In this document: positions 1 through 64,000 of the stretch, piece by piece
Layout: every line of letters starts with the position of its first letter
How positions within the stretch are numbered: the first letter of the stretch is position 1
Virus record (IMG/VR): IMGVR_UViG_3300047160_006886
Coordinates: 47,991 to 111,990 of that record
Source: a virus
DNA length: 64,000 nt
Reading direction: 5' to 3' (one strand)
Translations under genes and position numbers: made by a program
Notes under the pieces: generated by a model
Database searches by the model: none
What the model saw: only the letters and a program-made list of their open reading frames with translations
What the model was told of the DNA's origin: nothing

Positions 1-234
1 GAGGAGTGCGACGGGGGTACTAGTGGCGAAGGACATCCACATCGCTTCCTTGTCGTGGAGTGCCAAGAAGATGCCATCGTCCTCCCAACCGGCGGGGCAG
101 GTCTTCCGGTACTCCTTCACGTGATGGATCTCCATCGTACCAAGGCTCGGCGGCAGGTTCGAGACCTTGTCAGCCGCCACTCGCACCGTGCGATGGAACT
201 TGATCTTGAGAGAGCCGATCACCAAGTCGTTCAT
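1..234 (-). CDS. Conserved hypothetical protein, partial (runs off window)
   Basis: Own translation MNDLVIGSLKIKFHRTVRV..NLPPSLG..GIFLALHDKEAMWMSF; AGGAG RBS upstream; resembles an uncharacterised FQRTLR..LPPGLG..EAMW family. Confidence 0.6.
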   Translation of the reverse strand, partial: MNDLVIGSLKIKFHRTVRVAADKVSNLPPSLGTMEIHHVKEYRKTCPAGWEDDGIFLALHDKEAMWMSFATSTPVALL

Positions 235-273
235 GTTCGATGCTCCTGAGAAAATTGCCAAGGGTTCGCGCGA

Positions 274-1920
274 TCACCTCTGAATCGATCCTACCATATC
301 GGAAGAAAATCTCGGCTGAGCGTGGGGACCGGCGACCACCTTCCTCGGCTCGTGCAGCATGCCCCAACAAGCAAGGACGAAGGCGTCTGCCTCGTCAGGA
401 GAGCAGCCGAGGATCTCGGTCAGCGTCTTCTCCCTGGAGTCGGGGTCCTTCTTGTTCTTGGCTGGCAGGTACAGCCTGCCTTCGCCGTCTCTCAACCTGG
501 GAATGCCGGCGAGCTGACGACTCAGCTCCCAATACGGGTCTCCCCGCCGTCCTCGCGGCAGTCCGAATCCTCGCGGGTTGATGGAAGGGTCGAAGAGCAT
601 CGAGGCTTCCCCGTACATCTCTGCCCTGCGATTGACGTAGACGTAGCGATCCTCCCTCATCTCCAGGCGGGTGGCGAAGGGAACCTTGCTGGTGCCCCGC
701 CTGATGTCAGCCAAGATACCCTCGCCGAAGGCCACCGTCCGCACCTCGTAGCCTTGAGCCCTGAGGCGATCCGCATGCTGCTTCCCTCCACCACCACGGT
801 CTAAGAGCACGTTCTGCCAGTCCTCTCGCTTCTGCGGACTCAACCACCGCTTGGCGAAGGCGATGATGTCGCCGGTCACCTCACTCGTGTCCGGAGTCTT
901 GCGAGACTCGACCTCGATCACGCCTAGCTCGTCCACCGCGACCATCGCAGTGTTTGCTGAGCCCTCGCCAGGGTCAACTCCAACTGCTCTAGCCTTTCGA
1001 TGACTCCGCGAAGCATTCTGCGGAAGCTCCTCAGCTCTCGTGAGCCAATCTTGGGAGAAGAGCTTGTTCTCTGGGCCTTCGTAGAACTCTGCCTTGTGCG
1101 CGACCGAGATCCACTCCGGGTCGTCGGCCCTGGTCTCTTGTTCTTCACGGTATCTGCTCCAGCTCTTGACTCCAGGCACCAGGATCTCGTCGGTCGGCTC
1201 GACGCCAGCAGCGATCTGAGATCGGGCGTACCTCACGTTCGGGGAGTCCTCGGCGGTCAGGCGGAGGACGTTCCTGAACAGCTTGCCGTCGACGATCCGG
1301 TTGCCCTCCTTGACGGCCCTCCGCCAGAAGTTGTCGCACGGCCAGGTGTTGCCGATGACCAGGATGCGGTCGGCCCACGGAGCGGCGGTGTCCATGTACT
1401 CGTCGTTGACCGAACTCGCCTCGTCGACGATGAAGAGCGTCCTCGGGATGCCGTCCGAGCTGGCGATGTGGTGGCCTCCCATCGCGGCCATCGAGTCGGC
1501 CGAGGCGACCATGCCCTTGCAGTAGCTCTTCGGACAGACGCCGTCGCGAGTCACCTTCCTCAGCTCCTGGTGGTTGATGATCAACGGCCCGCCCAGCTTG
1601 AAGTCCAACACGAACTTGCACGTGCGGATGAAGTTGTTGATCTCCCCCCAGAGCACGCGGAGGTGGTCCTCCTTGGCCGAGGTGGTGATGATGCGGCAGG
1701 GATGCCTCGTCAGGAAGAAACAGAACGCCTCCCAGCCGGCCACGAAGTCCTTGCCCATCTGTTGGCTCGCCGGCACGAAGGTCTGACGGTTGTCGAGGAC
1801 CGAGAACAGGATGTCCTCCTCCTCGGGATAGAACCAGTAGGGAGAGCCGTCTGGCTGCCGGGAGAAGCCGTCCGGGAAGCACAGCTTGGCGAACTCGACT
1901 GGGTCGATCTGCTGGCTCAT
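274..1920 (-). CDS. terL: Terminase large subunit
   Basis: Walker A-like VPASQQMGKD, Walker B LFIVDEAS, RNase H-type nuclease VGVDPG...DEADA; start at MSQQ (ATGA overlap with upstream stop). Confidence 0.88.
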   Translation of the reverse strand: MSQQIDPVEFAKLCFPDGFSRQPDGSPYWFYPEEEDILFSVLDNRQTFVPASQQMGKDFVAGWEAFCFFLTRHPCRIITTSAKEDHLRVLWGEINNFIRTCKFVLDFKLGGPLIINHQELRKVTRDGVCPKSYCKGMVASADSMAAMGGHHIASSDGIPRTLFIVDEASSVNDEYMDTAAPWADRILVIGNTWPCDNFWRRAVKEGNRIVDGKLFRNVLRLTAEDSPNVRYARSQIAAGVEPTDEILVPGVKSWSRYREEQETRADDPEWISVAHKAEFYEGPENKLFSQDWLTRAEELPQNASRSHRKARAVGVDPGEGSANTAMVAVDELGVIEVESRKTPDTSEVTGDIIAFAKRWLSPQKREDWQNVLLDRGGGGKQHADRLRAQGYEVRTVAFGEGILADIRRGTSKVPFATRLEMREDRYVYVNRRAEMYGEASMLFDPSINPRGFGLPRGRRGDPYWELSRQLAGIPRLRDGEGRLYLPAKNKKDPDSREKTLTEILGCSPDEADAFVLACWGMLHEPRKVVAGPHAQPRFSSDMVGSIQR

Positions 1921-2216
1921 TTGACCTCTCCGGTCACCATGTCGACGCCGCTCTCGATCTCCGGTACCAAGCCGACCTCGGGATCGACGAGAGAAGCGGC
2001 CTTGAGGCGGCGACGAGACTCCAAAGTCTTCTCCCGCTCCTCGGCCCTCTGCTCCGGCGTCGCCGCCTCGTGCATCGCCTTGAGCATCGGAATGAACTCG
2101 TTCTTGCACCGCTGGCAGCTCTGAGCGTGCCGGATCAAGGCTGCCAATTCAGACGGAGTCTCCAGAGGGGCATCGGCAGGACGGTTGATAAAAGCTCGCA
2201 GTTGATCGCAGGTCAT
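1917..2216 (-). CDS. zf-HC2 (anti-sigma-like) zinc-finger protein
   Basis: MTC...LIRHAQSCQRC (C...HxxxCxxC); ATGA coupling on both sides. Confidence 0.6.
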   Translation of the reverse strand: MTCDQLRAFINRPADAPLETPSELAALIRHAQSCQRCKNEFIPMLKAMHEAATPEQRAEEREKTLESRRRLKAASLVDPEVGLVPEIESGVDMVTGEVK

Positions 2217-2386
2217 GCGACGCCTCCGTTCATCCTCTCCCAGCTCCGCCAACAGTCGGGGCAGAGCGTGCCGAGATCCCGAGGCTGGATCTGCGGACCA
2301 TATCGCTCCCTCGCCTCCTTGATGGCCTCGGCCTCCGGCCGATCCGAGACGAAGACCCCGCGACAGATGATGCAACGGTATCTCAT
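2213..2386 (-). CDS. Small CxxC..CxxC zinc-finger protein
   Basis: CIIC...CPDC; start could be further upstream (ORF extends to 2542). Confidence 0.5.
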   Translation of the reverse strand: MRYRCIICRGVFVSDRPEAEAIKEARERYGPQIQPRDLGTLCPDCWRSWERMNGGVA

Positions 2387-2649
2387 ATAACCAAGGTTGC
2401 CTTGTGGCCTTCGCTTTCTCCGCTCCCGCTCATACCGCTCTTGCTGTTGTTCCATGTTATTCTCGCACATCGTAGGACTCCCCTGAATGAAAAGAGTGCC
2501 AAGGGAGGTGAGTCCTGCGACATCGTCGTCGGCGTTACTCATCTCTCCTAGGTAAGACCAATATCATCGCTAAACCTCCATATGCTGAACGCTCCTACGA
2601 GAGACCCCCCACATCGGGGACTCCACCTGGACGAATGAAAAAGAAGAAC

Positions 2650-2946
2650 TCAAGTCCGTCGCTGTCGCCCCTTCTCCAGCCGCCTCTGGTCGCGACCATC
2701 CAGAAGTTTGTTGTCGACCTCGCAGTCCTCGTGAACTGCTCCTCTATCCTCCTCTTTCTCGCTGAAGTGATCCGGCTTCCAGCTCTTCCAGCCATCGAGC
2801 ATCGCTGACATGTCCTTCCGGATCGAGGAAAGGGTCATGATGAACCAGACCAGGAACATGATCGTCAGGACCAGTGACACAAAGCCGATGATGGCCGCGA
2901 AGGCCACTGCGTCATCGGAACCGCTGCTTGCAATTATCAGAGCCAT
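2650..2946 (-). CDS. Single-pass membrane protein
   Basis: GGAGG RBS; hydrophobic stretch AVAFAAIIGFVSLVLTIMFLVWFIMTL. Confidence 0.6.
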   Translation of the reverse strand: MALIIASSGSDDAVAFAAIIGFVSLVLTIMFLVWFIMTLSSIRKDMSAMLDGWKSWKPDHFSEKEEDRGAVHEDCEVDNKLLDGRDQRRLEKGRQRRT

Positions 2947-3040
2947 GTCTTCCTCCGTTCCAATCTCTCTGTCGCGATCATCAGCAATGTCAGTGCGACG
3001 AGGCAGATGATCGCAAATGCCGAGTCCGCTTTTGGTTCTC

Positions 3041-3304
3041 CTAAGACTCCTTGATGATGGTCGCCTTGAAGTTCGGGAAGAACCCATCGTGGTAAGGATG
3101 CAGGCAGGTCGTCAGCCCACCAACCGGCACCACCGCTCGACCGCCGCCCGGAGCGATGGTCCCGCTGTTAAACTCACCACCATCGGCGACCGCAGAACGG
3201 TTCTGGTGAGTCTGGTTGATGAAGGTCACGGTCGCCGAACCGGAGTTGAGCCGGAGCACCGAGAGTGAGAAGCCGTGGGCGGTGATGAAGACGTCGTAGT
3301 TCAT
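3041..3304 (-). CDS. Cupredoxin-fold-like small protein lacking copper ligands
   Basis: TVTFIN..DGGEFNSGTIAPGG..YH..P.FKATII resembles plastocyanin/amicyanin pattern. Confidence 0.45.
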   Translation of the reverse strand: MNYDVFITAHGFSLSVLRLNSGSATVTFINQTHQNRSAVADGGEFNSGTIAPGGGRAVVPVGGLTTCLHPYHDGFFPNFKATIIKES

Positions 3305-3310
3305 TTTGGT

Positions 3311-3871
3311 CTACTCCTCTTGTGGGTTGGTGGCTCCCTGGCCGAGGGAGTCGTCCCCGAACTGTGGATGCTGTTGCCTCAGTCGTTCCACTTGAGCCCG
3401 GATGATGGATCGCAACTGAGCCGCCTCGATCTCCTGCCGTTCTCTCTTCAGATCTTCCATGTGAGCGACCAGAGCACGGACCGCCTTGAGCACGACGATC
3501 TGAAGAGCGAAGAGGTCGATGGCGGATAGTGGAGCATCACTCCGGATGAGATCCTCTGCAGAGCTGATCGCCTCATCGAGCTGAGCTACCAGGGCCGGCT
3601 TCTCCAGCTCTTCGATGGCTTCCTTCTCGACCTTGTCGGTCATAGCACCCATCGCTTCCTGGTCCTCATAGAGCCGCTGCATCCGCTGCTGAATGGCCCT
3701 GTTCTGCTCCGGGGTCAGTTCTTGCTCCTTCTCCCGCTTCGAGGCGATCCACCTGGCACACTTAACGCAAGAGTGACCGTGGTTGATGATCGCGGCATAC
3801 TCAGCGTTGGTGCCGGCTGACTTCGAGAGTCGCTCGGCCAGCTGACGGAACTCTTCGCAGGTAAGCATCAT
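3311..3871 (-). CDS. zf-HC2 zinc finger plus coiled-coil protein
   Basis: LTCEEF...INHGHSCVKC; resembles 1917-2216 product. Confidence 0.6.
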   Translation of the reverse strand: MMLTCEEFRQLAERLSKSAGTNAEYAAIINHGHSCVKCARWIASKREKEQELTPEQNRAIQQRMQRLYEDQEAMGAMTDKVEKEAIEELEKPALVAQLDEAISSAEDLIRSDAPLSAIDLFALQIVVLKAVRALVAHMEDLKRERQEIEAAQLRSIIRAQVERLRQQHPQFGDDSLGQGATNPQEE

Positions 3872-4641
3872 GGTTCTCCGTTGGGCTTGTTTTCACCATC
3901 AGCAGCCGGCGGTGGAATCGCCTTGACTTCTCTCGCCTCCCTTATCCTTCGCTCGACCGGATCTTCCTCTCCGCTCTTCCTGCCCCTGGCAGCCTGGTCG
4001 GCGTAGAGCTTGTCGAGATCCAGGGTCATGAGGTTGACGTCGTGCTGGTGCTTCTCGGTCAGCGAGTACTTGGCGGCCAGGCCGAGGGCAAAGGTCTTCG
4101 AGACGAACCGGACGCGAGCCCTGTCCTTCTCGACCCAATCTTCGACCTCCTCTTCATCTCCGGCGTCGTTCTTGACTTTCCTCTTGGTCAGCACCTCGAC
4201 GTGCTCGATGTCGACGGCCTCGATCATCCGTTTGATGTGGATCGGCAGTTCCTTGTATGCCTCGATATCGATGACCCAGCCGCCCTGATCCGGCGTGAAC
4301 CAATCCAAGAGCGAGACGTTGACGACCTCGGATATCCGCTGCCGGATGTCCTGTGCTTCGAGGACGGTCTGCTCTTCGATGATCTTGAGTAACCGATTGA
4401 CCTCGATCACCACGAGCGGATACAGCTCTGGATCGAGCCACTGGAATCCCTGAGACGTCGCCGACCGTTCACTGATCCCGGCCGCGAGGGCCGATGCCTT
4501 CACGTCCTTTGACTTGACGTACTCGTCGACGAAGATGCGTTGCTTGGCCGTCAATCGCTTCTTCCGAGAGTTGTACGCCGCCATCTGGGCCTTCTTGGCA
4601 CGTCTGGAGTCGCTGTCGGAATTTGTTAGGAACTGCGTCAC
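3868..4641 (-). CDS. terS: Terminase small subunit
   Basis: LTAKQRIFVDEY...ASALAAGISERSA N-terminal HTH motif; upstream of terL. Confidence 0.85.
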   Translation of the reverse strand: MTQFLTNSDSDSRRAKKAQMAAYNSRKKRLTAKQRIFVDEYVKSKDVKASALAAGISERSATSQGFQWLDPELYPLVVIEVNRLLKIIEEQTVLEAQDIRQRISEVVNVSLLDWFTPDQGGWVIDIEAYKELPIHIKRMIEAVDIEHVEVLTKRKVKNDAGDEEEVEDWVEKDRARVRFVSKTFALGLAAKYSLTEKHQHDVNLMTLDLDKLYADQAARGRKSGEEDPVERRIREAREVKAIPPPAADGENKPNGEP

Positions 4642-4659
4642 TTCGTCACTTCCTCGATC

Positions 4660-5103
4660 CTACAGTGCCACCCTCAGCGGTGTCATGTCCAGGTGCCTGC
4701 CTCCCTGCATCGCATGATCCTGCTTCTCTCGCATCTCCTCTCGCAGCTCCCGTTCCATCGTTCGGACGGCCTTTGACACCCCTCCGTCGATGACCGTCTC
4801 TGGATCAAGTGGAGTAGCTATGCCCTTCCCTTTGCCGGTGCTGATCCTGTCTGTCGGCCTGTCCGTCCTGCCGAACACCCCTCGATGGTACAGCATCCTG
4901 ACCACGTGGCGGAACAGACCCCAGAGCAGTGTGGGAGGCAGGGATGAAATGGCCTTCAGCAGATCCTCGAACTGAGCATCATCGCTTCCATCCGTCGGTT
5001 CCCTGCCCCGCATTCCCACACCCTGGGTGTGAGGGACCGACGAATGGACGACGGGAATGTGTTCGAATACTTGCTTCTCTCGGGCGTGTTCGAGGAACGC
5101 CAT
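4660..5103 (-). CDS. Hypothetical protein
   Basis: AGGAG RBS and a TATAAT ~30 nt upstream; first gene of the terminase block. Confidence 0.55.
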   Translation of the reverse strand: MAFLEHAREKQVFEHIPVVHSSVPHTQGVGMRGREPTDGSDDAQFEDLLKAISSLPPTLLWGLFRHVVRMLYHRGVFGRTDRPTDRISTGKGKGIATPLDPETVIDGGVSKAVRTMERELREEMREKQDHAMQGGRHLDMTPLRVAL

Positions 5104-5200
5104 GAAATTCTTCTCCTGATGTCTACCTCGAATTATACGGACCGGGAAAGGAAAGAACCAAAAGAAAAAATTCATCCCAACAAAAAACGAAAGAAACATT

Positions 5201-5233
5201 TTTCATTTTACCTGTGATATAATCACAGTGGGA
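5201..5233 (-). promoter_or_regulatory. Putative promoter/operator TCCCAC-N17-TAAAATGAAA, copy 1
   Basis: Same boxes and spacing as 45132-45164; contains palindrome CTGTGAT-ATA-ATCACAG. Confidence 0.55.
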
Positions 5234-5335
5234 AAATCCTTTCTTTCTTTTTCTTTTCTTATCTTTTATTCTTAGCAAGGAGGTAGAAACAGATGCAAGG
5301 CGACGTTGTAGAAAAACAATGTTCCCGATGTCTGA

Positions 5336-5476
5336 CCGAAGTGAGTATCCGGCTGAACCACAGAACGGCTCGATGATGGTGTCATGAATCGGAGGCGGAT
5401 ACTTCGGAGCCAGACGCCACTTGCCGCCAAGGTAGGTGAACATCGGCTCCAGACCTAAATTCCTCCGCATCCTCAT
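5336..5476 (-). pseudogene. N-terminal fragment of a Dam-like adenine methyltransferase
   Basis: FTYLGGKWRLA...IIEPFCGSAGYS SAM-binding motif, then runs into AT-rich sequence; no DPPY. Confidence 0.65.
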
Positions 5477-5513
5477 AGCAGAATAATTCCTCAAGAAATC
5501 TCCAGATCGATGC

Positions 5514-5541
5514 TTGACTTCGCGTCTCCAGACGTTATACT
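5514..5541 (+). promoter_or_regulatory. Sigma70-type promoter
   Basis: TTGACT-16-TATACT upstream of the 5628 gene. Confidence 0.65.
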
Positions 5542-5627
5542 TGCAAGTAGATTCGAGTTGATGGTTTAGGGACGTATCCCTTGGCGGCTCGAATCAGGAA
5601 ACACTCGCCCGACAGGAGATCAGTATC

Positions 5628-6227
5628 ATGGCAGCCATTACCCTCACCGGAACCCAGGTTCGCGTCCTCAAGGCACTGGCCAGTGTCAAGACCGCCGGCG
5701 GATCGCTCACCCGCAAGCAGATCGCGGCCAAGGCGTTCAACGGCAACTCGGTCAACTTCGTCCCCATCCTGGACCCGCTCCTCAAGGCCAAGTACGTCAA
5801 GCAGATCGAGAGTGACGAGGGCGGTGCGGACGATGCGTCCCATACCAGCTTCGCCATCACCGCTCCCGGTCGTGCGGCAGCGAGCAAAGCCCCTGAGCAT
5901 CCCGTCCGGGGCAACGGCTCCACCGAGCACAAGTCCCTGCCCAAGGTCGGCGAGAGCTTCACCAAAACGTACAACGGTAAGGATTACAAGGTCACTCGCA
6001 CCGAGGCCGGGTTCCGTTATGCGGGTAAGGAATACGCATCCCTCACCGCGACCGCCAAGGCCGTTCGTGGTACCGATCAGGAGGTCAACGGCTGGCTGTT
6101 CTTCGGATTCGTGAAGCCCAAGGCGGGCGAGGCCAAGCCAGCCAAGACCACGACCGGCAAACCGAAGGCCAAGAAGGCGAAGGCGGCTCCGGCCGAGGCT
6201 CCGGTCCCGGCGACCACAGCCAGCTAA
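5628..6227 (+). CDS. Putative DNA-binding protein: wHTH-like N-terminus, DUF2924-like domain, K/A/P-rich tail
   Basis: KTYNGKDYKV..GFRYAGKEYASLTATAKAVRG..NGWLFFG; AGGAG RBS. Confidence 0.7.
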   Translation: MAAITLTGTQVRVLKALASVKTAGGSLTRKQIAAKAFNGNSVNFVPILDPLLKAKYVKQIESDEGGADDASHTSFAITAPGRAAASKAPEHPVRGNGSTEHKSLPKVGESFTKTYNGKDYKVTRTEAGFRYAGKEYASLTATAKAVRGTDQEVNGWLFFGFVKPKAGEAKPAKTTTGKPKAKKAKAAPAEAPVPATTAS

Positions 6228-6251
6228 GCCTAACCACAACCCAACGCTGCT

Positions 6252-6282
6252 ACCCCCAGGAAACCCCTGGGGGTTTTCTTTT
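6252..6282 (+). terminator. Rho-independent terminator
   Basis: ACCCCCAGG/CCTGGGGGT stem followed by T-rich tail. Confidence 0.75.
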
Positions 6283-6345
6283 GCCCTTTGCTTCGATTCT
6301 TTGGCCCCGCCGTACGATCCGGGTGAACGCCCTTGGCTAATCTCC

Positions 6346-7800
6346 CTACCCACGCTTCCCGTCCCTGGTTGCACGCAATTTCGACCACTTCATTCCATCC
6401 CGTTCCCGCACTGGGTCAATACCTGCATATGAAGAGAACCGATCCAGGCAGACATCCACGTATCTTGGCTCAATCTCCACGGCGTAACATACGCGAGCGG
6501 TCTGTTGGGCAGCGATGATCGTGGTTCCACTCCCAACGTAGATATCCGTCACCACGTCGCCAGGATCGGTGTGCCGCAGGATAGCGTTGACAGGTAACTC
6601 AACAGGCTTGGTAGTTGCGTGGTCCGGCGAACGTAATGGGTTATCTACTTCCCATATCGTTGTGCGGAACTCTCCCGCGTCCCTTTTCTTGTGTGTCCGT
6701 TTCCAAGTGAAGAGGATAGGTTCGTGCTGATAGTCGTAGTCAAGACGGTTCAGCGAGAACGTGGCTCGATTCTTCTTCCAGATAATGACGTGCTTGACGG
6801 GTAGTTTCGCGTCTTGCATAAGTAGCAGCATCGTTAAACCCAAGTCACCTCCCTGAGCCGAACAGACAAATACTGAGCAGTCATCAGCAAGGTGCGGATA
6901 ACAGGCGTTAAATCCCTTCACTAACACTTCGCGCAGATCTTTCGGAGCAATAGAATCGTCTTTGATATCTACTAAACAGCGTCCAGCCTTCTGGACGCTG
7001 TTTAGCAGCCTATTCTTAGCTCCAATCGATACTCCATAAGGCGGATCAGTAAAAAGCAACGTCGCCAGCTTCCCGTTCATCACTTTCTTCAGACATCGAG
7101 GATCTGTGGAGTCACCGCACAGCAATCGATGTTCACCAAGAAACCAGAGGTCTCCGACTGATGACAATGGCTCTCGTGGTGGCTCGGGGACCTCATTCGG
7201 GTCTCCCTGTGCCTTTGGCTGCAGCATTAGTCGCAGACCAACAATCTCTTGCGGAGTCCATCCCGGCATGATCGACTGGCCGGCTGCACTGCACATCCGC
7301 TCGATCCGGCCGACGACCTCGAAGTCCCAGCGGGCGTGCTCGGCCGTGCGGTTGTCGGCCACCCCGTACCCGGCGGCGGCCACGTCGTCGAGGTCGGTCC
7401 AGATCACCCCGGCCTTGGTCCAGGACATCTGCTTCATCGCTTCGAGCGTGCCGTTGCCCTTGATCACGATCCGGCTCTTCCTCCTCACCACCAGCGGGGT
7501 CTGCTGACCGTAGATCGACAACGACAGCTTGATGCTGTCGATGTTCCGCTCGGGGTGGAGGCGGGCGTTCATCGGATCGGGCTTCAAGGTCTTGATGTCC
7601 ACGATCTCGACTTTGGACAACGACTTGGCGATGAAGTCCTTCCGCTCGGGGATGGCCGGAGCGGCGAGAGCCTCGTCGGCCTTGCCGTCCCCATCTGCTT
7701 GCTGAGGTTTGGACAGCATCCCGGCAGGACCACGGTTCGTCAACTTGCCACTGGACTTCGAGAGCAGTCCCGAGGGACCGCGATTGGTCAGACTTGGCAT
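6346..7800 (-). CDS. ParB-N domain fused to N6A/N4C DNA methyltransferase
   Basis: LKPDPMNARLH..ADNRTAE; HRLLCGDST; TDPPYG; HATTKPV; GSGTT. Confidence 0.9.
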   Translation of the reverse strand: MPSLTNRGPSGLLSKSSGKLTNRGPAGMLSKPQQADGDGKADEALAAPAIPERKDFIAKSLSKVEIVDIKTLKPDPMNARLHPERNIDSIKLSLSIYGQQTPLVVRRKSRIVIKGNGTLEAMKQMSWTKAGVIWTDLDDVAAAGYGVADNRTAEHARWDFEVVGRIERMCSAAGQSIMPGWTPQEIVGLRLMLQPKAQGDPNEVPEPPREPLSSVGDLWFLGEHRLLCGDSTDPRCLKKVMNGKLATLLFTDPPYGVSIGAKNRLLNSVQKAGRCLVDIKDDSIAPKDLREVLVKGFNACYPHLADDCSVFVCSAQGGDLGLTMLLLMQDAKLPVKHVIIWKKNRATFSLNRLDYDYQHEPILFTWKRTHKKRDAGEFRTTIWEVDNPLRSPDHATTKPVELPVNAILRHTDPGDVVTDIYVGSGTTIIAAQQTARVCYAVEIEPRYVDVCLDRFSSYAGIDPVRERDGMKWSKLRATRDGKRG

Positions 7801-7804
7801 GGGT

Positions 7805-8638
7805 TCAGTTCCTTGTAATAAGTGCCTCGTGTTTGTCTTTGTTCGCCGCCGTTCTGCTCGTTTGCTTGTGCCAATTCCACCCGTGACGGTACAGCGACCG
7901 GGCGAGTTCGCAGTCTCCTAGCCTCACGACGATCTGGGCGTGCTCGAACTCCGACAAGCATCTCGCCAGTCTTTCGTGATCAGTAAACGAGAGCGTGTGC
8001 AGATAAGAGTCTCCGTCTCCCGGCCACGGAGGATCGCAGTAAATGCCGTGTTCTTTCTTGTCCTGACATCTGCTCAGGAACTCGAAGGCGTCGAGGCAGA
8101 CGAACGTGCATCGAGACAGGATACGTCTCCACTCGCGGAGCGACATCACAGCATTGTGAAACCGTACGGCAGAGTCTCCTCCCCCAGCTTCCCATCTGAC
8201 GGACAAACCAGCGTCAAATTCATCTTTCGTACCGGCCTTCCCGTTCCTCGACATCCATGCGGATGTAAAGTACTTCATCGCTGACACAACGTCCGGACAG
8301 TCCGGTCGATTGTTTCGACACCAACTCTGCGACTCGACCAGCGTCGTCGGATGGAAAGGCAGCCTCCGCAACATCCTCCACATCTTCGGTCCGATGACCG
8401 GATCGGCAACACAAACCGCGAGGTTGATCACGTGACCGTGCAGATCGTTGACCACGACGGTGCGGGCGTTGATGTAAGTAATCTCGCACATTCCTCCCGC
8501 GAACGGAACGCCGACCCACGAGCGACGGCCGAGCAAATCTCCCACGTTCTTCGCCAAGATACGGTTGCTGCCGTACCAAGGCACCAACGCCTTGATCTTG
8601 GGCAACCTGGTCGTGGTCCGCTGATCAGCTCTTGGCAT
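7805..8638 (-). CDS. D12-class DNA adenine methyltransferase
   Basis: PWYGS..PFAGG..VVNDL..YCDPPW. Confidence 0.8.
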   Translation of the reverse strand: MPRADQRTTTRLPKIKALVPWYGSNRILAKNVGDLLGRRSWVGVPFAGGMCEITYINARTVVVNDLHGHVINLAVCVADPVIGPKMWRMLRRLPFHPTTLVESQSWCRNNRPDCPDVVSAMKYFTSAWMSRNGKAGTKDEFDAGLSVRWEAGGGDSAVRFHNAVMSLREWRRILSRCTFVCLDAFEFLSRCQDKKEHGIYCDPPWPGDGDSYLHTLSFTDHERLARCLSEFEHAQIVVRLGDCELARSLYRHGWNWHKQTSRTAANKDKHEALITRN

Positions 8639-10946
8639 CGCGCATTACCCTCCCGAACAGTCCTCTCATACTTTCCGTCAGCCGCCACATTTCCTGCCCC
8701 TCGACCACCCCGGCCGTCCCTCCCTTGTGATAATACTCGGTCACGCCGATGGCCCGGAGGAACCGCAGCAGCTTCGTGGTGCGGTCGTGGGTCTGGTTGG
8801 TCACCGTGGCAATCCCCGAGCGGTGATTGCCCTGCGTGCCCTGCTTGAACAACCAACGGACCATGTCGAGCGTGGTCCCTCGGGCCGTGTCGAAGGCGAT
8901 CTGTCGGACCTGGGCCATCACCGGCTCGTCCACGCTCTTCCTTTGATACACGCCGGCGAGGCAGATGGCCAGCTTGCCGATCTGGCCGACGAGGCGGGAC
9001 GACAGCTCCCGCGATGAGTGCTCCTCCTGATGCCGCGACGGTCTGGCCCGCAAGCAACTCACAAACTTGCCGAGGTCATTGCAACGCTCGGCGATCTCCT
9101 CGTCGACCGCCACACCGTGCAGGATCTGCACGTCTTGCTCGCGGAGGAAGTTGACGTACCCGGCCGTCATCTGCATCGCCAAGACCATCTCCTTCGAGCG
9201 AGTCAAGGCGATGGAGGACTCGTCGCCGTTCTCGGTGGCGTTGCGGACCACCCGCCAGAACGTCCTGAGACCGATGTTCCGCTCGGAGTCCTCGTCGATC
9301 TTCTCCATCATCACCACGTCGAGGAAGCGCTCGCCCAGCTCCGAGGAGTCGATCTTCCGCAGCGAGTCCGTGCCGCAGATGATGATGCCGAGCTTGATGT
9401 TGTCGTACCGCCGCGAGATGCCGTGGAGGTAATGGACCCTGGCCGCCCCGTCGTACAGGTCTCGCAGCTCGCCGAAGACCTTCGACGGATCGGCCGAGGT
9501 CAAGAGCGTGTCGCCGTCCTTGATCACGAGCGTCTTGTTCTGAATCAGGGGCACCAGGCCGTGATCCTCCTCCCCCTTCTTGTCGGTCTTCCACCCCGAG
9601 TGCATGCCGGTCATCTTCGAGAGCGGGAACACCCAGTCGGTGGCCACGGCCAGGGCTTCGCACAAAGTGCTCTTGCCGGTCGAGGCGGGCGACATCACTT
9701 TGATCCAAAGGGGGTCATCGGACAACCGGGTCGAGAGCACGGTCGCGAGCATCGCCGCCAGAGCCTTCTCCAACCCCTCGGACCACTCCATCGCCTTCCG
9801 CCAACAGTTCTTCAGCTCGGCCCACGATTCGCACCGGAGAGGCTCGATCTGGACCGACCCCGGCCTCGACGCTGGCGACGACGACGTGGACAGCCATTCG
9901 GACGGGATGGGCTTGATCTTCGGCAGCAGCTCCTCGCCGAGCAGCTTGATCCGTTCTGGCAACGTCTCTCCTTGCGACAAGAGATCCCGCACGTCGAAGC
10001 CGGACTTCAGGCTTGGGTCATAGCCGAACACGCCCCACTCCAGCCACTCGACCCTCGACGGCTTCTTCTCGGCAGCAGACAAGATCCTGACCGCCCGCTT
10101 CGAGGCGTCGAACCCGGCTGGAGGCACGTCCTGACCGTTGTATTGCCTCGGATGGTCCGAATCGAAGCACAGGATCACCCGCTTGCCGGCGAACAGCGGA
10201 GCCCATTTTGCGAACGGCGTGCCGACCGATCCGCAGCCAGGGATTGCCAGCACGGCTGACCCGGCGAGCAACGAAGACGATTCCGACCCCGTCTCGGCCA
10301 AGCCGTCCTCCGTCTCCTTCGCGGACTTCAACACCTCCCACAAGGCCATCCCGTCCCAGGGACCTTCCGTCAAGTGAATGCTCGTCGCTTTCCGGTCCCA
10401 CGTCATCGGAGCGAACAGGCCGTGGCCAAGACCGGACGTGGCGTGCAACTCCATCCTGCCTGACTTGCCCTTGACCAACTTGTAAAGTTGACAAAACTTG
10501 CCATTGACGTCGTAAGCAGGCAACAACCAATTGCCATTGATGATCGATCTCGCGACTCCCCACTGGGTCAGCGTGTCGGGCCAGAGCAGCTTCCTCTCCT
10601 CGGCCAGGGCCTTCGTGTGCCCGTTCGTGCGCTCATACGATCTCTGCCACAGGCACTTGAGGAACGACAGCACGTTGCCGCCGACCTTTGGACCCTCCTT
10701 CGTCTCGTGCTGACCCTCGGGACACACCCAGCACCGCCACTGGCCAGTCTCGATCTTGACGTTGAACTTCCCTTCGCGACCGCAGAAGGGACAATCGGAG
10801 ATCGCTTCCCGACCGTTGACTCGGGGATCGAGTCCGTGGAACCGAAAAGGCTTGAGGAAGTCCTGTCCCTGCCCGTCACCTGGTGGAAGCGAAGTCTCTC
10901 GGACTTGACTTCCCGTTGCTGCTGACCTTTGCTCTGCCGTTGGCAT
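8625..10946 (-). CDS. Primase-helicase (Zn finger, TOPRIM, AAA+ P-loop)
   Basis: CPFC..CWVC; TEGPWD..CFDSD; SPASTGKST; RBS before MPTAEQ. Confidence 0.82.
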   Translation of the reverse strand: MPTAEQRSAATGSQVRETSLPPGDGQGQDFLKPFRFHGLDPRVNGREAISDCPFCGREGKFNVKIETGQWRCWVCPEGQHETKEGPKVGGNVLSFLKCLWQRSYERTNGHTKALAEERKLLWPDTLTQWGVARSIINGNWLLPAYDVNGKFCQLYKLVKGKSGRMELHATSGLGHGLFAPMTWDRKATSIHLTEGPWDGMALWEVLKSAKETEDGLAETGSESSSLLAGSAVLAIPGCGSVGTPFAKWAPLFAGKRVILCFDSDHPRQYNGQDVPPAGFDASKRAVRILSAAEKKPSRVEWLEWGVFGYDPSLKSGFDVRDLLSQGETLPERIKLLGEELLPKIKPIPSEWLSTSSSPASRPGSVQIEPLRCESWAELKNCWRKAMEWSEGLEKALAAMLATVLSTRLSDDPLWIKVMSPASTGKSTLCEALAVATDWVFPLSKMTGMHSGWKTDKKGEEDHGLVPLIQNKTLVIKDGDTLLTSADPSKVFGELRDLYDGAARVHYLHGISRRYDNIKLGIIICGTDSLRKIDSSELGERFLDVVMMEKIDEDSERNIGLRTFWRVVRNATENGDESSIALTRSKEMVLAMQMTAGYVNFLREQDVQILHGVAVDEEIAERCNDLGKFVSCLRARPSRHQEEHSSRELSSRLVGQIGKLAICLAGVYQRKSVDEPVMAQVRQIAFDTARGTTLDMVRWLFKQGTQGNHRSGIATVTNQTHDRTTKLLRFLRAIGVTEYYHKGGTAGVVEGQEMWRLTESMRGLFGRVMRDAKS

Positions 10947-13071
10947 GTCCCTCTCCTGTCTTCTCCTTGATCTTGACACCTTCCGACCAATTGTCCGTGT
11001 GCCACTTCATCGACACCGGCGTGACCACACCGATGTCGTCTCCGCCCTGTCGCATCAGCCGTCGCAGCTCGCTCGCGATCCCGAGGTTGCTCCTCTCCGG
11101 TTCCTTGATCGGGTCTCCTCGCTTCGGGAAGGCGAAGAGCAGTTCATCATGCACTTGAAGGATGATCTTGCCTCCCGACCGCCTCCCCCGCTCGGTCCGT
11201 GTCAGGAAATCGTGGCAGCGGATCTGGGCCTTCAACATCCACCAGCAGGCCGAACCGGACGTGTGGTACGACATCGGCAGCGTGGGCTTGACATTGCCCC
11301 GCTCCGTGCGAAAGCAAAGGATCGGATACCCTCGTTCGGGATCGACGGTCCGGTCGGGGATCGTCTCGACGAACCCGTGCTCGTCGGCGAACCGGATCAG
11401 GCTCCTCGCCAAGGCGTCGATCTTCGGGAACCGGTCCGAGACGAGGTCGAATCCGCCGACGACTCCGAACGTGGCATCGACCTTCTTCCTTTGAGCTCCG
11501 TACTGCCTCGCGAAGTTGCCGCACTTGATCCGGTGATACTGATACGGGAACTCCTCTTTGAAGCCTGCTCCCCTCACGGCACTGCGGAACTCCTTCGGGA
11601 AGAGCAGCTCAGCGACCACCGAGTGATAGCTGCCGAAGTGAGGAGGATCGTCGGGATGCTCGAAGACCCAGATCAAGTCGTTCTCGCCGACCTCGTATGC
11701 GGGCACTCGCAGCTCCAAGTTCTCGCCGTCCATCGAGCACCATTCCCAGCCCGGTTCGGGACCGAACATCCAGCGGATGTTGTGCCCCTTGCGGTCGGCG
11801 TCGAGACCGTCGGCAGCTTCCTCGGCGATCCCTTGTTGCGAGATCTGTTGACCATTCGGGTGTTCCGATGCCATCCGCAAATGGGCCGTCGCCGTCGGGT
11901 TGAGGTTCGGGTGCAAGCGGAAGTGATCGGCGAGGTCGGCTCCGTCGTCGCCGGGGATCGGCAAGCCGTACTTCTCGTATGCCTTGACGAACGACAGGCC
12001 GGTCTGGCGGCGACGGTAAGCGAGCAAGTTGCTGATGAACGTGTGCGGCTTGCCCTTGGTCGAGAGCAGCCAGTCCTCCAGGACCTCCTTGTCCATCGAC
12101 ACGTTGCCCTTCTTCGTCCGCTTCGGATGAGACAACCCGAACTTGTCGAACACCACCGCGTTCAAGGCGTTCGAGCGGCCGTTCTTCGGCAACGCCTTGA
12201 TCTCGCCATCGGCCGCATCGACGCACTTGCGGTGACACTCGGCGGCGGCTCGTTCGTATTGTCCTCCGAGCGTGCGGGCTCGGCTCTTGATGCCGGTCAG
12301 CCCGTTGCCCTCGATGCACACGACGACGGGATGGACTCGCATGGCCGTCTCGAAGATGGCCCACAACTTCCTCCGCCGGATCTCCCGCTCTTGATGTCGC
12401 CACAAGTGCCAGGTCGCGAACGAGTCGGCGTTGGCGTACTCGCTCGTCACGACCCAGAACCTGTGACCCATGCACCGGAAGCAGCCCCAGCCGACCCATT
12501 CGTGCCGGCAATCCGGCTCGGGCCGAGGCCAGTCCTTCTCCAAAGCCAAGGCTCGCGGCAGCCAGTAATCGTATCGCCAGGTCTTCTCCTTCGCCGACGG
12601 CATCTCGGGCAGCTCATCGCTCGCGATCCGCCAGTCCGGGAAGTCGATCCGGGCCGCGTCCCTCGCCTCCTTCACCGCCTCTTCGAGCGTCTTCTCGAAC
12701 GGGCCGATGTCGAGTCCCACGTCCCATGCCATCGATGTCAGATCGTGGGGTTGGTTCGTGGCGAGCAGATGCCCAGCCCGCAAGGTGCAGCGTGTCTTCT
12801 CCCACGGCCACTCGTCGGCCTTGACACAGCCGGCCCGGTCGAGGACGCGGACATCAAACTTCGCATTTTGCAGACACAGCTCATCGGCGGAGAGGATCAG
12901 CTCGCGGATCTCGGCGAGATCGTCCTCGGGAATCTCCGGCCTGCGGGTGAAAGGATCGACCGGCCATTCCCAGAACCTTTGACTTTCGTCTCCGGTGCAG
13001 GTCGTGACCAGGAACGGCAGAGCACCATGAAACAGATCGACGCCCGTAACTTCTGTGTCAATCGACAGCAT
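10876..13071 (-). CDS. polA: Family A DNA polymerase with 3'-5' exonuclease
   Basis: IDTEVTG, NAKFD; motif A MDGENLELR; motif B KCGNFARQYG; motif C QVHDEL. Confidence 0.92.
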   Translation of the reverse strand: MLSIDTEVTGVDLFHGALPFLVTTCTGDESQRFWEWPVDPFTRRPEIPEDDLAEIRELILSADELCLQNAKFDVRVLDRAGCVKADEWPWEKTRCTLRAGHLLATNQPHDLTSMAWDVGLDIGPFEKTLEEAVKEARDAARIDFPDWRIASDELPEMPSAKEKTWRYDYWLPRALALEKDWPRPEPDCRHEWVGWGCFRCMGHRFWVVTSEYANADSFATWHLWRHQEREIRRRKLWAIFETAMRVHPVVVCIEGNGLTGIKSRARTLGGQYERAAAECHRKCVDAADGEIKALPKNGRSNALNAVVFDKFGLSHPKRTKKGNVSMDKEVLEDWLLSTKGKPHTFISNLLAYRRRQTGLSFVKAYEKYGLPIPGDDGADLADHFRLHPNLNPTATAHLRMASEHPNGQQISQQGIAEEAADGLDADRKGHNIRWMFGPEPGWEWCSMDGENLELRVPAYEVGENDLIWVFEHPDDPPHFGSYHSVVAELLFPKEFRSAVRGAGFKEEFPYQYHRIKCGNFARQYGAQRKKVDATFGVVGGFDLVSDRFPKIDALARSLIRFADEHGFVETIPDRTVDPERGYPILCFRTERGNVKPTLPMSYHTSGSACWWMLKAQIRCHDFLTRTERGRRSGGKIILQVHDELLFAFPKRGDPIKEPERSNLGIASELRRLMRQGGDDIGVVTPVSMKWHTDNWSEGVKIKEKTGEGHANGRAKVSSNGKSSPRDFASTR

Positions 13072-13320
13072 GATCCACACCGCACCATCGACATGCCAAG
13101 GGAGGGGAAGGCGAGGGAAAAGACCTGCGTGAGCGAGAGGAGAAGCGGCGCTCACTCACGCAGGCGTCAAGGGGGAACAGGATGAACCGGCGGGCCGGGA
13201 AGCCGGAGGACTGCAACCTGCGTCATCCTCTCTCGGAGTCGCCATAAGACTCATGTCCGCTAGTCAAGACGTTAGGCCACGCAGCGTTCTGAGGTTTGAC
13301 GGCTTCCTTCGGCCCTCAGA

Positions 13321-14457
13321 TCAATCGTGAATCAGGTCGGCCCACGGGATGGCTTGGGGCAGACCGCCGGAGACGATCATCTTCTTCGTGGTGTTGTTCT
13401 TGGCCGTGACGGTTTCTTTCTTCTCGTTGACGGTGACCACTTCGATCTCGATGGCCTTGAGCGGCTTTTTCGTGGTCTTGTCTCGTAGTGGGTTGCCTTT
13501 GGCATCCGTCGGCTTCCACTTGACCACGGCACCCTTCTCGGGCTTCCACGCTTCCGGCTCGGAGGTTTCTTCCTGCTGCCCCTCTCCCTCGTCCCCGGCG
13601 GATTGAGCGGTCTTGATCGACGCGGCCACATCGTCCCAGCTCGGCATGTCGGCCGCTCCCTCAACCCCGCATTCGGCGGCCAACTCCAAGAGCCGTTCGC
13701 GATACGGCTTGGCTTGATCATCGTCCTCGCCGTTGGCAGCTTCGAGGAGCTGGTCCACGTCGAGGTCGGCGAGGGCGACTTGGCCCTCGTTGTCGGACGG
13801 CTCGTCGACGGCCGGAGCACGATCACTGCTCGCGTCGCCGGCCTCTCCGCTCGTCTCGTCCGAGGTCACGCCGGCTCCCGGGTCGACCTGGCCGTTGTAC
13901 TCGCATTTGGCGAGCATGTTCGTGAACACGCCGCCCTCGATGGTCTTCTTCGGGTCTTTCGGGTCGGGTCGGTCCTTGGCTTTCGCCGTGGAGTAGTTGA
14001 AGTATGGCTTGTCCTTCTGCAGGTGCTCCAAGATGCCGTCCATCTGCTCGAACGATACGGCCTCCATGCTCTTGACGCCGAGGAGCCTGCCGACGTGATC
14101 GAGCATGAAATTGTACCAGTTCTTGAGGCTGCCCGGGATCTTCTGCGGGCCGATGGTCCGCTTTGGCGTATCGCACATCGGGAACATGAACGGTCCGACG
14201 AGCTGCCCGGCCACTTGCACGCCGTCGTGCTCCTCGGGAGTCTTGGCCACGCCCATGAGCAGCACGTAAGGCTTGCCTTGATTGTCTCCCGAATCGTACT
14301 TGCCAACCCTCGCTTGCGTCAGCTGAGCGACGCCCCGGTTGATGCCGGCAGGCAGTCCTCCTCCCGACACCGGGTTCGACTTCGTCTCCTCATGCACCTG
14401 CTTGCCCCGTTGCCCGAGGGCTGCGGCAAGCGTCGTCTTCGCGGTCTGTCCTGGCAT
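13321..14457 (-). CDS. Putative ssDNA-binding/replication accessory protein
   Basis: Between Sak4-like ATPase and Pol; acidic linker; strong codon bias; call by context only. Confidence 0.45.
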   Translation of the reverse strand: MPGQTAKTTLAAALGQRGKQVHEETKSNPVSGGGLPAGINRGVAQLTQARVGKYDSGDNQGKPYVLLMGVAKTPEEHDGVQVAGQLVGPFMFPMCDTPKRTIGPQKIPGSLKNWYNFMLDHVGRLLGVKSMEAVSFEQMDGILEHLQKDKPYFNYSTAKAKDRPDPKDPKKTIEGGVFTNMLAKCEYNGQVDPGAGVTSDETSGEAGDASSDRAPAVDEPSDNEGQVALADLDVDQLLEAANGEDDDQAKPYRERLLELAAECGVEGAADMPSWDDVAASIKTAQSAGDEGEGQQEETSEPEAWKPEKGAVVKWKPTDAKGNPLRDKTTKKPLKAIEIEVVTVNEKKETVTAKNNTTKKMIVSGGLPQAIPWADLIHD

Positions 14458-14550
14458 GATCTTTCGTCCTCACTTTCTGCTGATGAAAATGGGGAGCCGT
14501 ACTGTGCTCCGTCGAGCGTTTCCGGACTCCCCGGCCACGTGGATTTCCCT

Positions 14551-15459
14551 TCATTTTACGACAGTTTTCGGCAAATTCTTGAGCGGCGAGACGGGATCGC
14601 CCCGGCTCAGCTTGTCGATGATCTCGAACGCCGAGACCGTCGGTCTTTGCCCGGTCCGGCCGAGCACGACGATCTCGGGCAGCAGGTCCGGCCTGGTCGT
14701 GCGGAACTTCGTGTAATACGTGTCGAGCTGATCGCAGCAACGCAGGCAATATTCGGTCCCGGCCCGCACCTTGCTCACGGCGTCTGTGCCTGGAATCTTC
14801 TGCTCGACGAATCGAGGCCGGAGAAAAGTCTGGACAAAGAAATCGAACTCGCGGTTGAGGAACAGGCACACCGACGGTGTCGTGCCGGCGTTCACGACCG
14901 GGGCGATGATGTCTGATGTCTTGTCCTCCTCCGTGCCGGAGAAGACCCGCTCGTGGGCGACCACGACCAGGTGACCGGGCAAGTTCAGGAGTGGGCGGAA
15001 CATGTCCTTGATGTCGATGGCGATCTGTCCCCATGTCCGCTTGTTGTCGCCGATGATGGGACGTTGCAACGGCACCTCCTCCAGGCCAAGGACTTCCTTC
15101 AGGTCGAGGTCTTGGAGTCCGCCGACGTGGTCCAGGACCACAGTAGCGAAGCTCGGAGCCTCCTCCTTGACGATCCGGCGGAACTGATCCGTGGACGAGA
15201 TCACCGTCGCCTTGACCTTCTTCCGCATCTCGGGCGTGTTGATGCTCCGCAACTCGCCGGGCCTCAGACCGGACGAGCACACGAGGGCCAAGATCGGTCC
15301 CGGAAACGATGACCAGAGCGTGGTCTTGCCGGTGCGGCTCTGCCCATACACCACGAGCCGGATCTGGTCGATGAAGTCCCAGGCCGACTGATCAACCGTC
15401 GATTTCTGACTCAGGGACGGCCTGCTGTTGCTTGCGACTTGCTTCGTCACCGTCGGCAT
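14551..15459 (-). CDS. AAA_24/Sak4-like ATPase
   Basis: VVYGQSRTGKTT, TVVLDH, VVVAHE. Confidence 0.8.
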   Translation of the reverse strand: MPTVTKQVASNSRPSLSQKSTVDQSAWDFIDQIRLVVYGQSRTGKTTLWSSFPGPILALVCSSGLRPGELRSINTPEMRKKVKATVISSTDQFRRIVKEEAPSFATVVLDHVGGLQDLDLKEVLGLEEVPLQRPIIGDNKRTWGQIAIDIKDMFRPLLNLPGHLVVVAHERVFSGTEEDKTSDIIAPVVNAGTTPSVCLFLNREFDFFVQTFLRPRFVEQKIPGTDAVSKVRAGTEYCLRCCDQLDTYYTKFRTTRPDLLPEIVVLGRTGQRPTVSAFEIIDKLSRGDPVSPLKNLPKTVVK

Positions 15460-15619
15460 GTGGTTGTCCTTTCTCCAACAATTCCGACCTGAAGATGGGC
15501 ACCTCTCGCGGTGCCTCGATCCCCAGCCGGACCTTGCCTCTGTCTATCTCCCTGACCGTGACGACCACGTCATCACCGATCACGATTGACTCTCCCAACT
15601 TCCTGACGATTACAAGCAT
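15392..15619 (-). CDS. csrA: Carbon storage regulator CsrA
   Basis: MLVIVRKLGESIVIGDD..VRLGIEAPREVPIFRSEL. Confidence 0.92.
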   Translation of the reverse strand: MLVIVRKLGESIVIGDDVVVTVREIDRGKVRLGIEAPREVPIFRSELLEKGQPHADGDEASRKQQQAVPESEIDG

Positions 15620-15644
15620 CAGAGACTCCTTTCCTCGTTCGGCG

Positions 15645-16826
15645 TCATTGTAACTCCGGAAAGAGATTCATGACCCTCTGCATTCCTACCATTGAACCGG
15701 TGGCAAGATGATAGTCCATGTCGGAAGGACGCCCCTCCAGTAAAGGATTCCACACGCCGTATGGTAATCTAAAGTGCAGCGATTTCGCTCCTCCCCATAC
15801 CTTGCAGTTGCCATCGTCGTTGACTACTTGCCACCAATCGCAGAGCTGCTCCAGGATCGGATCGAGGCACTGCCGCTTGAACTTGGCGATGTCCTCCTGA
15901 CTGATCTCGACCTTCCAGCGGTAGAACCAGCCGTCAGGAGCATCCGGGGTCGCCATCCATTCGCGGATCTTCTCCTGCAACCGCTCGCACAGGTGAGCGA
16001 TGGACTCATCCTTGCCGAGCCGCACATCGCCCTTGCCGCCGGAGAGCGGCCGGCGGATGACGTTGTAATCGACTCCGGCAATGGGGGCATCACTCAAAGC
16101 CGTTCCATCCGCCGCTCGCAAGGCAGGCTTTCCAAGCTCATTCTCCATCGGTTCAGATTCCATTTGAGTCTGCAACGCTACAAGATACATCATGGTTTGC
16201 AGATCGAAGCTCAACTGACTCGTGATCTGCTGCTCGTCGATGTCCCCCTTCGTCTTCGTCTCGAACAGCCTGATCCCGGCCGCTCGACCCTTGCTGACGA
16301 GGTTCACCCCGTCCCACTTGCCCCGGAGCCTGACCGTTCGTCCTGATGGCAGTTTATAAGGCACATCGAACATCTGTTCGGCGAGCAACGGAGTCTTGTC
16401 CTTCTGGTCCTTGTTCTTCGACCAGTGCTTGACGTACAACGGAAACATCGCCTTGCAGAGCTGGTAGTATTTGTCGATCTCCCCCTGCTGAGTCGGGTAA
16501 CGCTTGCAGAGTTGCCTTCCATATTCAGCCAAAGCCCGTTCTACTGCTTGAGATTGGAGATTGCCTCCGTACTTTGCCAACTGCTCCTCGCAGACATGCC
16601 AGCACGATCCGAACTCCAAACGATGCGAGAAGGAGTCGGCAGGCTTGATGCCCTCGACAATCAGCAGGCGGAAGCGCTCTCGGCAGACGAGGAAGCGGGA
16701 CAGGAGCGACTGCGTGACTCCTCCTTGTGGCCCTTCGCCGTTCGGTCCCGTCCAAACCGGACCCCTCGGTTGCAGATTCACCTCCGGAATCTTCTTGCCT
16801 TTCAACGCTTGTGCCAAAGTCGTCAC
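15645..16826 (-). CDS. PD-(D/E)XK exonuclease (RecB-like)
   Basis: FGSCWH..E; LRGKWDG..ETKT; QTMMY. Confidence 0.75.
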   Translation of the reverse strand: MTTLAQALKGKKIPEVNLQPRGPVWTGPNGEGPQGGVTQSLLSRFLVCRERFRLLIVEGIKPADSFSHRLEFGSCWHVCEEQLAKYGGNLQSQAVERALAEYGRQLCKRYPTQQGEIDKYYQLCKAMFPLYVKHWSKNKDQKDKTPLLAEQMFDVPYKLPSGRTVRLRGKWDGVNLVSKGRAAGIRLFETKTKGDIDEQQITSQLSFDLQTMMYLVALQTQMESEPMENELGKPALRAADGTALSDAPIAGVDYNVIRRPLSGGKGDVRLGKDESIAHLCERLQEKIREWMATPDAPDGWFYRWKVEISQEDIAKFKRQCLDPILEQLCDWWQVVNDDGNCKVWGGAKSLHFRLPYGVWNPLLEGRPSDMDYHLATGSMVGMQRVMNLFPELQ

Positions 16827-17260
16827 AGCTCATACCTCCTGCGTTCGGGCGGAGCAGAGACGACGATCTCCCGCTCGCCGAACCATTCGGGATTCAACAC
16901 GCACTTGCCGTCTTCTCGCACCCGCGTCAGGACCGCGTGGGACGGCAGCTTGCTCCACGCCTTGCGGAAGACGTATACTCTGGTTGGGAAGTCTCCCGCT
17001 CTCCGGTCATGGGAGCGGATCACGTCGCAGAGGCAAGCCGCGTCGAGGAGAGAACAGGAGAAGGCGACGCCGCCCTCATCCATTCGGCTCGGGTCGAAGC
17101 GGATCGGCGTGCGGTCGATCTTCTCGGTCAGCCGCATCATCTCCCGCATCACGGAGTCGATCCTGTCGATGTCAAAGATGTTGATGCCGAGACGTACTCC
17201 ATCATGGTTCTGCCCTGGCTCGGGATCAACCTTCTTGACTCGCTCGCTCGGCAACGGCAT
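16823..17260 (-). CDS. Hypothetical protein
   Basis: Operonic ORF with ATGA overlap. Confidence 0.55.
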   Translation of the reverse strand: MPLPSERVKKVDPEPGQNHDGVRLGINIFDIDRIDSVMREMMRLTEKIDRTPIRFDPSRMDEGGVAFSCSLLDAACLCDVIRSHDRRAGDFPTRVYVFRKAWSKLPSHAVLTRVREDGKCVLNPEWFGEREIVVSAPPERRRYEL

Positions 17261-17263
17261 GGA

Positions 17264-17578
17264 TCATAACTCCTTTACGTCTGCTGGAAACCGCTCGGCA
17301 TCCTTCGGCTTGAACGACCTGACCCAAGCCCTCAGCAATTCGCTGCCTCTGACCGCGATGCTCTTTTTGCCCCAGCGGAGCAAGATGAAATCAGTCCCGA
17401 GTCCCGTCCCTGTGTCAATGGAGCCGAGACCCTTCCCCATCTCTAGCATATTCGCACGAAACCCGAGCGTAAGGATCTCTTCGTCGCTGACCTCGACGTA
17501 AGGAACGCTCAAAGCGAGCCGCTTCTTCCGGAACGGAGACTCGATACGTTTTCCTCCGATGCTGACTTCGGTTCTCAT
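17264..17578 (-). CDS. Hypothetical protein
   Basis: MRTEVSIGG start overlaps the UDG stop; GGAGG RBS. Confidence 0.55.
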   Translation of the reverse strand: MRTEVSIGGKRIESPFRKKRLALSVPYVEVSDEEILTLGFRANMLEMGKGLGSIDTGTGLGTDFILLRWGKKSIAVRGSELLRAWVRSFKPKDAERFPADVKEL

Positions 17579-18213
17579 GGAACATTCACCTCCAACATCT
17601 CCCTCACGGCGTTCCTGATCCTGACCACAGACTTCTTGATCCCCATCGACTTCTGCACCGGATTGACTCCCGGCTTGAGGTACGCTCCGGGATGCGTGAT
17701 GTCGATCATGGGGATGTCCTTGTCGAACGTGATGCCTCGCAGCATCTTCGAGTTCAGCCAGTCGTTGGCGATGGAACCGACGCAGACGATCAACTGGGGA
17801 TCGGCGATCCGCACGAACTCGACCAGCCGCTCGGAGCAGGCCCTGATCTCCTCCGGCAACGGCTGACCTGTCTTGTTGCCGTCCTCGTCGAGCGGCAGGC
17901 AGCAGACCAAGTTGGTCCATGCGAGCCGCAGCGAGTCCGAGATCCATTCTCGCCGCTTGCCTTGACCGTTCTCGACCCATCCGAACCGGCCATGAGCGGA
18001 GAGGGCCTCGCCGACGATGTCGTCGAGCAACAGCCCGGCCGGACCACGGAACGGCACGCCGTCGGAGTCCTCCGAGAATCCCGGTGCTTCTCCGATCAGG
18101 AGAAGATCACACGGCAGTTGTCCCTTGGCGAGCACCACATGCTGACGGTTCTCGCAGAGCTTGCACGCTCGACAATCCTTCCACCGCTCGACGTGCTGCT
18201 GCCAAGGAGTCAT
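17575..18213 (-). CDS. Uracil-DNA glycosylase family 4 (Fe-S)
   Basis: CRACKL, IGEAPG, PFRGPAG, TNLVCC, HPG. Confidence 0.88.
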   Translation of the reverse strand: MTPWQQHVERWKDCRACKLCENRQHVVLAKGQLPCDLLLIGEAPGFSEDSDGVPFRGPAGLLLDDIVGEALSAHGRFGWVENGQGKRREWISDSLRLAWTNLVCCLPLDEDGNKTGQPLPEEIRACSERLVEFVRIADPQLIVCVGSIANDWLNSKMLRGITFDKDIPMIDITHPGAYLKPGVNPVQKSMGIKKSVVRIRNAVREMLEVNVP

Positions 18214-18377
18214 CGTCTCTCCCTCCTGTTGACCTTCGCGATCTCCGCGTCCACGTCGAACTCGATCCAAGGAACGCAGGAACTCCCTCCCGACGCCGTG
18301 AGTGCCATCGCGTCCGGTGACGCGGGCAACCCACCTCCTCTTCGGATCGGCGTCCCACTTCGACGTCAAGAGCAAAC

Positions 18378-18572
18378 TCACGACTCATCTCCTTGCTCTT
18401 CGGCAGCCGACTCTTCTTCGGATTTCATCTCTTCAGCTGCTTGGATCTCCTCTTCCACGGCAGCTTTCCACTCTCGGAGATTCGCAAGGTATACCCCGAC
18501 AGAGCACTTTACTTTCCTGCCGTCGCTGATCGCTTTCTGAATGATGGCATCCAGCTTATCATCTGCACTCAT
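18378..18572 (-). CDS. Small acidic hypothetical protein
   Basis: Translationally coupled ORF. Confidence 0.5.
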   Translation of the reverse strand: MSADDKLDAIIQKAISDGRKVKCSVGVYLANLREWKAAVEEEIQAAEEMKSEEESAAEEQGDES

Positions 18573-19060
18573 GACTTGATCCTTCTGCAATACTCGGCGA
18601 GCAGCAAGGCATCACACGTTGCCAAGGTCACGTTGACCTGGGGGAAGAGTTGCTGTGCTTTCTGCTTCAATCGATTCTTGAACTGTCCCTTGCTCTCGCC
18701 GTTCGAGCGAGCGATCACTCCGAGAGCCTTTTGCCACGTCCTCGGATGCACTTCGTCGAAAGGAATACCGGCGGCGGTCAGGCATCCACGAAGGAAGCCG
18801 TAAGAACTGCCAAACTTGAACATAGCACTCCCGATGTTGCCTGCCGACCCTGGCATAAACCCTCCCACCTTCTCGATGACAGCGAAGCAAGTCAGCTCCA
18901 CGTGATCAGAGCGGTCTTGAACATCTGACGATCCGACGATGTCCCAAATGTCCCTTTCCGTCTTTGGCATGGCATGGAGGACCGGAGGAACATCCAAGTA
19001 ATCGCAGACGACGGCGATCCCACCCGACGCCCCCGGATCAACTCCGATGAAGATGCTCAT
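18569..19060 (-). CDS. RuvC-like Holliday junction resolvase
   Basis: IGVDPG, VIEKV, FKFG.SYG, P.TWQK, DALLLA. Confidence 0.85.
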   Translation of the reverse strand: MSIFIGVDPGASGGIAVVCDYLDVPPVLHAMPKTERDIWDIVGSSDVQDRSDHVELTCFAVIEKVGGFMPGSAGNIGSAMFKFGSSYGFLRGCLTAAGIPFDEVHPRTWQKALGVIARSNGESKGQFKNRLKQKAQQLFPQVNVTLATCDALLLAEYCRRIKS

Positions 19061-19353
19061 GTGTCAGCCCTCGATTTCTTCTTGCTCCTTCTCCTGCCAT
19101 TCGTGCGGAACGGCATTTGGCTCACTCGCACGACCAGTCCGATGTTGATGTCACTGATCCGCACGAACAGACCCCGATCACTCGCCTCGCCTCTGATCTG
19201 CTGAGCCATCGAAGTCTGAGAGCAAAGGTAGTCTCGGCCGGCCATCACCCGGAACTCCGGCTGGGAGAACCACGTCTTCCAGTCGTACAGCTCTGGACGG
19301 CCTCGATGTCGTCTCTTGTTTTGTGTCGGTCCCGCCTCTTCGCCTTTTTCCAT
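19057..19353 (-). CDS. Small basic putative DNA-binding protein
   Basis: RGRPELYDW motif; first gene of the leftward block; TAAAAT 6 nt before ATG suggests a leaderless start. Confidence 0.55.
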   Translation of the reverse strand: MEKGEEAGPTQNKRRHRGRPELYDWKTWFSQPEFRVMAGRDYLCSQTSMAQQIRGEASDRGLFVRISDINIGLVVRVSQMPFRTNGRRRSKKKSRADT

Positions 19354-19475
19354 GATCTCATTTTATTCGATTTCCCCGGAAATCCGGGGAAAAACTAATT
19401 AGAAAAATTTTCCCAGAATTCCGTTTTTTCCTCTTTACTTCGGCGAATAAGTTTATTACCTTAATAGGTAGATTG
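19354..19475. promoter_or_regulatory. Divergent promoter region
   Basis: AT-rich; hairpin TTTCCCCGGA-AA-TCCGGGGAAA; rightward TTTACT-17-TACCTT; leftward TAAAAT. Confidence 0.55.
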
Positions 19476-19710
19476 ATCATTGACAACCGACCGCAGAACC
19501 GGACGACGGCCAGCCCAGGACGGGCAAGACGAAGGCGTGCACCGGGACGCAGCGGGGGGATCGGAGGGGGATGACCCAAACCGATCCCGGCAGACCTGGC
19601 AGAACCAGGAAGTCATCCGAGTCACGCAGATCGAAAGATCGTCAGTGCTACCCTGGAACGGTTTGAAACAGGCGGAAGCCGAGACCGGGTCCATCCCCAA
19701 GCCGCGTGGC

Positions 19711-19798
19711 TAGAACCTAAACCAACCTGCTCGATCATCTTGGAGCCATCCGAGAGGCAGCCCGTCCCAAGTCGGGAAGCAATGGTGAGGGGGTTCTA
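19711..19798 (+). ncRNA. Twister ribozyme, type P1
   Basis: P1 UAGAACC/GGUUCUA, UAA, P2 ACCA/UGGU, P4 CCCG-UCCCAAGU-CGGG, GAGGG; T1 CCC/GGG and T2 AC/GU pairings. Confidence 0.85.
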
Positions 19799-19812
19799 AC
19801 CTGGAGAGAATC

Positions 19813-20115
19813 ATGGGGTATCTACAGAATGCGATGACTGTTGGTCAACTGCGAAAAGAACTTGAAGGACTGCCGGATGACGCCGTGGTCCTCTACGTCT
19901 GCGATTACGGCGATCACTGCCACACGCAGCAAGCCCTGCCCATCTCTGAAATCGCCGACCTCGGATGCGACGAGCGGATCGAAGAGTCGGCGTACAGCAG
20001 CTCTGGCCTCTGCCTCTTAACCATCAATGATGAAGACGAGGATGACGACGAGGACAGCGAAAAGGAAACCGAAGAGGAAGAGACCGAAGACCGGAACTAC
20101 ATCATCCTGCGTTAG
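19813..20115 (+). CDS. Acidic hypothetical protein
   Basis: GGAGAG RBS; MTVGQLRKELEGLPDD phage-type motif. Confidence 0.65.
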   Translation: MGYLQNAMTVGQLRKELEGLPDDAVVLYVCDYGDHCHTQQALPISEIADLGCDERIEESAYSSSGLCLLTINDEDEDDDEDSEKETEEEETEDRNYIILR

Positions 20116-20223
20116 CGAACTAACAGCGGGGTCTAGGATCGATCATCCGAACACCGGACTCTCCAGACCGGCCCGACCCCGCTTCTTTCTTTCTGGAGTC
20201 TCAACCCTTTACTGGAGAAAGCC

Positions 20224-20391
20224 ATGTCCGAGAGAGTTCACCTGGTTCCCAAGTCCATGATCGAGCAGTGGAAGGCTGAGCTGCGACGCGAGAAGCAGGT
20301 CCAGCCCGCTATTCCCCTCGACCGGGCTATCCGGGCGGCGGCGAGCCTGCGAGCACGATTGACCCTGCGGAGAAAGGTGGTGATGGCATGA
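20224..20391 (+). CDS. Small hypothetical protein (55 aa)
   Basis: GGAG RBS, ATGA overlap with next gene. Confidence 0.5.
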   Translation: MSERVHLVPKSMIEQWKAELRREKQVQPAIPLDRAIRAAASLRARLTLRRKVVMA

Positions 20392-20822
20392 TCGACATCG
20401 ACTTCATCAAGGCCGGCCGGGCGATCTTCACCATCGCCAACGACCAAGGCAAGTGGTACACGTACCGCGTGGACCACAAGGAAGCCCGGACCGAGGAGTT
20501 CGCTGGCAAGGGCGCTCGGACCTACCCCGAAGCGTGGTTCGTCAAGCTCCTCACCGGCCCCTCGAACGACAGTGACTACACTTACGTCGGAATCTTAAAC
20601 TGCGAGCGGGTCAGGTTGACTCAACGCAGCCCTTACACCGAGGACTCGATCCCGGTGAGGGTGTTCGACTTCGCCCTGCGGGTGATCCTGGGCAAGCAAG
20701 CACTGCCGCCGGGTTACTCGATCCATCACGAGGGCCGCTGCGGTCGCTGTGGCCGCAGGCTGACGGTCCCCAGCAGCATCGAGTCGGGCATCGGCCCCGA
20801 GTGTGCGAGGAGGATGGCATGA
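20388..20822 (+). CDS. DUF6011-type zinc-finger protein
   Basis: CGRCGRRLTVPSSIESGIGPEC. Confidence 0.75.
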   Translation: MIDIDFIKAGRAIFTIANDQGKWYTYRVDHKEARTEEFAGKGARTYPEAWFVKLLTGPSNDSDYTYVGILNCERVRLTQRSPYTEDSIPVRVFDFALRVILGKQALPPGYSIHHEGRCGRCGRRLTVPSSIESGIGPECARRMA

Positions 20823-21118
20823 AGGAGATCATCACTCTTCGGACCGACGAGTACGTGGACAAGAAGGGCCACATCCGACGGCGAGCCGGCAAAGTCCCGG
20901 ACTGCGACTGCTGCGGAAAGCCTGCCCTAGTCCTGATGGAGATTGGCCGGTACAAAGACGACTGGCTGATCCAACAGTGCGACACTTGCCTAGAGCTGGT
21001 CTGCTCTGAGTGTTGCGATGTGACCGACAACGGGGAAGTGGTTTGCATCGATTGTTTGCAGGACCCCAATCGTCCGCTGAGGAGAAGTCATGACCCAAGT
21101 TACGAAAGACCAAATTAA
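20819..21118 (+). CDS. Cys-rich zinc-finger protein
   Basis: Four CxxC pairs; GGAGG RBS. Confidence 0.55.
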   Translation: MKEIITLRTDEYVDKKGHIRRRAGKVPDCDCCGKPALVLMEIGRYKDDWLIQQCDTCLELVCSECCDVTDNGEVVCIDCLQDPNRPLRRSHDPSYERPN

Positions 21119-21332
21119 GGCAGCGATCCAGATCACTCTGGCCATCGCCGACGCCATCCGCGAGCTGGGCGAGGTGCCTTCGGGTCACCTCTACGCCCGG
21201 ATCGGACACCTGAGCATCGAGGACTACAACAGCATCATCGACATCCTGAAGCGAGGCGGGCTGGTCAAGGAGCAGCACCATCTGCTCACCTGGATCGGTC
21301 CCAAACCTGACGAAGGGAGACCCAAGCAATGA
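21090..21332 (+). CDS. Small wHTH-like protein
   Basis: IRELGEVPSGHLYA..LKRGGLVK. Confidence 0.55.
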   Translation: MTQVTKDQIKAAIQITLAIADAIRELGEVPSGHLYARIGHLSIEDYNSIIDILKRGGLVKEQHHLLTWIGPKPDEGRPKQ

Positions 21333-21643
21333 AGGTGATAGATCACAATGGCTCTGGCAAACAGTGGGCAAAGAACTGCTCGATGAGGAAGCGACTCGTC
21401 CACTTCCTCGCCAACGCGACCGGGCGAGGTTGGGACTGGCGAACCCTGGCCGAACTGAGCGACGAGGAGATCCGCGAAAGAGCCGCCGAGAGACACACCG
21501 ACGCGGAGCAGGATATCGAAGACCTCACCGCCTTCGGGCTCTGGCCCATGCCTCGCTGGATGTTCAGCCGCGGCCTCGACCTACACGGGGCTGAAGCGAT
21601 GAGGCCGTACCTCTCGCCCAAGAAGGAGGTGGTCGAGTCATGA
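21329..21643 (+). CDS. Hypothetical protein
   Basis: Coupled ORF. Confidence 0.55.
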   Translation: MKVIDHNGSGKQWAKNCSMRKRLVHFLANATGRGWDWRTLAELSDEEIRERAAERHTDAEQDIEDLTAFGLWPMPRWMFSRGLDLHGAEAMRPYLSPKKEVVES

Positions 21644-22017
21644 CCAGCGTCGCTCACTCACCCGAGTGCTTGAAGGCCCAAGCGGCCTACAAGAGCTACA
21701 TCGAGAAGTGGCCCGACTATTGCACGGGCTGCGGTGGCTGGGGCCAGAAGAGTTACACCACCAATCAGTCTCCCATCGGCAGCGGCGAGTATTGGCCGAT
21801 GACCGAGAGCGAGCCGTGCTTGGCATGCGAGGGCACCTGCCCTCGCTGCCGCGATCCGAAGCGAGGGAACTGGACTGGCAAGCTGTGCAAGAAGTGCGGC
21901 TGGTCCTGCCGGGACGGCGGCATCCCGGAAGTCGAGTGCTACTGCGGCATGGAGGACGAGCCGAGCGTCGAGGAGATCGAAGCGTATCTGGAACGAACCA
22001 GAAAGGAGCAATCATGA
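21640..22017 (+). CDS. Cys-rich zinc-finger protein (CxxCxGxG)
   Basis: CTGCGGWG, CLACEG, CPRC, CKKCGW. Confidence 0.6.
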   Translation: MTSVAHSPECLKAQAAYKSYIEKWPDYCTGCGGWGQKSYTTNQSPIGSGEYWPMTESEPCLACEGTCPRCRDPKRGNWTGKLCKKCGWSCRDGGIPEVECYCGMEDEPSVEEIEAYLERTRKEQS

Positions 22018-22382
22018 GCGGATTCATCAACAACTTGTCGAATTATCCTCCAGGCATCTCCGGCAACGAGCCGGAGATCACGGGAGAGCCGAGACGGCCG
22101 AGGCTGAGGAAATACCGCTCGCACTGGAGCGACAACCACAACCAGCTTGACGAGCCGTCCTGTGTCACAAATGCGAAGGAGCAGTGGCCACTCCCCTGGG
22201 TATACTTCTTCGCCAGCTCGCTCAAGGCGGCGAAGGCACGAGTACAAGAATTCAACCTCCTGCTGATGCCGATGAACGCCCCTCAACCAGCTCATTGCCC
22301 GACGCTGTTGCTAGCAAGGCACGGATTCATGAAGTTCCCGGCCGGTCCGTTGGCAGACGTTGACTCAGAGTATCTCGTCTGA
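22014..22382 (+). CDS. Hypothetical protein
   Basis: AAGGAG RBS; SNYPPGISGNEPEITG motif. Confidence 0.55.
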   Translation: MSGFINNLSNYPPGISGNEPEITGEPRRPRLRKYRSHWSDNHNQLDEPSCVTNAKEQWPLPWVYFFASSLKAAKARVQEFNLLLMPMNAPQPAHCPTLLLARHGFMKFPAGPLADVDSEYLV

Positions 22383-22492
22383 CACCCATCTCACCTTCCG
22401 CTCGTGATCCCGAGAGCGAGACAAATCGGGATCGTTGGAGCAAGACGCACTTGCTCGACGACCAGAAGACCCAAGACGAGAGGAGAATCACG

Positions 22493-22801
22493 ATGGCAGG
22501 AAAGACGAAAGACCAACCGGCCGGGACCACGACCGAGGGCAACGGAGCACCGAGCCTGAAGCGGACCAAGTGCCCGATCACGCGGGAGCAGTTCGCCAAG
22601 GCCAACATGACCGGCACCATGACCATCGAGTTCGCCGGTCAGAAGTTCGTGTTCAACCTCGCCCCCGAGGAGTTCAAGTCCGGCTCGATGGGCTGGAAGG
22701 TCAACGAAAAGATCAGGAAGTGCCCGGTCGGAGACGGCGTGGCAGACTTCCAGGTCGGCCTGAACCTGACCGTCATCGGCAGCAAGGACTTGCCACGCTG
22801 A
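22493..22801 (+). CDS. Hypothetical protein
   Basis: AGGAG RBS; FKSGSMGWK..QVGLNLTVIGSK. Confidence 0.65.
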   Translation: MAGKTKDQPAGTTTEGNGAPSLKRTKCPITREQFAKANMTGTMTIEFAGQKFVFNLAPEEFKSGSMGWKVNEKIRKCPVGDGVADFQVGLNLTVIGSKDLPR

Positions 22802-22872
22802 TCCATCGAGCGTGCTGGTCGCGGCACGGACGGAGAAGGGGCTTTCCGCGACCCCGAGAGGAGACAGGATCA

Positions 22873-23088
22873 ATGGGACACTACTTCAAGAAAAAACGTC
22901 ACGCCGAATGCCTCTGTGGCACCGGCAACTATTGTCACCATCACATGAGGTACGGGCTAGAGCAACACGAGCAGACGCGGGACTTCATCCGCCAAGGCAC
23001 CGTGCATCTGATCCCGACCGAAGACCTCGGCCGGCACAAGTGTGGCGGAGGCATCCGCGTGGTCAAGGCCAAGATTCAGTCAACTTGA
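22873..23088 (+). CDS. His/Cys-rich small protein
   Basis: AGGAG RBS; CLC..YCHHH. Confidence 0.5.
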   Translation: MGHYFKKKRHAECLCGTGNYCHHHMRYGLEQHEQTRDFIRQGTVHLIPTEDLGRHKCGGGIRVVKAKIQST

Positions 23089-23132
23089 TTCGGCGACCAT
23101 TTCATCAATCATCAACAGAAAGGAAAGCGAAC

Positions 23133-24965
23133 ATGCCGACCGTGACTCAGAAAGCCGTTCGATCAAAGACGGCGAGCAACGGACAAGACGAGGCCGGGGA
23201 GCTGGTGTTCCCCGAGTTCGAGGTGGTCATCTGCGAGGGACCGCCGAAGGAGAAGGAAACCGTGCGGATCGGGGACAAGGTGTTCTCGGTCCGGGGCGGA
23301 CTGACCGAGCTGGACGTGGACAAGATGCTCGGCTGGGAGCCGCTCGACGCCTTCCGCGAGCGGTTGCGGGCCGAGGGCAACCCGGATTGGGCTGCCGCGA
23401 GGTTCGACGCCGAGCGAGAGTTCGTCATCACGGACGAGGAGGGCCAGACCGTCTGCTGTCGCAACATCCACAAGCAGCGGCCGTTCGACCGTGACCTGGC
23501 CCTCAACTACGGGCACCGGATGCTCAACCGGCACTGGGCCGGACCGACGTGCTATCCGGGCCGGACCATCAACGGTTCGGCCATCGAGATCACCAAGGCC
23601 GGCTTCGACCACAACGGCATGCACCGGCTGATCGGAGCCAAGTTCGCGTTCCAGCTCCGACGCAAGCAGGAGGTGCGATGGCAGAGCAAGGACTTCTGGC
23701 CTCCCGACTTGTACCCCGACGGCCTCATCTTCGACACGATGGTGGTGTTCGGCATCTCGGACGCACGCGAGATCATCCGCACCATCGACGATTGCCGGCA
23801 ACGCACCACGGCGGACGTGGCCTACACCGGCGACTCCTTCGACTCGTACCAGACCTTCGAGTACGACGCCGACGGCAAGACGAGGAGGAAGATGCCGGCG
23901 ACCAACGCCCAGAAGAAGACCCTGTCGCGGATGCTGGCCAAGGCGGCGGAGTTCGTGTGGAAGCGGACCGGTCAGGCCGAAGTCAATCACTGGTGCAGAT
24001 ACTTCGATCATGCCGAGTTCGAGGAGTTCGTGAAGCGGCATGCACGACTGGTCAAAGCGGTCGAGCACATCTTCGAGGAGAACCGCGAGCGGAGCCTGTC
24101 CAACCTCGGGCTCTCCCCCGGCGAATGTGCCGGCATGCTGTACCTGATGGCGGCGAGCAAGAGCGACAGAGACCGCTACACCGGGATCGCGAAAGGCTCC
24201 GGAGATTCACCGCCGTCCGAACGGCGGATCGACTTTGCCAACTGGGAGCCGGCACTCAAGTTCTGGTCCGAGCTGGTCCGCGAGCCGAAACTGTCCGAAG
24301 TGTCCAAAGCGGTGAGACACGCCTTCGCCGTCATCGGCGAGATCGAAGTGCCCGAAGGTCAAGAGGAGGAAGAGCAGGAGATTAAGGACAACCGCTCGGT
24401 CGCCAAGCAAGTCATCCTCGCCAAGGCGTGGAACCTGCTCGCCGAAGACATCAAAGAGGACGAACAGGGCAAGCGGTTCTTGCCGTCCCGTCCGCAGCTC
24501 GACGCAGACGACATCACGGTCGAGCACGTCGAGAAGGGTGCGGAGACTGAAGAGGGCCACACTGGAGTGTGGGTCCTCGCCTCGTTCGACGGCTTCGGCG
24601 GCATCGACGTCGGGCCGAAACGACCGGCCGAGAAAAAGCCGAAGCCCAAACCGTCCGACAAGGCCGAACTGCGGAGGCTGTCGGCCGAAGAATCTGCCGA
24701 GGTGCTCCGCAAGGCCAAGGAGGATAAGGCGGCGCAGGCCCAACAGAAGCGACTGGCAGAATCGCCGCTGCCGAAGAAGCCCAAGCCGTCTCCGGCCGAT
24801 GTCAAGGGACCGAAACCGAAGCGTGCGACGTCGAACGACGTCAACGCTGCTCAGACCGCACGTGCCCTCAAGGCGGATCAGGAAGCCGCTGCTCAGGGCA
24901 ATCAGAAGGCAGCCGCTGCGGTGGCGGCTCACAAGAAGGGCGGCAATCTGAAAGGAGGTCTGTAA
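23133..24965 (+). CDS. ParB/Srx-like (DGQHR-type) domain protein with K/P/A-rich tail
   Basis: QRP..NY..M..W..ING..I..HNGMHRL..IDD..RT.AD. Confidence 0.6.
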   Translation: MPTVTQKAVRSKTASNGQDEAGELVFPEFEVVICEGPPKEKETVRIGDKVFSVRGGLTELDVDKMLGWEPLDAFRERLRAEGNPDWAAARFDAEREFVITDEEGQTVCCRNIHKQRPFDRDLALNYGHRMLNRHWAGPTCYPGRTINGSAIEITKAGFDHNGMHRLIGAKFAFQLRRKQEVRWQSKDFWPPDLYPDGLIFDTMVVFGISDAREIIRTIDDCRQRTTADVAYTGDSFDSYQTFEYDADGKTRRKMPATNAQKKTLSRMLAKAAEFVWKRTGQAEVNHWCRYFDHAEFEEFVKRHARLVKAVEHIFEENRERSLSNLGLSPGECAGMLYLMAASKSDRDRYTGIAKGSGDSPPSERRIDFANWEPALKFWSELVREPKLSEVSKAVRHAFAVIGEIEVPEGQEEEEQEIKDNRSVAKQVILAKAWNLLAEDIKEDEQGKRFLPSRPQLDADDITVEHVEKGAETEEGHTGVWVLASFDGFGGIDVGPKRPAEKKPKPKPSDKAELRRLSAEESAEVLRKAKEDKAAQAQQKRLAESPLPKKPKPSPADVKGPKPKRATSNDVNAAQTARALKADQEAAAQGNQKAAAAVAAHKKGGNLKGGL

Positions 24966-24970
24966 TCATC

Positions 24971-25225
24971 ATGGCGTCTGAACACGGACCACTCATCGAC
25001 ACTATGGCTGAAGCCCTTGCCAAGTTCGACGAGTCCCATGAGTTCGCCCTGTCCGAGGCCGGCGTCGAGACCGGCCGCTTCGCCACCATCGCCGAGGCCA
25101 GGGAGGAGGTCCGGACGACCTGGGGCGAAGGTCGTCAGCTCGAATGGCGGCGAATGATCGTCGACGGACGGCGAATGCTCGTCCATGAGCAGTTCGCCAT
25201 CTATTCTGTACCGAAGAAGTCGTGA
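24971..25225 (+). CDS. Hypothetical protein
   Basis: GGAGG RBS. Confidence 0.55.
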   Translation: MASEHGPLIDTMAEALAKFDESHEFALSEAGVETGRFATIAEAREEVRTTWGEGRQLEWRRMIVDGRRMLVHEQFAIYSVPKKS

Positions 25226-25351
25226 CGACTTCTCTTCCACCCCTCCTCGGCCTGCCCAGGGTCGGCGAGGGGGACAAGAGCAGCCGACCGATGGCCACCG
25301 AGTCTCGCTTCGAGGCCGGGGCCGCTGCGGTGCTCGCAAGGAGAACGAACG

Positions 25352-25651
25352 ATGGCAGATGTCAATGTCAAGACGGTGTCGTTGGAGTTGAAGACCTGCA
25401 AACTGACCAAAGCGATTCTTAAGCAGATTCCGATGATCAGCTACTCCCAGTACGCCAACGTCCGGTCGGTCTTCACCGAGGAGGGCCACGAAGTCGCCGA
25501 GTGCGTCATCGGCTGGGTCCACGGCTCGGTGCTTGGTGCCGACCATGACCACTGGCTGATCGTCAAGACGCCGGACGGCTACGGCCGGTTGAACATCGGT
25601 CTCGGCGGAAATGACCTCCGCAAGAAGTACCCGCAGATCTACATCGTGTAG
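25352..25651 (+). CDS. Hypothetical protein
   Basis: AGGAG RBS; LTKAILKQIP..VIGWV..YPQIYI. Confidence 0.6.
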   Translation: MADVNVKTVSLELKTCKLTKAILKQIPMISYSQYANVRSVFTEEGHEVAECVIGWVHGSVLGADHDHWLIVKTPDGYGRLNIGLGGNDLRKKYPQIYIV

Positions 25652-25788
25652 ACGACTCCTCTTACCGCCCTCCGTAGCCCACCCACCGTGTCGCGGTCAA
25701 CGGCCAAGCGTGAGGTGGAGCGGAGGGTGGACCGAGCAGCCGTTTGCTGTCTCCTGCCGAGGGTCAGTGATCTCTCACATGGAGATAC

Positions 25789-26142
25789 GTGATGCGTATT
25801 ACCAAGAAGTGGGCCAGGAGCGTTCGTGACGCTCTCCAAGCCAGGGTCAAGGAGTTGCGATTCATGGACGCCGAGCAGCTGCGGACGGAGCACAACAAGC
25901 TCTTCCCGACCGCAACCGTCCGCATCGCCGATGACATCTGTGCCAACTGCGGTGGACCGGTCGGCAAGCAGCCGGCGTCCGGGAGCGACCGCATCGTCTG
26001 CCTCGGCCGAGACGGCGGCATCCGGCCCTGCATGACCGCCGAGCGGACGATGGCCGAGGTTGACCGCAGCCAGGAGGAGATGACCCGTAAACTGATGATG
26101 CTGAAGATCGACGAGCTGATACCGTCGAGCATCGTTGACTAG
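25789..26142 (+). CDS. Hypothetical protein
   Basis: GGAG RBS; CANCG. Confidence 0.55.
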   Translation: MMRITKKWARSVRDALQARVKELRFMDAEQLRTEHNKLFPTATVRIADDICANCGGPVGKQPASGSDRIVCLGRDGGIRPCMTAERTMAEVDRSQEEMTRKLMMLKIDELIPSSIVD

Positions 26143-26304
26143 ACCAGTCCTTCTTCCACCGCTCCGGGAACTGGCGGGCGGCTATGGTCCGGACGCGAAC
26201 TCTCTGAGATGGCGAAACCCGGCCAGACGCCATGTTCCGAAAATCCCTACCAGCCCGGAGCGGGACAAGAACGATACTAAACCCAACAAGAGAAAGGAAA
26301 CCAA

Positions 26305-26538
26305 ATGAGCAAGGAAAGAGACAAACACATTGACGACTTGAACGATCTGGTCAGCTATCTTCAAAAGGAGGGATTGGACGCCGACGACCTGGAGGGAGCC
26401 GTCTGCGACGAGAAGAAAAATGAAGCGGATTTGCTTATCGAAGAAGGGCTTATGAGTGTATGCGAATACCTGATTGAAAACGGTTGGCATTTAGAAGCCA
26501 TCAGAAACGAAGCAAGACAAGAAAAGGCCCAGGAGTGA
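26305..26538 (+). CDS. Small acidic hypothetical protein (lower GC)
   Basis: AAGGA RBS. Confidence 0.6.
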   Translation: MSKERDKHIDDLNDLVSYLQKEGLDADDLEGAVCDEKKNEADLLIEEGLMSVCEYLIENGWHLEAIRNEARQEKAQE

Positions 26539-26583
26539 CACGGCACTGTCATCCGTGAGAGGACCAGCCGCTCTTCAGGCTGG
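26539..26583 (+). ncRNA. Hairpin plus H-type pseudoknot motif, copy A
   Basis: Same architecture as 26832-26876 with covarying stems. Confidence 0.6.
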
Positions 26584-26600
26584 ACTGTAAGGAAAGTGAA

Positions 26601-26831
26601 ATGAAAATCCTATTAGAGCCGCTGTTAGACTGGATCACCAGCAACGTCTATGACAGCGGGCACGGTTTGTTGGGTCCGCCCAGTTGGGTGATCGATGCCG
26701 AGACCATCTTGGACAAGCTAAGGGAGCTGGCCGGTATATCCAAACACGAAATGACTGTGGCTTATGACCAGGCAAGAATCCGAGTACATGGAAGAAACGT
26801 TGATGGGGGAACCTACCTCGACGAGAACTGA
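26601..26831 (+). CDS. Hypothetical protein (lower GC)
   Basis: AAGGA RBS. Confidence 0.55.
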   Translation: MKILLEPLLDWITSNVYDSGHGLLGPPSWVIDAETILDKLRELAGISKHEMTVAYDQARIRVHGRNVDGGTYLDEN

Positions 26832-26876
26832 CTGGGCAGCGTCATCCCAGACACGAGCGAGCGGTGTTCAGCTCGC
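26832..26876 (+). ncRNA. Hairpin plus H-type pseudoknot motif, copy B
   Basis: Covarying copy of 26539-26583. Confidence 0.6.
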
Positions 26877-26894
26877 ACAGTCAGGAGTTCAATC

Positions 26895-29441
26895 ATGAAA
26901 GCCAAAGACATCAAGCAAGGCCACCACTACGAAACGAAGATCGGCGGCAAGCTGACAGTCGTAAAAGTAGATCGGATCAACGAGGAGCGAGAGCCAACGC
27001 TGGGCACCAACCGCTCCCGGAAGACCGGGAAGATGACTTTTGAGGTCACCAACCTCTCAACCGGCCGCAAGACCACGTTCCGGTCGGCGGCGAAGTTCCG
27101 TCGGGAGGCCACCCCCGGCAGCCTCGTCATGGAGCATGAAAACAAACGCATCAAGAGATTGCAGGAGCAAGTTGCCGAGAAGGTCATCCGCCCGACCATC
27201 GACAAGCTAGTCGAGCAAGGAGTCCTGCCGAAGCCCACCGGCGAGGTAAAGATCGAGTACCCCAATGTCCCTTTCGCCGAGCGGGAGGCGAGACCCCCAG
27301 CGAAATCGTCGAGCGACACTCCAGGCTCCACGGCACGCTCCAGCCGCTCGACCCCACCTTCGTCCGGAACTCAGTCGACAGCAAGGACAACCGCTGCTGG
27401 TGTGAACATTGCTCAGCCGCACGGCAGCCGAGAGAATCCCGGCAGCAGCGACGAGATCGAGAGCACCGAGAACAGCTCCAGCGAGGCTACCGAATCCTCG
27501 CCGGCGAGGCCGCTGACCCACCAGCAGGTCAAGGCGATATTCGACGCGGTGGACAAGACCGAGTTGCTCAAGAAGGTCCGCTCGACAAACGATCCGACTC
27601 CCCTCTCGCTTCAGCAGTGCCAGGAGGTTGTGATGAGCGAACAGGAGGAGGTGCTCAAGATCATGAGAGAGACCAGGGGCAAGCCGGAGTTGCGAGACAA
27701 GAAGCTGCGGGAGCTGGCCAACCGACACAACCGTGGTGGAAGGAGATCGCAGACCAACACGCTGAGTGCTCCCGACGAAGCCTCAAGCCACCACACAGGA
27801 CTGACTTCCGAAACATCTCCTTTGACCCTTCCCTCGTCACCGGCAGATGCAGATGTCGAGCCTGCCGGGAAGGAGTCAACAACGGCTACCGACCCAGCAT
27901 CACAGCAACCCCAACTGACCCCGACGAGGGAGAAGGATGCCCCGGTAGTTGAGAACCTGAAGGAGACGCTCCAGCGGGCAATCAACCAGGTGACCGAGAC
28001 GATTCCTGAAGCCGCCGGTCTCCAGGGCGATCAGCCGCAGGCATTCATCGACCTGACTACTAAGATCAGCGATGGCAAGCGGGTCGTGGTGCTGTGTGGC
28101 TTCGCCGGCACGGGCAAGACCGTGCTGCTGACTCGGATCGCCCGCTGGGCCAAGCGGCAGAAGTACGATGTGAAAATCGCCGCCCCGACCCACAAAGCAG
28201 CATCGGTCATTTCTCAGAAACTCGCTTCGTCCGGACCCGGTGGAACCGACATCGAGGTCCGCACGATTCATTCGATGCTCGGCTTGAGGCTGGAGCCGGA
28301 TTACGAGTCCGACTCCGGCGGTCACATCCTGACTGCCCAGGACAGCAAGTCCAAGGTGAAGACCGGCCTGGTGATTTGTGACGAAGCGTCGATGGTCGGT
28401 GAAGTCCTCAAAGACCACATCGAGAAGTCGAGCAGCGACATCATCTGGGTATTCGTAGGGGATTTAGCTCAGCTCCCGCCGGTCGGCGAGAGCATCAGCG
28501 AACTCCTGGACGAGCCGGATGCGGTGCTGGAGAACGTGCTCCGCCAGGCCCAGGGATCGGAGATCCTGAACCTGGCGACCCGCATCCGCAAGGGTGACAT
28601 GAGCATGAAGCACAAGAAGGGCAAGGACGTATTCGAGGTCGCCGATGCCGAGCAGCTGTTCCAGGCCGCTCTGACCAAGTTCCGGGACCCGGCCTACCAG
28701 AAAGACCCGTCGTTCGCACGGATGCTGGTCTTCAAGAACGCAAGGCGGCAGGCCATCAACGCCCGGATGCGAGACCTGCTGGTCGGCTCCCAGCAGCCTT
28801 ATGAGCCGGGCGAGTGGCTGGTCATGTACCAGCAGTTCGCTCCGGAGAAGTCGCGGCTCAATCTCATGGCCGAGGAGGCGAAGAAGTTTCCGAAGGGCGA
28901 CCGCAGACGCGGCCCGGCCTGGAAGCGGTTCTTCGACTACCAGCGGCAGCTCGGCGAGTCGGTGTCAATGCTCCATGTCAGCGAGGAGGTCCGCGTGGTA
29001 GCGGTCTCCGAACGGGATGTCGATATCGACGACTACACATTCGGCGTCTGGAGCCTGACCGTCCGGACCAAGGACGACCAGGAATACGTCCTGCCGGTAC
29101 TCAAGGACGAGGAGCGGGAGCGTCACTCGAAGGCCCTGGCGACCATCATGGCCAAGGCCCAGGAATATCGAGCCGAGCGGGATGAGTGCCCGAAGGGGTC
29201 GCCTGACTGGATTGATTGGGACGAGAAGCGGAAGAAGGAGTGGGGCCGCTATTTCGGCATGGAGTCCACGTTCGCTCAAGTGGACTACTGCTACTGCATG
29301 ACCACCCACAAGAGCCAGGGGTCCACGTTCGATCATGTGTTCGTCGATGTCCCCGACTTGATGTCGAGCGGCGGCATGCAACAACGAATCCTTTACACGT
29401 CGGTTACACGACCGGCGAAAAGCCTGACCTTTTACAAGTGA
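26895..29441 (+). CDS. Dda/RecD-like SF1B helicase with long N-terminal extension
   Basis: GFAGTGKT, APTHKAA, DEASMV, VGDLAQLPPV, THKSQGST, YTSVTR. Confidence 0.9.
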   Translation: MKAKDIKQGHHYETKIGGKLTVVKVDRINEEREPTLGTNRSRKTGKMTFEVTNLSTGRKTTFRSAAKFRREATPGSLVMEHENKRIKRLQEQVAEKVIRPTIDKLVEQGVLPKPTGEVKIEYPNVPFAEREARPPAKSSSDTPGSTARSSRSTPPSSGTQSTARTTAAGVNIAQPHGSRENPGSSDEIESTENSSSEATESSPARPLTHQQVKAIFDAVDKTELLKKVRSTNDPTPLSLQQCQEVVMSEQEEVLKIMRETRGKPELRDKKLRELANRHNRGGRRSQTNTLSAPDEASSHHTGLTSETSPLTLPSSPADADVEPAGKESTTATDPASQQPQLTPTREKDAPVVENLKETLQRAINQVTETIPEAAGLQGDQPQAFIDLTTKISDGKRVVVLCGFAGTGKTVLLTRIARWAKRQKYDVKIAAPTHKAASVISQKLASSGPGGTDIEVRTIHSMLGLRLEPDYESDSGGHILTAQDSKSKVKTGLVICDEASMVGEVLKDHIEKSSSDIIWVFVGDLAQLPPVGESISELLDEPDAVLENVLRQAQGSEILNLATRIRKGDMSMKHKKGKDVFEVADAEQLFQAALTKFRDPAYQKDPSFARMLVFKNARRQAINARMRDLLVGSQQPYEPGEWLVMYQQFAPEKSRLNLMAEEAKKFPKGDRRRGPAWKRFFDYQRQLGESVSMLHVSEEVRVVAVSERDVDIDDYTFGVWSLTVRTKDDQEYVLPVLKDEERERHSKALATIMAKAQEYRAERDECPKGSPDWIDWDEKRKKEWGRYFGMESTFAQVDYCYCMTTHKSQGSTFDHVFVDVPDLMSSGGMQQRILYTSVTRPAKSLTFYK

Positions 29442-29703
29442 AAGGAGATTCAAGCAATGTTGCTAGGCAAGCAGACAATATCCATCAGAGCCATCATCCG
29501 ACCAAGATGGTTGAACACCGAGATGAGGACTCGCATCAACGAGAGCAAAGTCAGCCAGTACGCCCCTCGAGATGTCTGAAGCTGCTGTCGGAAGCAGCAG
29601 CGGCAGGGGATGTCGACCCCGATGATGTCACCGATGCAGCCGTTGCCTACTTGAAGGACAACGGCTGGATCAAGAAACCAAGAAAAGAAAGGAGACCCAA
29701 GCA

Positions 29704-30324
29704 ATGACCGACGACAACAAACCGCCGGACTTCGACAAGTTCCTGGCGAAGATGCAGATCACCGTGGAAGAGATGGAGGCCGAACGGGACACCATCCTCG
29801 CCTGGCTCAAGGGCCTCTACTCCAAGCGGGAGTTCGATGGCAACCTGATGCCGACCCTGTTCGTGCGGGTCATCGACTTCGCCACCTCCGAAGAGGAGAT
29901 GGCGGTCACGGTCGTGCCCGGCAGCTTTAACGAAGGCCACGAGAAGCACCCGGTTATGGAGAAAGCCGGTCGCGAGCTGTATGAGCGGGAGAAGATCCCT
30001 CGCAGTATCTTCATAGCTGCCGAGGCCTGGATGGCCAGCTATAAGGGCGAGGTCAAGGACATCAAGGCCCAACCCCGCGATGACCCGAACCGCCGCGAGG
30101 TGGTCATCATCAACGGCAGTTCGTTCGACCAGAAGCACCAGCTGATGGCGGCGTTGCCCATCGTTCGTCCGGCCAGGGGCAGCCGGAAGCTGCGGCCCTA
30201 TCTCGACTTCTCGAAGCTGGAGACCGGGGCCACGCAGATCACCTCCCGGCTGCTCGAATCGTTCGTGCGAGGCTACGTCATGGCCTGCCCGCCGCTGGCC
30301 AGGGCGATCCTCGAACGGAACTAA
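29704..30324 (+). CDS. Hypothetical protein
   Basis: EAWM..PRDDPNRREVV motif; RBS. Confidence 0.6.
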   Translation: MTDDNKPPDFDKFLAKMQITVEEMEAERDTILAWLKGLYSKREFDGNLMPTLFVRVIDFATSEEEMAVTVVPGSFNEGHEKHPVMEKAGRELYEREKIPRSIFIAAEAWMASYKGEVKDIKAQPRDDPNRREVVIINGSSFDQKHQLMAALPIVRPARGSRKLRPYLDFSKLETGATQITSRLLESFVRGYVMACPPLARAILERN

Positions 30325-30337
30325 GAAAGGAGGACCC

Positions 30338-30614
30338 ATGAATCTGTACCTGATCTCGCAGACCGTCAACGACGACTACGACACCTACTCCGAGGCGGTC
30401 GTCGCCGCCGAGACCGAAGCGGAAGCCCGCAGCATCCACCCGAAAGGCGATAAGCGGCTTCCCCCCGGTCCGGAGATCGACCCCGATGACGTATGGTACG
30501 ACTACCGCGACTGGGTCCAGGACCCGAAGGATGTCAAGGTCCGGTTGATCGGGTCTCGTCGCCGTCGATGTCAAGCCGGGCGAAGTCCTCTGTGCCAGGT
30601 TCCACGCTGGATGA
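30338..30614 (+). pseudogene. Conserved phage protein with an apparent +1 indel near 30551
   Basis: MNLYLISQ..YDTYS.AVVAA; the expected end GEVLCARFHAG* lies in a shifted frame. Confidence 0.55.
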
Positions 30615-30617
30615 AAC

Positions 30618-30890
30618 GTGAAGAACCGGTCTCGCCTGGACCGTCAGCTGCCCCTTGTCACTCTTGGCAGCCAGGCCGTGAAGCTCGGCAAGATCCTGAT
30701 GAGAGTGCGGGACGAGATCATGGCCCCGCTCTGCGTCAGCTCGCCGAAAGACGGCAGCGTCCATAGCTGCTCGGCACTCGACTGCCCGGTGCACGGCGAG
30801 CGGAACCGGACCGTGCCCGGCTTTGGCCCGCTGCCGGAGGAGGTCGAAGGAGTCAGACTGCTCAAGAGAAAGGAAGGTGATCCACAATGA
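30618..30890 (+). CDS. Hypothetical protein
   Basis: DCPVHG; ATGA overlap. Confidence 0.45.
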   Translation: MKNRSRLDRQLPLVTLGSQAVKLGKILMRVRDEIMAPLCVSSPKDGSVHSCSALDCPVHGERNRTVPGFGPLPEEVEGVRLLKRKEGDPQ

Positions 30891-31939
30891 AGTGGCTGCG
30901 ACAGATGCTCTTCAGCATCCCCCAAGCAACAATGATGCACCGCCGTTACTGGAAGCTCGGCTGCTTCGAAGTGACCAGGGACGGCATCTTCCTGCGGAAG
31001 AGTCCGAAGCTCTCACCCAGGGATCAGGCCATCCTGGTCTACCTGTCGAACTCGACGAAGGTGGGCCGGATGCAGATGTACTTGGAATGTGCCGTCTGCG
31101 GCGAGGGACCGAAGGTGTTCGAAGTTCCCGATGACGCCTGCTCGATGCTGGAGATGTGGGAGAACATGAAGCTGCGGATACCGATGTCCCAGTTCGCCAT
31201 GCCCTTCCCAACCGTCTGCATCGAGTTCCCCGACAATTACGCCAAGCGGCGGCTGGTGCCCAACGCGGCCTGGCGAGACTGCCAGGACCACCCCGGCCGC
31301 AACCAAGGTGAAAAGCACTCACCAGTCCTGGCTATCGTCCGCTTCGAGAAGGACCTCGACGTGATCTTCGTCTCGGTGGGCTTCGACTCGGCGACCAGCT
31401 GCTGCATGTCGCTCGACCGCCGCGATGCCCCGGACGGCACGTTGGAGGATCTGTTGAAGCTGGCCGAGACCCGCGACCGTGACGGCAGGATGGAAGCGAG
31501 CGATGAGGAGTGGGCCGAGGCGGTCACCATCGCCAGGGCCTGCCTCAACGCCTGCCTCTTTTTCTGCGAGCCGTCGACCGTCCTCGACTCGACGCTCGCC
31601 AACCCGTCCTTCCACCGGCGGTTGCTGCGGCAGGGTCATCACGATCAGGCCGCGACCATTCCCTGGCTCTACACCTGGAGCGGCTTCAACCGGCATCGCA
31701 AGCTCTACGCTCCGAAGTCGGTCAGCAATGGTGAGAGCGGAGGAAGGACAGTCCGGCCGCACTGGCGGGAGGGCCACTGGACGATGCAACCTTACGGTCC
31801 AATGGTCATAGGTGAAGATGGGAAGAAGCACTGGGGACCGCTCAGACGGCGGACCCGGATCGACGCCCTGCTAGTACACGGAAGCGACGACCCACCGCCG
31901 GTGGAGGAGGAGCCTCTATCGCCATCAAGACTGAAATGA
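30887..31939 (+). CDS. Conserved phage protein
   Basis: C-terminal VRPHWREGHW..QPYGP motif. Confidence 0.65.
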   Translation: MKWLRQMLFSIPQATMMHRRYWKLGCFEVTRDGIFLRKSPKLSPRDQAILVYLSNSTKVGRMQMYLECAVCGEGPKVFEVPDDACSMLEMWENMKLRIPMSQFAMPFPTVCIEFPDNYAKRRLVPNAAWRDCQDHPGRNQGEKHSPVLAIVRFEKDLDVIFVSVGFDSATSCCMSLDRRDAPDGTLEDLLKLAETRDRDGRMEASDEEWAEAVTIARACLNACLFFCEPSTVLDSTLANPSFHRRLLRQGHHDQAATIPWLYTWSGFNRHRKLYAPKSVSNGESGGRTVRPHWREGHWTMQPYGPMVIGEDGKKHWGPLRRRTRIDALLVHGSDDPPPVEEEPLSPSRLK

Positions 31940-32005
31940 AGAATCCCCCGACCTTTCCAGCCCTGGGGGGAGGGATCTGGAGGGTCGGGGGATTCTTCAT
32001 TTCAG
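31931..32005. terminator. Long hairpin at the convergence of transcription units
   Basis: 23-bp perfect inverted repeat 31931-31953/31983-32005. Confidence 0.6.
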
Positions 32006-32229
32006 GGAATCATCACCAATTTGATATGGATAGTGATAATTCCCTGAGAATCGGTCCTAGAATCGAGGAAAATCCCTTCCTAATACGAATCCCCTTTGAC
32101 CCTCGCCGGAATCGATTCTGAGCGATTCTGGCCAATTCCTGGAGGGGTTCCCTCGAATCCCCGGACCCCATTTTCAATCATTTCCAACCGAGAATCATCA
32201 CTATCTTTATCAGATTGGTGATGATTCCC
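32005..32229. repeat. 38-bp imperfect inverted repeats flanking a GAATC-rich spacer
   Basis: 32005-32042 versus reverse complement of 32192-32229, about 4 mismatches. Confidence 0.8.
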
Positions 32230-32246
32230 CATTTCCCCCGAAGGTT

Positions 32247-33080
32247 TCATGAGGAAACTCCCCCCGATCTCGATTCCTCGATAGTTCTCTTTTCCCCTTC
32301 CCCTCTTCCAAGGACTATCCTCTCCGGCTGGAACTGATCCTGCCCCTGCTGCCGCCGCTGATGCCTCTCCGACCATATCTGAGCGACCTGCCTGAGTTTC
32401 CCCTCCCTCCCCTCCGGCACCGATCCGTCAAGTCGCTGAGTAGTTCTCCCCATCCAATTCTCACCTGCAGGGCCGATGTGGAGGCACTCCCACGAAGGAC
32501 GCAGCTTTAGGGCCGGCGGCCACTTCCGCTGGAAGAAGGAGTCGGCCCCGCCGGCGTGCGTCCAGTCGATCTCGTGCCAGGGCGGCGGACCGAGCCGGGG
32601 ATCGGAGGTGTGGAAGATCTGCGAGTAGCCCGCCCACTCGGCGACGTTGCGGTGGATACCGAACTGCTGCCACAGCTTTGGATCGTCGAGCACATCTGGC
32701 CTAGCAAACTCGACCGGGCACATCCGCCGTAGGGGTGAGAGAAGCATGCCGGGGCAGAAGTGCTCGGGCCAGCTGATCTCCTTCGGCCAGACCACGTCGC
32801 AGTCCATGTTGCAGATCCAACCTGTCCTTCCCATCCGGTCAAGCGCCCACTCCAGGGCGCGCCACTTATTAAAGATGGCTCCGTCCTGGTAGAAGAGGTC
32901 GGTGACGAGGCAATGAAGTCCGTCCTTCCCTCCCCAGTCGTACATCATGGTAACCGGATCATCAGGAGCCGTGACCACCCACGCCTCCTTGAAGTGGTGC
33001 CGGTTCCTGGGCAGGGTTACCCCCAGGATGTCGGCGAAGTCCACACAGACCATGATCGCTCGCAAGTCTTCAGGCACCAT
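32247..33080 (-). CDS. GT-A fold glycosyltransferase-like protein
   Basis: CVDFADIL..FNKW..WICNMDCDV (DxD)..GYSQIF. Confidence 0.7.
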   Translation of the reverse strand: MVPEDLRAIMVCVDFADILGVTLPRNRHHFKEAWVVTAPDDPVTMMYDWGGKDGLHCLVTDLFYQDGAIFNKWRALEWALDRMGRTGWICNMDCDVVWPKEISWPEHFCPGMLLSPLRRMCPVEFARPDVLDDPKLWQQFGIHRNVAEWAGYSQIFHTSDPRLGPPPWHEIDWTHAGGADSFFQRKWPPALKLRPSWECLHIGPAGENWMGRTTQRLDGSVPEGREGKLRQVAQIWSERHQRRQQGQDQFQPERIVLGRGEGEKRTIEESRSGGVSS

Positions 33081-33424
33081 CTCTCACTCCTCACAATCCA
33101 GCATCTCGCAGAAGTCGTCGATGGACACCGTCGGCGGACCTTCCATGCTGATCAGCATCTCGACGGGGAACACGAACATGCCCTCACCCTCCTTCCGCTT
33201 CCTCGTCTCCGGCTCACGCCGGCTTCCATTCCACTTCCCAAAACCGCCAGCACTCGGCACAGCGCCTGAGCACCTTCACGAAATACACGCGGTCAAAAGT
33301 GGTCGATCTTGGCATCGACTTGGGGAGGATCGCGGAATTTCTCGCCGCAATAGATGCAGCGATCAGGCACGCCGATGGGCAGCGTGACCTTGCGGCCAAG
33401 AGGGGTGTAGACGGTGAGCATGGG

Positions 33425-33715
33425 TTATGGCCGGTTCGCTTTTCTCCAAACATCCATATCCGCAGCGCAGTTGATAGCCTCTATGCTCTTTTCTGAGTTG
33501 AGGCCCAGTAGTGGCTTTCCACTGGCACGAAGCGCATCAATCGCTTCTTCGATAACAGGCAAAGCATGATCTGCCTTTCCCGCCCGCAGATAGCGCCAGA
33601 GCCGAATAAGATGAGGCGCGATTGGGTCACGCGCCAGCAGCGTAAACATCGGTTCGTCTGGTTCTGCAAAGCCGATGCAATCATACTTACCTGGATTCAA
33701 CTTCGTTCCCATCAT
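33425..33715 (-). CDS. Conserved phage protein (low GC)
   Basis: NPGKYDC..DEPMFTLLARDP. Confidence 0.6.
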   Translation of the reverse strand: MMGTKLNPGKYDCIGFAEPDEPMFTLLARDPIAPHLIRLWRYLRAGKADHALPVIEEAIDALRASGKPLLGLNSEKSIEAINCAADMDVWRKANRP

Positions 33716-33770
33716 CTCTCCTAAAAAATCCCTGGTCCATGCGGCACGGGCCGGCGCATCGCACGCCCGC

Positions 33771-34127
33771 TCAGCCGGGTAGGCCCTTCGGTAACTGCTC
33801 ATCCTTTACCTCCTGATATCCACTATCAGCCGCCTCCTTTATGATCCCGATCACTTCCTTGCAGGTCTCGCACGGCCCCGACACCGCCGAGCAGCGGGAG
33901 CACGCCTTGCGGTAGCTCAGGATCAGGGCCCGCAGCTTCCTGTTCTCGACGACCTCCTTGGCAAAGGCCCGCCGCAATTCCCGGCACTCATCGACGAGAT
34001 GCTGCCACTGGCTGGTGAAGATCGAGCCGGGCTGGAGGGCGACCACATGCTTCTGCACTTCCCCGTCCTCCTCTCGGAACTCCGCCTTGTCCTTGTACTC
34101 TCCCTGGATGTCAACCTGATTGACCAT
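33771..34127 (-). CDS. Hypothetical protein
   Basis: Coiled coil and CxxC pair. Confidence 0.5.
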   Translation of the reverse strand: MVNQVDIQGEYKDKAEFREEDGEVQKHVVALQPGSIFTSQWQHLVDECRELRRAFAKEVVENRKLRALILSYRKACSRCSAVSGPCETCKEVIGIIKEAADSGYQEVKDEQLPKGLPG

Positions 34128-34419
34128 GTCTCTCTCCCTTCCTCTCGATCAACTCCGCATGGACGGCCAGCTCGGCTATGTCTTCGGCTTCCTTCGGAGA
34201 GACTCTCTCCAGACCAACCAGGAAGCGGACGAAGACCTTCCTGGACATCATCCCGGCGATCTCCCTGCAGCGGATGAACCACTCCTCGCCCTTCGGGTTG
34301 AGAGAGTAACCACCCTCGATGAACTTTCGCTTGTGGAGCTGGTGCAGGACCCAGTAGAAAGCGGCGACCACATTGCACTCCGGGTTGTTCGACGCCTCTT
34401 CCAACGACGGCTCAGCCAT
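34111..34419 (-). CDS. Hypothetical protein
   Basis: GAGG RBS, operonic. Confidence 0.5.
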   Translation of the reverse strand: MAEPSLEEASNNPECNVVAAFYWVLHQLHKRKFIEGGYSLNPKGEEWFIRCREIAGMMSRKVFVRFLVGLERVSPKEAEDIAELAVHAELIERKGERHGQSG

Positions 34420-34435
34420 AATCCACCTCTTCCGA

Positions 34436-34816
34436 TTACTTCAGCCTTCTCAGTACTTCGATCATCTCCGAGTCCTTCTCCGGCAGCTCCCATCCTCGCT
34501 TGGCCATCTCCAGCCGGATCTTGCGGAAAGCGATCCTGCGGTACTCCCTAACCTGATCCGGCGTCATCTCGATGCCCTGGTCGTGGATGTGCCTGGTGAT
34601 CTGTCGGTTGTACTCCTCGCTGATGTCGTCCGACTTGCTGTCCGGCGGAGGGCAGCGCTTCAGGAGCTCGATCACTCGCGAGACCGGCCAAGCCATCTCC
34701 CGGCACTTCCGCTTGATCCACTCGATGAACGTCAGTAGGTCCTCGGACTCGAACTCCCTGTGCTTGCCGTAGAGGTCACACAGCTCCTCGAACTCGACTC
34801 GCGTCAATCTCCTCAT
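34436..34816 (-). CDS. Hypothetical protein
   Basis: TGATG overlap with upstream gene. Confidence 0.5.
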   Translation of the reverse strand: MRRLTRVEFEELCDLYGKHREFESEDLLTFIEWIKRKCREMAWPVSRVIELLKRCPPPDSKSDDISEEYNRQITRHIHDQGIEMTPDQVREYRRIAFRKIRLEMAKRGWELPEKDSEMIEVLRRLK

Positions 34817-35568
34817 CACTTCACCAGAGAACACTCGGGCATGAAGATGCAACCGACTCCGCATGATCTGCCGTTCCAGTACTTGAGCCATCCCTCGTGG
34901 CCATTCCGCGGCTCTCTCCCTAGCATCTCCAGGGCCTCGGAAGTGTCGATGAGGTTGAAGGTCTTGTAGTGCTCCTGGACCCGCTTATAAGCCTCGCCAG
35001 GGGCTGGATCGGTGATGTCGTGCATGAAGACGATGCCGGCCTTGCTCATCAGGCCCCGGTAGAAGGCGAAGTCATCGATGAAGAAGGACTTGTCGCCGTC
35101 GATGAAGAGGATGTCGATCTTCTGGTCGATGAGCCACCCCTTGACCACGTGGGGCACTTCGGGATCGAGGCTGCTCCGGGGCAGCCAGAGGAACTTGATC
35201 TTCGGGAAAGCCCTCTCGAACTCCGCCGAGTAGGGAGTGCCCCGGATCTCGCAGGCGATGGCTCGCTCGATGGTGGGGATGAACCGGCACCAGTGGTAGA
35301 GTTCGCCGCCCTTGTCGCAGCCGATTGACATGACGACCTTCGGCTTGATCCTCCAGGCCAGGTTGATCATCGCCGACAGCTCGTTCTTCCGTTGCAGGGG
35401 GAAGAGGTCGGTGCAGAAGATGCCGTGGCTTATGGCCAGCACACGGTCCTCGTCGAGCATCCGTCGGGTCGGACTTGCTGGGTAATTGGCGAAGAAACTC
35501 TGCCACCACTTCACCAGGTCGGCCGGCAAGGGGCCGTCCATCGCAATCGCTTCAGCTGTTGCGTTCAT
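34816..35568 (-). CDS. Class I SAM methyltransferase (Methyltransf_24-like)
   Basis: SIGCDKGG..IDILFIDGD..GIVFMHDI. Confidence 0.75.
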   Translation of the reverse strand: MNATAEAIAMDGPLPADLVKWWQSFFANYPASPTRRMLDEDRVLAISHGIFCTDLFPLQRKNELSAMINLAWRIKPKVVMSIGCDKGGELYHWCRFIPTIERAIACEIRGTPYSAEFERAFPKIKFLWLPRSSLDPEVPHVVKGWLIDQKIDILFIDGDKSFFIDDFAFYRGLMSKAGIVFMHDITDPAPGEAYKRVQEHYKTFNLIDTSEALEMLGREPRNGHEGWLKYWNGRSCGVGCIFMPECSLVK

Positions 35569-35779
35569 GTCTATTCCTCCATCCCAATGCCAGCATGAAG
35601 CTGACGAATTGTTGCGTCGTCCTCACGAAGTCCTGGTAGCATCGCTCACATAGGTCAAAGCGGAAACCGAGGGACTCCTGCTTATGAACGTGCCCACGAG
35701 GGACGTTCCTGGTCACGACCTCCACGTCGGCCCCTTCGGCATAGGAGTGCTCCTTGTCGCACATATGACATTTCATCAC
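35552..35779 (-). CDS. Small zinc-finger protein
   Basis: CHMC..DLCERC. Confidence 0.55.
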   Translation of the reverse strand: MMKCHMCDKEHSYAEGADVEVVTRNVPRGHVHKQESLGFRFDLCERCYQDFVRTTQQFVSFMLALGWRNRHERNS

Positions 35780-36078
35780 TTGCTCGCATTCTGTAAGTAC
35801 TTAGTCATCATGTCCAGCCGTTGTATTCATGTCTTACTTCCTCTCGCGCTCGGTCAGTCCCCTTTGATACCCTCTTATATAGCCGCGATAGTATGGCGTA
35901 TCCGCGTCCCCGTCTATAGCTCCACCCCTCAGTCCGTCGCTGTAACCATCTCTCTCGCCGATCCTCTCCTGTGCCGCTTCATCTCTCCGTGTCCATGCGT
36001 CAAAGTCTCCTGGTTGCATTTCGTCCTCCTTCACTTTGAAGAATTCTGCAAGTACCTAGTCATCATGTCCAACCGCTG
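35776..36078. repeat. Diverged 48-bp direct repeat (35776-35823 and 36031-36078)
   Basis: Both copies encode QRLDMMT(K/R)YLQN(A/S)SK* on the minus strand. Confidence 0.85.
35834..36034 (-). CDS. Small inserted protein with GYxxG repeats
   Basis: Lies between the direct repeats; lower GC. Confidence 0.5.
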   Translation of the reverse strand: MKEDEMQPGDFDAWTRRDEAAQERIGERDGYSDGLRGGAIDGDADTPYYRGYIRGYQRGLTERERK

Positions 36079-37110
36079 CTCCTGTACCTGGCTCCGTTCG
36101 GTCACGAGCTGCAAGGGGCGGCGCTTGTCCTTGAGCCGGTAGACATCCTTGTGAGTCGCCGAGACCTGCTCGTGCTCGTTGGGGTCCTTCGACTGAGCCA
36201 GCTGCCCGTAGCCGCGAAGAGGGACGCCGCATGAATGGCAGTGCTGGCGGACCTGATTGGCGAACATCCCCATATCCCACTTCCACCAGTGATCGAGCTG
36301 GCTGCCAGGACGGCTGATGAACTCCAGATCGACTCCGGTATCCGGGTAGTCCGGCTCGTGCTGATGGAGGAGGGCCTGAGCCATCGCTACTTCGCAGAAA
36401 TAAGCCCGCAGCTGGCCCCGGAAGACGCCGATGCCCGCAGACCAGTGCTGATTGATGTCGCAGCGGGAGATGAGGTCCCACGCCTCTTCCTCGGCGTAGA
36501 CTTTTCCCTTGCCCTCGCAGCGATAGCATGGATCGCCGTCATCGACCCAAGTCATTCCCCTCCCGCTTCCTCCGCAGACTGGACAATCAGTGAGCAGCAC
36601 ATCCTTCATCGCGATCCAGGGCGGCGAGTGGCGGCTGTCCCGGTCGAGGCCGCAGGGCATAGACTCCGGCCAGTGAGTGCGGAAGAGGGTGTGGGCGACC
36701 AGATCCATGTGCACGTTGAGGTTCGAGACTCTGGGGTTGAAAGTCCTCCGCATCTCGACGGCCCGGTCAGCGGTGATGGGGTTGTTCGACCAGATGCCCC
36801 GCTGCTCATATGGCACCCAGGAATCGCGGAGCACCTTACATATCTCCATGAAGTGCTTCGAGACCGCAGGGTTGCCGCCGAAGACGCCTACGACACCGTA
36901 GTAGCCCTTGAGCGACTCGACGGCGAGAGCGAATTGCTCCGGCGTCATGTCCGACCTCGCACCGTTCTCGATCTGGCTCGCTTGCGTACATGAGAAACAC
37001 TGCTTGTCGCAACGGCTGGTGATCAAGATCTGTATCACCCCACGTCTGTATTTCCCTTCTCTTGGTGTTCCTGGAGCGACCATGCGACTCAAGCATTCTT
37101 GTTCGTTCAT
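36031..37110 (-). CDS. Radical SAM protein
   Basis: CDKQCFSC, FGGNP; internal CPVCGGSG..CYRCEGKG. Confidence 0.78.
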   Translation of the reverse strand: MNEQECLSRMVAPGTPREGKYRRGVIQILITSRCDKQCFSCTQASQIENGARSDMTPEQFALAVESLKGYYGVVGVFGGNPAVSKHFMEICKVLRDSWVPYEQRGIWSNNPITADRAVEMRRTFNPRVSNLNVHMDLVAHTLFRTHWPESMPCGLDRDSRHSPPWIAMKDVLLTDCPVCGGSGRGMTWVDDGDPCYRCEGKGKVYAEEEAWDLISRCDINQHWSAGIGVFRGQLRAYFCEVAMAQALLHQHEPDYPDTGVDLEFISRPGSQLDHWWKWDMGMFANQVRQHCHSCGVPLRGYGQLAQSKDPNEHEQVSATHKDVYRLKDKRRPLQLVTERSQVQEQRLDMMTRYLQNSSK

Positions 37111-37233
37111 GGAACTATCCTCCTGTGACGACCAGCCACACCAGCCACCAGAGCGTGAAAGCCGTGAGTGCCAGCGTCGGAACAACGAAGATGGTATAGA
37201 AAGAGTACTCCAGCACCTTGTCTAGTCTCTCGT

Positions 37234-37533
37234 TCATATCAGGTCAGCCCCCTCCATCTCGGGTTTCGTCAATAGCCGGAATCGCATCGACTCCGGCACC
37301 TTCTCGTCGACCTTGTCAGCTTCCAACGGCCCCATCGTCTGCGTCTCGCAGTCTCTAGGGATCAAGTTGAGACCATGAGTCCGCATCCAGGCATCAGTCG
37401 GTCCTCTGCCGGGGATGACGACCACTCCGACGAAGCCGGTTTTGACGTGGCAGATGCTGATCCAGTACCACTCCTCCTTGCCGGTCCGCAGCTCCTCCTT
37501 GAGCAGTTCCGCCGCTCTCTCTCTCGGGGTCAT
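37234..37533 (-). CDS. Hypothetical protein
   Basis: Coupled ORF. Confidence 0.5.
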   Translation of the reverse strand: MTPRERAAELLKEELRTGKEEWYWISICHVKTGFVGVVVIPGRGPTDAWMRTHGLNLIPRDCETQTMGPLEADKVDEKVPESMRFRLLTKPEMEGADLI

Positions 37534-37775
37534 AGTCCTAACCTCCTCATGACTTCTCTCATGGCTGCACGCTGCTCCGGCAGACTCCCTGCCTCAAGCA
37601 TCTGCTTCCTCATCTCGTCCTCCACATCGAGCACCCAGGCATAGGCACTCACCAGGGCCAGATTTACTAGAACCTTGCTCTGCGTCTCCGGGTCATCGAA
37701 GTTCCCCGCACTGGCTTCGTTCAGCCGAGTGACGGATTCGCCCATCTTCGCCAGGATCTGTTCACCAGTCTTCAT
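37530..37775 (-). CDS. Hypothetical protein
   Basis: Coupled ORF. Confidence 0.5.
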   Translation of the reverse strand: MKTGEQILAKMGESVTRLNEASAGNFDDPETQSKVLVNLALVSAYAWVLDVEDEMRKQMLEAGSLPEQRAAMREVMRRLGL

Positions 37776-38092
37776 GCTACTGTCTCCCTCCTCAGCTCTA
37801 CCTCCTGACATCCTCGCATCAGCCACCAAAGCCGCAGGCGGTCGAGGAGCGGCATCTTATCATATATTCTCACTGTTCTTGAAGTCATGTCGAAGTGATC
37901 AGTGATGAGGACGAACGGGTTTCGCTTTTCCCAGTGGACTCTGATCATGGAATAAAGTTTGTAATCCATGCCCACAAATTCCCTCTCCCACTCGAACTCA
38001 GCGACATACCACTCCGACTCACCGGCGTGTCGCTGGAGGACACGGTTGAACAGTTTCCAAGGCACCCGCCTCACCCGCTTCGATTGCCACAT
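37772..38092 (-). CDS. Hypothetical protein
   Basis: Coupled ORF. Confidence 0.45.
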   Translation of the reverse strand: MWQSKRVRRVPWKLFNRVLQRHAGESEWYVAEFEWEREFVGMDYKLYSMIRVHWEKRNPFVLITDHFDMTSRTVRIYDKMPLLDRLRLWWLMRGCQEVELRRETVA

Positions 38093-38096
38093 CTGT

Positions 38097-38444
38097 TCAT
38101 CCCTTCTGCACTGGGACCGTCACTTCCGGCACTCCGTAGTGGAGAGAGCCGTCTCTGAGATCCAACCCGGACTTGACCAGGCCGTTTCGGATCTCGCGCA
38201 ACGTAGTCGGTCCGCAATTCCTGAACTGCTGCAGATCGGACACAGACATAGCAGTCAACTGCGCGAGGGACCTGATGTCCTGGTGGATGAGTATTTTCCT
38301 GGCCCGCACGGAGAGTGTCCTCGCAAAGTCGATGAACGACTGATCAGCCGGTTCAGACGGCAGCTTCTCAAGCATCGAGTCGGCGAGTCTCAGTGCTGTT
38401 GCAGCCTCTTCGAGGAGGCTGGCCAAGCGGAGAAACTGATTCAT
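38097..38444 (-). CDS. RNA polymerase alpha-CTD-like protein
   Basis: LSVRARKIL..I.SLAQL..DL..FRNCGPTTLREI..GL.L. Confidence 0.75.
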   Translation of the reverse strand: MNQFLRLASLLEEAATALRLADSMLEKLPSEPADQSFIDFARTLSVRARKILIHQDIRSLAQLTAMSVSDLQQFRNCGPTTLREIRNGLVKSGLDLRDGSLHYGVPEVTVPVQKG

Positions 38445-39055
38445 CTCTTCACCATGTAGAAGGACCAGGGTTCAGGAGGATTGACTGACATCTCCGGCAC
38501 GAGGAAGACCTCGATCCGCCAAGGGTCGATGAGGGAGTTCGCCAACCGAGCTACGGCGATCTGCACATTGGCGGCGATCCGCGACGAGGAGTTGGTGTAG
38601 TCGTGGCCGGCCAGGATGCCGCCGGGCTTGACCTTCTTCCACCATTCGCAGACGTCGAAGCAGACCTCCTCCAACCTGTGGGAGCCGTCGACATAGACGA
38701 ACGCCAGCGATCCATCCTGGAAGTGCTTGATGGCCTTCCGGCTGGTCATGCACATGAACCCGACCATGTCGTGACCGTCGATCTGCTTGTGCTGATGGAG
38801 CACCCGCCTGGCTTCGCTCATGTCCTCCTGCCGCTGCTCGGCCGTCCTCGTGCAGATGGCATCATCGTGCTCGTCGTAGTCGGTCAGGTACGGATCAATG
38901 CAGAAGAGCGGTTTCGGACTCCAGCGCTCCAGCAGCCACGAGGCGAACTCGCCGCGATGGGTGCCGATCTCGACTCCCGGTTCGCCGGGGTACTTGAGGC
39001 GGAGGTACTCCCCGAACTGCCTGCGGCCGATGAACTCACCTTGACGGATCAACAC
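38441..39055 (-). CDS. Methyltransf_24-like O-methyltransferase
   Basis: GVEIGTHRG..FVYVDGSH..GGILAGHDY. Confidence 0.85.
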   Translation of the reverse strand: MLIRQGEFIGRRQFGEYLRLKYPGEPGVEIGTHRGEFASWLLERWSPKPLFCIDPYLTDYDEHDDAICTRTAEQRQEDMSEARRVLHQHKQIDGHDMVGFMCMTSRKAIKHFQDGSLAFVYVDGSHRLEEVCFDVCEWWKKVKPGGILAGHDYTNSSSRIAANVQIAVARLANSLIDPWRIEVFLVPEMSVNPPEPWSFYMVKR

Positions 39056-39569
39056 CTTGGAAGTCCTTTCTGGCTTGCTCTTCGCCGATCTTCCTCATCT
39101 CATCGACTCGCTCGATGCTCATCTGCTCCGGCTCGATTCCCTTGACGCCGACCATCCAGCCAGGCGGCAGCGGGATGAGTCCCGGCGACTTGAGGTCGAC
39201 TTCATATGGCCACTCGGCTCCCCACTGAGCCTTGACGACAGCGATCTCCACGTCGGTCTGCGGACGCCAGAGGTGGAGGCAGGTCGGATAGTTGTTGATC
39301 CAGGTCGCCCTGGGCGGGTGCAGCTGCATCACTGTCTCATCATCCCGGAAGAACAGCTCCTTGACGAAGCACATTATCTCCCAGCTCGGACAGTGGCCGG
39401 TGAACCGGTGCAGCGAGACGCTGACGTGGTCCCAGCCGCCGCCGTCGCTGACAATAACTCCCAGTTCCTGCTTGTCAGGACCGAACGGGACCATGAAGGA
39501 GCCGCTGTTGGTCCGTGGCGGACCGGCGATCCGGTAGCGTTCAGCTCTGAGGTTCGGAGTGTTTCTCAT
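39036..39569 (-). CDS. Conserved phage protein
   Basis: GWDHVSVS..PSWEIM..VKELFF..QLHPP..CLHLWRP. Confidence 0.7.
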   Translation of the reverse strand: MRNTPNLRAERYRIAGPPRTNSGSFMVPFGPDKQELGVIVSDGGGWDHVSVSLHRFTGHCPSWEIMCFVKELFFRDDETVMQLHPPRATWINNYPTCLHLWRPQTDVEIAVVKAQWGAEWPYEVDLKSPGLIPLPPGWMVGVKGIEPEQMSIERVDEMRKIGEEQARKDFQGVDPSR

Positions 39570-40174
39570 TGGGGTCTCTCCGGGATGGTTTCGTGAAGGT
39601 ACCAGTCGTTGATTAAGTCGCCCAGGTAATCCAGGAGCAGATAGCCGTGACTCCGCATCAGGTGATGGACCGCGTCCTTCTTGTGGCTGACACCATTGTG
39701 TTCGATGGCTGCCAGGCCGAACTTCCAGCGGTCGAAGTCATGGGCCGAGAGGATCTCGAACTCCGAGCCTTCGGTGTCGAGGCAGAGGAAGTGGATCAAT
39801 GACGGAGCGGCGTGCTCTTCGAGGAGCCGGGGCAGGGTGATGGATCTCTTGATGCTGTCGGTGTGGAGCAGTCCGCTGCGGTTCCACTTGTCGGCGAAGC
39901 AGATCGGGATGCCCGACAGTTCGATGCCTTCTCCGTCCATCTCCGACCAAGGCACCGCCTGCTCGCAGTGCCAGAGTGGTCGGTCATCGAGCTGACATCT
40001 CCGCGACTGAGTCAGGCCCAGGTAAGCCCGCGACGGCTCGACACAGATACCGTCCCAGCCGGCCTTCTCCAGCTCCAGGGTCTGCGAGTCGCCGACGCCG
40101 TCGTGGGCACCGGCCTCGACAAAGAAGCCCTTGGGCCATTGGGTCAACAGCCAGGACAGGGTCTCAGGTTTCAT
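39566..40174 (-). CDS. FkbM-family methyltransferase
   Basis: FFVEAGAHDG..GWDGICVEP..LDTEGSE..IEHN. Confidence 0.88.
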   Translation of the reverse strand: MKPETLSWLLTQWPKGFFVEAGAHDGVGDSQTLELEKAGWDGICVEPSRAYLGLTQSRRCQLDDRPLWHCEQAVPWSEMDGEGIELSGIPICFADKWNRSGLLHTDSIKRSITLPRLLEEHAAPSLIHFLCLDTEGSEFEILSAHDFDRWKFGLAAIEHNGVSHKKDAVHHLMRSHGYLLLDYLGDLINDWYLHETIPERPQ

Positions 40175-40177
40175 CGC

Positions 40178-40459
40178 TCACCAACCGTTCCAGAAGCGGA
40201 TGATCTTGACGTCCGGGTCGAGCTTGGTCAGATCCACCTCGAACCCTGATGATGCGTTGCCTTGATACTTGTTGACAGCCGCATTTTTCTCAATCTCCAC
40301 TCGAACGCCGGACTCGTCCGGACCGCAATACTCGAAGAACTTCTCCACCCCATCCGGCAGCGGCAATCCAGCTGCCACGCAAGAATCCCAGACCGCTTTC
40401 ATCTTCCGCCACTTCTCATCCGGTGGCTTGAATCCGCAGACATGTGTCGACATGCTCAT
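40178..40459 (-). CDS. Conserved phage hypothetical protein
   Basis: Coupled ORF. Confidence 0.6.
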   Translation of the reverse strand: MSMSTHVCGFKPPDEKWRKMKAVWDSCVAAGLPLPDGVEKFFEYCGPDESGVRVEIEKNAAVNKYQGNASSGFEVDLTKLDPDVKIIRFWNGW

Positions 40460-41256
40460 GGCATTTCTCCGTACACCCTCATCTTGGGTCTCTCGCGCTG
40501 ATACGCCGCCAGCTTCTCGGTCCAGAATGCCCCCGTCACTTCGCCGGTCTCCTTGACCAGCTTCGAGACCATCGTGCCGTCCATTGGATTCCAATGTCCG
40601 CAGATGCGGCAGAGCACTTTCGCTTGTGCCATCATCGCATCCCAGGTCACGTCCTTGAGATGCATGATGCCGATGTCATGACCGGCCACCCTTGCCACTG
40701 CCGCTCCGGCTCCGTCCAAAAAATACCCGTTGCGTGTTAATCCCAAACCACAGCAGCGGATGCCGAAGATGCCGCAGGGCTCAAGTTCGCCGACGTTGGG
40801 GTCTCTGTCCACAGGGGTGATGCGGAAGTTGTTGAACCATGGCGGCTGCTCGCCCTTGGTCTTGGTCTCGGCGTGGAGGGAGATGTTCAGTTCCTTGAGC
40901 CAGTCGCGGAACTCCGCCGACCTGCCCCGGCCGTTGGTCAACACCTGGAGGAAGACCTTCGGATATCGCTGACGGTACTTGACCAGCAGGCCGATCAGGC
41001 CGGCGAAGTTGGGATGCAGAGTCGGCTCGCCGCCTAAGAAGCGTATCCGCTCCCACTCCCAGTCCAGAGCGAAGGACTCATCGACGAACCGCTCGACCTG
41101 CTCATAAGTCATGTTCGGCATCCAGGTCTGCGGTAGGTCTGAAAATCTGTCGCAAGCGAAGCAGGAGAGATCGCACCTCGTATTTATCTCAAGCTCTATG
41201 TGCTTAAATCTCTCTGCTGAGTCGCCCCAAGGAGTCAATGTTGTCAGAGGGATCAT
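40456..41256 (-). CDS. Radical SAM protein
   Basis: CDLSCFAC, LGGEPTLHP, LTNG. Confidence 0.85.
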   Translation of the reverse strand: MIPLTTLTPWGDSAERFKHIELEINTRCDLSCFACDRFSDLPQTWMPNMTYEQVERFVDESFALDWEWERIRFLGGEPTLHPNFAGLIGLLVKYRQRYPKVFLQVLTNGRGRSAEFRDWLKELNISLHAETKTKGEQPPWFNNFRITPVDRDPNVGELEPCGIFGIRCCGLGLTRNGYFLDGAGAAVARVAGHDIGIMHLKDVTWDAMMAQAKVLCRICGHWNPMDGTMVSKLVKETGEVTGAFWTEKLAAYQRERPKMRVYGEMP

Positions 41257-41266
41257 GGTGATGTCC

Positions 41267-41725
41267 TCAGTTCTTGGCCACGTGCCAGAAGGCCGGCTTG
41301 CCGAGAGCGATGGCCCAGTTCGCCGTCCAACAGGCTCCGCTCTTGACATGAACGGGCCTCTTCGGTTCTTTGTTAATGCAGTGGTAGCATTCCTTGAACC
41401 TCATTCCCTTGAAGTCGCTGGGCAGTCGGTCGACGCAAATGACATGGATCTCGTCGCAGTTCTCGGCGATCTGGATGTTCCGCTCACGGAAACCAGGGCT
41501 CCAGATCAAGTTCTTAGGAGGGAAGATCAGCGTCTTGAGTCCCGCCTTCTTCGCCTCCTCTTCGGCCCAGATATCAACGCCGCCGAGGTGGCAGTGACCG
41601 CTGACGATGATGCGACCGGGAACGAGCAGGTTGCGGATGAGGACCAGGGCACGCTCCTCACCCTCTGGTGTGAACTTCGCCTCCTCGTTGCCGACGATGG
41701 CTACTCGCTTCGTGCAGGGCATCAT
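41267..41725 (-). CDS. SLOG/YpsA-like nucleotide-binding protein
   Basis: VAIVG..IVSG..GGVDIWAE..RNIQIAE.CD. Confidence 0.7.
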   Translation of the reverse strand: MMPCTKRVAIVGNEEAKFTPEGEERALVLIRNLLVPGRIIVSGHCHLGGVDIWAEEEAKKAGLKTLIFPPKNLIWSPGFRERNIQIAENCDEIHVICVDRLPSDFKGMRFKECYHCINKEPKRPVHVKSGACWTANWAIALGKPAFWHVAKN

Positions 41726-41931
41726 CACCTTTCTTCGTCGTCGACGGCCAGAACTCCTCTGAGCCATGACCTCTGACTGCTCAGATGTTCTTGTAATTTC
41801 ATCGACAATGAGGTCCTGTCTTTTTCTGTCAAAGGCGTCTCTCTCCACTTCACCATCAGTTCATGAGTGGAAAGTGCTTCTTGACCAAGTTCCATAGCTC
41901 TTTCAATGGCTAGCTTTTGCAGTGCGTTCAT
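41725..41931 (-). CDS. Hypothetical protein
   Basis: Coupled ORF, lower GC. Confidence 0.45.
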   Translation of the reverse strand: MNALQKLAIERAMELGQEALSTHELMVKWRETPLTEKDRTSLSMKLQEHLSSQRSWLRGVLAVDDEER

Positions 41932-41939
41932 TGGTTGTC

Positions 41940-42353
41940 TCAGTACGCCTTCCCGTGCTTGTGCGGTCGGGTCCGGTTGTACTCCATCTTGTCGAGGATG
42001 GCCCGGCCGAGATCGATCTCCATCTTACCGCAGAGGTCCATGATGCGGATCACGGCGTCAGCCAGTTCGATGGCGATGCCTTCGGGCTTCTCGCATGCGC
42101 CTTGGGTCCGAGTAGCGGACACGCGATTGCCGATCTTATCCGTCCACCACATCATTGCTTCTTGGCCGAACGGACCTGGATTCCTGTGAATCTCCAGAGC
42201 CTCCGACAACTCGGAGTGAATGAGGGCGATCTTCTCGGCGAAGTTCCAGTTGTACTCCCACGGCCAGAAGCCCTTGCCGATGGCCCATGAGTGGATCTCG
42301 GAGCAAAGAGCGTTGATCGCTTCCACCATCCCGGTCTCGGTCACGCTATGCAT
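41940..42353 (-). CDS. MazG-like NTP pyrophosphohydrolase
   Basis: IHSELSEALE..ELADAVIRIMD..KMEYN.TRP. Confidence 0.8.
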   Translation of the reverse strand: MHSVTETGMVEAINALCSEIHSWAIGKGFWPWEYNWNFAEKIALIHSELSEALEIHRNPGPFGQEAMMWWTDKIGNRVSATRTQGACEKPEGIAIELADAVIRIMDLCGKMEIDLGRAILDKMEYNRTRPHKHGKAY

Positions 42354-43464
42354 AATTCCTCCTCAGCTTCTCAATGTCGTCCGCCAGTCGCTTGCCGACC
42401 GCCCGGTAGTCGTAGAACTTCTTCGCTCTCTCGGCGAAGTGGTGCTGCCTCTCGTCATCCCAGGTCCGGTAGAGCTGCTTAATCAGTTCGGCGAAGTCGG
42501 TCAGGGGGATGGTCGGAGCGACGCGGACGATGTTGCCGGTCCTGACGGCAGTTCCTCCGGCGGGAAGGGCGAACTCCTCCAGCAGCGGCTCCTCGATCTC
42601 CGGCATGACCTCGTCGGTCGGCAGGTCGGTGATGACGATGCAGCCGCAGGCAGTGCTCTCAACGATCTTCCGCAGGGCGTAACCGTAGATCGACGAGGTG
42701 CAGATGGAGACCTTGTAGGCCGGCAGAGTGCCCAGGAACTCCGGGGTGTGCGTTCCTCGCATGTGGTAGCCGGGATGCTTGAGGGCCGTGCAGCCGGGGA
42801 ACAGGGTATGATGAGCGACCAGTCGTTGGCGGAGCGGATAGCAACCGGAGACGGCCCCGGAGAGCATCACCCAGTCCCGGCGGGGAATCTGGTTCCAGGG
42901 CCGGAGGAGGTTGGCGTCGAGCGAGTGCCAGGTGCGGACCAGGTGCTCCGGCCGGACATAAGGGGCGAGATGCTTGACCACCGAAGGGTGGTAGTAAACG
43001 ATTAGTCCATGACACCCGGCTCTTGCGATACTATCTCTATGATACTCAGGCCGCTGATGACTGTCCTTCAAAATTGTCGCTTTGAACACATCAGGACGCT
43101 TAGCTAGTTCGTCTGTACCGAAAAAATGTGCTGACTTATCTCGAAAGTCCCAAGGATTAAGATTCTGATCCCATTCGCGTTCATCTTGGAGTATTACAAC
43201 GCCTGGAGTAGTTTGTTTAAGGATAGTAAGCACGACTGTCTCATCTACAGGCAATCGGCGTCCACAGAGTATATAACCCTGCTCTTGTAATCCCTGAAAA
43301 ATCTGAAAGCCCTCATCTGACATATGCCTCTTCATGCTCTCCACAGCTAACCCGATTCGCGTTCTTCTGTCATCCATTGGTCCAGAGTAGGAAGGAGCAG
43401 GGAGGACTTCCATTCGCCTGTGCGGCAGGGCTGCTATCACGTCGTTTACGGTTCTGAGGTTCAT
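42346..43464 (-). CDS. GT-B (CgeB/Glyco_trans_1_2-like) glycosyltransferase
   Basis: YPLR..YKVSI.TSS..YALRKIVE..ACGC..ITD. Confidence 0.7.
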   Translation of the reverse strand: MNLRTVNDVIAALPHRRMEVLPAPSYSGPMDDRRTRIGLAVESMKRHMSDEGFQIFQGLQEQGYILCGRRLPVDETVVLTILKQTTPGVVILQDEREWDQNLNPWDFRDKSAHFFGTDELAKRPDVFKATILKDSHQRPEYHRDSIARAGCHGLIVYYHPSVVKHLAPYVRPEHLVRTWHSLDANLLRPWNQIPRRDWVMLSGAVSGCYPLRQRLVAHHTLFPGCTALKHPGYHMRGTHTPEFLGTLPAYKVSICTSSIYGYALRKIVESTACGCIVITDLPTDEVMPEIEEPLLEEFALPAGGTAVRTGNIVRVAPTIPLTDFAELIKQLYRTWDDERQHHFAERAKKFYDYRAVGKRLADDIEKLRRNYA

Positions 43465-44141
43465 GAAACGTGTCTCCAGACCATCCGTCTCAGAAGCAAA
43501 CTCATAACCGGGCCGGATATTCCAAACCGGCGAGCTAAAGCCCTCACTCCAGAACCAGGACCGCCTCTTGCGTGAATCACTCTAGCATCTTTGACATCCC
43601 TCTCAGTCAATTTCGAGTTGTGATTTGCCTCGCCTCTTACGGGATTGACCCTACCCTTCTCTGCCGTGTCGTTACAGTTTTCTGCCTGCGTCCCAACAAA
43701 GAGGTGGTCGGGATTCACACACTTGCGATTGTCGCACTTGTGAAGCACGAACAACTCGGAAGGAATTGCTCCTCGATGGTGTTCCCATGAGTACCTGTGG
43801 GCTCTTTCATTCTTGCCGCCCCCAACACAGAACACTCCGTAGCCATCTTTATAGAGTGACCCGGTCCACTCCCAGCACTCTCCTAGATGTGGCTGATGAG
43901 ATGGTACACCGCCTTTCTTGTTCACTCGCCGCCAAAACCTGTTCTGGACTGTCTCCCTCTTAGGAGTAGGAGTCCCATGAGCCTTCCACCGACAATAGTG
44001 CATATCGCACCAACCACGAGCAACAACGGGCCTTTCACAACCCGGAATAGTACAGGGACTTCCCAGAGGTCGCCTGGTTCCCTGCACAGCTCTAGTTGAG
44101 GATGCCTTCAAGGTACTCACTTGCCTTATCTGTCTTGTCAT
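43461..44141 (-). mobile_element. Free-standing HNH homing endonuclease gene
   Basis: RFW..V..CWEWTG..GYG..AHR..VLHKCDNRKCVNPDHL; lower GC; start uncertain. Confidence 0.85.
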
Positions 44142-44289
44142 GGATGATCCGCCTCGCCCAAGCAGAGAGAGCATTGAGCTTGTCTCGCCTCTCCCTGCAA
44201 CCGCACTTGACCTTCAGCCACCGCTCGATCCTCTCGGTGGTGATGCCGACCTTGGTCAAAGCGGCTTCGATCACGTCTCCCAGTTCCAT
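44092..44289 (-). CDS. Small CGC-motif phage protein
   Basis: LGDVIE..GI..CGCRERRDKLN. Confidence 0.6.
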   Translation of the reverse strand: MELGDVIEAALTKVGITTERIERWLKVKCGCRERRDKLNALSAWARRIIHDKTDKASEYLEGILN

Positions 44290-44292
44290 GAA

Positions 44293-44871
44293 TCATCCCC
44301 ACTGTTCCGCCATTGCCTTGGCGATCCCTTCATAGGTGATGGAACGCAACCTCTCGCGCATTCCCTTCAGGTTTGGCATGGGGGGCATCCTGAAGACCCT
44401 CTGTTGTCGGACTTCAACCACGTTCGTGGGTTCCAGTAACGGCAATCCCTTTAGCCACAAGCAGGTGCCCTTGCTCTCTGCATGCCCGTACTGCCAAGGG
44501 TGAATGATCTGGTCATACCTTCTGCCAATGCCTTTCAAAGCATATTTATGAGGGATCGGGTTCTCGACAACCACTCTCGGAGAGTTTGCATCGAGACATT
44601 GCTTGAAGAACTCCACGGCCTTGTTCAGGCATTCCCACCTGTCCCTGTTCGAGCTTTTCAACCATCTCACTCCGGAGTTGCACAAGTAAGTGCATGGTGG
44701 ATGAGCGATGACCAAGTCCCAACGTTCGGTCAGCAAGGATCGCACATCTCCGCGAATGTGGTAGGTCTCATCCTCGCTCGCGAAAAAGTCACAGGACCAA
44801 GCATCATGCTTCAATACCCGAAAAGCGTTCCGTACTCGGCCAGAAAACTCGCAAGCCACCAAGACCTTCAT
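44293..44871 (-). CDS. Putative DNA cytosine methyltransferase (short phage type)
   Basis: VLVACEFSG, AHPPCTYL, VENP. Confidence 0.75.
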   Translation of the reverse strand: MKVLVACEFSGRVRNAFRVLKHDAWSCDFFASEDETYHIRGDVRSLLTERWDLVIAHPPCTYLCNSGVRWLKSSNRDRWECLNKAVEFFKQCLDANSPRVVVENPIPHKYALKGIGRRYDQIIHPWQYGHAESKGTCLWLKGLPLLEPTNVVEVRQQRVFRMPPMPNLKGMRERLRSITYEGIAKAMAEQWG

Positions 44872-45059
44872 ACATCGATCCCCATCTGACTGAGTCTGTC
44901 CCGCTCCCGATTGATCAGCTCTTCTCTCTTGGCGTTGATCCTCTTGACCTCCGAGAGGGCCATCCGGATGGAATCCCCCGCCCGCTCGGGGTCTTCGAGT
45001 TCGAGGTGGTAGAGGGCGGCCCTCAGCCTGCCGACTAGGAATTGCTCCAGAGTAGTCAT
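44868..45059 (-). CDS. Hypothetical protein
   Basis: Coupled; TAGAAT 7 nt before ATG. Confidence 0.5.
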   Translation of the reverse strand: MTTLEQFLVGRLRAALYHLELEDPERAGDSIRMALSEVKRINAKREELINRERDRLSQMGIDV

Positions 45060-45131
45060 GATCTTTATTCTAACCCCAGATCAGGAAAAACTCCGAAAGA
45101 AAAAATCCCGGTGAAGAACCGAGAAAGCAAA

Positions 45132-45164
45132 TTTCATTTTATTCTATGCTAGAATAGGGTGGGA
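45132..45164 (-). promoter_or_regulatory. Putative promoter/operator TCCCAC-N17-TAAAATGAAA, copy 2
   Basis: Matches 5201-5233; palindrome TATTCTA-TGC-TAGAATA. Confidence 0.55.
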
Positions 45165-45237
45165 TAGACTCTTTCTCTCTTCTTCTCTCTCTTCTTCTTT
45201 TAGTTAAAGTAAAGAGCAAATGCATCAAGCGAACATT

Positions 45238-46218
45238 TCAACCGCCGCCGATGCGGATCGCCGTCAGCTTGAGTCGCGGAGCGGTCCCGAAGCCGGCTGA
45301 GCCGTGGCCGTAGAAGAAGGTCGTGCCGTCGTGCTGAGCGACCAGGCGGTCCGAGTTGCCGTCGGGGTAGGTGATCAGCGCTTCGACGTCATTAAGGATC
45401 TCGACCTGCCCCGGTACCTCCGGGACGTGCCGACGGGTCGCTGTCATATCCTCGAAGATGCGGAGGTAGGAAGAGACCATACTGCCCGACATCAGCTGCC
45501 ACTGGCCGACGAACTTCCGCTTGCCGAGACCGCCGGTGATGGTCTGGGGATTGTCGCGAAGGAGCGATAGAGCGTCAAAACCCTCACCACGGAAACCCAT
45601 CGCCTGCGGTTGAGGCGAGTGGCCGATGCCGGTGATGGCCGTCTCGACGCCGACGTGCTGCACCAGGGTCGGGTTGTGCACATACTCCTTCCAGCCGATC
45701 TTCTGATAGGCGGTGACGATTCCGCCGTCGAGAGCGGTCCTGGCTCGGTCGTCGGTCCGCTGCGGCTTAGCCCACATCGACTCAGCCGAGAGCAGCTTGC
45801 GGGCTGCCTCGTTCGAAAAGACCAGGGCGACCGCCCCGAAGCCGAGCTGGTTCGACTCGTGCCAGCCGACTCTCCGCCCGCCTTGAGTGTCGCAGAGCTT
45901 CTGGTTGTCGGGGAAGGTATAGAGGTTACAGTACCCGAGATGCGGATAGGGGATTGCTTCGAGGTAGTCCCGCAAGTTGCGATAGGTGACGAAGTCGTCC
46001 TGGAACATGGCAAAGCGGTCGGCGTTCGGATTGCGGAACCACAGTTCGGCGAAGGTGACGAACCAGTTGCCGACCGTGTAGAGCGGTGGGTTGTGGTCCT
46101 CGCCGTCGATGGAGACGACGGGATCGGGGAAGCCGGCCCCCTTGATCGCCGCCAGCGTCTGCTGGAGCAGGTTATCCTTCCGCTTGACGCAACTCGTGAC
46201 TCCGCAAGCCCATTTCAT
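45238..46218 (-). CDS. GT-A fold glycosyltransferase-like protein
   Basis: MFQDD..GAVALVF..PTLVQHVG. Confidence 0.65.
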   Translation of the reverse strand: MKWACGVTSCVKRKDNLLQQTLAAIKGAGFPDPVVSIDGEDHNPPLYTVGNWFVTFAELWFRNPNADRFAMFQDDFVTYRNLRDYLEAIPYPHLGYCNLYTFPDNQKLCDTQGGRRVGWHESNQLGFGAVALVFSNEAARKLLSAESMWAKPQRTDDRARTALDGGIVTAYQKIGWKEYVHNPTLVQHVGVETAITGIGHSPQPQAMGFRGEGFDALSLLRDNPQTITGGLGKRKFVGQWQLMSGSMVSSYLRIFEDMTATRRHVPEVPGQVEILNDVEALITYPDGNSDRLVAQHDGTTFFYGHGSAGFGTAPRLKLTAIRIGGG

Positions 46219-47060
46219 TTTGGCAACGCCTCTCTGGTGACGGCGACGTAGTCCTGCCGCCAGTGCGGACGCAGTTCGTAAGTGCCGGCCTTGACCGGCA
46301 GCTTGCCGACGTCACGGTAGTAGGCATCGTGAGGTCGGACGCTGGAGAGGTGGTGAGGTTGGACGCCCCAGCGGTAGATGTAAGCCCAGTCGGCGAAGGG
46401 CATCATTCTCTCCGGCTCGGTCCAGGGATACTTACCATCCCTCGGATCGAGGCAGCCGTTGGTCTTGCACTGCTCGATCAGCTTGCGGTCGAAGATGGAG
46501 TCCTGCGATCCAGACGTCGCCGGGTAGCCGCCGACCTTCTCCCACGCCGATCTCTTGAAGATGCCGGCGTGGTGGCGGATGCCGATGTTGTGTCGGTAGA
46601 AGATACCCCGGCCAGCAGGAGGCACCTCCCAGTAGATGACCTGCGGCGGCTTCCAGTAGTCGTCAAAATCGTCGAGCGGAGCATCTCCTCTTATAACGAC
46701 CCACCGACCATCCTTGCACGTCCATCTGTCGGAGGCATCAATCATCTTCACCGCCTGGCTGATCCGCCAGGGCAGCGAGATGTCATCATCCTCCCACGGA
46801 CAGATCAGGTCGCCGCGAGAGACAGCAATGCCGTAGTTGTACTTCTCGCCAAGCGACGAGACCCTCGGCCACTTCATCTGGACCGTCACTCCGGAAGGCG
46901 GGATCAGTTCCTGACCGGGAGCATCGCTGAGCACGATTAGCTCTCTCCGGTCAGCCGGGTAGTCCTGGCGGAGAAAAGACTCGACAGCCTCCTCGACCAA
47001 CCACTGGTAGTCGGGGCAGCGGTTGTAGGTAGGGCAGATGCAGGAGACGAAGGGCATCAT
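46215..47060 (-). CDS. Glycosyltransferase family 2
   Basis: VSCICPTYNR..QDYP..ELIV..GDLI..WEDDD. Confidence 0.88.
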   Translation of the reverse strand: MMPFVSCICPTYNRCPDYQWLVEEAVESFLRQDYPADRRELIVLSDAPGQELIPPSGVTVQMKWPRVSSLGEKYNYGIAVSRGDLICPWEDDDISLPWRISQAVKMIDASDRWTCKDGRWVVIRGDAPLDDFDDYWKPPQVIYWEVPPAGRGIFYRHNIGIRHHAGIFKRSAWEKVGGYPATSGSQDSIFDRKLIEQCKTNGCLDPRDGKYPWTEPERMMPFADWAYIYRWGVQPHHLSSVRPHDAYYRDVGKLPVKAGTYELRPHWRQDYVAVTREALPK

Positions 47061-47242
47061 ATTCCACCTCCCAGTGAAGCAATGACTTCCTCTTCCTCTG
47101 TCGGCTCCGGTTTACAACTACGAGAACACTTCGGACACCAGCGAGTATCCTTCATGCTCTGCGGCCAGTCGCAGTCTGGTGGATACTTCCACGTCTCGCC
47201 GTCATCGCCCGTCCAACCGCAAATGACGCAGCGGTGTCTCAC
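47057..47242 (-). CDS. Small zinc-finger protein
   Basis: CVICGW..CPKC; GTGA overlap. Confidence 0.5.
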   Translation of the reverse strand: MRHRCVICGWTGDDGETWKYPPDCDWPQSMKDTRWCPKCSRSCKPEPTEEEEVIASLGGGI

Positions 47243-47688
47243 GGCTTCACTTCCCTCCTCTCGTCCCAGTAAGGCTCGCTGATCTCCTTCGGCACTCCGT
47301 GAGTGTCGAGCATGAAGTGAGTGAAGGCGTCGCGGTTCGAGAACTTCTTGATCGCCTTCTTGAGAAGCCTCGGCGACTTCTCCAACAGAGCCAAGAATTT
47401 GATCTCTTCCTTCCGGATCACGTCGGCCGGGTCGATGTCGTTCCTGATGTACCACTGCCTGATCCGTCCGGCTCCGGAGCAGAAGCAGTTGAGGATGTCG
47501 GCTCGCCGCCCATCGGTCTGCAGAAAACGGAGGGCGTCATGTTCACCGCCACACGGGCAGGGATATCGCAGAAATTTCTCTCCTGGAAGCGGTTCCACGT
47601 TGGGCTCCAGCCCGCTCTCCAAGACATGCGGCAAGGACTTCAAGTGGCCCAGCACCTTCCCTTCGATCTCGGTCAGAGCTTCGCTCAT
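47239..47688 (-). CDS. Protein with an AlaRS helical-domain-like C-terminus
   Basis: VIRKEEIKF..L..G/S..LL..DAF..LDTHGVP. Confidence 0.5.
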   Translation of the reverse strand: MSEALTEIEGKVLGHLKSLPHVLESGLEPNVEPLPGEKFLRYPCPCGGEHDALRFLQTDGRRADILNCFCSGAGRIRQWYIRNDIDPADVIRKEEIKFLALLEKSPRLLKKAIKKFSNRDAFTHFMLDTHGVPKEISEPYWDERREVKP

Positions 47689-47811
47689 GCCGGACTCCCT
47701 TCCCCGTTAGTACGAGCGACCGGAATGGCCGGTGGAGTCGGTGGGATTGATGGTGTTCGCGGTGCTCTCGCTCTTGCCATGTCTAGTCTCCTTCCAAGGA
47801 TAAGGGTAAGA

Positions 47812-48543
47812 TCAGGACTTTCTCCAATAACAGGCCGACCAATCGACCTTGTGGATCTCGTCGTCGATGCCGCGCTGCCTGCGGTAGTCAGCCACGGCGG
47901 CGTGCGGTCCTTTGTGGCTGTAGAAGTCGTCGCAGATGATGAAACCACCCGGCGACAGCTTGGGATAAAGAGCGACCAGAGAGTCCATCGTGCTCTCGTA
48001 CATGTCCCCGTCGAGGCGGACCAACGAGAACCGGCCGGCGTCGATCTTCGAGAGGGTGTCCTTGAACCAGCCCTCGACGAAGCGGACGCGGCTGATGGGA
48101 ACGCTGAAGCGAGCGAAGTTCTTGACGACCTCGTCCCTGGAGACGGCCAAGTAAGGTATCGTGTGATGGTTGTCACCGGTGTCGACCGGATAGCGAAGCG
48201 GGTTCGGCGGTGGCAGACCCTTGAAGGAGTCGCAGACCCAAACCTTCCGCCTCTCGTCTCCCCAAACTTCGAGGATCGCGGTCATGAAGATGGCGGCTCC
48301 GCCCCGCCACACCCCGGCCTCGACAAAGTCGCCCGGCACGTTCCAGCGGAGCACTTCCTTCGCACAACGCTGGATGTTGTCGAGCCGCTTGTGACCGATC
48401 ATGGTCACCGCGTATGGGGGCCAGTCGAGGCCGACCTCCCGCTTCTCCGGATCGAACGGCGGAGATTCCTTGTCGCCGTAGATGGAGTTGGTCAGGGTCC
48501 ACTTCAGCAGATCGAGATAGAGGTCGGTCGGTTTTGCGTTCAT
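47812..48543 (-). CDS. TylF/MycF/NovP-family sugar O-methyltransferase
   Basis: VPGDFVEAGVWRGG..DSFKGLP..GWFKDTL..RLDGDMYEST..GGFIICDD. Confidence 0.93.
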   Translation of the reverse strand: MNAKPTDLYLDLLKWTLTNSIYGDKESPPFDPEKREVGLDWPPYAVTMIGHKRLDNIQRCAKEVLRWNVPGDFVEAGVWRGGAAIFMTAILEVWGDERRKVWVCDSFKGLPPPNPLRYPVDTGDNHHTIPYLAVSRDEVVKNFARFSVPISRVRFVEGWFKDTLSKIDAGRFSLVRLDGDMYESTMDSLVALYPKLSPGGFIICDDFYSHKGPHAAVADYRRQRGIDDEIHKVDWSACYWRKS

Positions 48544-48552
48544 AATGTCATT

Positions 48553-50604
48553 CTAATCCAGCTTCGGCCACTTTCCGAGTGGGCAGTCCTGGTCCCGCCA
48601 GGCCGACTTGCCCTCGACGACCTTCATGGTCCTCTGGTCGACCGAATCGGCCAGGTAGCAACCGCACTCGGTGCAGCGGTCATTGGAGCGACTGGGGCAG
48701 AGGTCGCAGATCTGGAGCCGTGCCTCGATCTCCTCCGGTGAGCAGATCTTCGAGCCGCCGGCGAGGTGAGTCGCCTTGGCCACTCCATAGTTCCAGACCA
48801 TCCGGCCCCAGCCGGGGAGGGGCTTCTTGTCCTCCTCATCCCTGGAGAGGATCAGGAGCCCGTTGTTGTTGTGGTAGTGCCTGATCACCGACCACTGAGG
48901 ATACTCGCGGACGAACTTGCGGACGCCAGCGAGCATGCCGGGCTGGCCTCCCTCGCCCCGCTCGCCAAAGACGACAGTGCCGAGGAGGACGATCCAGCGA
49001 CGGACCTTCGAGTGATGTCTCTTCAGCTCGGCCAGGGTGTGAGCCTCGGTGTGGACGGTCTGGATGAAGAGCATGTCGGTCTCGTCGATGTCAGCAGTCA
49101 GCGACTCGCCGCGGCGGAACTCGACGTGGGTGCGGCCGGGGATCTCCTGCAGCCGCTCGATGGTCGGCTCGAAGATGTTGCTGTAGGAGATGAAGGTCTC
49201 CGGCTGACCGGCCAACAGAGCGACCGTGCTGACCGAGTGTCGCTTGCCGAACTCAGTGACATGCTTGCAGTTGGCGGCCATGTCGCGAAGGACCTGAGTA
49301 TGCTCGTTGAGATCACTGGGGGTTCGGAGGGCGACTTGCCAGAACTGCTCGAGGTCCCAGTTCCGCCAGGCCGTGTTCGGACAGCCGCTGCAACCACCGC
49401 CACTCGCAGCTGTACCAGCAGATGGACTGACCGCGACCGACTTGGGCCATTCCGGCGGATCGAGCGGGTTGTCGGCCAGCTCTTTCCACTCGTTCTCCGG
49501 CATCAAACGGGTGGCGACGAAGTGGTCGTAGATCGGCTGCAGATCCAGGCCCAGCTCGCCGTGGCCAATGACATAGTTGCGGACCTTCTGCCAGCGAGTT
49601 AGGGGATAGGGAACTCCTCCCGGCCGACCGAAGCGATGGAGCCAGGGAGCGTTGGGGATGCAGAGATTCTTTCCTCCATTGCGGCGGATCTTCTCGTGGA
49701 TGTACAGCTCCTCGCCGCCGAAGCCGGAGAACTTCTTGTTGAAGCCGCCGATCTCTTTCCAGACCTCCTTGCGGCAGGAGAAGAAGCCCAGTCCGTTGCC
49801 GGGGATCTCGATGGGTCGGTCGTAGTCGGGTCGTTCCAGGTTCCGCCGAAAGCCCAGCGCTTCGAGAACCCGCTCGTGACCGTTCCACTCGATGTTCTGG
49901 GGAAACTCGAAGCCGCACTCAGGACACCTATCGTACATGACCTGCGGATAAGTCAGGGAGCCGAAGCCGCAGACCCCCATCGAGGTCTGGCCGACGGTGG
50001 CCTCGGTCGGCGGGGCCTTCGGCGGCACCTGGATGCAGTCGAGGTAGAAGCCGCACCGGCATATCTCGGCCGTGCCCCAGATGCCCCACATCTCGCTCCG
50101 CCAGACCGGGCTGAAGTGGGTGTTGTAGACTTTGAGACCATCCATCAGCAGCGGACCGGTCAGCATGTTCTTAGTGTCTGGGTGCTCATCGTAATACTTG
50201 CGGATGGCGGCCAGGGAGCCTGGAGGTAAGAGGATGTGCCCGTCGATGCAGATGACATAATCACCAGCGGCCTCATCGAAGACCTTCTGGCGAGGAGCCG
50301 AGGTGCCCTTGGGCTGCTCCAGGGGGATGTAGCGAGCCGAGTGAACGTCGCCTCGGACATAGCCGCCGACCATCGCTCCGCCCTGCCGGGGATCTGGCTG
50401 CGGGAACATCTGCATCAGAGCGATAGTGTGCGGGTTGACGATCCGCTGACCGTCCTGGTTGAGGATGGGGTTGTTATCGACCACCAGGATCTCGGTGTCG
50501 GCCATGCACTCCGAATGGTAGAGCCTCAGCGCCTGAATGGTGAACCAAGCCCCGTCGAAGTCGTTGAAGGTCGCGAAGCCTATGGTGTACTTCGGTTTGG
50601 ACAT
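48553..50604 (-). CDS. Fusion: GT2 glycosyltransferase, methyltransferase-like domain, C-terminal Cys domain
   Basis: EILVVDNNP..CIDGH..GFGGEE..H.F; SDLNEH..TEFG; RL.IC..CP..RC..CGC..CPLGKW. Confidence 0.78.
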   Translation of the reverse strand: MSKPKYTIGFATFNDFDGAWFTIQALRLYHSECMADTEILVVDNNPILNQDGQRIVNPHTIALMQMFPQPDPRQGGAMVGGYVRGDVHSARYIPLEQPKGTSAPRQKVFDEAAGDYVICIDGHILLPPGSLAAIRKYYDEHPDTKNMLTGPLLMDGLKVYNTHFSPVWRSEMWGIWGTAEICRCGFYLDCIQVPPKAPPTEATVGQTSMGVCGFGSLTYPQVMYDRCPECGFEFPQNIEWNGHERVLEALGFRRNLERPDYDRPIEIPGNGLGFFSCRKEVWKEIGGFNKKFSGFGGEELYIHEKIRRNGGKNLCIPNAPWLHRFGRPGGVPYPLTRWQKVRNYVIGHGELGLDLQPIYDHFVATRLMPENEWKELADNPLDPPEWPKSVAVSPSAGTAASGGGCSGCPNTAWRNWDLEQFWQVALRTPSDLNEHTQVLRDMAANCKHVTEFGKRHSVSTVALLAGQPETFISYSNIFEPTIERLQEIPGRTHVEFRRGESLTADIDETDMLFIQTVHTEAHTLAELKRHHSKVRRWIVLLGTVVFGERGEGGQPGMLAGVRKFVREYPQWSVIRHYHNNNGLLILSRDEEDKKPLPGWGRMVWNYGVAKATHLAGGSKICSPEEIEARLQICDLCPSRSNDRCTECGCYLADSVDQRTMKVVEGKSAWRDQDCPLGKWPKLD

Positions 50605-50676
50605 CTCTCGATCTCCCATCTTTCTCTTTGCCAAAGGGTTAAAAGTCTCTTCCCTCTTCCTCTCCGTTGCTCATCA

Positions 50677-53600
50677 TCAACCGCAGCCACAGCAGACGCA
50701 CTCCGAGCAGCCTCCATTCGACGGCGTGGTCTGACCGCCGGTGCAGTCGACGCAGAAGGTTCCGTGGACCGGACAGCCGCCGTCGGCATTGATGAGCGCC
50801 CAGGAGCCATTGTTCCAGCAGTACTTGCACGGCAATGGTCGGGTGCAGTTGACCGTCGTGCCGGAGCACTGGACGCAGTTGGTGCACTGCTGAGCCGGGC
50901 AGGCCGGGTTGGCGGGCGGACTGTTCGGTGGCCCGGCGCAGATGACCGCATTGCCAACGCAGCAATTAGTCTGCTGAGTCCACTGACCGGGAGAGCCGGG
51001 CGTCCAGGCGTAGCAGCAGATCCCCGTGCCGGCTCCGGTCGTGGTCGTGCAGGTCGTCGTGGTGGTCGCCGGACAGGCCGTTGTCGTGGTTGTGGTAGTC
51101 GTGGTGGTGGTCGTGCATGGAGGGATGCAGCTCGTCCACTTAAGCATGTGGCAGCAATCGCCGGCCGGAGGATCGCCTCCGGGGGAGGCACAGGGGCAGT
51201 TGAGCCCGGTGCAGCGGTTGTCGATAACCAACCAGAATCCCGACCCCCAGATGCCGGTGACGCAGTCGGAGCCGGGCTGCGGCTGGAACTGCCAGAGACA
51301 GCCGCCGGTCGAGGGGTTGGGCGTGGTCGTGGTCGCCGTGGTCGGGCAGGACGAACAGGCTATCGTGTAGGTAAAATCGTCGGGCGAGTGGAGACAGGGA
51401 TTAGTGACCGTCGCAGCACAGCACTGGCAGCTGGTCGGCGGTGGACCGCAGGGGCAGCCGTTGGTAGTCAGAGTGCAATTTGTCTCGCCAGGGACGCAGG
51501 AGTAGACGCAATAACCGCTGCCGGCCATGCCGGTGCCCCCGCAGCCGGGAGAGGCCGTCGTCGTGGTCGGACACTGAGTGGTCGTGGTGGTCGTGCCGCA
51601 GTCGGTGTGGGCGATCGCACAGGGCGAGTTGCAGTCGAGGTTCTGACTCGGCGGTGGGCAGGAACAGGGACTGTGGTTGCAAGGGTCGCTGACGAGCACC
51701 CAGGTCGAGTTCTGGCATTGCCATGAGCAGGTACCGGAGCAAGGGGTTGTCGTGGTCGTGGCGATGCATGGAGTCTGAGCCGTCTCGCCAGCGCTCTGAC
51801 CGTTGTAAGAGACGTTGGCACACTGGCAGATCGAGCCGCAGGTGTTGTGAGTGATCGACCAGGACGAACCGTTCCAGGTCCAGATGCAAGCCGCTCCGCA
51901 GCCGGTAGTCGATGAAGTCGTGCAGACGCAAGAGGTCGTCGTCGTGTGGCTGGTCGAGGTCGTCGTGGTGTGCGAAGTCGTCGTTCCCGTCGTCCCGGTC
52001 GTTCCAGAAGTCGTAGTGGCACAGTAACAGAGCGTCGAGGTGACCGCACAGGGGTCGGTGCAGGGAACGGTCGGAGCATCACAGAAGCAATTGAGTCCGC
52101 AGAAGTCGGAGATGCAGCCACTCCCTCCGCCTGGAGGAGAGATGCCGATCCAGCCAATGGCCGTACAGGCCCAGAGACAGATGCCGCCGCAGGAAGGCGG
52201 CAGGGTCGTCCCAGTCCCGGTCGTGAGGGAAGTCGTCGTGGCACAGTTGGTGATTGCCGTTTGACCGCAGTTGGCATGACCGCAGAGGCTGTTCGGTGGC
52301 GGCAGGCAAGCCTGACAGAGTGAGCAGTCACCGCTGAGCCCTTCCCAACCGAAGACCGTGCAGAGCCAGGTGCAACCCGAGCAACCGGGAGGACCACTTC
52401 CGCCGCCTCCACCCCCGCCTCCTCCCCCACCGCCACCACCGCCACCGCCGCCGGCAGTCGTCGTCGTCGCCGTAGTCGCCGTGCCGGTGGTCGGGCACTG
52501 AGTGGTCGTCGTCGTGCCGGTCGTCGTCGAGGGGCAGCCGCAGCAGCAGGGCTGAATGGTGACCGGGGTCTTCGAGCAGAACCCCTGAGTGGTCTCGCCG
52601 TCGGTCGAGCCGCAGTAAGCGGGGACGGAGCAAGAGCAGTTATTGCCGCAGCAGTTATTCTGGGTCCGATTCCACTTGCACTGAGCCGCACTCCAGGTCC
52701 ACTGACAAGTGCCGACGCAAGGGTTGGGATGGTGCGGATCGGGAGTGGTGGCGCTGCAAGGAAGGGTCGCCTGATCGCCGGCGTTGACTCCGATGGTGGT
52801 CGGAAAGACGCAGTCGCAGCTCTCGGTGCAGAGGTCGTCGGTCTGCGTCCAGTTGGTCCCGTTCCAGGTGAAGACGCAGACCCCGCACGCCGGGGTCGAA
52901 GTCGTCTGAGTGGTCGTCGAAGTGCCCTGGCTGGTGCAGGGCGGACAATTGCCGTCGTCGTTCTCATCGTTGACCACCTCCCAGACGGTCCCGATGTAGA
53001 TGGGACAGCTGGTGGTCGTCGTAGTCGAGGTGCAGGGAACCGCCGTCGTGGTGGTGCAGGAGGTCGTGGTCGAGACTGAAGTCGTCGTCGTTCCGGTCGA
53101 GGTCGTTGTGCCGGTCGTGGTGGTCGTCGGCGTCGTGCCGGCACAGGTCGTCGTGGTGCTGGTCGTCGTCGAGGAAGTGCCGGTGGTCGTGGTCAGGGTC
53201 GTCGAGGTGCAGTTGGTGAAGCCGATCTGACCGACGCAGCCGACGTAGGCCGGCTGAGCGCAGTCGCAAGCGGGGGTGTTGCAGGGATCGTCTAGCTGCG
53301 ACCAGACCATCCCGTTGAAGGACCAGACGCAGGTGTCGACGCAGCCACTGCCGGGGTCGATGCAAGGAGTCTGGAGCTGGTCGTTGACGTTGACCCCGCC
53401 GCAGAGGGGGCGGACGCAGCCGCAGGTGCCCGAGCAGGTGTTCGAGACGAGGACCCAGTAGGTGCCATTCCACTGCCACTGGCAATTGCCGGATGGACAC
53501 TGGGTGGTCGTGGTCGGCTGACACGGCTCGGCGATGATCCTCCCGACCTCGTCGCCGATGACCAGGGGAGTGACGCAACCGCAGTTGCATCCGGGCGGAT

Positions 53601-54309
53601 CGGGCTGACCGGGAGGCGGACGGGTCGAAGTCGTGCAGTTCTGGTTGCAGCGGTTGGCCTGGAGGTTCCACTGCGTCCCGTCCCACTCGTATAAGCAGGT
53701 GCCGCAGGAGGGAGTGGTGTTGAGGAAGTACTGCTTGGCGGCATAGCGCTTGCCGACCGTCAGCTTCTGGTTGACGGCGACCCCCTTGACGTTCGCCTGA
53801 TTTACCACCTCGGTGACGCCGTCGAAGTCGACCAGGTCTCCGGTGTAGAGGCAGTTGCAATCGGGGCAGCCGGTGACCTTGAAGATCTGCCAGTTCGCGC
53901 TGACGATGGAGGCAATCCAGTTGCCGTACTTATCCCGCTCGATGAGTATCCAGGTACCGCCGGGGATGATCTGGCCAGTGACATTAAAGACGGGTGCGGG
54001 AGCGACGAAGGGCACGGCCGTAAGGGTGCCGACCAGATTGCCCGAGCCATCGTCGTCGACCGAGAGGATCTGCCAGAGGTTGCATTGAGCCGAGGTGACG
54101 GTATTGGTAGATGGATCGACCGCCGGGATGCCGCCCGACGGGGTCTGAGCGACGTAGACTTCGGGAGTCAGGATCTCCTGGTCGTCGATACCGGTGTCGC
54201 CGGCTCGGTTGACGGTGTTCTTGTCGAAGTTGCTGACCCACTGGACGATCTTGAGGATCGACTCCCGGTCCTTCTCGTTCAGGAAGTAGAGATTGCCGAA
54301 GTCGGCCAT
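50677..54309 (-). CDS. Giant Cys/Thr-rich repetitive putative virion fibre/adhesin
   Basis: About 12 CxWxWNGxxW..C modules, poly-Thr linkers, poly-Gly hinge; at the end of the tail genes. Confidence 0.7.
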   Translation of the reverse strand: MADFGNLYFLNEKDRESILKIVQWVSNFDKNTVNRAGDTGIDDQEILTPEVYVAQTPSGGIPAVDPSTNTVTSAQCNLWQILSVDDDGSGNLVGTLTAVPFVAPAPVFNVTGQIIPGGTWILIERDKYGNWIASIVSANWQIFKVTGCPDCNCLYTGDLVDFDGVTEVVNQANVKGVAVNQKLTVGKRYAAKQYFLNTTPSCGTCLYEWDGTQWNLQANRCNQNCTTSTRPPPGQPDPPGCNCGCVTPLVIGDEVGRIIAEPCQPTTTTQCPSGNCQWQWNGTYWVLVSNTCSGTCGCVRPLCGGVNVNDQLQTPCIDPGSGCVDTCVWSFNGMVWSQLDDPCNTPACDCAQPAYVGCVGQIGFTNCTSTTLTTTTGTSSTTTSTTTTCAGTTPTTTTTGTTTSTGTTTTSVSTTTSCTTTTAVPCTSTTTTTSCPIYIGTVWEVVNDENDDGNCPPCTSQGTSTTTQTTSTPACGVCVFTWNGTNWTQTDDLCTESCDCVFPTTIGVNAGDQATLPCSATTPDPHHPNPCVGTCQWTWSAAQCKWNRTQNNCCGNNCSCSVPAYCGSTDGETTQGFCSKTPVTIQPCCCGCPSTTTGTTTTTQCPTTGTATTATTTTAGGGGGGGGGGGGGGGGGGSGPPGCSGCTWLCTVFGWEGLSGDCSLCQACLPPPNSLCGHANCGQTAITNCATTTSLTTGTGTTLPPSCGGICLWACTAIGWIGISPPGGGSGCISDFCGLNCFCDAPTVPCTDPCAVTSTLCYCATTTSGTTGTTGTTTSHTTTTSTSHTTTTSCVCTTSSTTGCGAACIWTWNGSSWSITHNTCGSICQCANVSYNGQSAGETAQTPCIATTTTTPCSGTCSWQCQNSTWVLVSDPCNHSPCSCPPPSQNLDCNSPCAIAHTDCGTTTTTTQCPTTTTASPGCGGTGMAGSGYCVYSCVPGETNCTLTTNGCPCGPPPTSCQCCAATVTNPCLHSPDDFTYTIACSSCPTTATTTTPNPSTGGCLWQFQPQPGSDCVTGIWGSGFWLVIDNRCTGLNCPCASPGGDPPAGDCCHMLKWTSCIPPCTTTTTTTTTTTTACPATTTTTCTTTTGAGTGICCYAWTPGSPGQWTQQTNCCVGNAVICAGPPNSPPANPACPAQQCTNCVQCSGTTVNCTRPLPCKYCWNNGSWALINADGGCPVHGTFCVDCTGGQTTPSNGGCSECVCCGCG

Positions 54310-54339
54310 CGCTCAGACCTTGCTACCTTGCTACCTTTG

Positions 54340-54939
54340 TCACTCTGGGAATGCATGGACGACGATCTTCGCTCGACCGTGACGGCAGCGGATCATCAGC
54401 ATCGAGGCGTCGGTCGGCGAGAAGCGAAGCACCTCGCCGGGAGGGATCGAGATGTCGCAGCGGTCTTCGTCCTTCGCCCGCGGGGCAAAGCAGACCTCAA
54501 CAATCCGCTTCTTCACCTCGGAACGCTCCTCCTGGGTCGGATTGACCTGCACCCAGATCCCCTCGCGGTTCTCGACGACAATCATCGACGGCTTCTCGAC
54601 CCAGCCGCAGTCGAACTTGACCCATTGATCGCCGACGTTGGTGTGGCGGATGAATGGCTGCTCGTCGGTCTTCAGCTTGCGGAGGAAGCGTGCGTCGACC
54701 GCCGACAACCCGGCACCGTCCGCCGCCGCCGGTCTGAAGTAGATGGTCTCGACGACGATGATCCTCCCGCCGGTCGGGACCGAGATCTGCTGCCGCAGGT
54801 CGGTCGCTTGCTGCACGTTGCCGTCGCTGGCGGTGATGATAGATGAAGCGATGGCGCTGGCCGGCGATGGTGTGATGAACGCTGCTGGAATCCGCAGGAA
54901 TGGGCCGACGGAACCGGAACTGGGAAATTCGTCTGACAT
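54340..54939 (-). CDS. Putative tail/virion protein
   Basis: C-terminus PGE..IR....K/V.V.AF resembles 55019-55444. Confidence 0.5.
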   Translation of the reverse strand: MSDEFPSSGSVGPFLRIPAAFITPSPASAIASSIITASDGNVQQATDLRQQISVPTGGRIIVVETIYFRPAAADGAGLSAVDARFLRKLKTDEQPFIRHTNVGDQWVKFDCGWVEKPSMIVVENREGIWVQVNPTQEERSEVKKRIVEVCFAPRAKDEDRCDISIPPGEVLRFSPTDASMLMIRCRHGRAKIVVHAFPE

Positions 54940-54949
54940 CGAGGGTCTC

Positions 54950-55017
<68 letters not shown>

Positions 55018-55018
55018 A

Positions 55019-55444
55019 TCAAGCCTGGAAGGCGTCGACCTGGACCAGGCACGGCGCCCGGTCGGCGCGAATGTGGAACGACAACGGTGCTCCCGGTGAG
55101 CCGGTGCCGGTCGGTGGGTAGACCGTCTTCATATGCCGCGATAAGCGGATGACATAGGACTCTCCGGGCAGAGCTTCACCGAGTGGATAGAACTCATTGG
55201 ACTCGGCGTCGAAGACCCCGTAAGTGATGAAGTTGACAGTATCGTAATTCTGGATGCGGCAGCAGGCCGGCGTGGTCAGGGGTCCGAAGTTGATATTGAT
55301 GCCGCCGACGCCAGCCAGGACCGTGCCGGGAGCCGGCCCACCGACTCCGACTTGGTTGGCGATGCTGACCCCTGGCTGAGAGTAATACTGAACCGGTGGG
55401 TTGGTGACCTGGAGGGTCGCCTGAATGCGGATTTCTTGGGACAT
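55019..55444 (-). CDS. Putative tail/virion protein
   Basis: Beta-rich; GGAGG RBS; within tail genes. Confidence 0.55.
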   Translation of the reverse strand: MSQEIRIQATLQVTNPPVQYYSQPGVSIANQVGVGGPAPGTVLAGVGGININFGPLTTPACCRIQNYDTVNFITYGVFDAESNEFYPLGEALPGESYVIRLSRHMKTVYPPTGTGSPGAPLSFHIRADRAPCLVQVDAFQA

Positions 55445-55474
55445 CGTTTATTCGTTCCTCCCCTCTCTTTGGCG

Positions 55475-56731
55475 TCAGAAGTTCGCCGGCAGGCCCAGGA
55501 CCAGGAAGCCTAGCGGGTCCACGTCGGTGTCTTCGGGGTAATACTGGATGTTGATGTTGCCCGGCGGTCCTCCAGCCGCAGCTCCGGCCGTCGTCAGGGT
55601 GACCTTGGGTGGCAGGAGGTAGAGGCTGCCGCCGCTGATCAAATTGATATCGGTGACCTTGCCGTTCTGGATGACGGCAACGGCCGAGGCCGGCGTACCC
55701 GCCCCCGACTGGAACTCGCCGATGAAGTTGACCGTCGGCGGGGCGGTGTAGCCCTGGCCGGGATTGGTCACGGACACGAACTCGACCGTCCCGCCGGTCT
55801 GGTCCATGATCGCAACAGCCGTTGCTCCGTAGCCGGGATTGACCGAGCCGGTGCCGACCTCGACGCCGGAAGGAAGACCCGCTCCGTTGAGGATGACCCG
55901 GCTGGTGTTGCCGGCTCGATCTTGGAATCGCTTGAAGTGCTGCGGATTGAGCGGATTGGGTGGCTGACCATTGATGTTATCGAGCTTCCAGCGGCCATCG
56001 GTGCCCCAGTGGCCGTTGAGGACCTTAGTTCCCTCGTCGAGGACGTTGCGGTCGAAGGTGTCGAAGCGGATGTCGAAATGCAGGGTCCACTTGTAATAGA
56101 CGCTGCATTGGCCCCAGTACTGCCGCTCCCAGTCCCATTGCGAGAGCTTGATGGTCCTCGGCGGCAGACCCCACAACTCCTGGCCGTTGAGGTGATCGAC
56201 GAGAGAGGCAACCAGGGCGAAGTTAAGCGATGGGACGTTGTACTCGAACTTGACGTTGGCCCGGTTCTTGTCGAACTCGACCTGCGGACCGCGTATCTGC
56301 TCGTAGGACGAGGTGACGATAGGTAGACCGAAGCGATCCCTGGACACCTGCTCGGTGTACTTGACGAAGGAACCGGATATCTTGATCGGCTCCAGGAGCG
56401 GGTCTTCGACCTGAATGGTGCGGCAGTACCCCTTCGGTGGCTTGGTGGTGAAGGTCAGATCAACGTTCCAGAGATTGATCGGCTCTCCTTCGACCTGTCC
56501 GGGGCCGGGAACCACCTCGGCGTCCCACTTGCACCAGGCGAAGACGTCAACGTCAGAGTCGAGCAGCCAGAAGGAATAGGGCAGCGGCAAGCCGGGAGTC
56601 TGGAGGACCGCCGCCGGCAGGTCGGTGCCGGTTGTCGAGAAGACCTGGTACTTGATCTTGTACTCGCGGTGGCCGTCCTCGTCCCGGTTCATCGTGGCGA
56701 TCTTCTGGCCGTTCGACAGGATCAGCGCCAT
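55475..56731 (-). CDS. Tail tip/baseplate-type protein
   Basis: Follows tape measure; VTNPGQGYT.PP.V repeats. Confidence 0.6.
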   Translation of the reverse strand: MALILSNGQKIATMNRDEDGHREYKIKYQVFSTTGTDLPAAVLQTPGLPLPYSFWLLDSDVDVFAWCKWDAEVVPGPGQVEGEPINLWNVDLTFTTKPPKGYCRTIQVEDPLLEPIKISGSFVKYTEQVSRDRFGLPIVTSSYEQIRGPQVEFDKNRANVKFEYNVPSLNFALVASLVDHLNGQELWGLPPRTIKLSQWDWERQYWGQCSVYYKWTLHFDIRFDTFDRNVLDEGTKVLNGHWGTDGRWKLDNINGQPPNPLNPQHFKRFQDRAGNTSRVILNGAGLPSGVEVGTGSVNPGYGATAVAIMDQTGGTVEFVSVTNPGQGYTAPPTVNFIGEFQSGAGTPASAVAVIQNGKVTDINLISGGSLYLLPPKVTLTTAGAAAGGPPGNINIQYYPEDTDVDPLGFLVLGLPANF

Positions 56732-58728
56732 CAGTACGTCCCTCCTATCCCGGCGGCTCGCATCCTCATCTCATTGCTACCCATCGACCCCTTCTGGCGG
56801 ATGGCCTGGATTGCCTCGTTGATGTTCTTCAGGATCGTGTTCGACTCCTCGACGGCACTGGCGGCATCAGCCCTTCCCACCGGAGAGGCGGAGAAAGTAA
56901 CTCCGGTGGTGCCACCCTCTCCCTTGACGCCGGTCGTGGCGAAGTCGAGCGGATTGTCGTGGAGCTTGTCGTACTGCTCCTGGATGCGAGAGAGGGCGTC
57001 GGCCGATCCGGACTGGGCAGCGTCGAACTTGGTCAGCTGGTCGGTCGCTCCGAATATCTCCTTGCGGTACATCTGGATCGAGCGGTTGTAAGTATCCTGA
57101 GAGATCTTGCCAGCCTTCTGCAGCTGGTTCAGCTCACCGATCTTGTCCGAGTACTTCTCGATTGGAGTCTTGACCTTCTCGAAGAGCTGAGCGGCGGCCT
57201 CACCCATCTTGACGTCACGGAGCGTGTCCAGCTGGATCTGGAAGGACTTGGAAGCCAGAGCCGCTTCACCGAACTTGTTGCGGATCTCTTCGGTCTTGTC
57301 GATGACTGCCTTGTTCCAATCCGACTGGCCAATCTTCGACATCTCGACGCCGGTCTTGCGAATGTCATCTTGCAGATTCTCGGTGATCTTAACAGCGGCG
57401 GCTTCCTCCATCGCCTCTCTCAAGTCCTCCGTGGCTGCGACGGCTTCGTCCAGGGAGAGACCCTGCTCTCGCATCAACTTCAGCTGCTCCTTCAGGATGT
57501 CGGCAGAGACTCCCCGCATGCCAATGAGGGCCGTCTCGTCATTCATGGCTGCGGCCTTGTCGGCGTACTGATTGGCCAGCGTCTCGGCGTCCTTGTCCCG
57601 GATGGCAGCAAGAACTCCGGTCTGCTCCAACTCATCCCTGGCCTGGTCCTCGGTCATGCCCTTGTGTTGCTTGACGTATTCGTTAACCTTCTTCTGAATA
57701 TTCAGCTCAGTGCCCTTGAGACCGAGAGTCCTCGTCTCGGCACGCATATTGGCGGCGTCCTGGGCTGCCTTCTGCCGCCGGAGGGTCTCCGTGTGTATCT
57801 CGTAACCCTTCATCTGCTCGTCGACCGTCTCCATCGCTTCCCGTCCACCCATCCCGGTGGTCTTCATCAACTTCAGGATTTCGGCGTACTTCTTTGCCTC
57901 AGCCTCGCCCATGTCGAACGTATCGACCTGCATCTTCACTTGCTCCGTTGCCTTCTCGGTCTCCTTCGTCAGCTCTGCCTGACCCAGCGCCAGGGCTATC
58001 GGTGCGTACTTCGGACTCTTGAGCTTCTCCAGCATCTGCTGAGCGGCGAATATCTTATCTATTGACTTCTGCATGTCGGCACGGAACGCCGCTCCGAGTA
58101 TCTCGTTGCGAGATAAGGTAGGGTGTCTGAGTTTGGTCCCGATGACATCGAGCCCTTTGGAGAAGGGGTCCCAGAAGAGCCCCGGAGCCTCCCACTTCTG
58201 CACGAGCTTATCGAAGTCCTTTCCCAATTCCTCTACGTCCACTTCAGCGAGCGCCCCGGCGGCGGATGTCTCACCCTTGGTCATCGCGTGAAACGCCTTG
58301 GTCGCGCCTTCCGCCGCAGCCTTCTGCTCCTCATGCAGCTTGTGCCACATATGCACCAACCCGGCGACGCCGATAACGGCGGCACCGATGCCAGTAGCAG
58401 CGAAGGCCGTTCCCATAAGACCCAGTGACGCAGTTGCGGCTCCGATGGAATGGGACAGAAGGTGGAAAGCGTGCACACCCATCATCGCCGGACGGGAGAT
58501 CCCTTCAAGACCAGTGGCGGCTCCGAGCAGGTGGATGGCATGGCGGGATTCCCTCATGCCAAGGTGGAGCTTGTGCATCTCCGCTGCCGGCTTCCTGCCA
58601 CCATGCTTGCTGATGTGCTCCCCGGCTCTCTCGGTTGCCTTCGTCGTCCTGTTCAGCTCGTTGACGTACTGCGAGCCGTCGCCGACGATGCGGATCAGCA
58701 TCCGTTCGAGTTCAGTTTCAGCCGCCAT
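56731..58728 (-). CDS. Tail tape measure protein
   Basis: Helical A/E/K-rich, hydrophobic N-terminal segment, follows chaperones. Confidence 0.8.
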   Translation of the reverse strand: MAAETELERMLIRIVGDGSQYVNELNRTTKATERAGEHISKHGGRKPAAEMHKLHLGMRESRHAIHLLGAATGLEGISRPAMMGVHAFHLLSHSIGAATASLGLMGTAFAATGIGAAVIGVAGLVHMWHKLHEEQKAAAEGATKAFHAMTKGETSAAGALAEVDVEELGKDFDKLVQKWEAPGLFWDPFSKGLDVIGTKLRHPTLSRNEILGAAFRADMQKSIDKIFAAQQMLEKLKSPKYAPIALALGQAELTKETEKATEQVKMQVDTFDMGEAEAKKYAEILKLMKTTGMGGREAMETVDEQMKGYEIHTETLRRQKAAQDAANMRAETRTLGLKGTELNIQKKVNEYVKQHKGMTEDQARDELEQTGVLAAIRDKDAETLANQYADKAAAMNDETALIGMRGVSADILKEQLKLMREQGLSLDEAVAATEDLREAMEEAAAVKITENLQDDIRKTGVEMSKIGQSDWNKAVIDKTEEIRNKFGEAALASKSFQIQLDTLRDVKMGEAAAQLFEKVKTPIEKYSDKIGELNQLQKAGKISQDTYNRSIQMYRKEIFGATDQLTKFDAAQSGSADALSRIQEQYDKLHDNPLDFATTGVKGEGGTTGVTFSASPVGRADAASAVEESNTILKNINEAIQAIRQKGSMGSNEMRMRAAGIGGTY

Positions 58729-59023
58729 GAGCCACCTCCACTTCTACCTCCTTCTTCTCCAGCGCTCTCCGATCCGCTTCCATCGCTTCCTTGACTTGCT
58801 GCCAGCTCATCCCGGCCGCGGCCATCCACTTCGCCTTGGCGAAAGAGTCCTCGACCTGGACGTGCATCCGCATCGGCCGCTTCACCTTGATGACTCCCAA
58901 CCACACCGCCATCGCCCTGAGCTGCCGGGGGGAGGCCCGCTTCGCCAATTCCCACGGAAGGATCGAGAAGCCGGCCTCCTGGGACAGCCGGAAGGTCAGG
59001 GAGTGGCGGTCGGTGAGTTTTTT
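58718..59023 (-). CDS. Tail assembly chaperone, -1 frameshift extension (gpT-like)
   Basis: -1 frame open from A AAA AAC at 59023-59017 to the stop at 58718. Confidence 0.72.
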   Translation of the reverse strand, partial: KKLTDRHSLTFRLSQEAGFSILPWELAKRASPRQLRAMAVWLGVIKVKRPMRMHVQVEDSFAKAKWMAAAGMSWQQVKEAMEADRRALEKKEVEVEVAHGG

Positions 59024-59445
59024 GATTGGCCCAGTTCCCCCCTCTCCTGGTCCGGGGTCTTCGGGGCGTAGTCACCGAGCTTGTTCATCCGCTCGCAGGC
59101 ATCGAAGATGACGGCGGTGACACGCCGGGGCCACTTCTTGATGGCCACGAGCGAGACGGGCACTCGGGGCGTCGCATCCTTGCCATTGACGGCCGGCTTG
59201 GCCTCGTGGAAGAGGCACATCGACAGGAGCAATGACTCCTGCGAGGCCGGTCCTTGGGCTTTCGGGTTGGACAAGGATCTTATTGCCTTGCCGTCCTCAT
59301 TGAACTCGACGTAGTTCGAGAGGCGAATGGCATCACGGTACTTGGCGATGGCGTCTTCCGATGCCTCGACCAGCACGTAGTCATCGCCAGCGATCTTGAC
59401 CGGCTCTTCCAGGAGAGCCAGCGACTCGAAGTTGAGGTCTGACAT
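58996..59445 (-). CDS. Tail assembly chaperone (gpG-like)
   Basis: Between major tail and tape measure; ends ..SKNSPTATP at slippery site. Confidence 0.75.
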   Translation of the reverse strand: MSDLNFESLALLEEPVKIAGDDYVLVEASEDAIAKYRDAIRLSNYVEFNEDGKAIRSLSNPKAQGPASQESLLLSMCLFHEAKPAVNGKDATPRVPVSLVAIKKWPRRVTAVIFDACERMNKLGDYAPKTPDQERGELGQSKNSPTATP

Positions 59446-59475
59446 ATTTCACACTTCACCTTTCTAGTACTCGGA

Positions 59476-59664
59476 TCAATCCCACATGGTCTTGCGCTTC
59501 TTCTTTTGCTCCACCGACGGGGAGGCGTCGGGATCGCCGCTGAGGCCCTTCTCGCGAGCGGCCCTGGCGACAGAGTCTCTCTCCAGCACGGTGTTACGCA
59601 GCTCCAGCATGGCAACACGCGCTTCGAGGGCGACAACGCGGTCGACGAGTTCGTCCCAGGTCAC
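59476..59664 (-). CDS. Small coiled-coil protein
   Basis: GGAGG RBS. Confidence 0.5.
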   Translation of the reverse strand: MTWDELVDRVVALEARVAMLELRNTVLERDSVARAAREKGLSGDPDASPSVEQKKKRKTMWD

Positions 59665-59703
59665 GGCAGTCCACCTCCTTCAAAGGCAGAAGGAGCATGT
59701 GGA

Positions 59704-60183
59704 CTATGGGGTGCCCGGAGAAGCGACGTAGGTCGGACCGGCCTCAACGAAGTTGACGTAGTCGAAGTTAGTGATCCCGATGGTGTAGGTCATCTCCGGC
59801 ATGATGCCTTCCTGGTGCTCATCGACTTCGACCTTCTGCAGGTAGCCGTAGAAGGCGAGCTGAGCGTGGGTCGGGAAGGTGATGGTGATCGTGCACGGGA
59901 TGTTGATCATCGACACCAGGCCGGGATAGACAGCGGTGTCGTAGCCGCACTTGCCGGAGACCTCGGTGAGCGTCTTCAGCTTCTTGGGTGCGAACGTCCG
60001 CCACGTGTCGTTGTGCATGGTCGTGATGGGGATCGGATCGCCGCCGTCAATGCCCGGAGGCTTGACCGTCTTCTCCCAGAGCTGGATAGACGTGTCGAGT
60101 GACAGAGTGATCAGCGTGCGATAGCCGTCTTCGAGGTAGAAGCCGGAGGGCTTCACACGAGTGGAAGGAACTGGAGCAGCCAT
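59704..60183 (-). CDS. Major tail (tube) protein
   Basis: PPGIDGGDPI.ITTM..RTF.PKKL..ITITFP..FYGYL; position. Confidence 0.72.
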   Translation of the reverse strand: MAAPVPSTRVKPSGFYLEDGYRTLITLSLDTSIQLWEKTVKPPGIDGGDPIPITTMHNDTWRTFAPKKLKTLTEVSGKCGYDTAVYPGLVSMINIPCTITITFPTHAQLAFYGYLQKVEVDEHQEGIMPEMTYTIGITNFDYVNFVEAGPTYVASPGTP

Positions 60184-60289
60184 GTGAATTGAACCTTTCC
60201 GCCAAGGGAGATCACAAGTTGTCGAAACCACTAAGTTGTCCTGCGTTTGAGGCTACTCACCTCAGTCAAGTTGTTCTGCGTGAGCTTGC

Positions 60290-60607
60290 TCAGCTCGGTC
60301 GATCTGTCTTTGCTGCTTCGGGCAGGAACACGTTGCCGTCGCTGTCCACGACTCGCAAGGGCGGAGCGAGGTTGACGACTTCCTTCTTCGTGACTGGCGG
60401 GTCGGAGAACACATCAACCAGGAGTTCTCCGTCCGCATCGACTGCGTGCTTCAAACACTCACCAGTCACCAAGTTGATTCGGCAGAACGCTTCTGAGCAC
60501 TCTATTCCGTTCTTGTCGAAGACCTTTGCTCTCATGCCAGGCACGAACTCGAAGGAGGCATCGTCAGGGGACCATTCCAGGACATCGTGGTAGAAAGTCT
60601 CACTCAT
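60290..60607 (-). CDS. Hypothetical protein (insertion among structural genes)
   Basis: TGATG overlap. Confidence 0.5.
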   Translation of the reverse strand: MSETFYHDVLEWSPDDASFEFVPGMRAKVFDKNGIECSEAFCRINLVTGECLKHAVDADGELLVDVFSDPPVTKKEVVNLAPPLRVVDSDGNVFLPEAAKTDRPS

Positions 60608-61083
60608 CACGGCACCTCCACGGGCAGCAGCTCCCGGATCGCCGCCGTGCAATTGATCGTGAAGATCGAGCGCTTCGACTGCGGCGTCTGCTTGCCTAGC
60701 GGCAGCACCTGGCCGATGTTGGCGTAGCACCAGATCAGGTACATCGAAGAGTCGTCGGGCATAACCACGACGGCCTGCTGCACCCCCTCGGCCAGGAAGT
60801 TGCGGATCGTGTTGGCCTGAACCCAGCCATCGCGGTGCTCGGAGGAGCGGACCCGGATCTGGAGACCCCAGTGGTTGAAGAGAGTACCATCGACCATCGC
60901 TCTCCCATCTCCCTTGCCGTCGGTGTCATAGACGGTGATGGTCAAGTCGCCGATCACCTGCCCACCGAACTCCATGCCGCCGGCATCCGGTTCGTTGGTC
61001 GAGAAGATGGCCAGCTGCGGGAACTTCTCCTGCAGGAGTACCTGAGTGATCTCGGCCGGTGAGTGAGTCAGTGGTCCCGCCAT
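60607..61083 (-). CDS. Tail terminator/completion protein
   Basis: ITVYDT.G..G..LQIRVR; upstream of major tail. Confidence 0.65.
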   Translation of the reverse strand: MAGPLTHSPAEITQVLLQEKFPQLAIFSTNEPDAGGMEFGGQVIGDLTITVYDTDGKGDGRAMVDGTLFNHWGLQIRVRSSEHRDGWVQANTIRNFLAEGVQQAVVVMPDDSSMYLIWCYANIGQVLPLGKQTPQSKRSIFTINCTAAIRELLPVEVP

Positions 61084-61086
61084 CTC

Positions 61087-61290
61087 TCACTTCCTCTCCT
61101 TCGTGGCCTCGGCCAGGGCCAGCTGAGCCTGGATGTAGGCGATCTCGGCCTCTTCCAACTCGACCAGGGCGTCCGGTGAAGCCGCGGTAGCCGAGTGGCC
61201 GGCTGAGGCGTGATACTTCTCGTTGGCCCGCGTGTACTGATCCTGACGGATCTCCAGCACTCTCTCCAAGAGGTCGATCCTGGTCGGCAT
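61087..61290 (-). CDS. Small helical hypothetical protein
   Basis: RBS; coiled coil. Confidence 0.45.
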   Translation of the reverse strand: MPTRIDLLERVLEIRQDQYTRANEKYHASAGHSATAASPDALVELEEAEIAYIQAQLALAEATKERK

Positions 61291-61310
61291 GATCCTGCAT
61301 CCTTTCTTTC

Positions 61311-61724
61311 TCACTTGCATCCCACGGACAAGCCACCCGCTGGCACTTCCACCTCGACCGTCAGCCCCTCGACCAGGTTCTCGGTCGACGAGAACGGCGG
61401 TGCTGCAGTGATGCCGCAGCTGATGACGAAGAGGTAAGTGTTGAGCGGCACTGCCCCGACGTTGGTCATGGTGAAGAGCACCTGGGTCTTGGTCGAGTCG
61501 ATCTGGATGTTGGCGATGGTGAAGTCGGTCGACGGATTGCCGGAGCCATCGAGCACGTCCACAGTCGGCGTGCCGGTCAAGGTCTGGCCGAACTGACGGA
61601 TCTCCCGCCGACAGGAGAAGTCAATGGCGACGTTGAGCACCTCGCGACGGACGACCGGAGCCGTCACCGGCGACATCTGCGTCTTGAGGGCCGAGGTCTC
61701 CGGTTGGTTGCAGACTGCTGTCAT
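61311..61724 (-). CDS. Putative virion structural protein
   Basis: Beta-rich; IDF motif; context. Confidence 0.5.
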   Translation of the reverse strand: MTAVCNQPETSALKTQMSPVTAPVVRREVLNVAIDFSCRREIRQFGQTLTGTPTVDVLDGSGNPSTDFTIANIQIDSTKTQVLFTMTNVGAVPLNTYLFVISCGITAAPPFSSTENLVEGLTVEVEVPAGGLSVGCK

Positions 61725-61728
61725 CGCT

Positions 61729-61932
61729 CTATTTGCTCCTCAGCGTCAAGTCCCGGTCCGCCACGGTGAAGACCACTGTCCGGTCCTTGGCGATGAACCC
61801 GGTCGGCCGGTCGGAAGCGAAGAAGGTAATGTCAGGCTGGATGGCCTTGCCGGAGACGCCGCCGCCCTGCCAGAAGCCGGGCTTATATTCGGCTCCCTTG
61901 AATAGCCCACCCTTGAACATCGCCTTGGCCAT
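61729..61932 (-). CDS. Small putative virion protein
   Basis: GAGG RBS; context. Confidence 0.45.
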   Translation of the reverse strand: MAKAMFKGGLFKGAEYKPGFWQGGGVSGKAIQPDITFFASDRPTGFIAKDRTVVFTVADRDLTLRSK

Positions 61933-61940
61933 ATGTCCTC

Positions 61941-63347
61941 TCAGTGATAGACAATCGCGGTGCGATTGCCGTTCTGGTCGATGGTGGCATCGACTGCAGC
62001 GGCTCCACTGAAGTCCTTGTAGTTCTCCTGTCCCGACCCCGCCCCTGAAGGCAGAGCACCTGCCGTGGTCGCTCCGATATATACCAAGGCCCTGATCAGG
62101 TCCTTACTGGCGACCATGACGGAATTGGTTACGTAGCCGTTGAGCGTGCTGCGGACCGAGGTGCCGTGGACCGAGTCCCAGATCGCTCCGTCACCGGCCA
62201 GGTTGATGTCATGACCACCGACCGAGACGATCTTGACCCCGTCGCCGGCACCAGTGGTAATCAGAATGCCGGGACCGCCGGCGACTCCGGCGTTGGCGAG
62301 AGTCGTGTCGACGATGATCGCCGGCCCTGGAGTGACCGATGGGCCGTCGATCTCGATGGCTGGGCCGGCTGAACTGCCGGATATGAAGAGCGTCGGCTGA
62401 CTGCCGGTCCCACCCTGCAGGAACAGCCCGCCGCCGAAGGTCCCGCTGCCGCTCATAGTCACCGCATAACCGTTGGTGCTCGCCAGAGCAAGTGCGTTGG
62501 AGTTGGTTCCTGCACCGCCGCTGACCAATACTGAGATCGCGACGCAGGAAGCGGTGCCGTTGCCGGCCTGGATCTGCACAGCTGAGGCCGTGGGATTGGA
62601 GGAGGTTATGTTGAGTAGGCTCAGTGCCATAGTCGCCGTGGAAGAGCCGGGAGTGCCGCCGTGAGCGACCGCGTTGGCCAGTCGCACATCGAGGTGCCCG
62701 GCCCCATCGTCGGCAGCCGTGTGCGTCTTGATCTGCTCGACATCGACCTGGACATAGCCCCCGGAGGCGAGAGACAGAACATTGCCCGACTGCCAGAAGC
62801 GAACGTCAGTGATGGCCACGCCGGGATTGGCGACGTTGCCCGGACAGGCGGAGCCCACGTACTGGACGATGTTGCAGTTCACGTTGCCGGACGACAAGAC
62901 TGACGGCTGCCCGCCTCGCCACTGTTCGACATCGACTTGCACATAGGCCGAAGCACCTGTGCCGCTGAAGTTTACCGGCTGAGCAGTGCCGATGTTGGGG
63001 CCGACGGCAGTAACGCCGCTCGTTGAGACCGAATTGATGGCCGAGACGTTGGCGTTGAGGCCGCCGTTGTCGGTGTCCTTGAACACCGGGTTGACCTGGA
63101 CGTTCGCCGTGGTCGAGGCCCAGCGGTAGGCTGCTTCGTTGGCGTTAGTCTCTCCCTGGGCCAGCGGCTGCCAGTAGACTCCTCCGCCCATCTCGGTTGG
63201 GTTGGCGGTGGAGAAGCCGGTATGGTCGACCCCGTCGAGCGAGTAGCTGCCGGTGATGTTAGCAGCGTCGCCTGTCTTAGGGATCGAGTTGAGAGAATCC
63301 CAAGCGAAGAGGTAGACGCCCTGGCCAGCGACGTTCTTACGCAGCAC
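61941..63347 (-). CDS. Gly/Ala/Ser-rich fibre/decoration protein
   Basis: V.V.QW/VQVDVEQ repeats, beta-helix-like region, D.NGNRT end. Confidence 0.6.
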   Translation of the reverse strand: MLRKNVAGQGVYLFAWDSLNSIPKTGDAANITGSYSLDGVDHTGFSTANPTEMGGGVYWQPLAQGETNANEAAYRWASTTANVQVNPVFKDTDNGGLNANVSAINSVSTSGVTAVGPNIGTAQPVNFSGTGASAYVQVDVEQWRGGQPSVLSSGNVNCNIVQYVGSACPGNVANPGVAITDVRFWQSGNVLSLASGGYVQVDVEQIKTHTAADDGAGHLDVRLANAVAHGGTPGSSTATMALSLLNITSSNPTASAVQIQAGNGTASCVAISVLVSGGAGTNSNALALASTNGYAVTMSGSGTFGGGLFLQGGTGSQPTLFISGSSAGPAIEIDGPSVTPGPAIIVDTTLANAGVAGGPGILITTGAGDGVKIVSVGGHDINLAGDGAIWDSVHGTSVRSTLNGYVTNSVMVASKDLIRALVYIGATTAGALPSGAGSGQENYKDFSGAAAVDATIDQNGNRTAIVYH

Positions 63348-64000
63348 CCTTTCGCTCCTTTCTCCACTTCGGCGTCAGGTCCGGGTCGAGCAGCATCCCC
63401 GACGGTGCCGGCGGTCGAGTCTTGATGGTAAATGGCCCGGCAGCGTTGACGGTGTCCAGCCACATGCAGAAGGGCGGGATGTTCGAGGACGAGAGCGTGC
63501 TCCAGCTGGTGGCGTTGAAGTAGACGGCCTTGGTAGAGCTGCCATAGGGCATCAGACCGACTGAGTTCGTGTCGGTGTCCCAGGTCGCGTAGGCGGTGCG
63601 GAAGCAGTTGGAGCTGGTATCGGTATTGCCTGCCGAGTCGCCCATTGAAATCGTCGCCAGCGAGTTACCGGGAATCTGGACCGGCGAGGCAAACTCGCTG
63701 CAAGTAGTCGAAGCCAAGCTGCCGCTGTAGGGCAGAGCAACTGTTGTGCCCTGAAGCACCATCGAACCGACTGCCCCGGTATAGAGGCGAAGTTGCCTCA
63801 AACCGGTCGGCACGCCGGTGTTGGTTGCTCCCTGATACGCCAGCCCCCGAACGTTGAGCATCAGGGTCGGCTGGTAAGGAAGCTGGAACTGCGTACCATA
63901 CTCGCGAGTGCCGTAGATCAGATTGGTACCGTCGGTCGCGCCATCGGCGAACGGGTTGCCGTCATAGCTGCCGTCCGAGTAACCGACACGGACGCCGGAG
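63337..64000 (-). CDS. Putative virion protein, partial
   Basis: Frame open to the window end. Confidence 0.5.
   Translation of the reverse strand, partial: SGVRVGYSDGSYDGNPFADGATDGTNLIYGTREYGTQFQLPYQPTLMLNVRGLAYQGATNTGVPTGLRQLRLYTGAVGSMVLQGTTVALPYSGSLASTTCSEFASPVQIPGNSLATISMGDSAGNTDTSSNCFRTAYATWDTDTNSVGLMPYGSSTKAVYFNATSWSTLSSSNIPPFCMWLDTVNAAGPFTIKTRPPAPSGMLLDPDLTPKWRKERKGAA

Follow-up and report, generated by a model that had tools for sequence, protein, structure and literature searches.

The long non-coding gaps in an operon of small genes from an uncultivated soil phage are best read, with moderate confidence, as cis-acting RNA modules and not as filler, set along what would be a single polycistronic + strand message. 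This judgement, drawn from sequence, applies jointly to the whole explanation, including the mechanism proposed below. The genome measures 112 kb (93%-complete), and its owner is probably lytic in lifestyle; the window analysed here is a stretch of 64,000 nucleotides of it. The operon (19813..29441, + strand) comprises 17 genes: 16 small or ORFan genes, among them those of one DUF6011 protein and one 610-aa protein, and then the gene of an 848-aa SF1 helicase. It is divergent from the replication and packaging genes of the - strand. Its 7.5-kb block of small genes opens with a twister-type RNA, and nearly all of its long gaps hold folded motifs. The operon may be called early, as judged only from gene order and gene size. 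Its 16 gene junctions fall into seven tight ones, one unstructured gap of 44 nt and eight gaps of 62-162 nt. An earlier note had stated that the genes without structured spacers overlap via ATGA, and this is so for six of the seven tight junctions (five start-over-stop overlaps of 4 nt and one of 29 nt), the seventh being a 5-nt gap. A scan of the operon interior turned up neither a sigma-70-like promoter nor a canonical + strand terminator. Since consensus promoters and terminators are lacking inside and the other genes are joined by ATGA overlaps, the block is read as one transcript.

The non-coding stretches of the operon are unusually well folded. Spacers were counted as well folded when at most 2 of 100 shuffles were as good, either in nested MFE or in the best pseudoknot. 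By this measure, 7 of 8 operon spacers qualify versus 7 of the 32 same-strand spacers in the remainder of the genome (Fisher p = 0.0012; Mann-Whitney p = 0.004), a comparison in which the region was picked post hoc and genes beyond the operon were called crudely. The seven outside the operon are plain hairpins. Thus, the proposal of the earlier note that most spacers longer than ~60 nt are structured holds. Its further description of them as "tertiary-type" fits five of the nine long non-coding stretches, namely the twister and the elements designated S2, S3, S8 and S9, and does not extend to S5-S7, which are bulged hairpins showing no pseudoknot signal. Both repeated motifs (S5-S7 and S8/S9) are restricted to this operon within the 112 kb. 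No related phage with these spacers was found, so that all covariation described below comes from two or three paralogous copies that share ancestry within one genome.

The leader of the operon very probably contains a self-cutting twister ribozyme of type P1 layout (19714-19795, + strand; P1 extendable to 19711-19798), as the earlier note had suggested. The match to the Rfam twister-P1 family (RF03160) scores 42.2 bits (E 8.8e-7 in an 8.5-kb scan, 2.7e-9 per genome), below the gathering score of 67.2. Bits are lost in the P3 insert, in the 3' strand of L2 and in stems that depart from the consensus. Nevertheless, every core element is present. The cmscan alignment places P1 at 19714-17/19792-95 (AACC/GGUU, up to 7 bp if extended along the sequence), P2 at 19721-24/19783-86 (ACCA/UGGU, 4 bp) and P4 at 19761-63/19774-76 (CCC/GGG), while P3 carries a 24-nt insert. 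L4 (19764-73) reads GUCCCAAGUC, with nine of its ten letters as in the consensus and the tenth compensatory, and GAGGG lies at 19787-91. The conserved N-A dinucleotide at the P1/L1 junction is U19718-A19719, within UAA. The T1 pseudoknot pairs CCC of L4 (19766-68) with GGG (19789-91) of GAGGG. The L2 dinucleotide is AC (19725-26), opposite a 3' L2 strand of 6 nt, and T2 is kept through A19725-U19772 and C19726-G19771, both Watson-Crick and one compensatory. Hence, P1, the U-A cleavage site, P2, L2/T2, P4, L4, T1 and GAGGG are shared with type P1 twisters, and the differences, besides the lower score, reside in the P3 insert, the 6-nt 3' strand of L2 and T2, which is A-U/C-G here and G-C/C-G in the consensus. 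In the established geometry of T1 and T2, the L2 dinucleotide is usually GC (PMC5408937). However, the NC / GRG / NA descriptor of twisters leaves the first letter of NC free to vary (10.1101/2024.07.11.603121), and the present RNA satisfies it. The ribozyme ends 17 nt ahead of the first ATG, and the leader 5' of it shows no excess of folding over shuffles (z -0.68).

One of the two repeated elements is a 55-nt hairpin-plus-pseudoknot motif, present as S8 (26539..26593, + strand, 76.1 bits) and S9 (26832..26886, + strand, 76.2 bits); the next best match to their model in the 112 kb scores 10.9 bits. S8 starts directly after a TGA and S9 lies directly 5' of the SF1 helicase gene. In S8, a 5-bp hairpin with the loop CANNGUCAU is followed by an H-type pseudoknot, made of a 4-bp linker/loop helix and a 6-bp stem, and then by ACNGUNAGGA, which contains the Shine-Dalgarno (SD) sequence. 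The covariation reported for these two copies in the earlier note was borne out: all 15 pairs of the three helices are kept (100% paired), eight of them with compensatory changes, against 0-1 in slid controls. RNAalifold alone finds both nested stems. It might be argued that, the twister apart, the spacers are mostly remnants of local duplications, GC-rich and prone to fold through their composition, with no function under selection. All repeats are indeed local and seen in one genome only, and three of the eight spacers are single-copy and depend on shuffle statistics, a kind of test that flatters natural sequence. Nevertheless, 16 of the 20 columns that differ between S8 and S9 fall at paired positions, all eight affected pairs are still Watson-Crick and the loops are invariant, which is hard to account for without selection for structure. 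Moreover, the enrichment described above persists when real spacers from this genome serve as the reference. A neutral origin is thus considered very unlikely.

The second motif is a bulged hairpin found in three copies by model R2, S5 (25226..25286, 56.3 bits), S6 (25653..25742, 96.6 bits) and S7 (26147..26275, 80.2 bits; MFE z -3.7), all on the + strand and each beginning 1-5 nt past a stop codon, directly after it in the case of S5. S5 is built of outer helices, a CUCUU/AAGAG helix, a 3x3 internal loop (CCA/GAC) and, above it, a GC-rich helix capped by a short apex. S7 shares the CCA/GAC loop and has an apex of ~100 nt; S6 is the loosest copy and its internal loop is different. Their alignment comprises 17 pairs, with 91.7% of the cells paired and five pairs changed on both sides, compared with 0-1 compensatory pairs in slid controls. 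The copies have the features of a T7-type RNase III signal: roughly two turns of dsRNA broken by an internal loop and placed between cistrons. Their upper helix spans at least 6-10 bp.

Hairpins of this kind could also act as DNA, as attC-like ssDNA recombination or cassette-boundary sites, or they could be insertion scars, and this applies to S5-S7 above all. They lie directly after stop codons in consecutive intergenic regions, and all are imperfect palindromes that differ in length and share conserved ends. The same pattern was seen for the DUF1874 motif and, like integron attC sites, both are structured repeats in successive gene gaps; ssDNA and RNA motifs are hard to distinguish in such cases (Weinberg et al., PMC5737381). 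However, the 93%-complete genome yielded no tyrosine recombinase (PF00589 integrase), S5-S7 have no R''/R' boxes or ends of the GTTRRRY type, and the hairpins number only three, with none found elsewhere. G-U pairs occur in S6 and S7. In addition, the loops of S8/S9 (L1 of 2 nt over the 6-bp stem and L3 of 3 nt over the 4-bp stem) would make steric sense only on the + strand, an argument that follows from established pseudoknot stereochemistry. An RNA reading is preferred over this highly improbable DNA-level one because every copy lies on the coding strand and keeps a fixed position relative to the stop codon and the SD, and because of the loop lengths of S8/S9.

How the modules would act as RNA raises further alternatives. 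Twister apart, they may never be cut and may serve translation alone, as operators or small sensors, akin to riboswitches, by which the adjacent ribosome-binding site (RBS) is opened or closed; in S8/S9, a protein or a small ligand is a candidate for binding through the conserved unpaired letters. Pseudoknots at the RBS are translational operators in the T4 gene 32 leader, in E. coli rpsO (bound by S15) and in the alpha operon (bound by S4). S8/S9 resemble these in being compact, in adjoining or overlapping the RBS, the 55-nt motif running directly into the SD, and in having conserved unpaired bases. Covarying stems with the invariant unpaired CANNGUCAU, GA, UCA and ACNGUNAGGA are the usual signature of a binding RNA. 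On the other hand, S8/S9 have no sequence similarity to the known operators, and the genes that follow the two copies, a 76-aa ORFan and the helicase, are unrelated. The Rfam search returned no riboswitch or leader family, even at E 10. As for S5-S7, they occupy the part of each spacer nearest the stop codon, which leaves 40-90 nt to the next SD. Pairing of their 5' box with the cognate RBS does not exceed its pairing with unrelated RBSs, and the RBS downstream of S7 is fully open. A purely translational role of all modules is therefore judged rather unlikely.

The phage encodes a CsrA homologue (15470..15619, - strand; PF02599, 77.8 bits for a cut-off of 27, E 7.4e-23), as noted earlier, which could also speak for translational control. 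Its gene is on the strand opposite the operon, ~4 kb upstream. CsrA leaders are recognised by at least two exposed A(N)GGA, one of them over the SD. The sole GGA common to both copies of S8/S9 is that of the SD itself (AGGA), and the internal loop of S5-S7 keeps GGAC without the upstream A. A link between CsrA and the motifs would draw on nothing beyond ordinary AGGA ribosome-binding sites. With respect to the RNA-level programme put forward in the earlier note, the non-random structure, the fixed coding-strand register with stops and RBSs and the twister cut are in its favour, whereas the tie to CsrA comes down to these ordinary sites.

A role in transcription has to be considered for the element that follows the first gene. 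S1 (20126..20196, + strand) is a three-way junction with an 8-bp GC closing stem, followed by a U-rich tract. Its match to the int-alpA family (RF02996; 32.4 bits, E 3.4e-6 per genome) is 3.4 bits short of the gathering score of 35.8, so that it is named int-alpA-like and is not filed as a member. S1 and int-alpA have in common the 8-bp closing stem, two small hairpins, a 3' U-rich tail and the junction letters CUAG and CGAA, which agree with the consensus. In contrast with int-alpA, S1 has no integrase or alpA neighbour and lies among ORFans in a lytic-looking operon. It is a candidate attenuator or terminator. By extension, terminators, attenuators or put-like antiterminator RNAs could stage expression of the whole operon. 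The GC-closed junction and U-rich tract of S1, a tract that is part of the model of the matched family, point that way, and two-copy stem-loop antiterminators are a known phage device, as in putL/putR of HK022. However, no U-tract follows S2, S3 or S5-S9, the terminator scan of the + strand inside the operon was empty, and the exact register with stop codons and SD suggests post-transcriptional roles. Staging by transcription is accordingly regarded as unlikely.

Two single-copy H-type pseudoknot candidates complete the set, in agreement with the two further pseudoknots of the earlier note; each is a single sequence supported by shuffle statistics. S2 (22399..22434, + strand), upstream of the gene starting at 22493, combines stem 1 CGCUC/GAGCG with stem 2 GAUCCCGA/UCGGGAUC (8-9 bp), L1 of 1-2 nt, L2 of 0 and an A-rich L3 of 7 nt. 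Its pseudoknot scores -19.8 versus -4.8 +/- 3.9 for dinucleotide shuffles (1/300 as good; 0/100 in a second test), and its nested MFE has z -3.1. S3 (22811..22853, + strand), directly 3' of gene 22493-22801 and 5' of the RBS of gene 22873, consists of stem 1 CGUGC/GCACG and stem 2 GGUCGCG/CGCGACC with L1 of 1 nt and L3 of 18 nt (2/300 shuffles as good). Its nested fold is ordinary (z +0.6), and stem 2 faces competition from a 7-bp hairpin.

Returning to a message shaped by modules of several kinds, a mechanism of four steps can be proposed. In the first, which is well grounded, the twister would self-cleave at U19718/A19719 and discard the promoter-made leader; this is the one mechanistically grounded cut. 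The mRNA would be left with a 5'-hydroxyl inside the folded ribozyme, 17 nt ahead of the first start codon. The 3' fragment of a cleaved twister retains both pseudoknots, with its own 5' end buried (PMC8782182), and a buried 5'-hydroxyl should blunt 5'-end-dependent decay. Secondly, S1 and its U-tract may be a leaky stop or a 3' stabiliser of the first cistron. Thirdly, S5-S7 may be cut on one strand, or merely obstruct 3'-exonucleases, such that upstream segments would finish in a protective hairpin. Neither an RNase III gene nor an RtcB gene was found in the phage genome; lacking an RNase III, the phage would leave any cutting to host enzymes. Finally, S2, S3 and S8/S9 may keep neighbouring cistrons insulated from each other and govern translation initiation, perhaps by binding a protein.

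These steps have counterparts in well-studied phages. In T7, five RNase III signals in the ~7-kb early mRNA are cleaved on one strand at internal loops, leaving stabilising 3' hairpins (PMC3867540). S5-S7 resemble these signals (R0.3-R1.3) in lying between cistrons of a phage message of ~7 kb and in being hairpins whose lower and upper stems are separated by an internal loop. However, the sequences are unrelated, and cleavage here is a prediction from architecture. Unlike that of T7, the present operon has at least four unrelated module types and a ribozyme at its start; no gene like that of the T7 kinase, which raises RNase III activity, was seen in this phage. For ribozymes, HF1/HF2 have a hammerhead 13 nt 5' of the ORF that opens an early polycistronic transcript, where the mapped 5' end is at most 3 nt from the cut, and hammerhead arrays occur in prophages (PMC3088659). 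The role proposed for phage hammerhead and twister arrays is the processing of long transcripts (PMC3088659, PMC6765202). The operon shares with these systems a ribozyme few nucleotides 5' of the first ORF of such a transcript and multiple elements flanking single genes, but it has one recognisable ribozyme, its other gaps holding non-ribozyme or unrecognised structures in place of repeated ribozymes.

The modules fall into four or five unrelated kinds, and separate jobs fit them as well as one programme does. The two repeated motifs belong to no assigned family and are so far unique to this phage. In outline, the layout itself has precedents in phage T7 and in ribozyme-bearing prophages. The motifs probably influence how a single long message is cut, preserved or translated.

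The virus record spans 111,990 bp (completeness estimate 93%), of which the window covers the final 64 kb. Genes for a terminase, a ParB-methyltransferase, a primase/helicase, a DNA polymerase and an exonuclease occupy the minus strand from 274 to about 19245, and a plus-strand block (19813-29441) diverges from the terminase, primase and polymerase genes. This block, hereafter the operon, contains 16 small genes, mostly ORFan (one DUF6011 protein, one 610-aa protein), followed by the gene of an 848-aa SF1 helicase. Its 16 junctions between 19813 and 26895 comprise six ATGA start-over-stop overlaps, the arrangement by which, according to the earlier note, the remaining genes merely overlap, together with one 5-nt gap, one unstructured 44-nt gap and eight gaps of 62-162 nt. 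Scanning the block revealed no sigma-70-like promoter and no canonical plus-strand terminator, which fits a single long transcript, though only weakly. That the block is early is something we infer from its position and gene size only.

A twister ribozyme candidate heads the operon. At Rfam gathering thresholds, no match was obtained anywhere in the window. A permissive scan placed twister-P1 at 19714-19795 (+; 42.2 bits, E 8.8e-7), with an E-value of 2.7e-9 when this family alone was searched in the genome. Compared with the published architecture (PMC5408937), the full set of elements is found on the plus strand: a P1 extendable to 7 bp, the U-A cleavage step at 19718/19719, a 4-bp P2, a P4 with the loop GUCCCAAGUC, the T1 contact between CCC and the GGG of GAGGG, and the T2 contact between AC of L2 and L4 bases, including one A-U pair. 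The consensus is departed from twice, with AC instead of GC in L2 and with U at position nine of L4; these two changes pair, which preserves T2 as an A-U pair. In a large screen of natural twisters, most imperfections were tolerated, except in pseudoknots and catalytic residues (10.1101/2024.07.11.603121); the present copy satisfies the NC / GRG / NA descriptor of that screen. Its score is lowered by stems that depart from the consensus, by 24 nt inserted in P3 and by a longer L2 strand. It can be proposed with good confidence, on sequence grounds, that 19714-19795 is a genuine and probably active twister. Its 3' end lies 17 nt from the first ATG. A large structured leader RNA upstream was considered and dropped, since that stretch folds no better than shuffled sequences (z -0.68) and carries no pseudoknot signal. 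Searches of the whole genome gave no further ribozyme and no other Rfam family.

The twister cut is the sole step of the proposed mechanism with known chemistry. It would leave a message whose 5'-OH is buried inside the folded ribozyme (PMC8782182), as was also proposed for the hammerhead that heads the early transcript of HF1/HF2 (PMC3088659).

The spacers of the operon were compared with those of the whole genome, using crude gene calls and scoring every same-strand spacer of 45-400 nt on nested fold and pseudoknot. At most two of 100 shuffles did as well for 7 of the 8 operon spacers, whereas this was the case for 7 of the 32 others. The associated values (Fisher p = 0.0012; Mann-Whitney on the lower z, p = 0.004) are descriptive because the region had been picked after the sequence was seen. 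The well-folded spacers outside the operon consist of simple, long GC hairpins, in some cases with a U-tract, and have no motif in common with it. We favour, with moderate confidence, the view that the folded spacers are cis-acting RNA modules setting the ends, the stability and the translation of one polycistronic message. That they are neutral leftovers appears quite improbable.

Some folded spacers elsewhere deserve mention. Past the helicase gene and a 40-aa ORF, the spacer 29580-29703 (+) contains a pair of nearly perfect hairpins of 8-10 bp (MFE z -3.6); it has the same transcription direction, lies outside the flagged range and has no motif in common with the operon elements. On the minus strand, a 164-nt double long hairpin (z -3.9) is found at C1:43257-43420 of the genome, 4.6-4.7 kb ahead of the window start, and an 11-bp hairpin with a pseudoknot-like extension, matched by none of 100 shuffles, at 2947-3040 of the window. 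These minus-strand operon spacers may be terminators or stabilisers.

S8 and S9 are two copies of a 55-nt motif (26539-26593 and 26832-26886, +) located in the gaps on either side of gene 26601-26831. The copies align without gaps over the 55 nt. Each folds into a 5-bp hairpin and, 3' of it, an H-type pseudoknot that combines a 6-bp stem with a 4-bp linker/loop helix. The full set of 15 pairs is preserved in the two copies, 8 of them with both partners changed, as compared with 0-1 in slid controls; the covariation here and in S5-S7 is between paralogues inside one genome only. The two covarying copies announced by the earlier note are borne out. RNAalifold recovers both nested stems unaided. 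Sixteen of the 20 differing columns are in paired positions. Otherwise there is no change in the loop of the hairpin (CANNGUCAU), in those of the pseudoknot (GA, G, UCA) or in the tail ACNGUNAGGA, which includes a Shine-Dalgarno sequence. The pseudoknot loop lengths fit the plus strand alone. A covariance model gives 76 bits to both copies; neither the remaining genome nor 692 kb of helicase-related phage loci contains anything that scores above 11 bits. A pattern scan yielded no match in viral contigs, two in metagenomes and one in genomes; these three are chance matches to unrelated sequences in which the stems are absent. Stop-codon read-through at S8 was also rejected, as the read-through frame ends after about 22 codons without producing a fusion.

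From their sequence, S8 and S9 look more like putative binding or insulating elements at ribosome-binding sites. Compact, covarying stems around invariant unpaired bases, with a known ribozyme nearby, are the points behind another reading, in which they, and perhaps S5-S7 too, would belong to an undescribed self-cleaving or phage-specific processing RNA class. Such a neighbourhood in phage operons has been the clue by which new ribozyme classes were suspected and discovered (PMC6765202). This reading is a long shot; by analogy, and just as improbably, S8 and S9 would then fill the role of the repeated twisters or hammerheads of other phage operons.

A second motif, a bulged hairpin, occurs in three consecutive gaps (S5, 25226-25286; S6, 25653-25742; S7, 26147-26275; +), and exactly three copies were found in 112 kb. 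A shared CU-rich box 1-5 nt past the stop codon is closed 60-130 nt downstream by a GGAG.GGAC.AGAG-type sequence. The common fold consists of short outer helices, CUCUU/AAGAG, a 3x3 internal loop (CCA/GAC in two of the three copies), a GC-rich upper helix and a variable apex. Over 17 pairs, 91.7% of cells are paired and 5 pairs are changed on both sides (0-1 when slid), with nested-fold z-scores of -2.4 to -3.7 and no pseudoknot signal. A single two-box match elsewhere (L037), unrelated to the phage and within repetitive coding sequence, was set aside as chance. Masking of the next ribosome-binding site by the CU-rich box, as an anti-SD or for translational coupling, was also discarded: the duplexes it forms with other ribosome-binding sites are at least as good as the cognate ones. 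Control of translation only, as an account of the modules as a whole, is rather unlikely.

The remaining elements are single copies. S1 (20126-20196) is a three-way junction with an 8-bp GC closing stem, followed by a U-rich tract; it scores 3.4 bits under the int-alpA threshold and, judged by sequence, is int-alpA-like, not a member of that family. No U-tract lies 3' of any S5-S7 copy, and transcription signals are an unlikely explanation of the folded spacers. S2 (22399-22434, +) and S3 (22811-22853, +) bracket gene 22493-22801 with one candidate H-type pseudoknot each, as had been described. In a scan permitting trimmed stems, these were the best candidates of their spacers, with 1/300 and 2/300 dinucleotide shuffles doing as well; the covariation-backed S8 and S9 gave 5/300 and 4/300 on the same test. 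In S3, a hairpin competes with the pseudoknot and the nested fold is ordinary.

For the proposed cis-acting modules other than the twister, T7 early mRNA is the closest working model. Over roughly 7 kb it carries five RNase III signals, often cut on one strand at an internal loop, and the cuts leave stabilising 3' hairpins (PMC3867540). S5-S7 share the shape and position of these signals. RNase III, RtcB and tyrosine integrase genes were sought in the phage genome and none was found, so that cutting at the modules would be the work of host enzymes. The last of these absences also bears on DNA-level sites: an attC-like role would be without its enzyme, and this explanation is quite improbable. 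A clear CsrA homologue (PF02599, 77.8 bits) is encoded among the replication genes at 15470-15619 (-). Phage-borne CsrA is uncommon. The earlier note had linked this protein to the RNA elements; the gene is real, but a tie to the motifs is absent save for ordinary AGGA sites.

Sequence comparison marks the phage out as an orphan: against any cultured phage, the identity of its terminase and DNA polymerase is at most 26%. The 610-aa protein, the helicase, the DNA polymerase and P0007, the sole homologue of the 102-aa protein of gene 22493-22801, retrieved no usable kin from viral contigs, where helicase matches reach only 25-30% identity. P0007 (42% identical) comes from a JGI contig of 99 kb, which is possibly distantly related to the phage; two further homologues are P0002 (58% identical) and P0003. 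A search of 5.8 billion proteins gave just five homologues of the 610-aa ORFan (23133-24965, +), with 58% identity for the best. An RNA-related function sought for the 610-aa and 102-aa proteins in a protein atlas returned viral hypothetical clusters only, with weak ParB_N / GmrSD_N / DUF6551-type leads for the former. With the DNA of the region, the cultured-phage collection gave nothing except an 88-bp patch (20719-20806, +) in the zinc-ribbon-like DUF6011 end of gene 20388-20822; it shares 75% DNA identity with hypothetical genes in CcrColossus and CcrPW, two giant phages of Caulobacter. The product of the first operon gene (19813-20115, +) has 100 aa, with an Asp/Glu run as its C-terminal third, and its sole family match is a weak DUF6225 (E 0.0055); the gene stands where T7 has the acidic DNA mimic Ocr. 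Next to the packaging genes, 6346-7800 (-) encodes a ParB-like nuclease fused to a DNA methyltransferase (phrog_498, E 2.4e-91). Soil metagenome runs from 18 studies contain short contigs without differences from 19300-27000, which makes the phage itself, or a strain very close to it, widespread at low abundance in soils. Four runs compared with the phage gave only short contigs, with zero variants and no ends; one is labelled metatranscriptomic and is probably DNA.

Ribozymes heading or punctuating phage operons have been described since 2011 (PMC3088659, PMC6765202). What is particular here is that a single ribozyme is mixed with four or more other types of folded-RNA module, and that the operon holds two unassigned motifs with internal covariation found so far, in the collections and genome scanned, only in this phage. 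The role of genomic self-cleaving ribozymes for bacteria and phages is largely open (PMC5408937, PMC6765202), and the operon offers a compact, testable case. If nothing happens at the module sites, it would be a caution on inferring function from well-folded spacers. If the 55-nt motif self-cleaves or binds a factor, it would be a new RNA family. If cuts or protected RNA ends map to the modules, phages would parcel a long message by combining a ribozyme, host-nuclease signals and pseudoknot insulators, a mixed toolkit that, if true, would extend the RNase III picture of T7.

Follow-up and report, generated by a model that had tools for sequence, protein, structure and literature searches.

Twister ribozymes are a class of self-cleaving RNAs whose predicted members number in the thousands; for the bacterial representatives an association with phages has been noted, and mRNA processing has been suggested as the role (PMC6765202). 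The cleavage position of the family is established, as are the A that serves as general acid and the G that serves as general base (PMC6154101), and the reaction leaves a 2',3'-cyclic phosphate and a 5'-OH (PMC6154101, PMC11662667). When ~1,950 candidates were tested, natural twisters without core imperfections had an average cleaved fraction of 0.76 (PMC11662667). The closest described system to the locus presented here is the type-P1 twister, Rfam family RF03160, for example Osa-1-4 from Oryza sativa (PDB 4OJI), with which our comparison follows the work of Roth et al. 2014 to the extent that it is reviewed (PMC6154101, PMC6765202). Like these RNAs, our element has its ends in P1 and contains UAA, P2, P4, the L4 loop UCCCAAGY, GAGGG with the catalytic G, and two pseudoknots, T1 (CCC/GGG) and the 2-bp T2. 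It also has the optional P3 found in 78% of annotated twisters (PMC6154101). The type-P5 and type-P3 twisters (RF02684, clan CL00120) share the catalytic core and pseudoknots, and some viral type-P5 copies (L006, L014) even carry a P4/L4 16-mer identical to ours; they are, however, circular permutations in which a loop closes P1, whereas P1 is open here. The twister-sister ribozyme (RF02681), whose P4 terminal-loop sequence is similar, has neither the double pseudoknot nor the UAA/GAGGG core (PMC6154101). Since our element has both, it is a twister proper and a twister-sister identity was rejected.

The DNA analysed, which we call the window, is a 64,000-nt stretch from the right-hand end of a 111,990-nt IMG/VR record that is an estimated 93% complete; all coordinates are those of the window. 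On its plus strand, positions 19711–19798 hold an 88-nt type-P1 twister with a 7-bp P1, identified with RF03160, with our own covariance model R1 and from the minimum free energy (MFE) fold. We conclude that, very likely, an uncultured phage of 112 kb has here a functional self-cleaving ribozyme, placed in the 5' leader of its rightward (replication-region) operon. The 5' strand of P1, UAGAACC (19711–19717), pairs with GGUUCUA (19792–19798), and P1 covaries across the 98 distinct viral twisters listed in this work. Next comes UAA (U19718, A19719, A19720), and then the P2 5' strand ACCA (19721–19724), whose partner is UGGU (19783–19786). The AC at 19725–19726 is the 5' half of T2 (PK1), forming the pairs A19725-U19772 and C19726-G19771. 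As judged by folding, the extended P3 (19727–19760) consists of a 5-bp base (CUGCU/GGCAG), a one-sided 6-nt bulge, a 7-bp upper stem and a GCCA loop. P4 (19761–19776) pairs CCCG (19761–19764) with CGGG (19773–19776) around the L4 loop UCCCAAGU (19765–19772), and in both covariance models C19766–C19768 of this loop pair with G19789–G19791 to make T1 (PK2). The 3' linker of L2, AAGCAA (19777–19782), ends in a conserved AA. The GAGGG at 19787–19791 (conserved columns 104–108 of alignment A2) provides the GGG partner of T1 and, at the foot of P2, G19787, which corresponds to the general-base guanine (PMC6154101).

The preliminary description, made from the sequence, had listed P1, UAA, P2, an extended P3, P4 and GAGGG, and all of them were found at the coordinates it gave; T1, which it had called intact, is indeed complete, and the columns of its pairs show covariation among the aligned viral copies. 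The helices follow the order 5'-P1-P2-P3-P4-P2'-P1'-3' with 17 of 17 nested model pairs formed, and the MFE structure of the isolated 88-mer is exactly this set of nested helices. In the window row of alignment A2, 22 of 22 model pairs read as formed, T1 and T2 included, and all catalytic and pseudoknot nucleotides are intact. The predicted scissile bond, U19718/A19719 (19718–19719), had been placed there in the preliminary description as well; both covariance models align these two nucleotides to the U-A of the conserved UAA, so that cleavage, predicted from sequence, would take place at this step.

Type-P1 twister identity had been proposed together with a search using the Rfam twister-P1 model. 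Under E-value thresholds, RF03160 matched the site over its full length (model positions 1–68 of 68) at 42.2 bits, with E-values of 3.1e-8 for the 301 nt local sequence, 6.7e-6 for the 64-kb window and 2.7e-9 for the whole genome. At Rfam gathering thresholds no match was returned in the whole window, as the site does not reach the RF03160 gathering score of 67.2, a curation threshold and not a biological feature. Among 23 other sampled viral type-P1 twisters, which range from 35 to 73 bits, three reach this score and 20 miss it; the window's Rfam score lies near the bottom of that range. Because 20 of the 23 sampled copies were missed, routine Rfam annotation probably under-counts twisters in phage genomes, with most phage copies likely overlooked at default settings.

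A model built from viral sequences gave a stronger match. A descriptor-pattern scan of viral contigs for type-P1 twisters listed at least 100 matches; 59 distinct viral copies with intact P1 and P2 among the matches listed, with the window left out, make up alignment A1, from which the covariance model R1 was built. R1 scored the window site at 56.3 bits (E = 8e-13), its sole match in the entire phage genome and the two related loci searched with it. Over 100 listed loci, R1 detected 132 twisters (98 distinct) at 27–76 bits, among which the window is lower-middle. Both the RF03160 alignment and the R1 match support the identity and topology first proposed. No other ribozyme was found with Rfam at E ≤ 1 in the window or the remaining 48 kb, nor did the whole-window scan return any Rfam family at E ≤ 1 in rightward-operon spacers, including window 26539–26886.

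The fold and the family membership can also be read from comparison across viruses. In the family alignment of 98 listed distinct sequences, 93% of paired cells hold standard pairs, against 67% when shuffled, and in slid controls the paired share collapses to 31–45%. Twenty of the 22 pairs change on both sides among the 98 listed distinct viral sequences, pseudoknots included. The window is identical in 21 of the 23 columns that are at least 90% conserved, and the two divergent columns together make up the first P2 pair, U-A in the family and A-U here, a form common to six distinct A2 sequences with the window counted. The core nucleotides of the family, among them U..AAG in L4 and the AA ahead of the P2 3' strand, are present. 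A GC-rich hairpin region might in principle fit a twister descriptor by chance, and such a reading could draw on the score below the Rfam gathering value and on the P4/L4 16-mer CCCGTCCCAAGTCGGG, which occurs exactly in 18 viral contigs, some of them real twisters and several, by eye, non-twister contexts, so that the 16-mer alone is not diagnostic. With E-values of 6.7e-6 to 8e-13, none of the 22 pairs and no conserved unpaired nucleotide missing, and a typical position ahead of a ribosome site, the chance of this is negligible; the R1 match, the pairing, the covariation and the conserved columns effectively refute it.

The T2 pair had been singled out as covaried. A19725-U19772 with C19726-G19771 is a genuine compensatory form, but it is not special. 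The pair at the position of A19725-U19772 is G-C in 79, A-U in 18 and unpaired in one of the 98 listed distinct viral type-P1 twisters, and a regex parse, which matches these listed counts, gave 50 G/C, 12 A/U, one mismatch and no G/U. A published twister search descriptor has 'NC' on this side of T2 (PMC11662667). The A-U pair is an ordinary, common minority form.

Relative to RF03160, the window copy thus has A-U/C-G for G-C/C-G in T2 (as do 18% of the listed viral copies), a flipped first P2 pair, a bulged P3 of 34 nt, an L2 linker of AAGCAA instead of gUAAA, and 42 bits against 67.2. The AC/GU form of T2 combined with an AGCAA-type linker is common to the window and the twisters of L046, L082 and L147, AGCAA(A)-type linkers recurring in these three, and the 6-nt linker is inside the observed range of 2–11 nt in the listed sample. 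The P3 region is the longest in that sample (others 5–32 nt, median 18), and total element length ties the maximum; long P3 stems are also present in the viral copies of L033, L035 and L086.

Judged from its sequence, the ribozyme is very probably active. Flanking sequence is able to inhibit twisters co-transcriptionally, according to a reference cited in PMC11662667, and it is conceivable, if highly unlikely, that the element is a true twister by descent which, within the transcript it naturally belongs to, has no activity or is strongly inhibited, either as a relic or as a conditionally active switch. The cause could be misfolding induced by the G-rich upstream leader or interference from the long bulged P3. 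This possibility draws on the unconstrained MFE structure of the full leader, in which the ribozyme fold (P1/P2) is absent, as well as on the length of P3, the low Rfam score and the lack of a conserved orthologue among relatives and in pattern scans. However, every catalytic and pseudoknot nucleotide is intact, and the full leader, when constrained to contain the ribozyme fold, lies no more than 3.2 kcal/mol from the MFE with the five pseudoknot pairs uncredited. Since the forced fold costs only 3.2 kcal/mol before pseudoknot energy is counted, the leader is not a strong competitor. The order of transcription, moreover, favours folding of the leader on itself first, the long P3 has its counterparts in L033, L035 and L086, and an extended P3 may stabilise a 2-bp pseudoknot (PMC11662667). 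An active ribozyme is the most probable state of the element.

The twister is located in the gap between two divergent gene sets. On the minus strand, leftward genes encode an AAA_24 ATPase, a PD-(D/E)XK exonuclease, a Holliday-junction resolvase and a small protein whose gene ends at 19353. On the plus strand, rightward genes comprise 19813–20115, small ORFs, a DUF6011 protein gene and an SF1 helicase gene (26895–29441). The 459-nt gap starts with an AT-rich part (19354–19480) followed by a GC-rich leader of ~230 nt. The AT-rich divergent stretch, delimited as 19354–19479, has a GC content of 0.34–0.46 versus 0.60 for the window and is likely the promoter region of both operons. The ribozyme had been described as standing at the head of a rightward early operon. 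The orientation fits, with minus-strand genes, checked from position ~14.5 kb, up to 19353 and plus-strand genes from 19813 onwards, as does the AT-rich part of the gap, but a sigma-70 promoter scan found no promoter or consensus in the divergent region. Because no sigma-70-type promoter was found, the position at the head of the operon rests on gene orientation. The AT-rich region also contains a perfect 9-bp inverted repeat, TTTCCCCGG-AAAT-CCGGGGAAA (19371–19392), which is a possible operator or hairpin. The leftward gene at 19353 has its start codon 18 nt from this repeat, which lies upstream of it.

The GC-rich leader that the predicted cut would release (19480–19710, plus strand) is probably non-coding. 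An ORF at 19480–19713, whose UAG stop codon coincides with the first three nucleotides of P1, was rejected as a real gene and treated as non-coding, as it has neither homologue nor family and only weak codon-position bias. The leader was likewise rejected as an exceptionally structured RNA, its folding energy being z = -0.8 relative to shuffles. It has no Rfam match, and no similar DNA was found in 50,697 phage records or the related loci. The cut might serve the upstream product, by defining the 3' end of a discrete ~240-nt leader RNA (19470/80–19718) with a function of its own. A probably non-coding, GC-rich leader located behind an AT-rich putative promoter region would suit such an RNA, but its folding is no more stable than that of shuffles, neither Rfam nor the DNA searches provide a counterpart, and across phages twisters associate with a downstream start codon. 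On balance a leader RNA is an unlikely purpose of the cut, and we favour a role on the mRNA side.

The preliminary description had noted that P1 ends a few nucleotides ahead of a ribosome-binding site, and this is accurate: P1 ends at 19798, the Shine-Dalgarno sequence GGAGAG of the first rightward gene (19803–19808, plus strand) begins 5 nt past P1, and the ATG is at 19813, 14 nt past P1 and 16 nt past the end of the model. The gene itself (19813–20115, plus strand) encodes 100 aa with an acidic tail and has a fitting GC3 frame signal, no Pfam or PHROG family, and homologues with 40–50% identity in L002 and L003.

Placement ahead of a start codon is typical of phage twisters and not special to this one. 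A ribosome-binding site and start (of an ORF of at least 50 aa) lie within 40 nt downstream of 49% of the 98 listed distinct viral copies, against 15% of random positions drawn from the same loci. In L015, L034, L046, L082, L103, L114, L123 and ~90 others, as in the window, a single ribozyme stands ahead of a small gene and ends a few to ~30 nt before the ribosome site and start. Many of these phage contigs have several copies between co-directional genes, several of them behind a hairpin; the window differs in having one copy, a divergent leader and no upstream plus-strand gene. That viral twisters precede members of one gene family was considered and rejected, the 53 downstream ORFs in the listed loci being mostly singletons, small and mutually unrelated. 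Several twisters occur within a few kb in many viral contigs (eight in L102, seven of type P5 in L006, and others in L115, L040, L081 and elsewhere), and a tRNA gene is found ~250–400 nt from the twister in L042, L065, L097 and L092.

Related phages were reached through three flanking genes, and none of the 25 loci obtained in total contains a type-P1 twister. R1 found no type-P1 twister, and Rfam no twister-clan match, in L002 and L003, the loci with homologues of gene 19813. The same holds for type-P1 twisters in the 23 loci L124–L146, which contain homologues of the Holliday-junction resolvase or DUF6011 gene. No match for an orthologous copy came from searching the DNA of 50,697 phage records, a P2-specific pattern returned only the unrelated L114 among viral contigs, and a subfamily pattern run on metagenomes returned one unrelated twister (L147) and no orthologue. 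Since no orthologue is present in the relatives found, the window copy offers no lineage-specific conservation or covariation. Its distribution is sporadic, which fits gain and loss of ribozyme modules.

Other features were seen in two of these relatives. At ~2300–2440 of L002, upstream of the homologue of gene 19813 and so in the position where the window has its twister, a motif like CCUAUGACCCNNCUAGU...GGCAGGC is present two to three times, and no Rfam match was found for it. L128 is syntenic, with the exonuclease and resolvase genes on the minus strand and the DUF6011 gene on the plus strand, and lacks both the twister and gene 19813. Its plus strand has a sub-threshold Hammerhead_II match (4732–4797; 33.6 bits versus a gathering score of 37) that contains CUGACGAG and GAAAC, ~300 nt past the DUF6011 gene. 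From its sequence this is likely a hammerhead, in which case the same operon may be served by another kind of ribozyme.

Downstream of gene 19813, at 20126–20196 on the plus strand, the Rfam model for int-alpA RNA (RF02996) gave a near-threshold match (32.4 bits versus a gathering score of 35.8; E = 4e-5 local, 0.008 per window). The match spans the full model and lies 10 nt past the stop codon of 19813–20115. Its closing stem, GC-rich and 8 bp long, encloses two hairpins; CUAG and CGAA are conserved, and a U-rich tail follows. For the gene, this RNA could form a 3' boundary resembling a terminator. We put forward, as a tentative and rather doubtful proposal, that a small self-contained cassette was inserted at the operon head, with the twister as its 5' boundary. 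The parts of this possible cassette would be the ribozyme, the acidic-tailed 100-aa gene 19813–20115, and the int-alpA-like three-way-junction RNA with its U-rich tail (20126–20196). In L128, the divergent region is followed directly by the DUF6011 gene, the likely hammerhead being elsewhere in the operon.

In the mechanism that we propose, the 88-nt element would fold as P1-P2-P3-P4 in the emerging transcript and be locked by the pseudoknots T1 and T2. By analogy with the family, the 2'-OH of U19718 would attack the next phosphate, with A19719 as general acid and G19787 as general base. Cleavage would fall between U19718 and A19719, the ~240-nt leader would depart with a 2',3'-cyclic phosphate, and the mRNA would then start with a 5'-OH at A19719. 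Its 5' end would be a compact 80-nt ribozyme fold placed 4 nt before the Shine-Dalgarno sequence of gene 19813. The cleavage, the transcription start and an effect on expression are what we infer for this locus, in addition to the observed fold and family. Engineered ribozyme insulators in 5' UTRs, such as the synthetic, hammerhead-based RiboJ, place a self-cleaving ribozyme upstream of the ribosome site, which removes the variable leader and leaves a structured 5'-OH end. The window element, natural and known from sequence alone, resembles them in its placement just upstream of the ribosome site, and by this analogy its mRNA may acquire a 5' end that is defined, does not depend on the leader and probably resists nucleases. 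The idea of a switch masking the ribosome site was rejected, as the predicted accessibility of that site is similar in the uncut and the cut RNA; with no clear change in accessibility on cleavage, an effect on translation is unsupported by folding.

Taken alone, the element adds one more phage twister to a known class, in an arrangement that many uncultured phages share. If the cassette proposal were true, the ribozyme would be a portable insulator that allows a newly acquired gene to be expressed independently of the leader in which it lands, and this would give a concrete role to phage twisters. With one copy, structurally perfect, whose end lies 4 nt ahead of a ribosome site in a divergent-promoter leader, the locus provides a test case for whether 5'-leader removal by a natural ribozyme alters mRNA stability or translation.

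Follow-up and report, generated by a model that had tools for sequence, protein, structure and literature searches.

A two-copy 45-nt hairpin-pseudoknot element at two gene boundaries of an uncultured phage: a possible mRNA boundary module

Introduction

Structured RNAs and ribozymes located between phage genes are already known. The locus described here raises the question of what a short RNA element, present in two copies at consecutive gene boundaries and resembling no catalogued family, may do for the phage that carries it. The window, i.e. the whole stretch of DNA that was analyzed (64,000 nt), comprises bases 47991-111990 of a 111,990-bp IMG/VR virus record (IMGVR_UViG_3300047160_006886), which represents an uncultured phage and whose completeness was estimated at 93%. 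Coordinates given below refer to the window, unless another contig is named.

Results and Discussion

Genes surrounding the element

According to the ORF list, the genes located between approximately 19.8 and 32 kb are encoded on the plus strand, are mostly small orphans and in many cases overlap via ATGA. Besides the orphans, this block encodes a DUF6011 protein, a 717-aa orphan and an 848-aa helicase. Scanning revealed no sigma-70-like promoter anywhere in the 19.8-32 kb block and no terminator-like site on the plus strand inside it, which together fit a single polycistronic early/replication mRNA. The block looks like one long early/replication operon, and the element occurs in it, in the following order (all features on the plus strand):

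26305-26538, plus strand: orphan gene X (77 aa, from the ORF list), whose TGA stop (26536-26538) abuts copy A
26539-26557, plus strand: hairpin H1 of copy A, with a 5-bp stem (26539-26543/26553-26557) and the 9-nt loop CANNGUCAU
26558-26583, plus strand: H-type pseudoknot of copy A, with stems S1 (26558-26561/26571-26574) and S2 (26564-26569/26578-26583), and loops L1 GA, junction G and L3 UCA
26584-26600, plus strand: tail of copy A, ACNGUNAGGA, which holds the SD sequence, located 7 nt from the ATG at 26601
26601-26831, plus strand: orphan gene Y (76 aa), between copy A and copy B, unrelated to X
26832-26850, plus strand: hairpin H1 of copy B (26832-26836/26846-26850), with the same loop consensus as copy A
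26851-26876, plus strand: pseudoknot of copy B, with stems S1 (26851-26854/26864-26867) and S2 (26857-26862/26871-26876), and loops GA, G and UCA
26877-26894, plus strand: tail of copy B, with the SD sequence AGGAG, located 7 nt from the ATG at 26895
26895-29441, plus strand: Dda/RecD-like SF1 helicase (848 aa) with a modular N-terminal extension

Pfam and PHROG searches with the product of gene X gave no match of value, and the protein atlas provided no leads for either X or Y. Both are acidic orphans in which no RNA-binding signature was found (Pfam, PHROG, protein atlas). Tandem duplication of a gene-plus-motif unit was considered as the origin of the two copies and rejected, as X and Y are unrelated. 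Met1 of the helicase (26895) aligns with Met1 of 9 relatives that have N-terminal extensions, and none of these 9 proteins contains a Y-like part. The first ~70 aa of the helicase (26895-27119, plus strand) constitute a separate conserved domain, which heads the helicases of several relatives and is encoded by a stand-alone gene in contig L187 (20234-20437; see below) and in some IMG/VR phages (L386, L387, L390 and L391); the 848-aa protein is thus a modular fusion.

Several other features of this region were recorded. A CsrA homologue (PF02599, 77.8 bits) is encoded at approximately 15470-15619 (minus strand), within a leftward gene block adjoining the early operon. A near-threshold match to the int-alpA RNA motif (32.4 bits vs a gathering score of 35.8) was found at 20126-20196 (plus strand), in a 108-nt gap following the first early gene. 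Two other long gaps of the operon, 25223-25354 and 29577-29706 (plus strand), form more stable folds than shuffled controls (z = -2.3 and -4.0, respectively); their sequences are unrelated to the 45-nt motif, and the latter gap may hide a small ORF.

Two collinear copies at fixed distances from translation signals

The first-pass annotation of this DNA, made from the letters and a list of ORFs, had described a 45-nt motif occurring twice with equal lengths, and the sequence confirms both the lengths and the coordinates. Copies A (26539-26583) and B (26832-26876), both 45 nt long and collinear, occupy consecutive gaps of 62 and 63 nt, before gene Y and the helicase gene, respectively. Their alignment is gap-free and spans 58 columns, starting with the TGA stop and including the AGGA of the SD sequence. 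Both elements begin on the very next base after the stop codon of the preceding gene (26536-26538 for copy A and 26829-26831 for copy B), in each case as UGA-C without any spacer, and the next ATGs are located 17 nt past copy A (26601) and 18 nt past copy B (26895), just as the annotation had stated. The spacing is therefore 0 nt after UGA, 6 nt to AGGA and 17-18 nt to AUG in both copies. These two are the only copies in the 111,990-bp genome.

Comparative evidence for the fold

Comparison of the copies, i.e. of two sequences from one genome, showed that all 15 proposed base pairs form in both of them (30/30 cells paired, no broken pairs), and that 8 of the 15 are changed on both sides (2/5 in H1, 2/4 in S1 and 4/6 in S2). 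The stem differences are all compensated (16/16). The observed level of pairing and compensation was reached by 1 of 500 shuffles, and in a control in which the 3' partners were slid by 1-3 columns, 20-43% of cells were paired with 0-1 compensated pairs. The proposal of a hairpin followed by an H-type pseudoknot with covarying stems is therefore upheld by compensatory changes in all three helices. Its conserved loops (GA, G and UCA) also stood up to this analysis, since 13 of the 15 unpaired bases are identical and the remaining 2 are the NN of the H1 loop. The loops are thus more conserved than the stems, which suggests that specific loop bases matter, and this pattern is what would be expected of a folded RNA with specific contacts. 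For a pair of copies, both from one uncultured phage genome, this covariation is unusually clean.

Minimum-free-energy folding returns H1 and the S2 hairpin, and the 4-bp S1 rests on its two compensated pairs. In the H-type order (S1a-S2a-S1b-S2b) both helices are 100% paired in both copies, with an L1 of 2 nt over the 6-bp S2 and an L3 of 3 nt over the 4-bp S1; by textbook rules, it is plausible that loops of these lengths span the grooves. The motif contains no G-U pairs, so the pairing itself is strand-neutral. It is known from pseudoknot stereochemistry that a loop of 2 nt is too short to span the minor groove of a 6-bp helix, and as the minus-strand version would demand exactly this, a minus-strand pseudoknot is disfavoured. 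Gene orientation, the stop/SD/AUG register and the pseudoknot loop lengths all point to the plus strand. In these two sequences, the UCAU of the H1 loop can also pair with the AUGA at both downstream start codons.

Other structures were tried and rejected. A duplex-DNA operator, of which the half-sites should be the conserved part, was ruled out as the half-sites differ between the copies, a closing helix between the stop region and the tail is not conserved (7 bp in copy B and 3 contiguous bp in copy A), and ARAGORN found no tRNA-like gene. The motif is a real, well-folded and uncatalogued RNA element.

Searches for known families and for homologues

The motif had been reported as belonging to no recognized family, and this description stands. 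A search of the window against Rfam 15 gave nothing at the gathering score, and the sole match within 26400-27000 at E<=10 was a chance miRNA on the minus strand. In the same interval, the models of hammerhead, twister, twister-sister, pistol, hatchet and HDV ribozymes gave no match even at E<=10.

A covariance model (R1) was built from copies A and B. Applied to the whole genome and to the related contigs L187 and L188, it retrieved nothing beyond the two known copies, and no new copy was found in 35 helicase loci, 11 further helicase loci and 6 of 7 loci encoding the helicase N-domain. Pattern searches of IMG/VR were carried out with (i) a strict 17-base pattern of the whole element, which gave 0 matches, (ii) a loop-only 15-base pattern, which gave 31 matches, none of which folds, (iii) an H1-only 14-base pattern, which gave at least 117 matches, and (iv) a pseudoknot-only 14-base pattern, which gave at least 116 matches, none of those listed being fully paired. 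Among the H1-only matches listed, 16 have a 5-bp stem, none of these 16 has the pseudoknot or a preceding stop, and the best one (L280) lies within a coding region. A loose descriptor run over 4.3 Mb of loci gave no convincing match. The search for homologues proposed at first pass, carried out over these databases and loci, thus yielded none, which weakens the case for a widespread family. A supposedly related element at 19588-19619 also has to be set aside: its letters (CGGCA...GUCAUCCG) are present, but R1 does not find it, and GTCATCC, which occurs 27 times in the genome, can pair there with GGATGAC located ~40 nt upstream.

When IMG/VR and GTDB genomes were scanned with the helicase as anchor, and GenBank phages were searched by tblastn, no match exceeded ~36% identity; by these searches, the phage is without close kin in all three collections. 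Closer relatives, 22 in number, were found as proteins in Logan, ENA and JGI data, in which sequences 55-63% identical to the helicase core occur. The metagenome scan led only to L187, which is part of a 118-kb contig, and L188, which is 1.9 kb long and 5'-truncated. For now, the motif is an orphan family of two.

Ribozyme matches in the same operon and in a related phage

The closest reachable relative is L187, whose helicase is 59% identical to that of the phage studied here, and which also shares the 717-aa protein, a 55-aa protein and the helicase N-domain. Three ribozyme matches were found, one in the operon itself and two in L187:

19714-19795, plus strand: candidate twister-P1 ribozyme (RF03160), 42.2 bits, below the gathering score of 67.2
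L187, 9811-9880, plus strand: type II hammerhead ribozyme (RF02276), 42.5 bits (gathering score 37), with a non-canonical CUGAAGG core
L187, 5224-5290, plus strand: type II hammerhead ribozyme (RF02276), 36.4 bits, with a canonical CUGAUGA core

The twister-P1 candidate (E=7e-8 over 0.7 kb and 1.4e-6 over 13 kb) heads the operon, upstream of its first gene. It contains the core segments UAA, GUCCCAAG and GAGGG, as well as a 24-nt insert, compared with 11 in the model. Its last helix stops 17 nt short of the ATG at 19813, and the motif copies end 17-18 nt before theirs. In the early operon of L187, the hammerheads begin 0 nt (9811-9880) and 2 nt (5224-5290) after TGA stops, the latter following TGA-C as both motif copies do. 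The former occupies the gap before the gene immediately upstream of the helicase, which corresponds in position to the gap of copy A. The motif itself is absent from L187 and L188 according to R1, and the 7 other phages with the helicase N-domain contain neither these ribozymes nor the motif (R1 having been applied to 6 of the 7 loci). A segment at the edge of the L187 locus (22058-22137, plus strand), which may be a tRNA-like element, matches the tmRNA model weakly and in part (25.7 bits, E=1.8e-6).

These ribozymes and the motif share (i) the slot, 0-2 nt after a TGA and short of the next SD/ATG in a long early operon, (ii) the size (45-80 nt) and (iii) the general plan, i.e. two short hairpins with 7-9-nt loops and a tertiary contact. 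In a type II hammerhead, the cleavage site lies between the hairpins of stems III and I, and each product is left with a hairpin end. The motif is laid out as hairpins of 5-6 bp with loops of 8-9 nt and a 6-nt link, and its H1 and S2 hairpin are similar to those of the type II hammerhead in size and arrangement. In contrast to the ribozymes, the motif has neither the CUGANGA/GAAA/UH core of the hammerhead nor the twister core; inspection by eye found no GAAA 5' of H1, and in both copies H1 is followed by G-A, not by UH.

A boundary module as the preferred explanation

The role of the motif is most likely exerted at the mRNA level, at the boundaries between genes. The explanation that we prefer, while placing it somewhat short of an even chance, is that of a cis-acting mRNA boundary module, serving in processing, end-capping or insulation. 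Such a module would mark two gene boundaries on one long early/replication mRNA. After departure of the ribosome from the UGA, the 45-nt element would fold, with H1 forming directly behind the upstream gene and the compact knotted hairpin forming 6 nt ahead of the next SD sequence. The motif would then do the job that self-cleaving ribozymes presumably do in equivalent gaps: an RNase of the host or the phage, or the RNA itself, may make a cut within or close to the 6 nt that link the hairpins, or, alternatively, a nuclease travelling along the RNA may be halted at the motif. The upstream cistron would be left with a 3' hairpin end, and the downstream cistron (Y, then the helicase) would begin with a structured 5' cap, behind which the ribosome-binding site would be open and insulated.

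The proposal that the motif fills a ribozyme slot is derived from the twister candidate in the same operon, the placement of the hammerheads in L187 and the similar architecture; as an analogy built on one distant relative, this argument is suggestive. A ribozyme, a nuclease block, a processing signal and a translational switch had all been put forward for the motif at first pass. Owing to the twister candidate in the operon and the hammerheads found in the same kind of slot in L187, the context favours processing and nuclease blocking, and speaks less for the translational switch. Conserved loop bases would be superfluous in a plain end-cap, and fit a specific binding protein or catalysis better.

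Among known nuclease blocks, the closest comparison is with coremin (xrRNA-C), which blocks a 5'-3' exonuclease and ribosomes, and is defined by a YGAD (or YGNNAD) loop on a first hairpin of 3-5 bp, a 10-nt spacer (..AAACUAC) that ends in CUAC and contacts the first loop, and a second hairpin of at least 4 bp (PMC6546385, PMC10321173). Coremin/xrRNA-C, together with its Watson-Crick variant, is like the motif in its size (~45 nt), two short hairpins and a conserved spacer engaged in a pseudoknot, and the second hairpin of the motif, with 6 bp, agrees with the coremin feature. The first loop of the motif, however, is the 9-nt CANNGUCAU and not YGAD, and its spacer is 6 nt long (ANANGA) and pairs with the loop of the second hairpin. 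On account of these differences in the first loop and the spacer, membership in the coremin family was rejected. Bacteria are not known to have Xrn1. The motif may work like a coremin-type roadblock without belonging to that family.

Competing explanations

The first rival is a translational operator, which we regard as unlikely, yet stronger than the remaining alternatives. A phage or host protein would recognize the conserved loops (CANNGUCAU, GA, G and UCA), 6 nt from the SD sequence, and block or help 30S binding, so that Y and the helicase would be regulated together. Nearly invariant loops on drifting stems are typical of protein sites, and the element ends at approximately -18 from the AUG, which is the edge of the ribosome footprint. 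As to the binder, a CsrA homologue is among the proteins of the phage, but CsrA requires GGA, which is absent from the conserved loops. A CsrA site is a GGA in a hairpin loop, usually with two sites, and here GGA occurs only in the SD sequence (AGGA) and once at a stem edge, in copy A. No other candidate binder was found either, X and Y having no RNA-binding signature. A further argument for an operator is that a replication gene lies downstream, as with the pseudoknot of T4 gene 32 and the hairpin of gene 43, whose products (gp32 and gp43) regulate their own mRNAs via operators (PMC3014915). The likeness extends to specific loop bases and to the position of the pseudoknot or hairpin, ahead of a replication gene's ribosome-binding site. 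Unlike the T4 operators, the motif ends at -18, has no A+U tract, is present twice, abuts a stop and has no known binding protein. An operator also gives no reason for both copies starting exactly at a stop codon.

It is improbable, in our estimation, that the hairpin and pseudoknot are themselves catalytic and constitute a new self-cleaving ribozyme, cutting the mRNA at the boundary. The motif sits in a slot held by ribozymes in the same operon and in L187, and it shares with small ribozymes a compact fold, a pseudoknot and invariant unpaired positions. Weinberg et al. reportedly found, in 2015, new ribozyme classes by searching beside twister and hammerhead ribozymes. Against catalysis, the known catalytic cores are absent and ribozyme models gave no match at E<=10, 45 nt with 15 pairs leave little room for an active site, most candidates of this kind do not cleave, and there are two examples only. 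The helix order of the motif (a-a'-b-c-b'-c') differs from the pistol and HDV topologies. That the motif is a very small new ribozyme class, used by phages interchangeably with twister and hammerhead for cutting polycistronic early mRNA where one gene gives way to the next, would be a similarly long shot.

A little less probable still is recoding or coupling, in which the structure following UGA-C would promote read-through or termination-reinitiation. Pseudoknots placed after stop codons stimulate read-through in retroviruses, and in both copies UGA-C abuts the element without a spacer; moreover, the read-through frame of copy B is open for 21 codons into the ATG of the helicase. The read-through frame of copy A ends at a UGA overlapping the ATG of Y. 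Open frames of 21 codons are, however, expected by chance at 60% GC, and TGA is simply the commonest stop here (14/22). Differences between the copies number 2, 9 and 10 at codon positions 1, 2 and 3, i.e. show no third-position bias, and are mostly residue-changing, so the 21-codon stretch is not conserved as a peptide. In the 9 helicase relatives translation starts at the Met aligned to Met1, and a Y-like part is present in none. The motif is similar to the pseudoknots of read-through and frameshift systems (e.g. MuLV gag-pol) in that a pseudoknot lies downstream of a stop, but it differs from them in having a hairpin rather than a spacer after the stop, in lacking a slippery site, and in that a fusion product is not seen among the helicase relatives. 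Bacterial SECIS/selenoprotein recoding was rejected on the same grounds, the post-UGA peptide not being conserved and Met1 of the helicase aligning with its relatives.

Least probable is that the folds form in single-stranded DNA for replication, e.g. as a priming or helicase-loading signal: Watson-Crick covariation without G-U pairs is strand-neutral and the motif adjoins a replication helicase gene, but the stop/SD/AUG register fixed in both copies points to mRNA, and by standard stereochemistry the loop lengths suit only the plus (mRNA) strand.

Significance of the element

One phage thus combines a candidate twister with an uncatalogued 45-nt knot, and gaps of the same kind are occupied by hammerheads in its relative. 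Should the knot undergo cutting or act as a block to a nuclease, it would represent a minimal portable part for splitting and insulating cistrons, and would support the notion of an RNA-level control of early gene dosage by phages. If it self-cleaves, it would constitute a new ribozyme class.

Follow-up and report, generated by a model that had tools for sequence, protein, structure and literature searches.

We analysed a block of genes from the genome of an uncultured phage (IMG/VR record IMGVR_UViG_3300047160_006886), which is 111,990 bp long, encodes approximately 138 proteins, and is 93% complete according to CheckV. The window, i.e., the whole stretch of DNA that was analysed, comprises 64,000 nt (positions 47,991-111,990 of the record), and the block under study extends from position 32247 to 54309 of this window. 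A sequence-only reading had described the block as a putative system for glycosylation and glycan methylation, located beside a mucin-like virion protein. The genes named in that reading were checked as ORFs in the 64-kb window; all of them were found at the coordinates assigned to them, and all are co-oriented on the minus strand (Table 1). The 22-kb stretch does not form one system, since only the part between approximately 45238 and 54309 is syntenic with related loci, and the distal part contains unrelated genes. The syntenic part is referred to as the conserved cassette.

Table 1. Features of the block and of the adjoining tail region, with nucleotide positions in the window.
Feature	Position	Strand	Basis
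665-aa tape-measure-like protein, marks tail module upstream of cassette	56731-58728	-	phrog_3336, E 9.9e-5, weak
418-aa conserved tail-region protein	55475-56731	-	two genes upstream of Cys/Thr protein in relatives
199-aa conserved protein, directly upstream of Cys/Thr protein	54340-54939	-	gene position
1210-aa Cys/Thr-rich mucin-like protein, proposed acceptor	50677-54309	-	composition, runs, module HMM
Three-domain fusion, proposed initiating protein O-glycosyltransferase	48553-50604	-	Pfam, structure match
Fusion: ppGalNAc-T-like GT-A domain	49450-50595	-	structure match
Fusion: Methyltransf_24/CmcI-like domain	~48835-49362	-	PF13578/PF04989 in family members
Fusion: DUF6171 Cys ribbon	48556-48807	-	family members
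TylF-family O-methyltransferase, 243 aa, proposed sugar O-methylase	47812-48543	-	Pfam TylF
149-aa protein within cassette, function unassigned	47239-47688	-	sub-threshold tRNA-synt_2c, E 0.016
GT2 glycosyltransferase, proposed elongating enzyme	46215-47060	-	Pfam Glycos_transf_2
326-aa protein, GT-A/GT25-like N-terminal domain	45238-46218	-	ESM Atlas structure search
Terminator-like hairpin and T-run, in gap after gene 45238	45093-45124	-	terminator scan
phrog_757 'DNA methyltransferase'	44293-44871		PHROG E 2.5e-53, FSG...PPC...ENP motifs
HNH endonuclease	43461-44174		
372-aa GT-B-like glycosyltransferase, phage-specific	42346-43464	-	ESM Atlas features
Radical SAM protein	40456-41349	-	Pfam Radical_SAM 32.2 bits (cut-off 29.5), CxxxCxxC
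FkbM-family methyltransferase	39566-40174	-	Pfam Methyltransf_21, 49.2 bits
DUF7694 protein	39036-39569		
Methyltransf_24 methyltransferase	38441-39055	-	Pfam 64.2 bits
RNA-polymerase alpha-CTD-like protein	38097-38444		
Radical-SAM-like protein, Zn-finger insert	36031-37185	-	Radical_SAM 22.6 bits (sub-cut-off), CxxxCxxC
250-aa protein	34816-35568	-	Methyltransf_24/CmcI 19.6 and 17.3 bits, both sub-cut-off
277-aa protein, function unassigned, invariant DxD	32247-33080	-	family comparison

Gene content of the cassette and the distal stretch

The 1210-aa protein contains 133 Cys and 237 Thr residues, 15 Ser/Thr runs of at least five residues, and one run of 18 Gly (residues 620-637), which we label a hinge. 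No other protein among the approximately 138 of the genome has such a Cys/Thr composition. A non-repeat N-terminal domain (residues 1-200) is followed by at least eight Cys modules of about 50 aa each, with poly-Thr/Ser tracts between the copies; the copies detected with a module HMM cover residues 202-237, 271-318, 323-371, 475-522, 531-581, 643-693, 804-853, and 857-909. Searches of the whole protein against Pfam and PHROG gave no match. The corresponding proteins of the four nearest loci show weak conservation of its N-terminal 135 aa, and no relatives of the N-terminal 230 aa were confirmed in viral contigs. The 1210-aa protein has no signal peptide, and neither this protein nor the fusion enzyme encoded next to it has a transmembrane-like segment, so that modification in the cytoplasm is possible.

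The first gene downstream encodes the fusion enzyme. Its ORF extends from 48553 to 50634, and the gene call in the public collection begins at 50604, giving a protein of 683 aa. Pfam assigned Glycos_transf_2 (28.1 bits) and Glyco_transf_7C (25.3 bits), and the glycosyltransferase (GT) domain showed a strong structural match to polypeptide GalNAc-transferases (ppGalNAc-Ts), clearly the top-ranked fold. Its GT-A catalytic domain is superimposable on solved ppGalNAc-Ts, with 14-19% (about 15%) identity in the structural alignments. Motif conservation was assessed in 25 homologues of 40-52% identity. In the segment D131-G-H133, which carries DxH in place of DxD, the Asp and the His were invariant in 25/25 homologues, as were GFGGEE304-309 and H333. 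DxH is the motif given for GALNTs (PMC4202792). The GFGGEE segment represents a variant of the WGGENxE Gal/GalNAc-T motif, with F for W and E for N, and phmmer pairs GFGGEE and H333 with WGGEN and the His of the GHVF segment of TgGalNAc-T3 (E 0.008, the best single-domain match). From GalNAc-T2, we take the His downstream of WGGEN to be the third Mn2+ ligand and liken H333 to it. At the sequence level, a profile of the family retrieved the prophage wall-teichoic-acid transferase TarP as its best match in the PDB (E 1.9e-6), and GalNAc-T7 only weakly (E 0.12). A ricin-type lectin domain (Ricin_B_lectin) was not matched by Pfam in the fusion. Taken as a whole, the enzyme appears structurally closest to the mucin-type polypeptide O-GalNAc-transferases. 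Transfer from UDP-GalNAc to Ser/Thr is a putative activity, and a peptide acceptor is favoured solely by the conserved adjacency of the poly-Thr protein.

The C-terminal half of the fusion comprises a Methyltransf_24/CmcI-like domain and a DUF6171 Cys ribbon, both of which became visible through family members. The former is the fused methyltransferase-like domain that the sequence-only reading had noticed, and it may be inactive in the copy of the window, since Q525 stands where 23/25 homologues have Asp. In one family member, DUF6171 is replaced by an Erv1/Alr sulfhydryl oxidase (51 bits), which fits a Cys-rich protein as substrate.

The TylF gene starts 9 nt downstream of the fusion gene, and its product is a clear family member (PF05711; score 305.4 bits, cut-off 23, alignment to profile positions 49-264 of 264), as had been predicted. 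Its sole match in the phage collection was the M. avium mtfC record, with 47% identity. The GT2 enzyme at 46215 (Glycos_transf_2; score 26.2 bits, cut-off 23.3) is the second conserved transferase, and homologues were also found in 18 genome loci. The protein at 45238 did not match sequence families; in the Atlas model, its residues 1-220 resemble GT-A/GT25-like and nucleotide-diphospho-sugar transferase clusters (TM 0.5-0.63), and homologues occur in loci L057 and L063. The hairpin that follows is a possible 3' end of a tail-plus-glycosylation transcription unit, on weak evidence because the scan as a whole yielded no more sites than shuffled sequence would (11 against an expected 11.5).

The distal stretch (32247-45059) is mixed in content and specific to this phage. 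Four of the five genes that had been called GT-like are supported, namely those at 42346, 45238, 46215, and 48553. The protein at 42346 has no Pfam, NCBIfam, or PDB sequence match, and its ESM-Atlas features score 0.97-0.98 against clusters of viral glycosyltransferases, of which one is 91% PF13524. The fifth candidate, at 32247, belongs to a family of at least 558 proteins with an invariant D93-x-D95; searches against Pfam, PHROG, and NCBIfam as well as phmmer and PDB profile searches gave no support for a glycosyltransferase, and hhalign against a GT profile was null. The FkbM assignment at 39566 was borne out. One of the two proposed Methyltransf_24 enzymes, that at 38441, was recovered, and the other, at 34816, stayed below the cut-off of 26.3 bits. 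Likewise, one of the two radical SAM proteins exceeded the cut-off (40456, with NCBIfam matches far below threshold), and the other (36031) carries the motif at a sub-cut-off score, together with a weak DnaJ_CXXCXGXG match. The Methyltransf_24 protein at 38441 has weak homologues in 3 loci, and it is plausibly linked to the glycan. Inspection by eye alone had suggested a MazG-like protein at 41940-42353, but this was dropped, as Pfam gave no match.

Pairing of the fusion gene with Thr/Cys-rich ORFs

The co-occurrence of the glycosyltransferase with Cys/Thr-rich proteins, proposed earlier as a check, was strongly positive. In 85/89 loci with a full-length fusion, a Thr/Cys-rich ORF (the partner) ends just upstream on the same strand, in all 67 viral loci and in 18 of 22 genome loci. 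The same upstream ORF was present at only 2/42 cellular homologues restricted to the GT domain and at 15/2855 background ORFs (0.5%). GT-only homologues are thus found in cellular genomes without a Cys/Thr neighbour. The four full-length fusions lacking a partner come from one Schlesneria MAG (three loci) and one Actinomycetota MAG. The pairing is near-obligate across more than 100 loci, and it strongly supports the functional tie between the phage glycosyltransferase and the poly-Thr protein that the sequence-only reading had drawn.

The Cys module, for which Pfam has no entry, is nearly confined to the partner proteins. It was detected in 96 of 129 partners (374 copies) and in 443 of 1.84 billion representative proteins, and in three Planctomycete genomes it was confined to the ORF adjoining the fusion gene. 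Nine partner proteins searched with Pfam and nine partner N-terminal regions searched with PHROGs yielded no match. PHROGs gave weak Ig-like matches in a 552-aa protein of locus L002, located upstream of a partner of only 90 aa.

Further genes recur downstream of the fusion. A second GT2 lies within approximately 3.5 kb in 42/81 viral loci, and the co-oriented downstream ORFs of relatives (n = 104) include GT2 (15), stand-alone Methyltransf_24 (7), Sulfotransfer_2 (4), and MptE-like (4) proteins. Of the TylF, FkbM, and two radical SAM proteins, none was found in any of the 81 related viral loci. On the upstream side, homologues of the 199-aa protein, which has no family match in Pfam or PHROG, hold the same position in 9 related loci, and the order 175-aa protein, tape-measure-like protein, 418-aa protein, 199-aa protein, partner is kept in 9-22 loci.

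At least 565 IMG/VR stretches carry the gene pair, as do Planctomycetota-binned contigs, and many of these tailed phages apparently infect Planctomycetota. Full-length copies were also found in chromosomes of cultured Planctomycetes, the enzyme in Bremerella volcania and the partner protein in Thermostilla marina. By tblastn, the fusion had no match in 50,697 deposited phage records, the DNA of the tail region had no similarity match to deposited phages, and the gene pair was not found in the literature searched.

A proposed O-glycosylation cassette and its alternatives

We propose, with a probability of roughly 60%, that the segment between approximately 45238 and 54309 is a conserved phage cassette that O-glycosylates one phage protein. 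The 1210-aa protein would be made in the cytoplasm, and its poly-Thr/Ser tracts would be glycosylated by the fusion enzyme encoded directly downstream. The N-terminal domain of the fusion would act like a eukaryotic polypeptide GalNAc-transferase, i.e., as a Mn2+-dependent GT-A enzyme with DxH, the GGEE loop, and the downstream His, and would move a host-made nucleotide sugar onto Thr/Ser hydroxyls. Genes for nucleotide-sugar synthesis were not found in the genome, nor was a phage-encoded disulfide oxidase (Erv1/Alr). The glycan might then be extended by the GT2 enzyme (46215) and the GT25-like protein (45238), and its sugars O-methylated by the fused Methyltransf_24/CmcI-like domain, the adjoining TylF enzyme, or both; for O-methylation, the domain families and the gene adjacency are suggestive. 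Stiffened and protected from proteases by glycosylation, the tracts would hold small Cys-knotted or metal-binding modules apart, giving a beads-on-a-stalk fibre at the tail tip. That the 1210-aa protein is a virion fibre is suggested by gene order behind weakly identified tail genes, and the acceptor, the sugar, and the structural role of the system are likewise proposals. Several points stand against the cassette model, namely the approximately 15% identity to ppGalNAc-Ts, the missing lectin domain, an acceptor deduced from adjacency only, Q525, the absence of TylF, FkbM, and radical SAM genes from the 81 loci, the four partnerless fusions, and the lack of nucleotide-sugar synthesis genes in the genome. 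Overall, the earlier interpretation finds partial support.

The fusion enzyme and the transferases that follow it could instead modify a host envelope glycan or a lipid-linked sugar, for instance in receptor masking or superinfection exclusion; their place beside a fibre gene would then reflect only that both have a role at the cell surface when the phage adsorbs. Phage GT2 enzymes commonly change host surface glycans, and both the TarP match and the cellular GT-only homologues without a Cys/Thr neighbour would agree with this. We nevertheless regard it as unlikely, because it is specifically the full-length fusion that is nearly always paired with a Thr-rich ORF, the fold search puts peptide-directed GalNAc-Ts clearly first, no transmembrane segment suited to a membrane acceptor is present, and the Erv1/Alr variant suggests that the substrate is a Cys-rich protein. 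It is very improbable that the GT-like domain has no catalytic activity, or that it serves the fibre as a chaperone or assembly factor, with the partner left unglycosylated. Tail-fibre assembly proteins are often encoded directly 3' of fibre genes, and the methyltransferase-like domain of the window has lost a conserved Asp; against this, homologues of only 40-52% identity keep every metal- and donor-binding motif of the GT domain unchanged, and more transferases and tailoring enzymes recur downstream.

Whether the acceptor belongs to the virion is a separate question. The Cys/Thr protein could be glycosylated and yet be a lysis-released protein or an intracellular factor, in which case the preceding genes would not be structural partners. 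The N-terminal domains of the partners match no known tail or fibre family, the adjoining tail assignments are weak, and the L002 partner is very short. We consider a non-virion protein quite unlikely, given that the gene order through the partner is conserved in 9-22 loci, the 1210-aa protein lacks a signal peptide, and a terminator-like site appears only after the cassette. Moreover, the partner occupies the position at which siphovirus tail modules encode central fibre or tip proteins. Finally, the transferases might glycosylate phage DNA, with the DNA-methyltransferase-like protein at 44293 supplying the precursor; the PHROG match and the motifs of this protein favour such a role, and phage systems combining MT, TET, and GT are known (10.1101/2023.12.21.572611). 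This is scarcely credible, since Tet_JBP, thymidylate-synthase-like, PF00145, TGT/DpdA, and QueC proteins were all missing from the 93%-complete genome, and the conserved transferases are encoded within the tail module, where they accompany a protein and not DNA-metabolism genes. Indeed, the earlier statement that the block contains no base-hydroxymethylase-type gene holds genome-wide, as neither PF12851 nor PF00303 was matched at E <=1 across the 111,990 bp.

Relation to known glycosylation systems

The closest parallel to the proposed initiating enzyme is the eukaryotic ppGalNAc-T/GALNT family (CAZy GT27), which starts mucin-type O-glycosylation and shares the fold and the metal-binding motifs with the fusion. 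In contrast to GT27 enzymes, which are Golgi type-II membrane proteins with a ricin-type lectin domain, the fusion is predicted to be soluble and cytoplasmic, has a methyltransferase-like domain and a DUF6171 Cys ribbon instead of the lectin domain, shows only about 15% identity, and is encoded by phages of bacteria.

Mycobacteriophages of the Che8 type resemble the cassette in that O-glycosylation of a phage's structural proteins by its own glycosyltransferases, in the cytoplasm of the host, has been proposed or demonstrated. In these phages, the sugars are placed on the C-termini of capsid and tail-tube subunits (Freeman et al. 2023, via PMC12619734). The acceptor proposed here, in contrast, is a dedicated mucin-like protein that is nearly always encoded beside the enzyme, and the enzyme is GT27-like and fused to a methyltransferase-like domain.

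Chlorovirus PBCV-1 A064R is a multidomain enzyme in which glycosyltransferase domains and a sugar O-methyltransferase domain build a methylated virion-protein glycan, and it is similar in joining viral domains of both types in a single protein. It differs in coming from a eukaryotic giant virus with N-linked capsid glycans, in its rhamnosyltransferase domains, which are unrelated to GT27, and in having no mucin-like acceptor. The serine-rich repeat adhesins of Gram-positive bacteria are long Ser/Thr-rich proteins that are O-glycosylated in the cytoplasm by GtfA/GtfB from the same locus. They share with the cassette the combination of a fibre-like protein and transferases in one locus, but they are cellular, use GT-B (GT4) enzymes and accessory Sec export, and lack Cys modules. 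Like MtfC of M. avium, the protein at 47812-48543 is a full-length member of the TylF/NovP/MtfC group; the sugars that known members methylate belong to macrolides, aminocoumarins, or glycopeptidolipids, and a protein-linked glycan would be a new substrate for the TylF family.

To our knowledge, a few mycobacteriophages are so far the only phages in which virion proteins have been demonstrated to be glycosylated, with other enzymes and acceptors. Our results suggest a mode of coating a phage's own tail-region protein with sugar that has not been described before. More tentatively, and at somewhat less than even odds, tailed phages may carry a true mucin-type O-glycosylation system, with an initiating enzyme homologous to the eukaryotic GT27 ppGalNAc-Ts and a dedicated substrate that represents a new kind of fibre. 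Such a fibre would consist of small Cys modules on stalks of glycosylated poly-Thr, which might also be methylated or sulfated, and not of trimeric beta-helices or coiled coils. GT27-type protein O-glycosylation would then exist in the prokaryotic virosphere, which would bear on the origin of the eukaryotic mucin-glycosylation machinery. Cultured Planctomycetes carrying copies (Bremerella volcania and Thermostilla marina) make these proposals directly testable. If confirmed, the cassette would represent a second way in which phages glycosylate their own proteins, far more widespread than the first. Phage fibres would have a further principle of construction, a new Cys-rich domain family would be added, and the enzymes that initiate mucin O-glycosylation in animals would have relatives in prokaryotic viruses.

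Source genome and gene content of the block

The window covers the final 64 kb of one IMG/VR virus record, which comprises 111,990 bp (~60% GC; CheckV completeness 93%). On its minus strand, head genes are followed by tail genes and then by the block examined here. The tail-region DNA matched no deposited phage, and a tblastn search with the fusion enzyme (a glycosyltransferase domain, a Methyltransf_24/CmcI-like or MT-like domain and a DUF6171 Cys ribbon) found no match in 50,697 phage records, indicating that this phage is remote from every deposited one.

All ORFs named in the sequence-only reading were present, in the same orientation. Its TylF, FkbM, first Methyltransf_24 (38441) and first radical SAM (40456) proteins were recovered as domain matches, and its second Methyltransf_24 (34816) and second radical SAM (36031) only below threshold. 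It had also listed five glycosyltransferase-like genes, two of which (48553 and 46215) are supported by Pfam. The other three gave no sequence-family match whatsoever. ESM-Atlas nevertheless supported 42346, which groups with viral GT-B glycosyltransferases (features, 0.97-0.98), and 45238, whose N-terminal domain is GT-A/GT25-like (Atlas model, TM 0.5-0.63), but not 32247. The latter belongs to a large, well-conserved, unannotated family, and an invariant DxD is the sole point in favour of a transferase.

Features of the block and the evidence for each
Feature	Position	Strand	Evidence
Unannotated, DxD	32247-33080		no sequence-family match
Methyltransf_24/CmcI	34816-35568	-	sub-threshold match only
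Radical_SAM	36031-37185	-	sub-threshold match only; CxxxCxxC present
RNA_pol_A_CTD	38097-38444	-	115 aa; Pfam 34.4 bits, over cut-off
Methyltransf_24	38441-39055	-	64 bits
DUF7694	39036-39569	-	90 bits
FkbM	39566-40174	-	49 bits
Radical SAM	40456-41349	-	32 bits
GT-B-like	42346-43464		ESM-Atlas features
HNH_3 endonuclease	43461-44174	-	49 bits
phrog_757 'DNA methyltransferase'	44293-44871	-	192 aa; E 2.5e-53
GT-A/GT25-like	45238-46218		Atlas model
GT2	46215-47060	-	26 bits, barely over cut-off
149-aa protein	47239-47688	-	sub-threshold alanyl-tRNA-synthetase-region match only, E 0.016
TylF	47812-48543	-	305 bits
GT2 + Glyco_transf_7C (fusion-enzyme ORF)	48553-50634	-	domain matches
Cys/Thr protein	50677-54309	-	1210 aa; 133 Cys, 237 Thr, 15 S/T runs of at least 5 residues, 18-Gly run

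The composition of the Cys/Thr protein is unmatched by any other protein encoded in the genome. Its 18-Gly run is encoded at 52399-52452 (-) by an imperfect tandem repeat of 9-15 nt. The run may serve as a hinge and, through slippage, may vary in length.

Four genes of the block, encoding the alpha-CTD-like, HNH_3, phrog_757 and DUF7694 proteins, have no obvious link to glycans. The alpha-CTD-like protein may act as a transcription factor, or as a decoy for activators of the host. The HNH gene was not chosen by the gene picker, which dropped ORFs with a third-position GC below 0.60, as expected of a recent insertion. It adjoins the phrog_757 gene, whose product carries FSG...PPC...ENP motifs like those of a minimal C5-cytosine methyltransferase and has no PF00145 match. 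The DUF7694 gene has FkbM on one side and Methyltransf_24 on the other. Separately, the 149-aa protein is encoded within the cassette.

Pairing of the fusion enzyme with Thr- and Cys-rich proteins

The sequence-only reading had proposed to look for co-occurrence of glycosyltransferases with Cys/Thr proteins. A protein-pattern scan of IMG/VR yielded at least 565 stretches encoding relatives of the fusion enzyme; the best 80, plus one from a first scan, were examined with flanks of up to 10 kb. Cellular genomes were scanned with one representative for each GTDB species; from the 301 hits, 80 loci were retained. A partner was defined as a plus-strand ORF that is 150 aa or longer, contains no less than 3.5% Cys and 10% Thr, and has its end no more than 1300 nt upstream or 200 nt downstream of the enzyme start. 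Such a partner was found in 67 of the 67 viral loci with a full-length fusion and at least 1.5 kb upstream, and in 18 of the 22 genome loci with a full-length fusion, compared to 2/42 genome loci encoding the glycosyltransferase domain only (Labrys, Bradyrhizobium and others) and 15/2855 among the remaining ORFs of all these loci. The proposed co-occurrence was thus borne out. Since contig GC spans 37-67%, composition does not account for the pairing.

Partner lengths run from 400 to 2000 aa, and Cys makes up 4-13% and Thr 11-33% of their residues. Of the four full-length loci with no Cys/Thr ORF upstream, three (L084, L085 and L086, the main exceptions) are copies in a single Schlesneria genome bin, and one is in an Actinomycetota MAG. 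The related locus L002 encodes a 90-aa mini-partner (9656-9928, +) made up of a Thr/Pro tract and a single Cys module, nothing else. Its gene lies between those for a tail-like protein of 552 aa and for the glycosyltransferase. For experiments, this mini-partner would make a handy minimal substrate.

An HMM seeded on the repeats of the window protein detected 374 copies of this Cys module in 96 of 129 partner proteins, with the consensus C-x-G-x-C-x-W-x-W-x(5-8)-W-x6-C-x3-C-x-C-x2-P-x3-G-x3-C-x4-T-x-C. The module has no counterpart in Pfam, and only 443 of 1.84 billion representative proteins matched its profile; among the matches listed, 150 of 150 held at least two copies (maximum 16). In three fusion-carrying Planctomycete genomes, it occurs solely in the ORF adjoining the fusion. 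Given this rarity and restriction, the Cys module and the fusion enzyme define one another.

Predicted activity of the fusion enzyme

The fusion-enzyme ORF encodes 693 aa, or 683 aa if started at the ATG at 50604. Its family comprises more than 800 clusters, with members carrying PF00535, PF13578 (Methyltransf_24) or PF04989 (rhamnosyl-O-methyltransferase-CmcI), and PF19668 (DUF6171). When an AlphaFold2 model built from 25 homologues (mean pLDDT 84.7) was compared with the PDB using Foldseek, at least the first 50 matches were all polypeptide GalNAc-transferases (ppGalNAc-Ts), with E-values down to 4e-15. These enzymes also rank top for residues 260-400 in a plain phmmer search, whose alignment pairs GFGGEE with their WGGEN and H333 with a His in their downstream GHVF segment, the third Mn2+ ligand of GalNAc-T2. 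The residues characteristic of this enzyme class, D131-x-H133, G304-F-G-G-E-E309 and H333, are invariant in 25/25 aligned homologues; the first corresponds to the DxH motif of the GALNT class (PMC4202792). The ricin-type lectin domain is missing, and the MT-like domain and Cys ribbon stand in its place. For this reason, we propose that the glycosyltransferase domain works like a ppGalNAc-T, and stop short of assigning it to GT27.

The relative P0060, on a 33-kb metagenome contig, carries an Erv1/Alr sulfhydryl oxidase (51 bits) in place of the DUF6171 ribbon, and thus combines glycosyltransferase, methyltransferase-like and disulfide-forming domains on one polypeptide. This would be expected for an enzyme with a Cys-rich protein as its client; possibly DUF6171 also handles Cys chemistry.

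A non-catalytic role of the glycosyltransferase domain is hard to square with the invariant catalytic motifs. Glycosylation of the phage DNA is unlikely, since no TET/JBP, hydroxymethylase, canonical C5-methyltransferase, DpdA/TGT or QueC gene was found in the 93% complete genome, in agreement with the earlier remark that no base-hydroxymethylase-type gene was seen. Modification of the host envelope by the cassette enzymes is possible, but leaves unexplained why the full-length fusion alone, and nearly always, follows a Thr-rich ORF.

Methylation of the glycan is plausible. The fused Methyltransf_24/CmcI-like domain scores 30-32 bits in family members, over the cut-offs, and TylF starts 9 nt after the fusion gene. 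As a point of caution, the window enzyme has Gln at position 525, where 23/25 homologues have the Asp of the (I/F)-D-T-x-H motif of the MT-like domain; speculatively, the stand-alone TylF might compensate for this change.

Extent, spread and novelty of the cassette

The cassette comes after several tail-like genes. One gene ahead of it is weakly tape-measure-like (E 1e-4), a 418-aa protein contains an inserted domain similar to virion, fibre and baseplate PHROGs (E 1e-7 to 1e-8), and a 175-aa family gave one weak 'major tail protein' match. The order of homologues of the upstream 175-aa, 418-aa and 199-aa proteins is kept in 16, 22 and 9 loci, respectively. Downstream, a homologue of the second GT2 (46215-47060) lies within ~3.5 kb of the fusion in 42/81 viral loci, and others were found in 18 genome loci.

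Among 104 co-oriented downstream ORFs (up to 4.2 kb, ~38 non-redundant loci), the top Pfam families were Glycos_transf_2 (15), Methyltransf_24 (7), Sulfotransfer_2 (4) and MptE-like (4), with one gene each for an epimerase/dehydratase, a GT-B enzyme, a radical SAM protein and an acetyltransferase. It looks like a variable glycan-tailoring set trails a fixed initiating pair. The Sulfotransfer_2 genes of relatives (alignment A2, best E 3.7e-24) suggest that some of them add sulfate instead of methyl groups to the glycan.

By contrast, none of the 81 viral loci contains a counterpart of the window's TylF, FkbM or either radical SAM protein, and a weak terminator-like hairpin with a T-run lies in the gap after gene 45238. 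We therefore place the conserved cassette at ~45238-54309. We narrow the earlier proposal of a single system spanning 32247-54309 to this part, and regard 32247-45059 as accessory DNA of this phage; the methyltransferases and radical SAM proteins encoded there might act on the glycan, or might not.

In genome bins, Planctomycetota (Schlesneria, Pirellulales, Planctomycetaceae, Thermogutta, Gemmataceae) account for most of the full-length copies. Only 3/301 sampled genomes of this phylum are carriers, as expected of a mobile element. Two cultured organisms are included: the fusion enzyme is encoded in the Bremerella volcania chromosome, and a partner protein in Thermostilla marina JCM19992. Of the genome loci, the nearest relative of the window phage is on a contig of 75 kb that was binned as 'archaeon' and is probably a phage placed in the wrong bin.

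Full-text literature searches yielded nothing on GT27-like enzymes in phages, DUF6171 or Cys/Thr-rich phage fibres. Virion glycosylation is already known from mycobacteriophages (Freeman et al. 2023, as summarised in PMC12619734), so the process itself is not new; what is new here is the enzyme type, the proposed dedicated acceptor and the domain.
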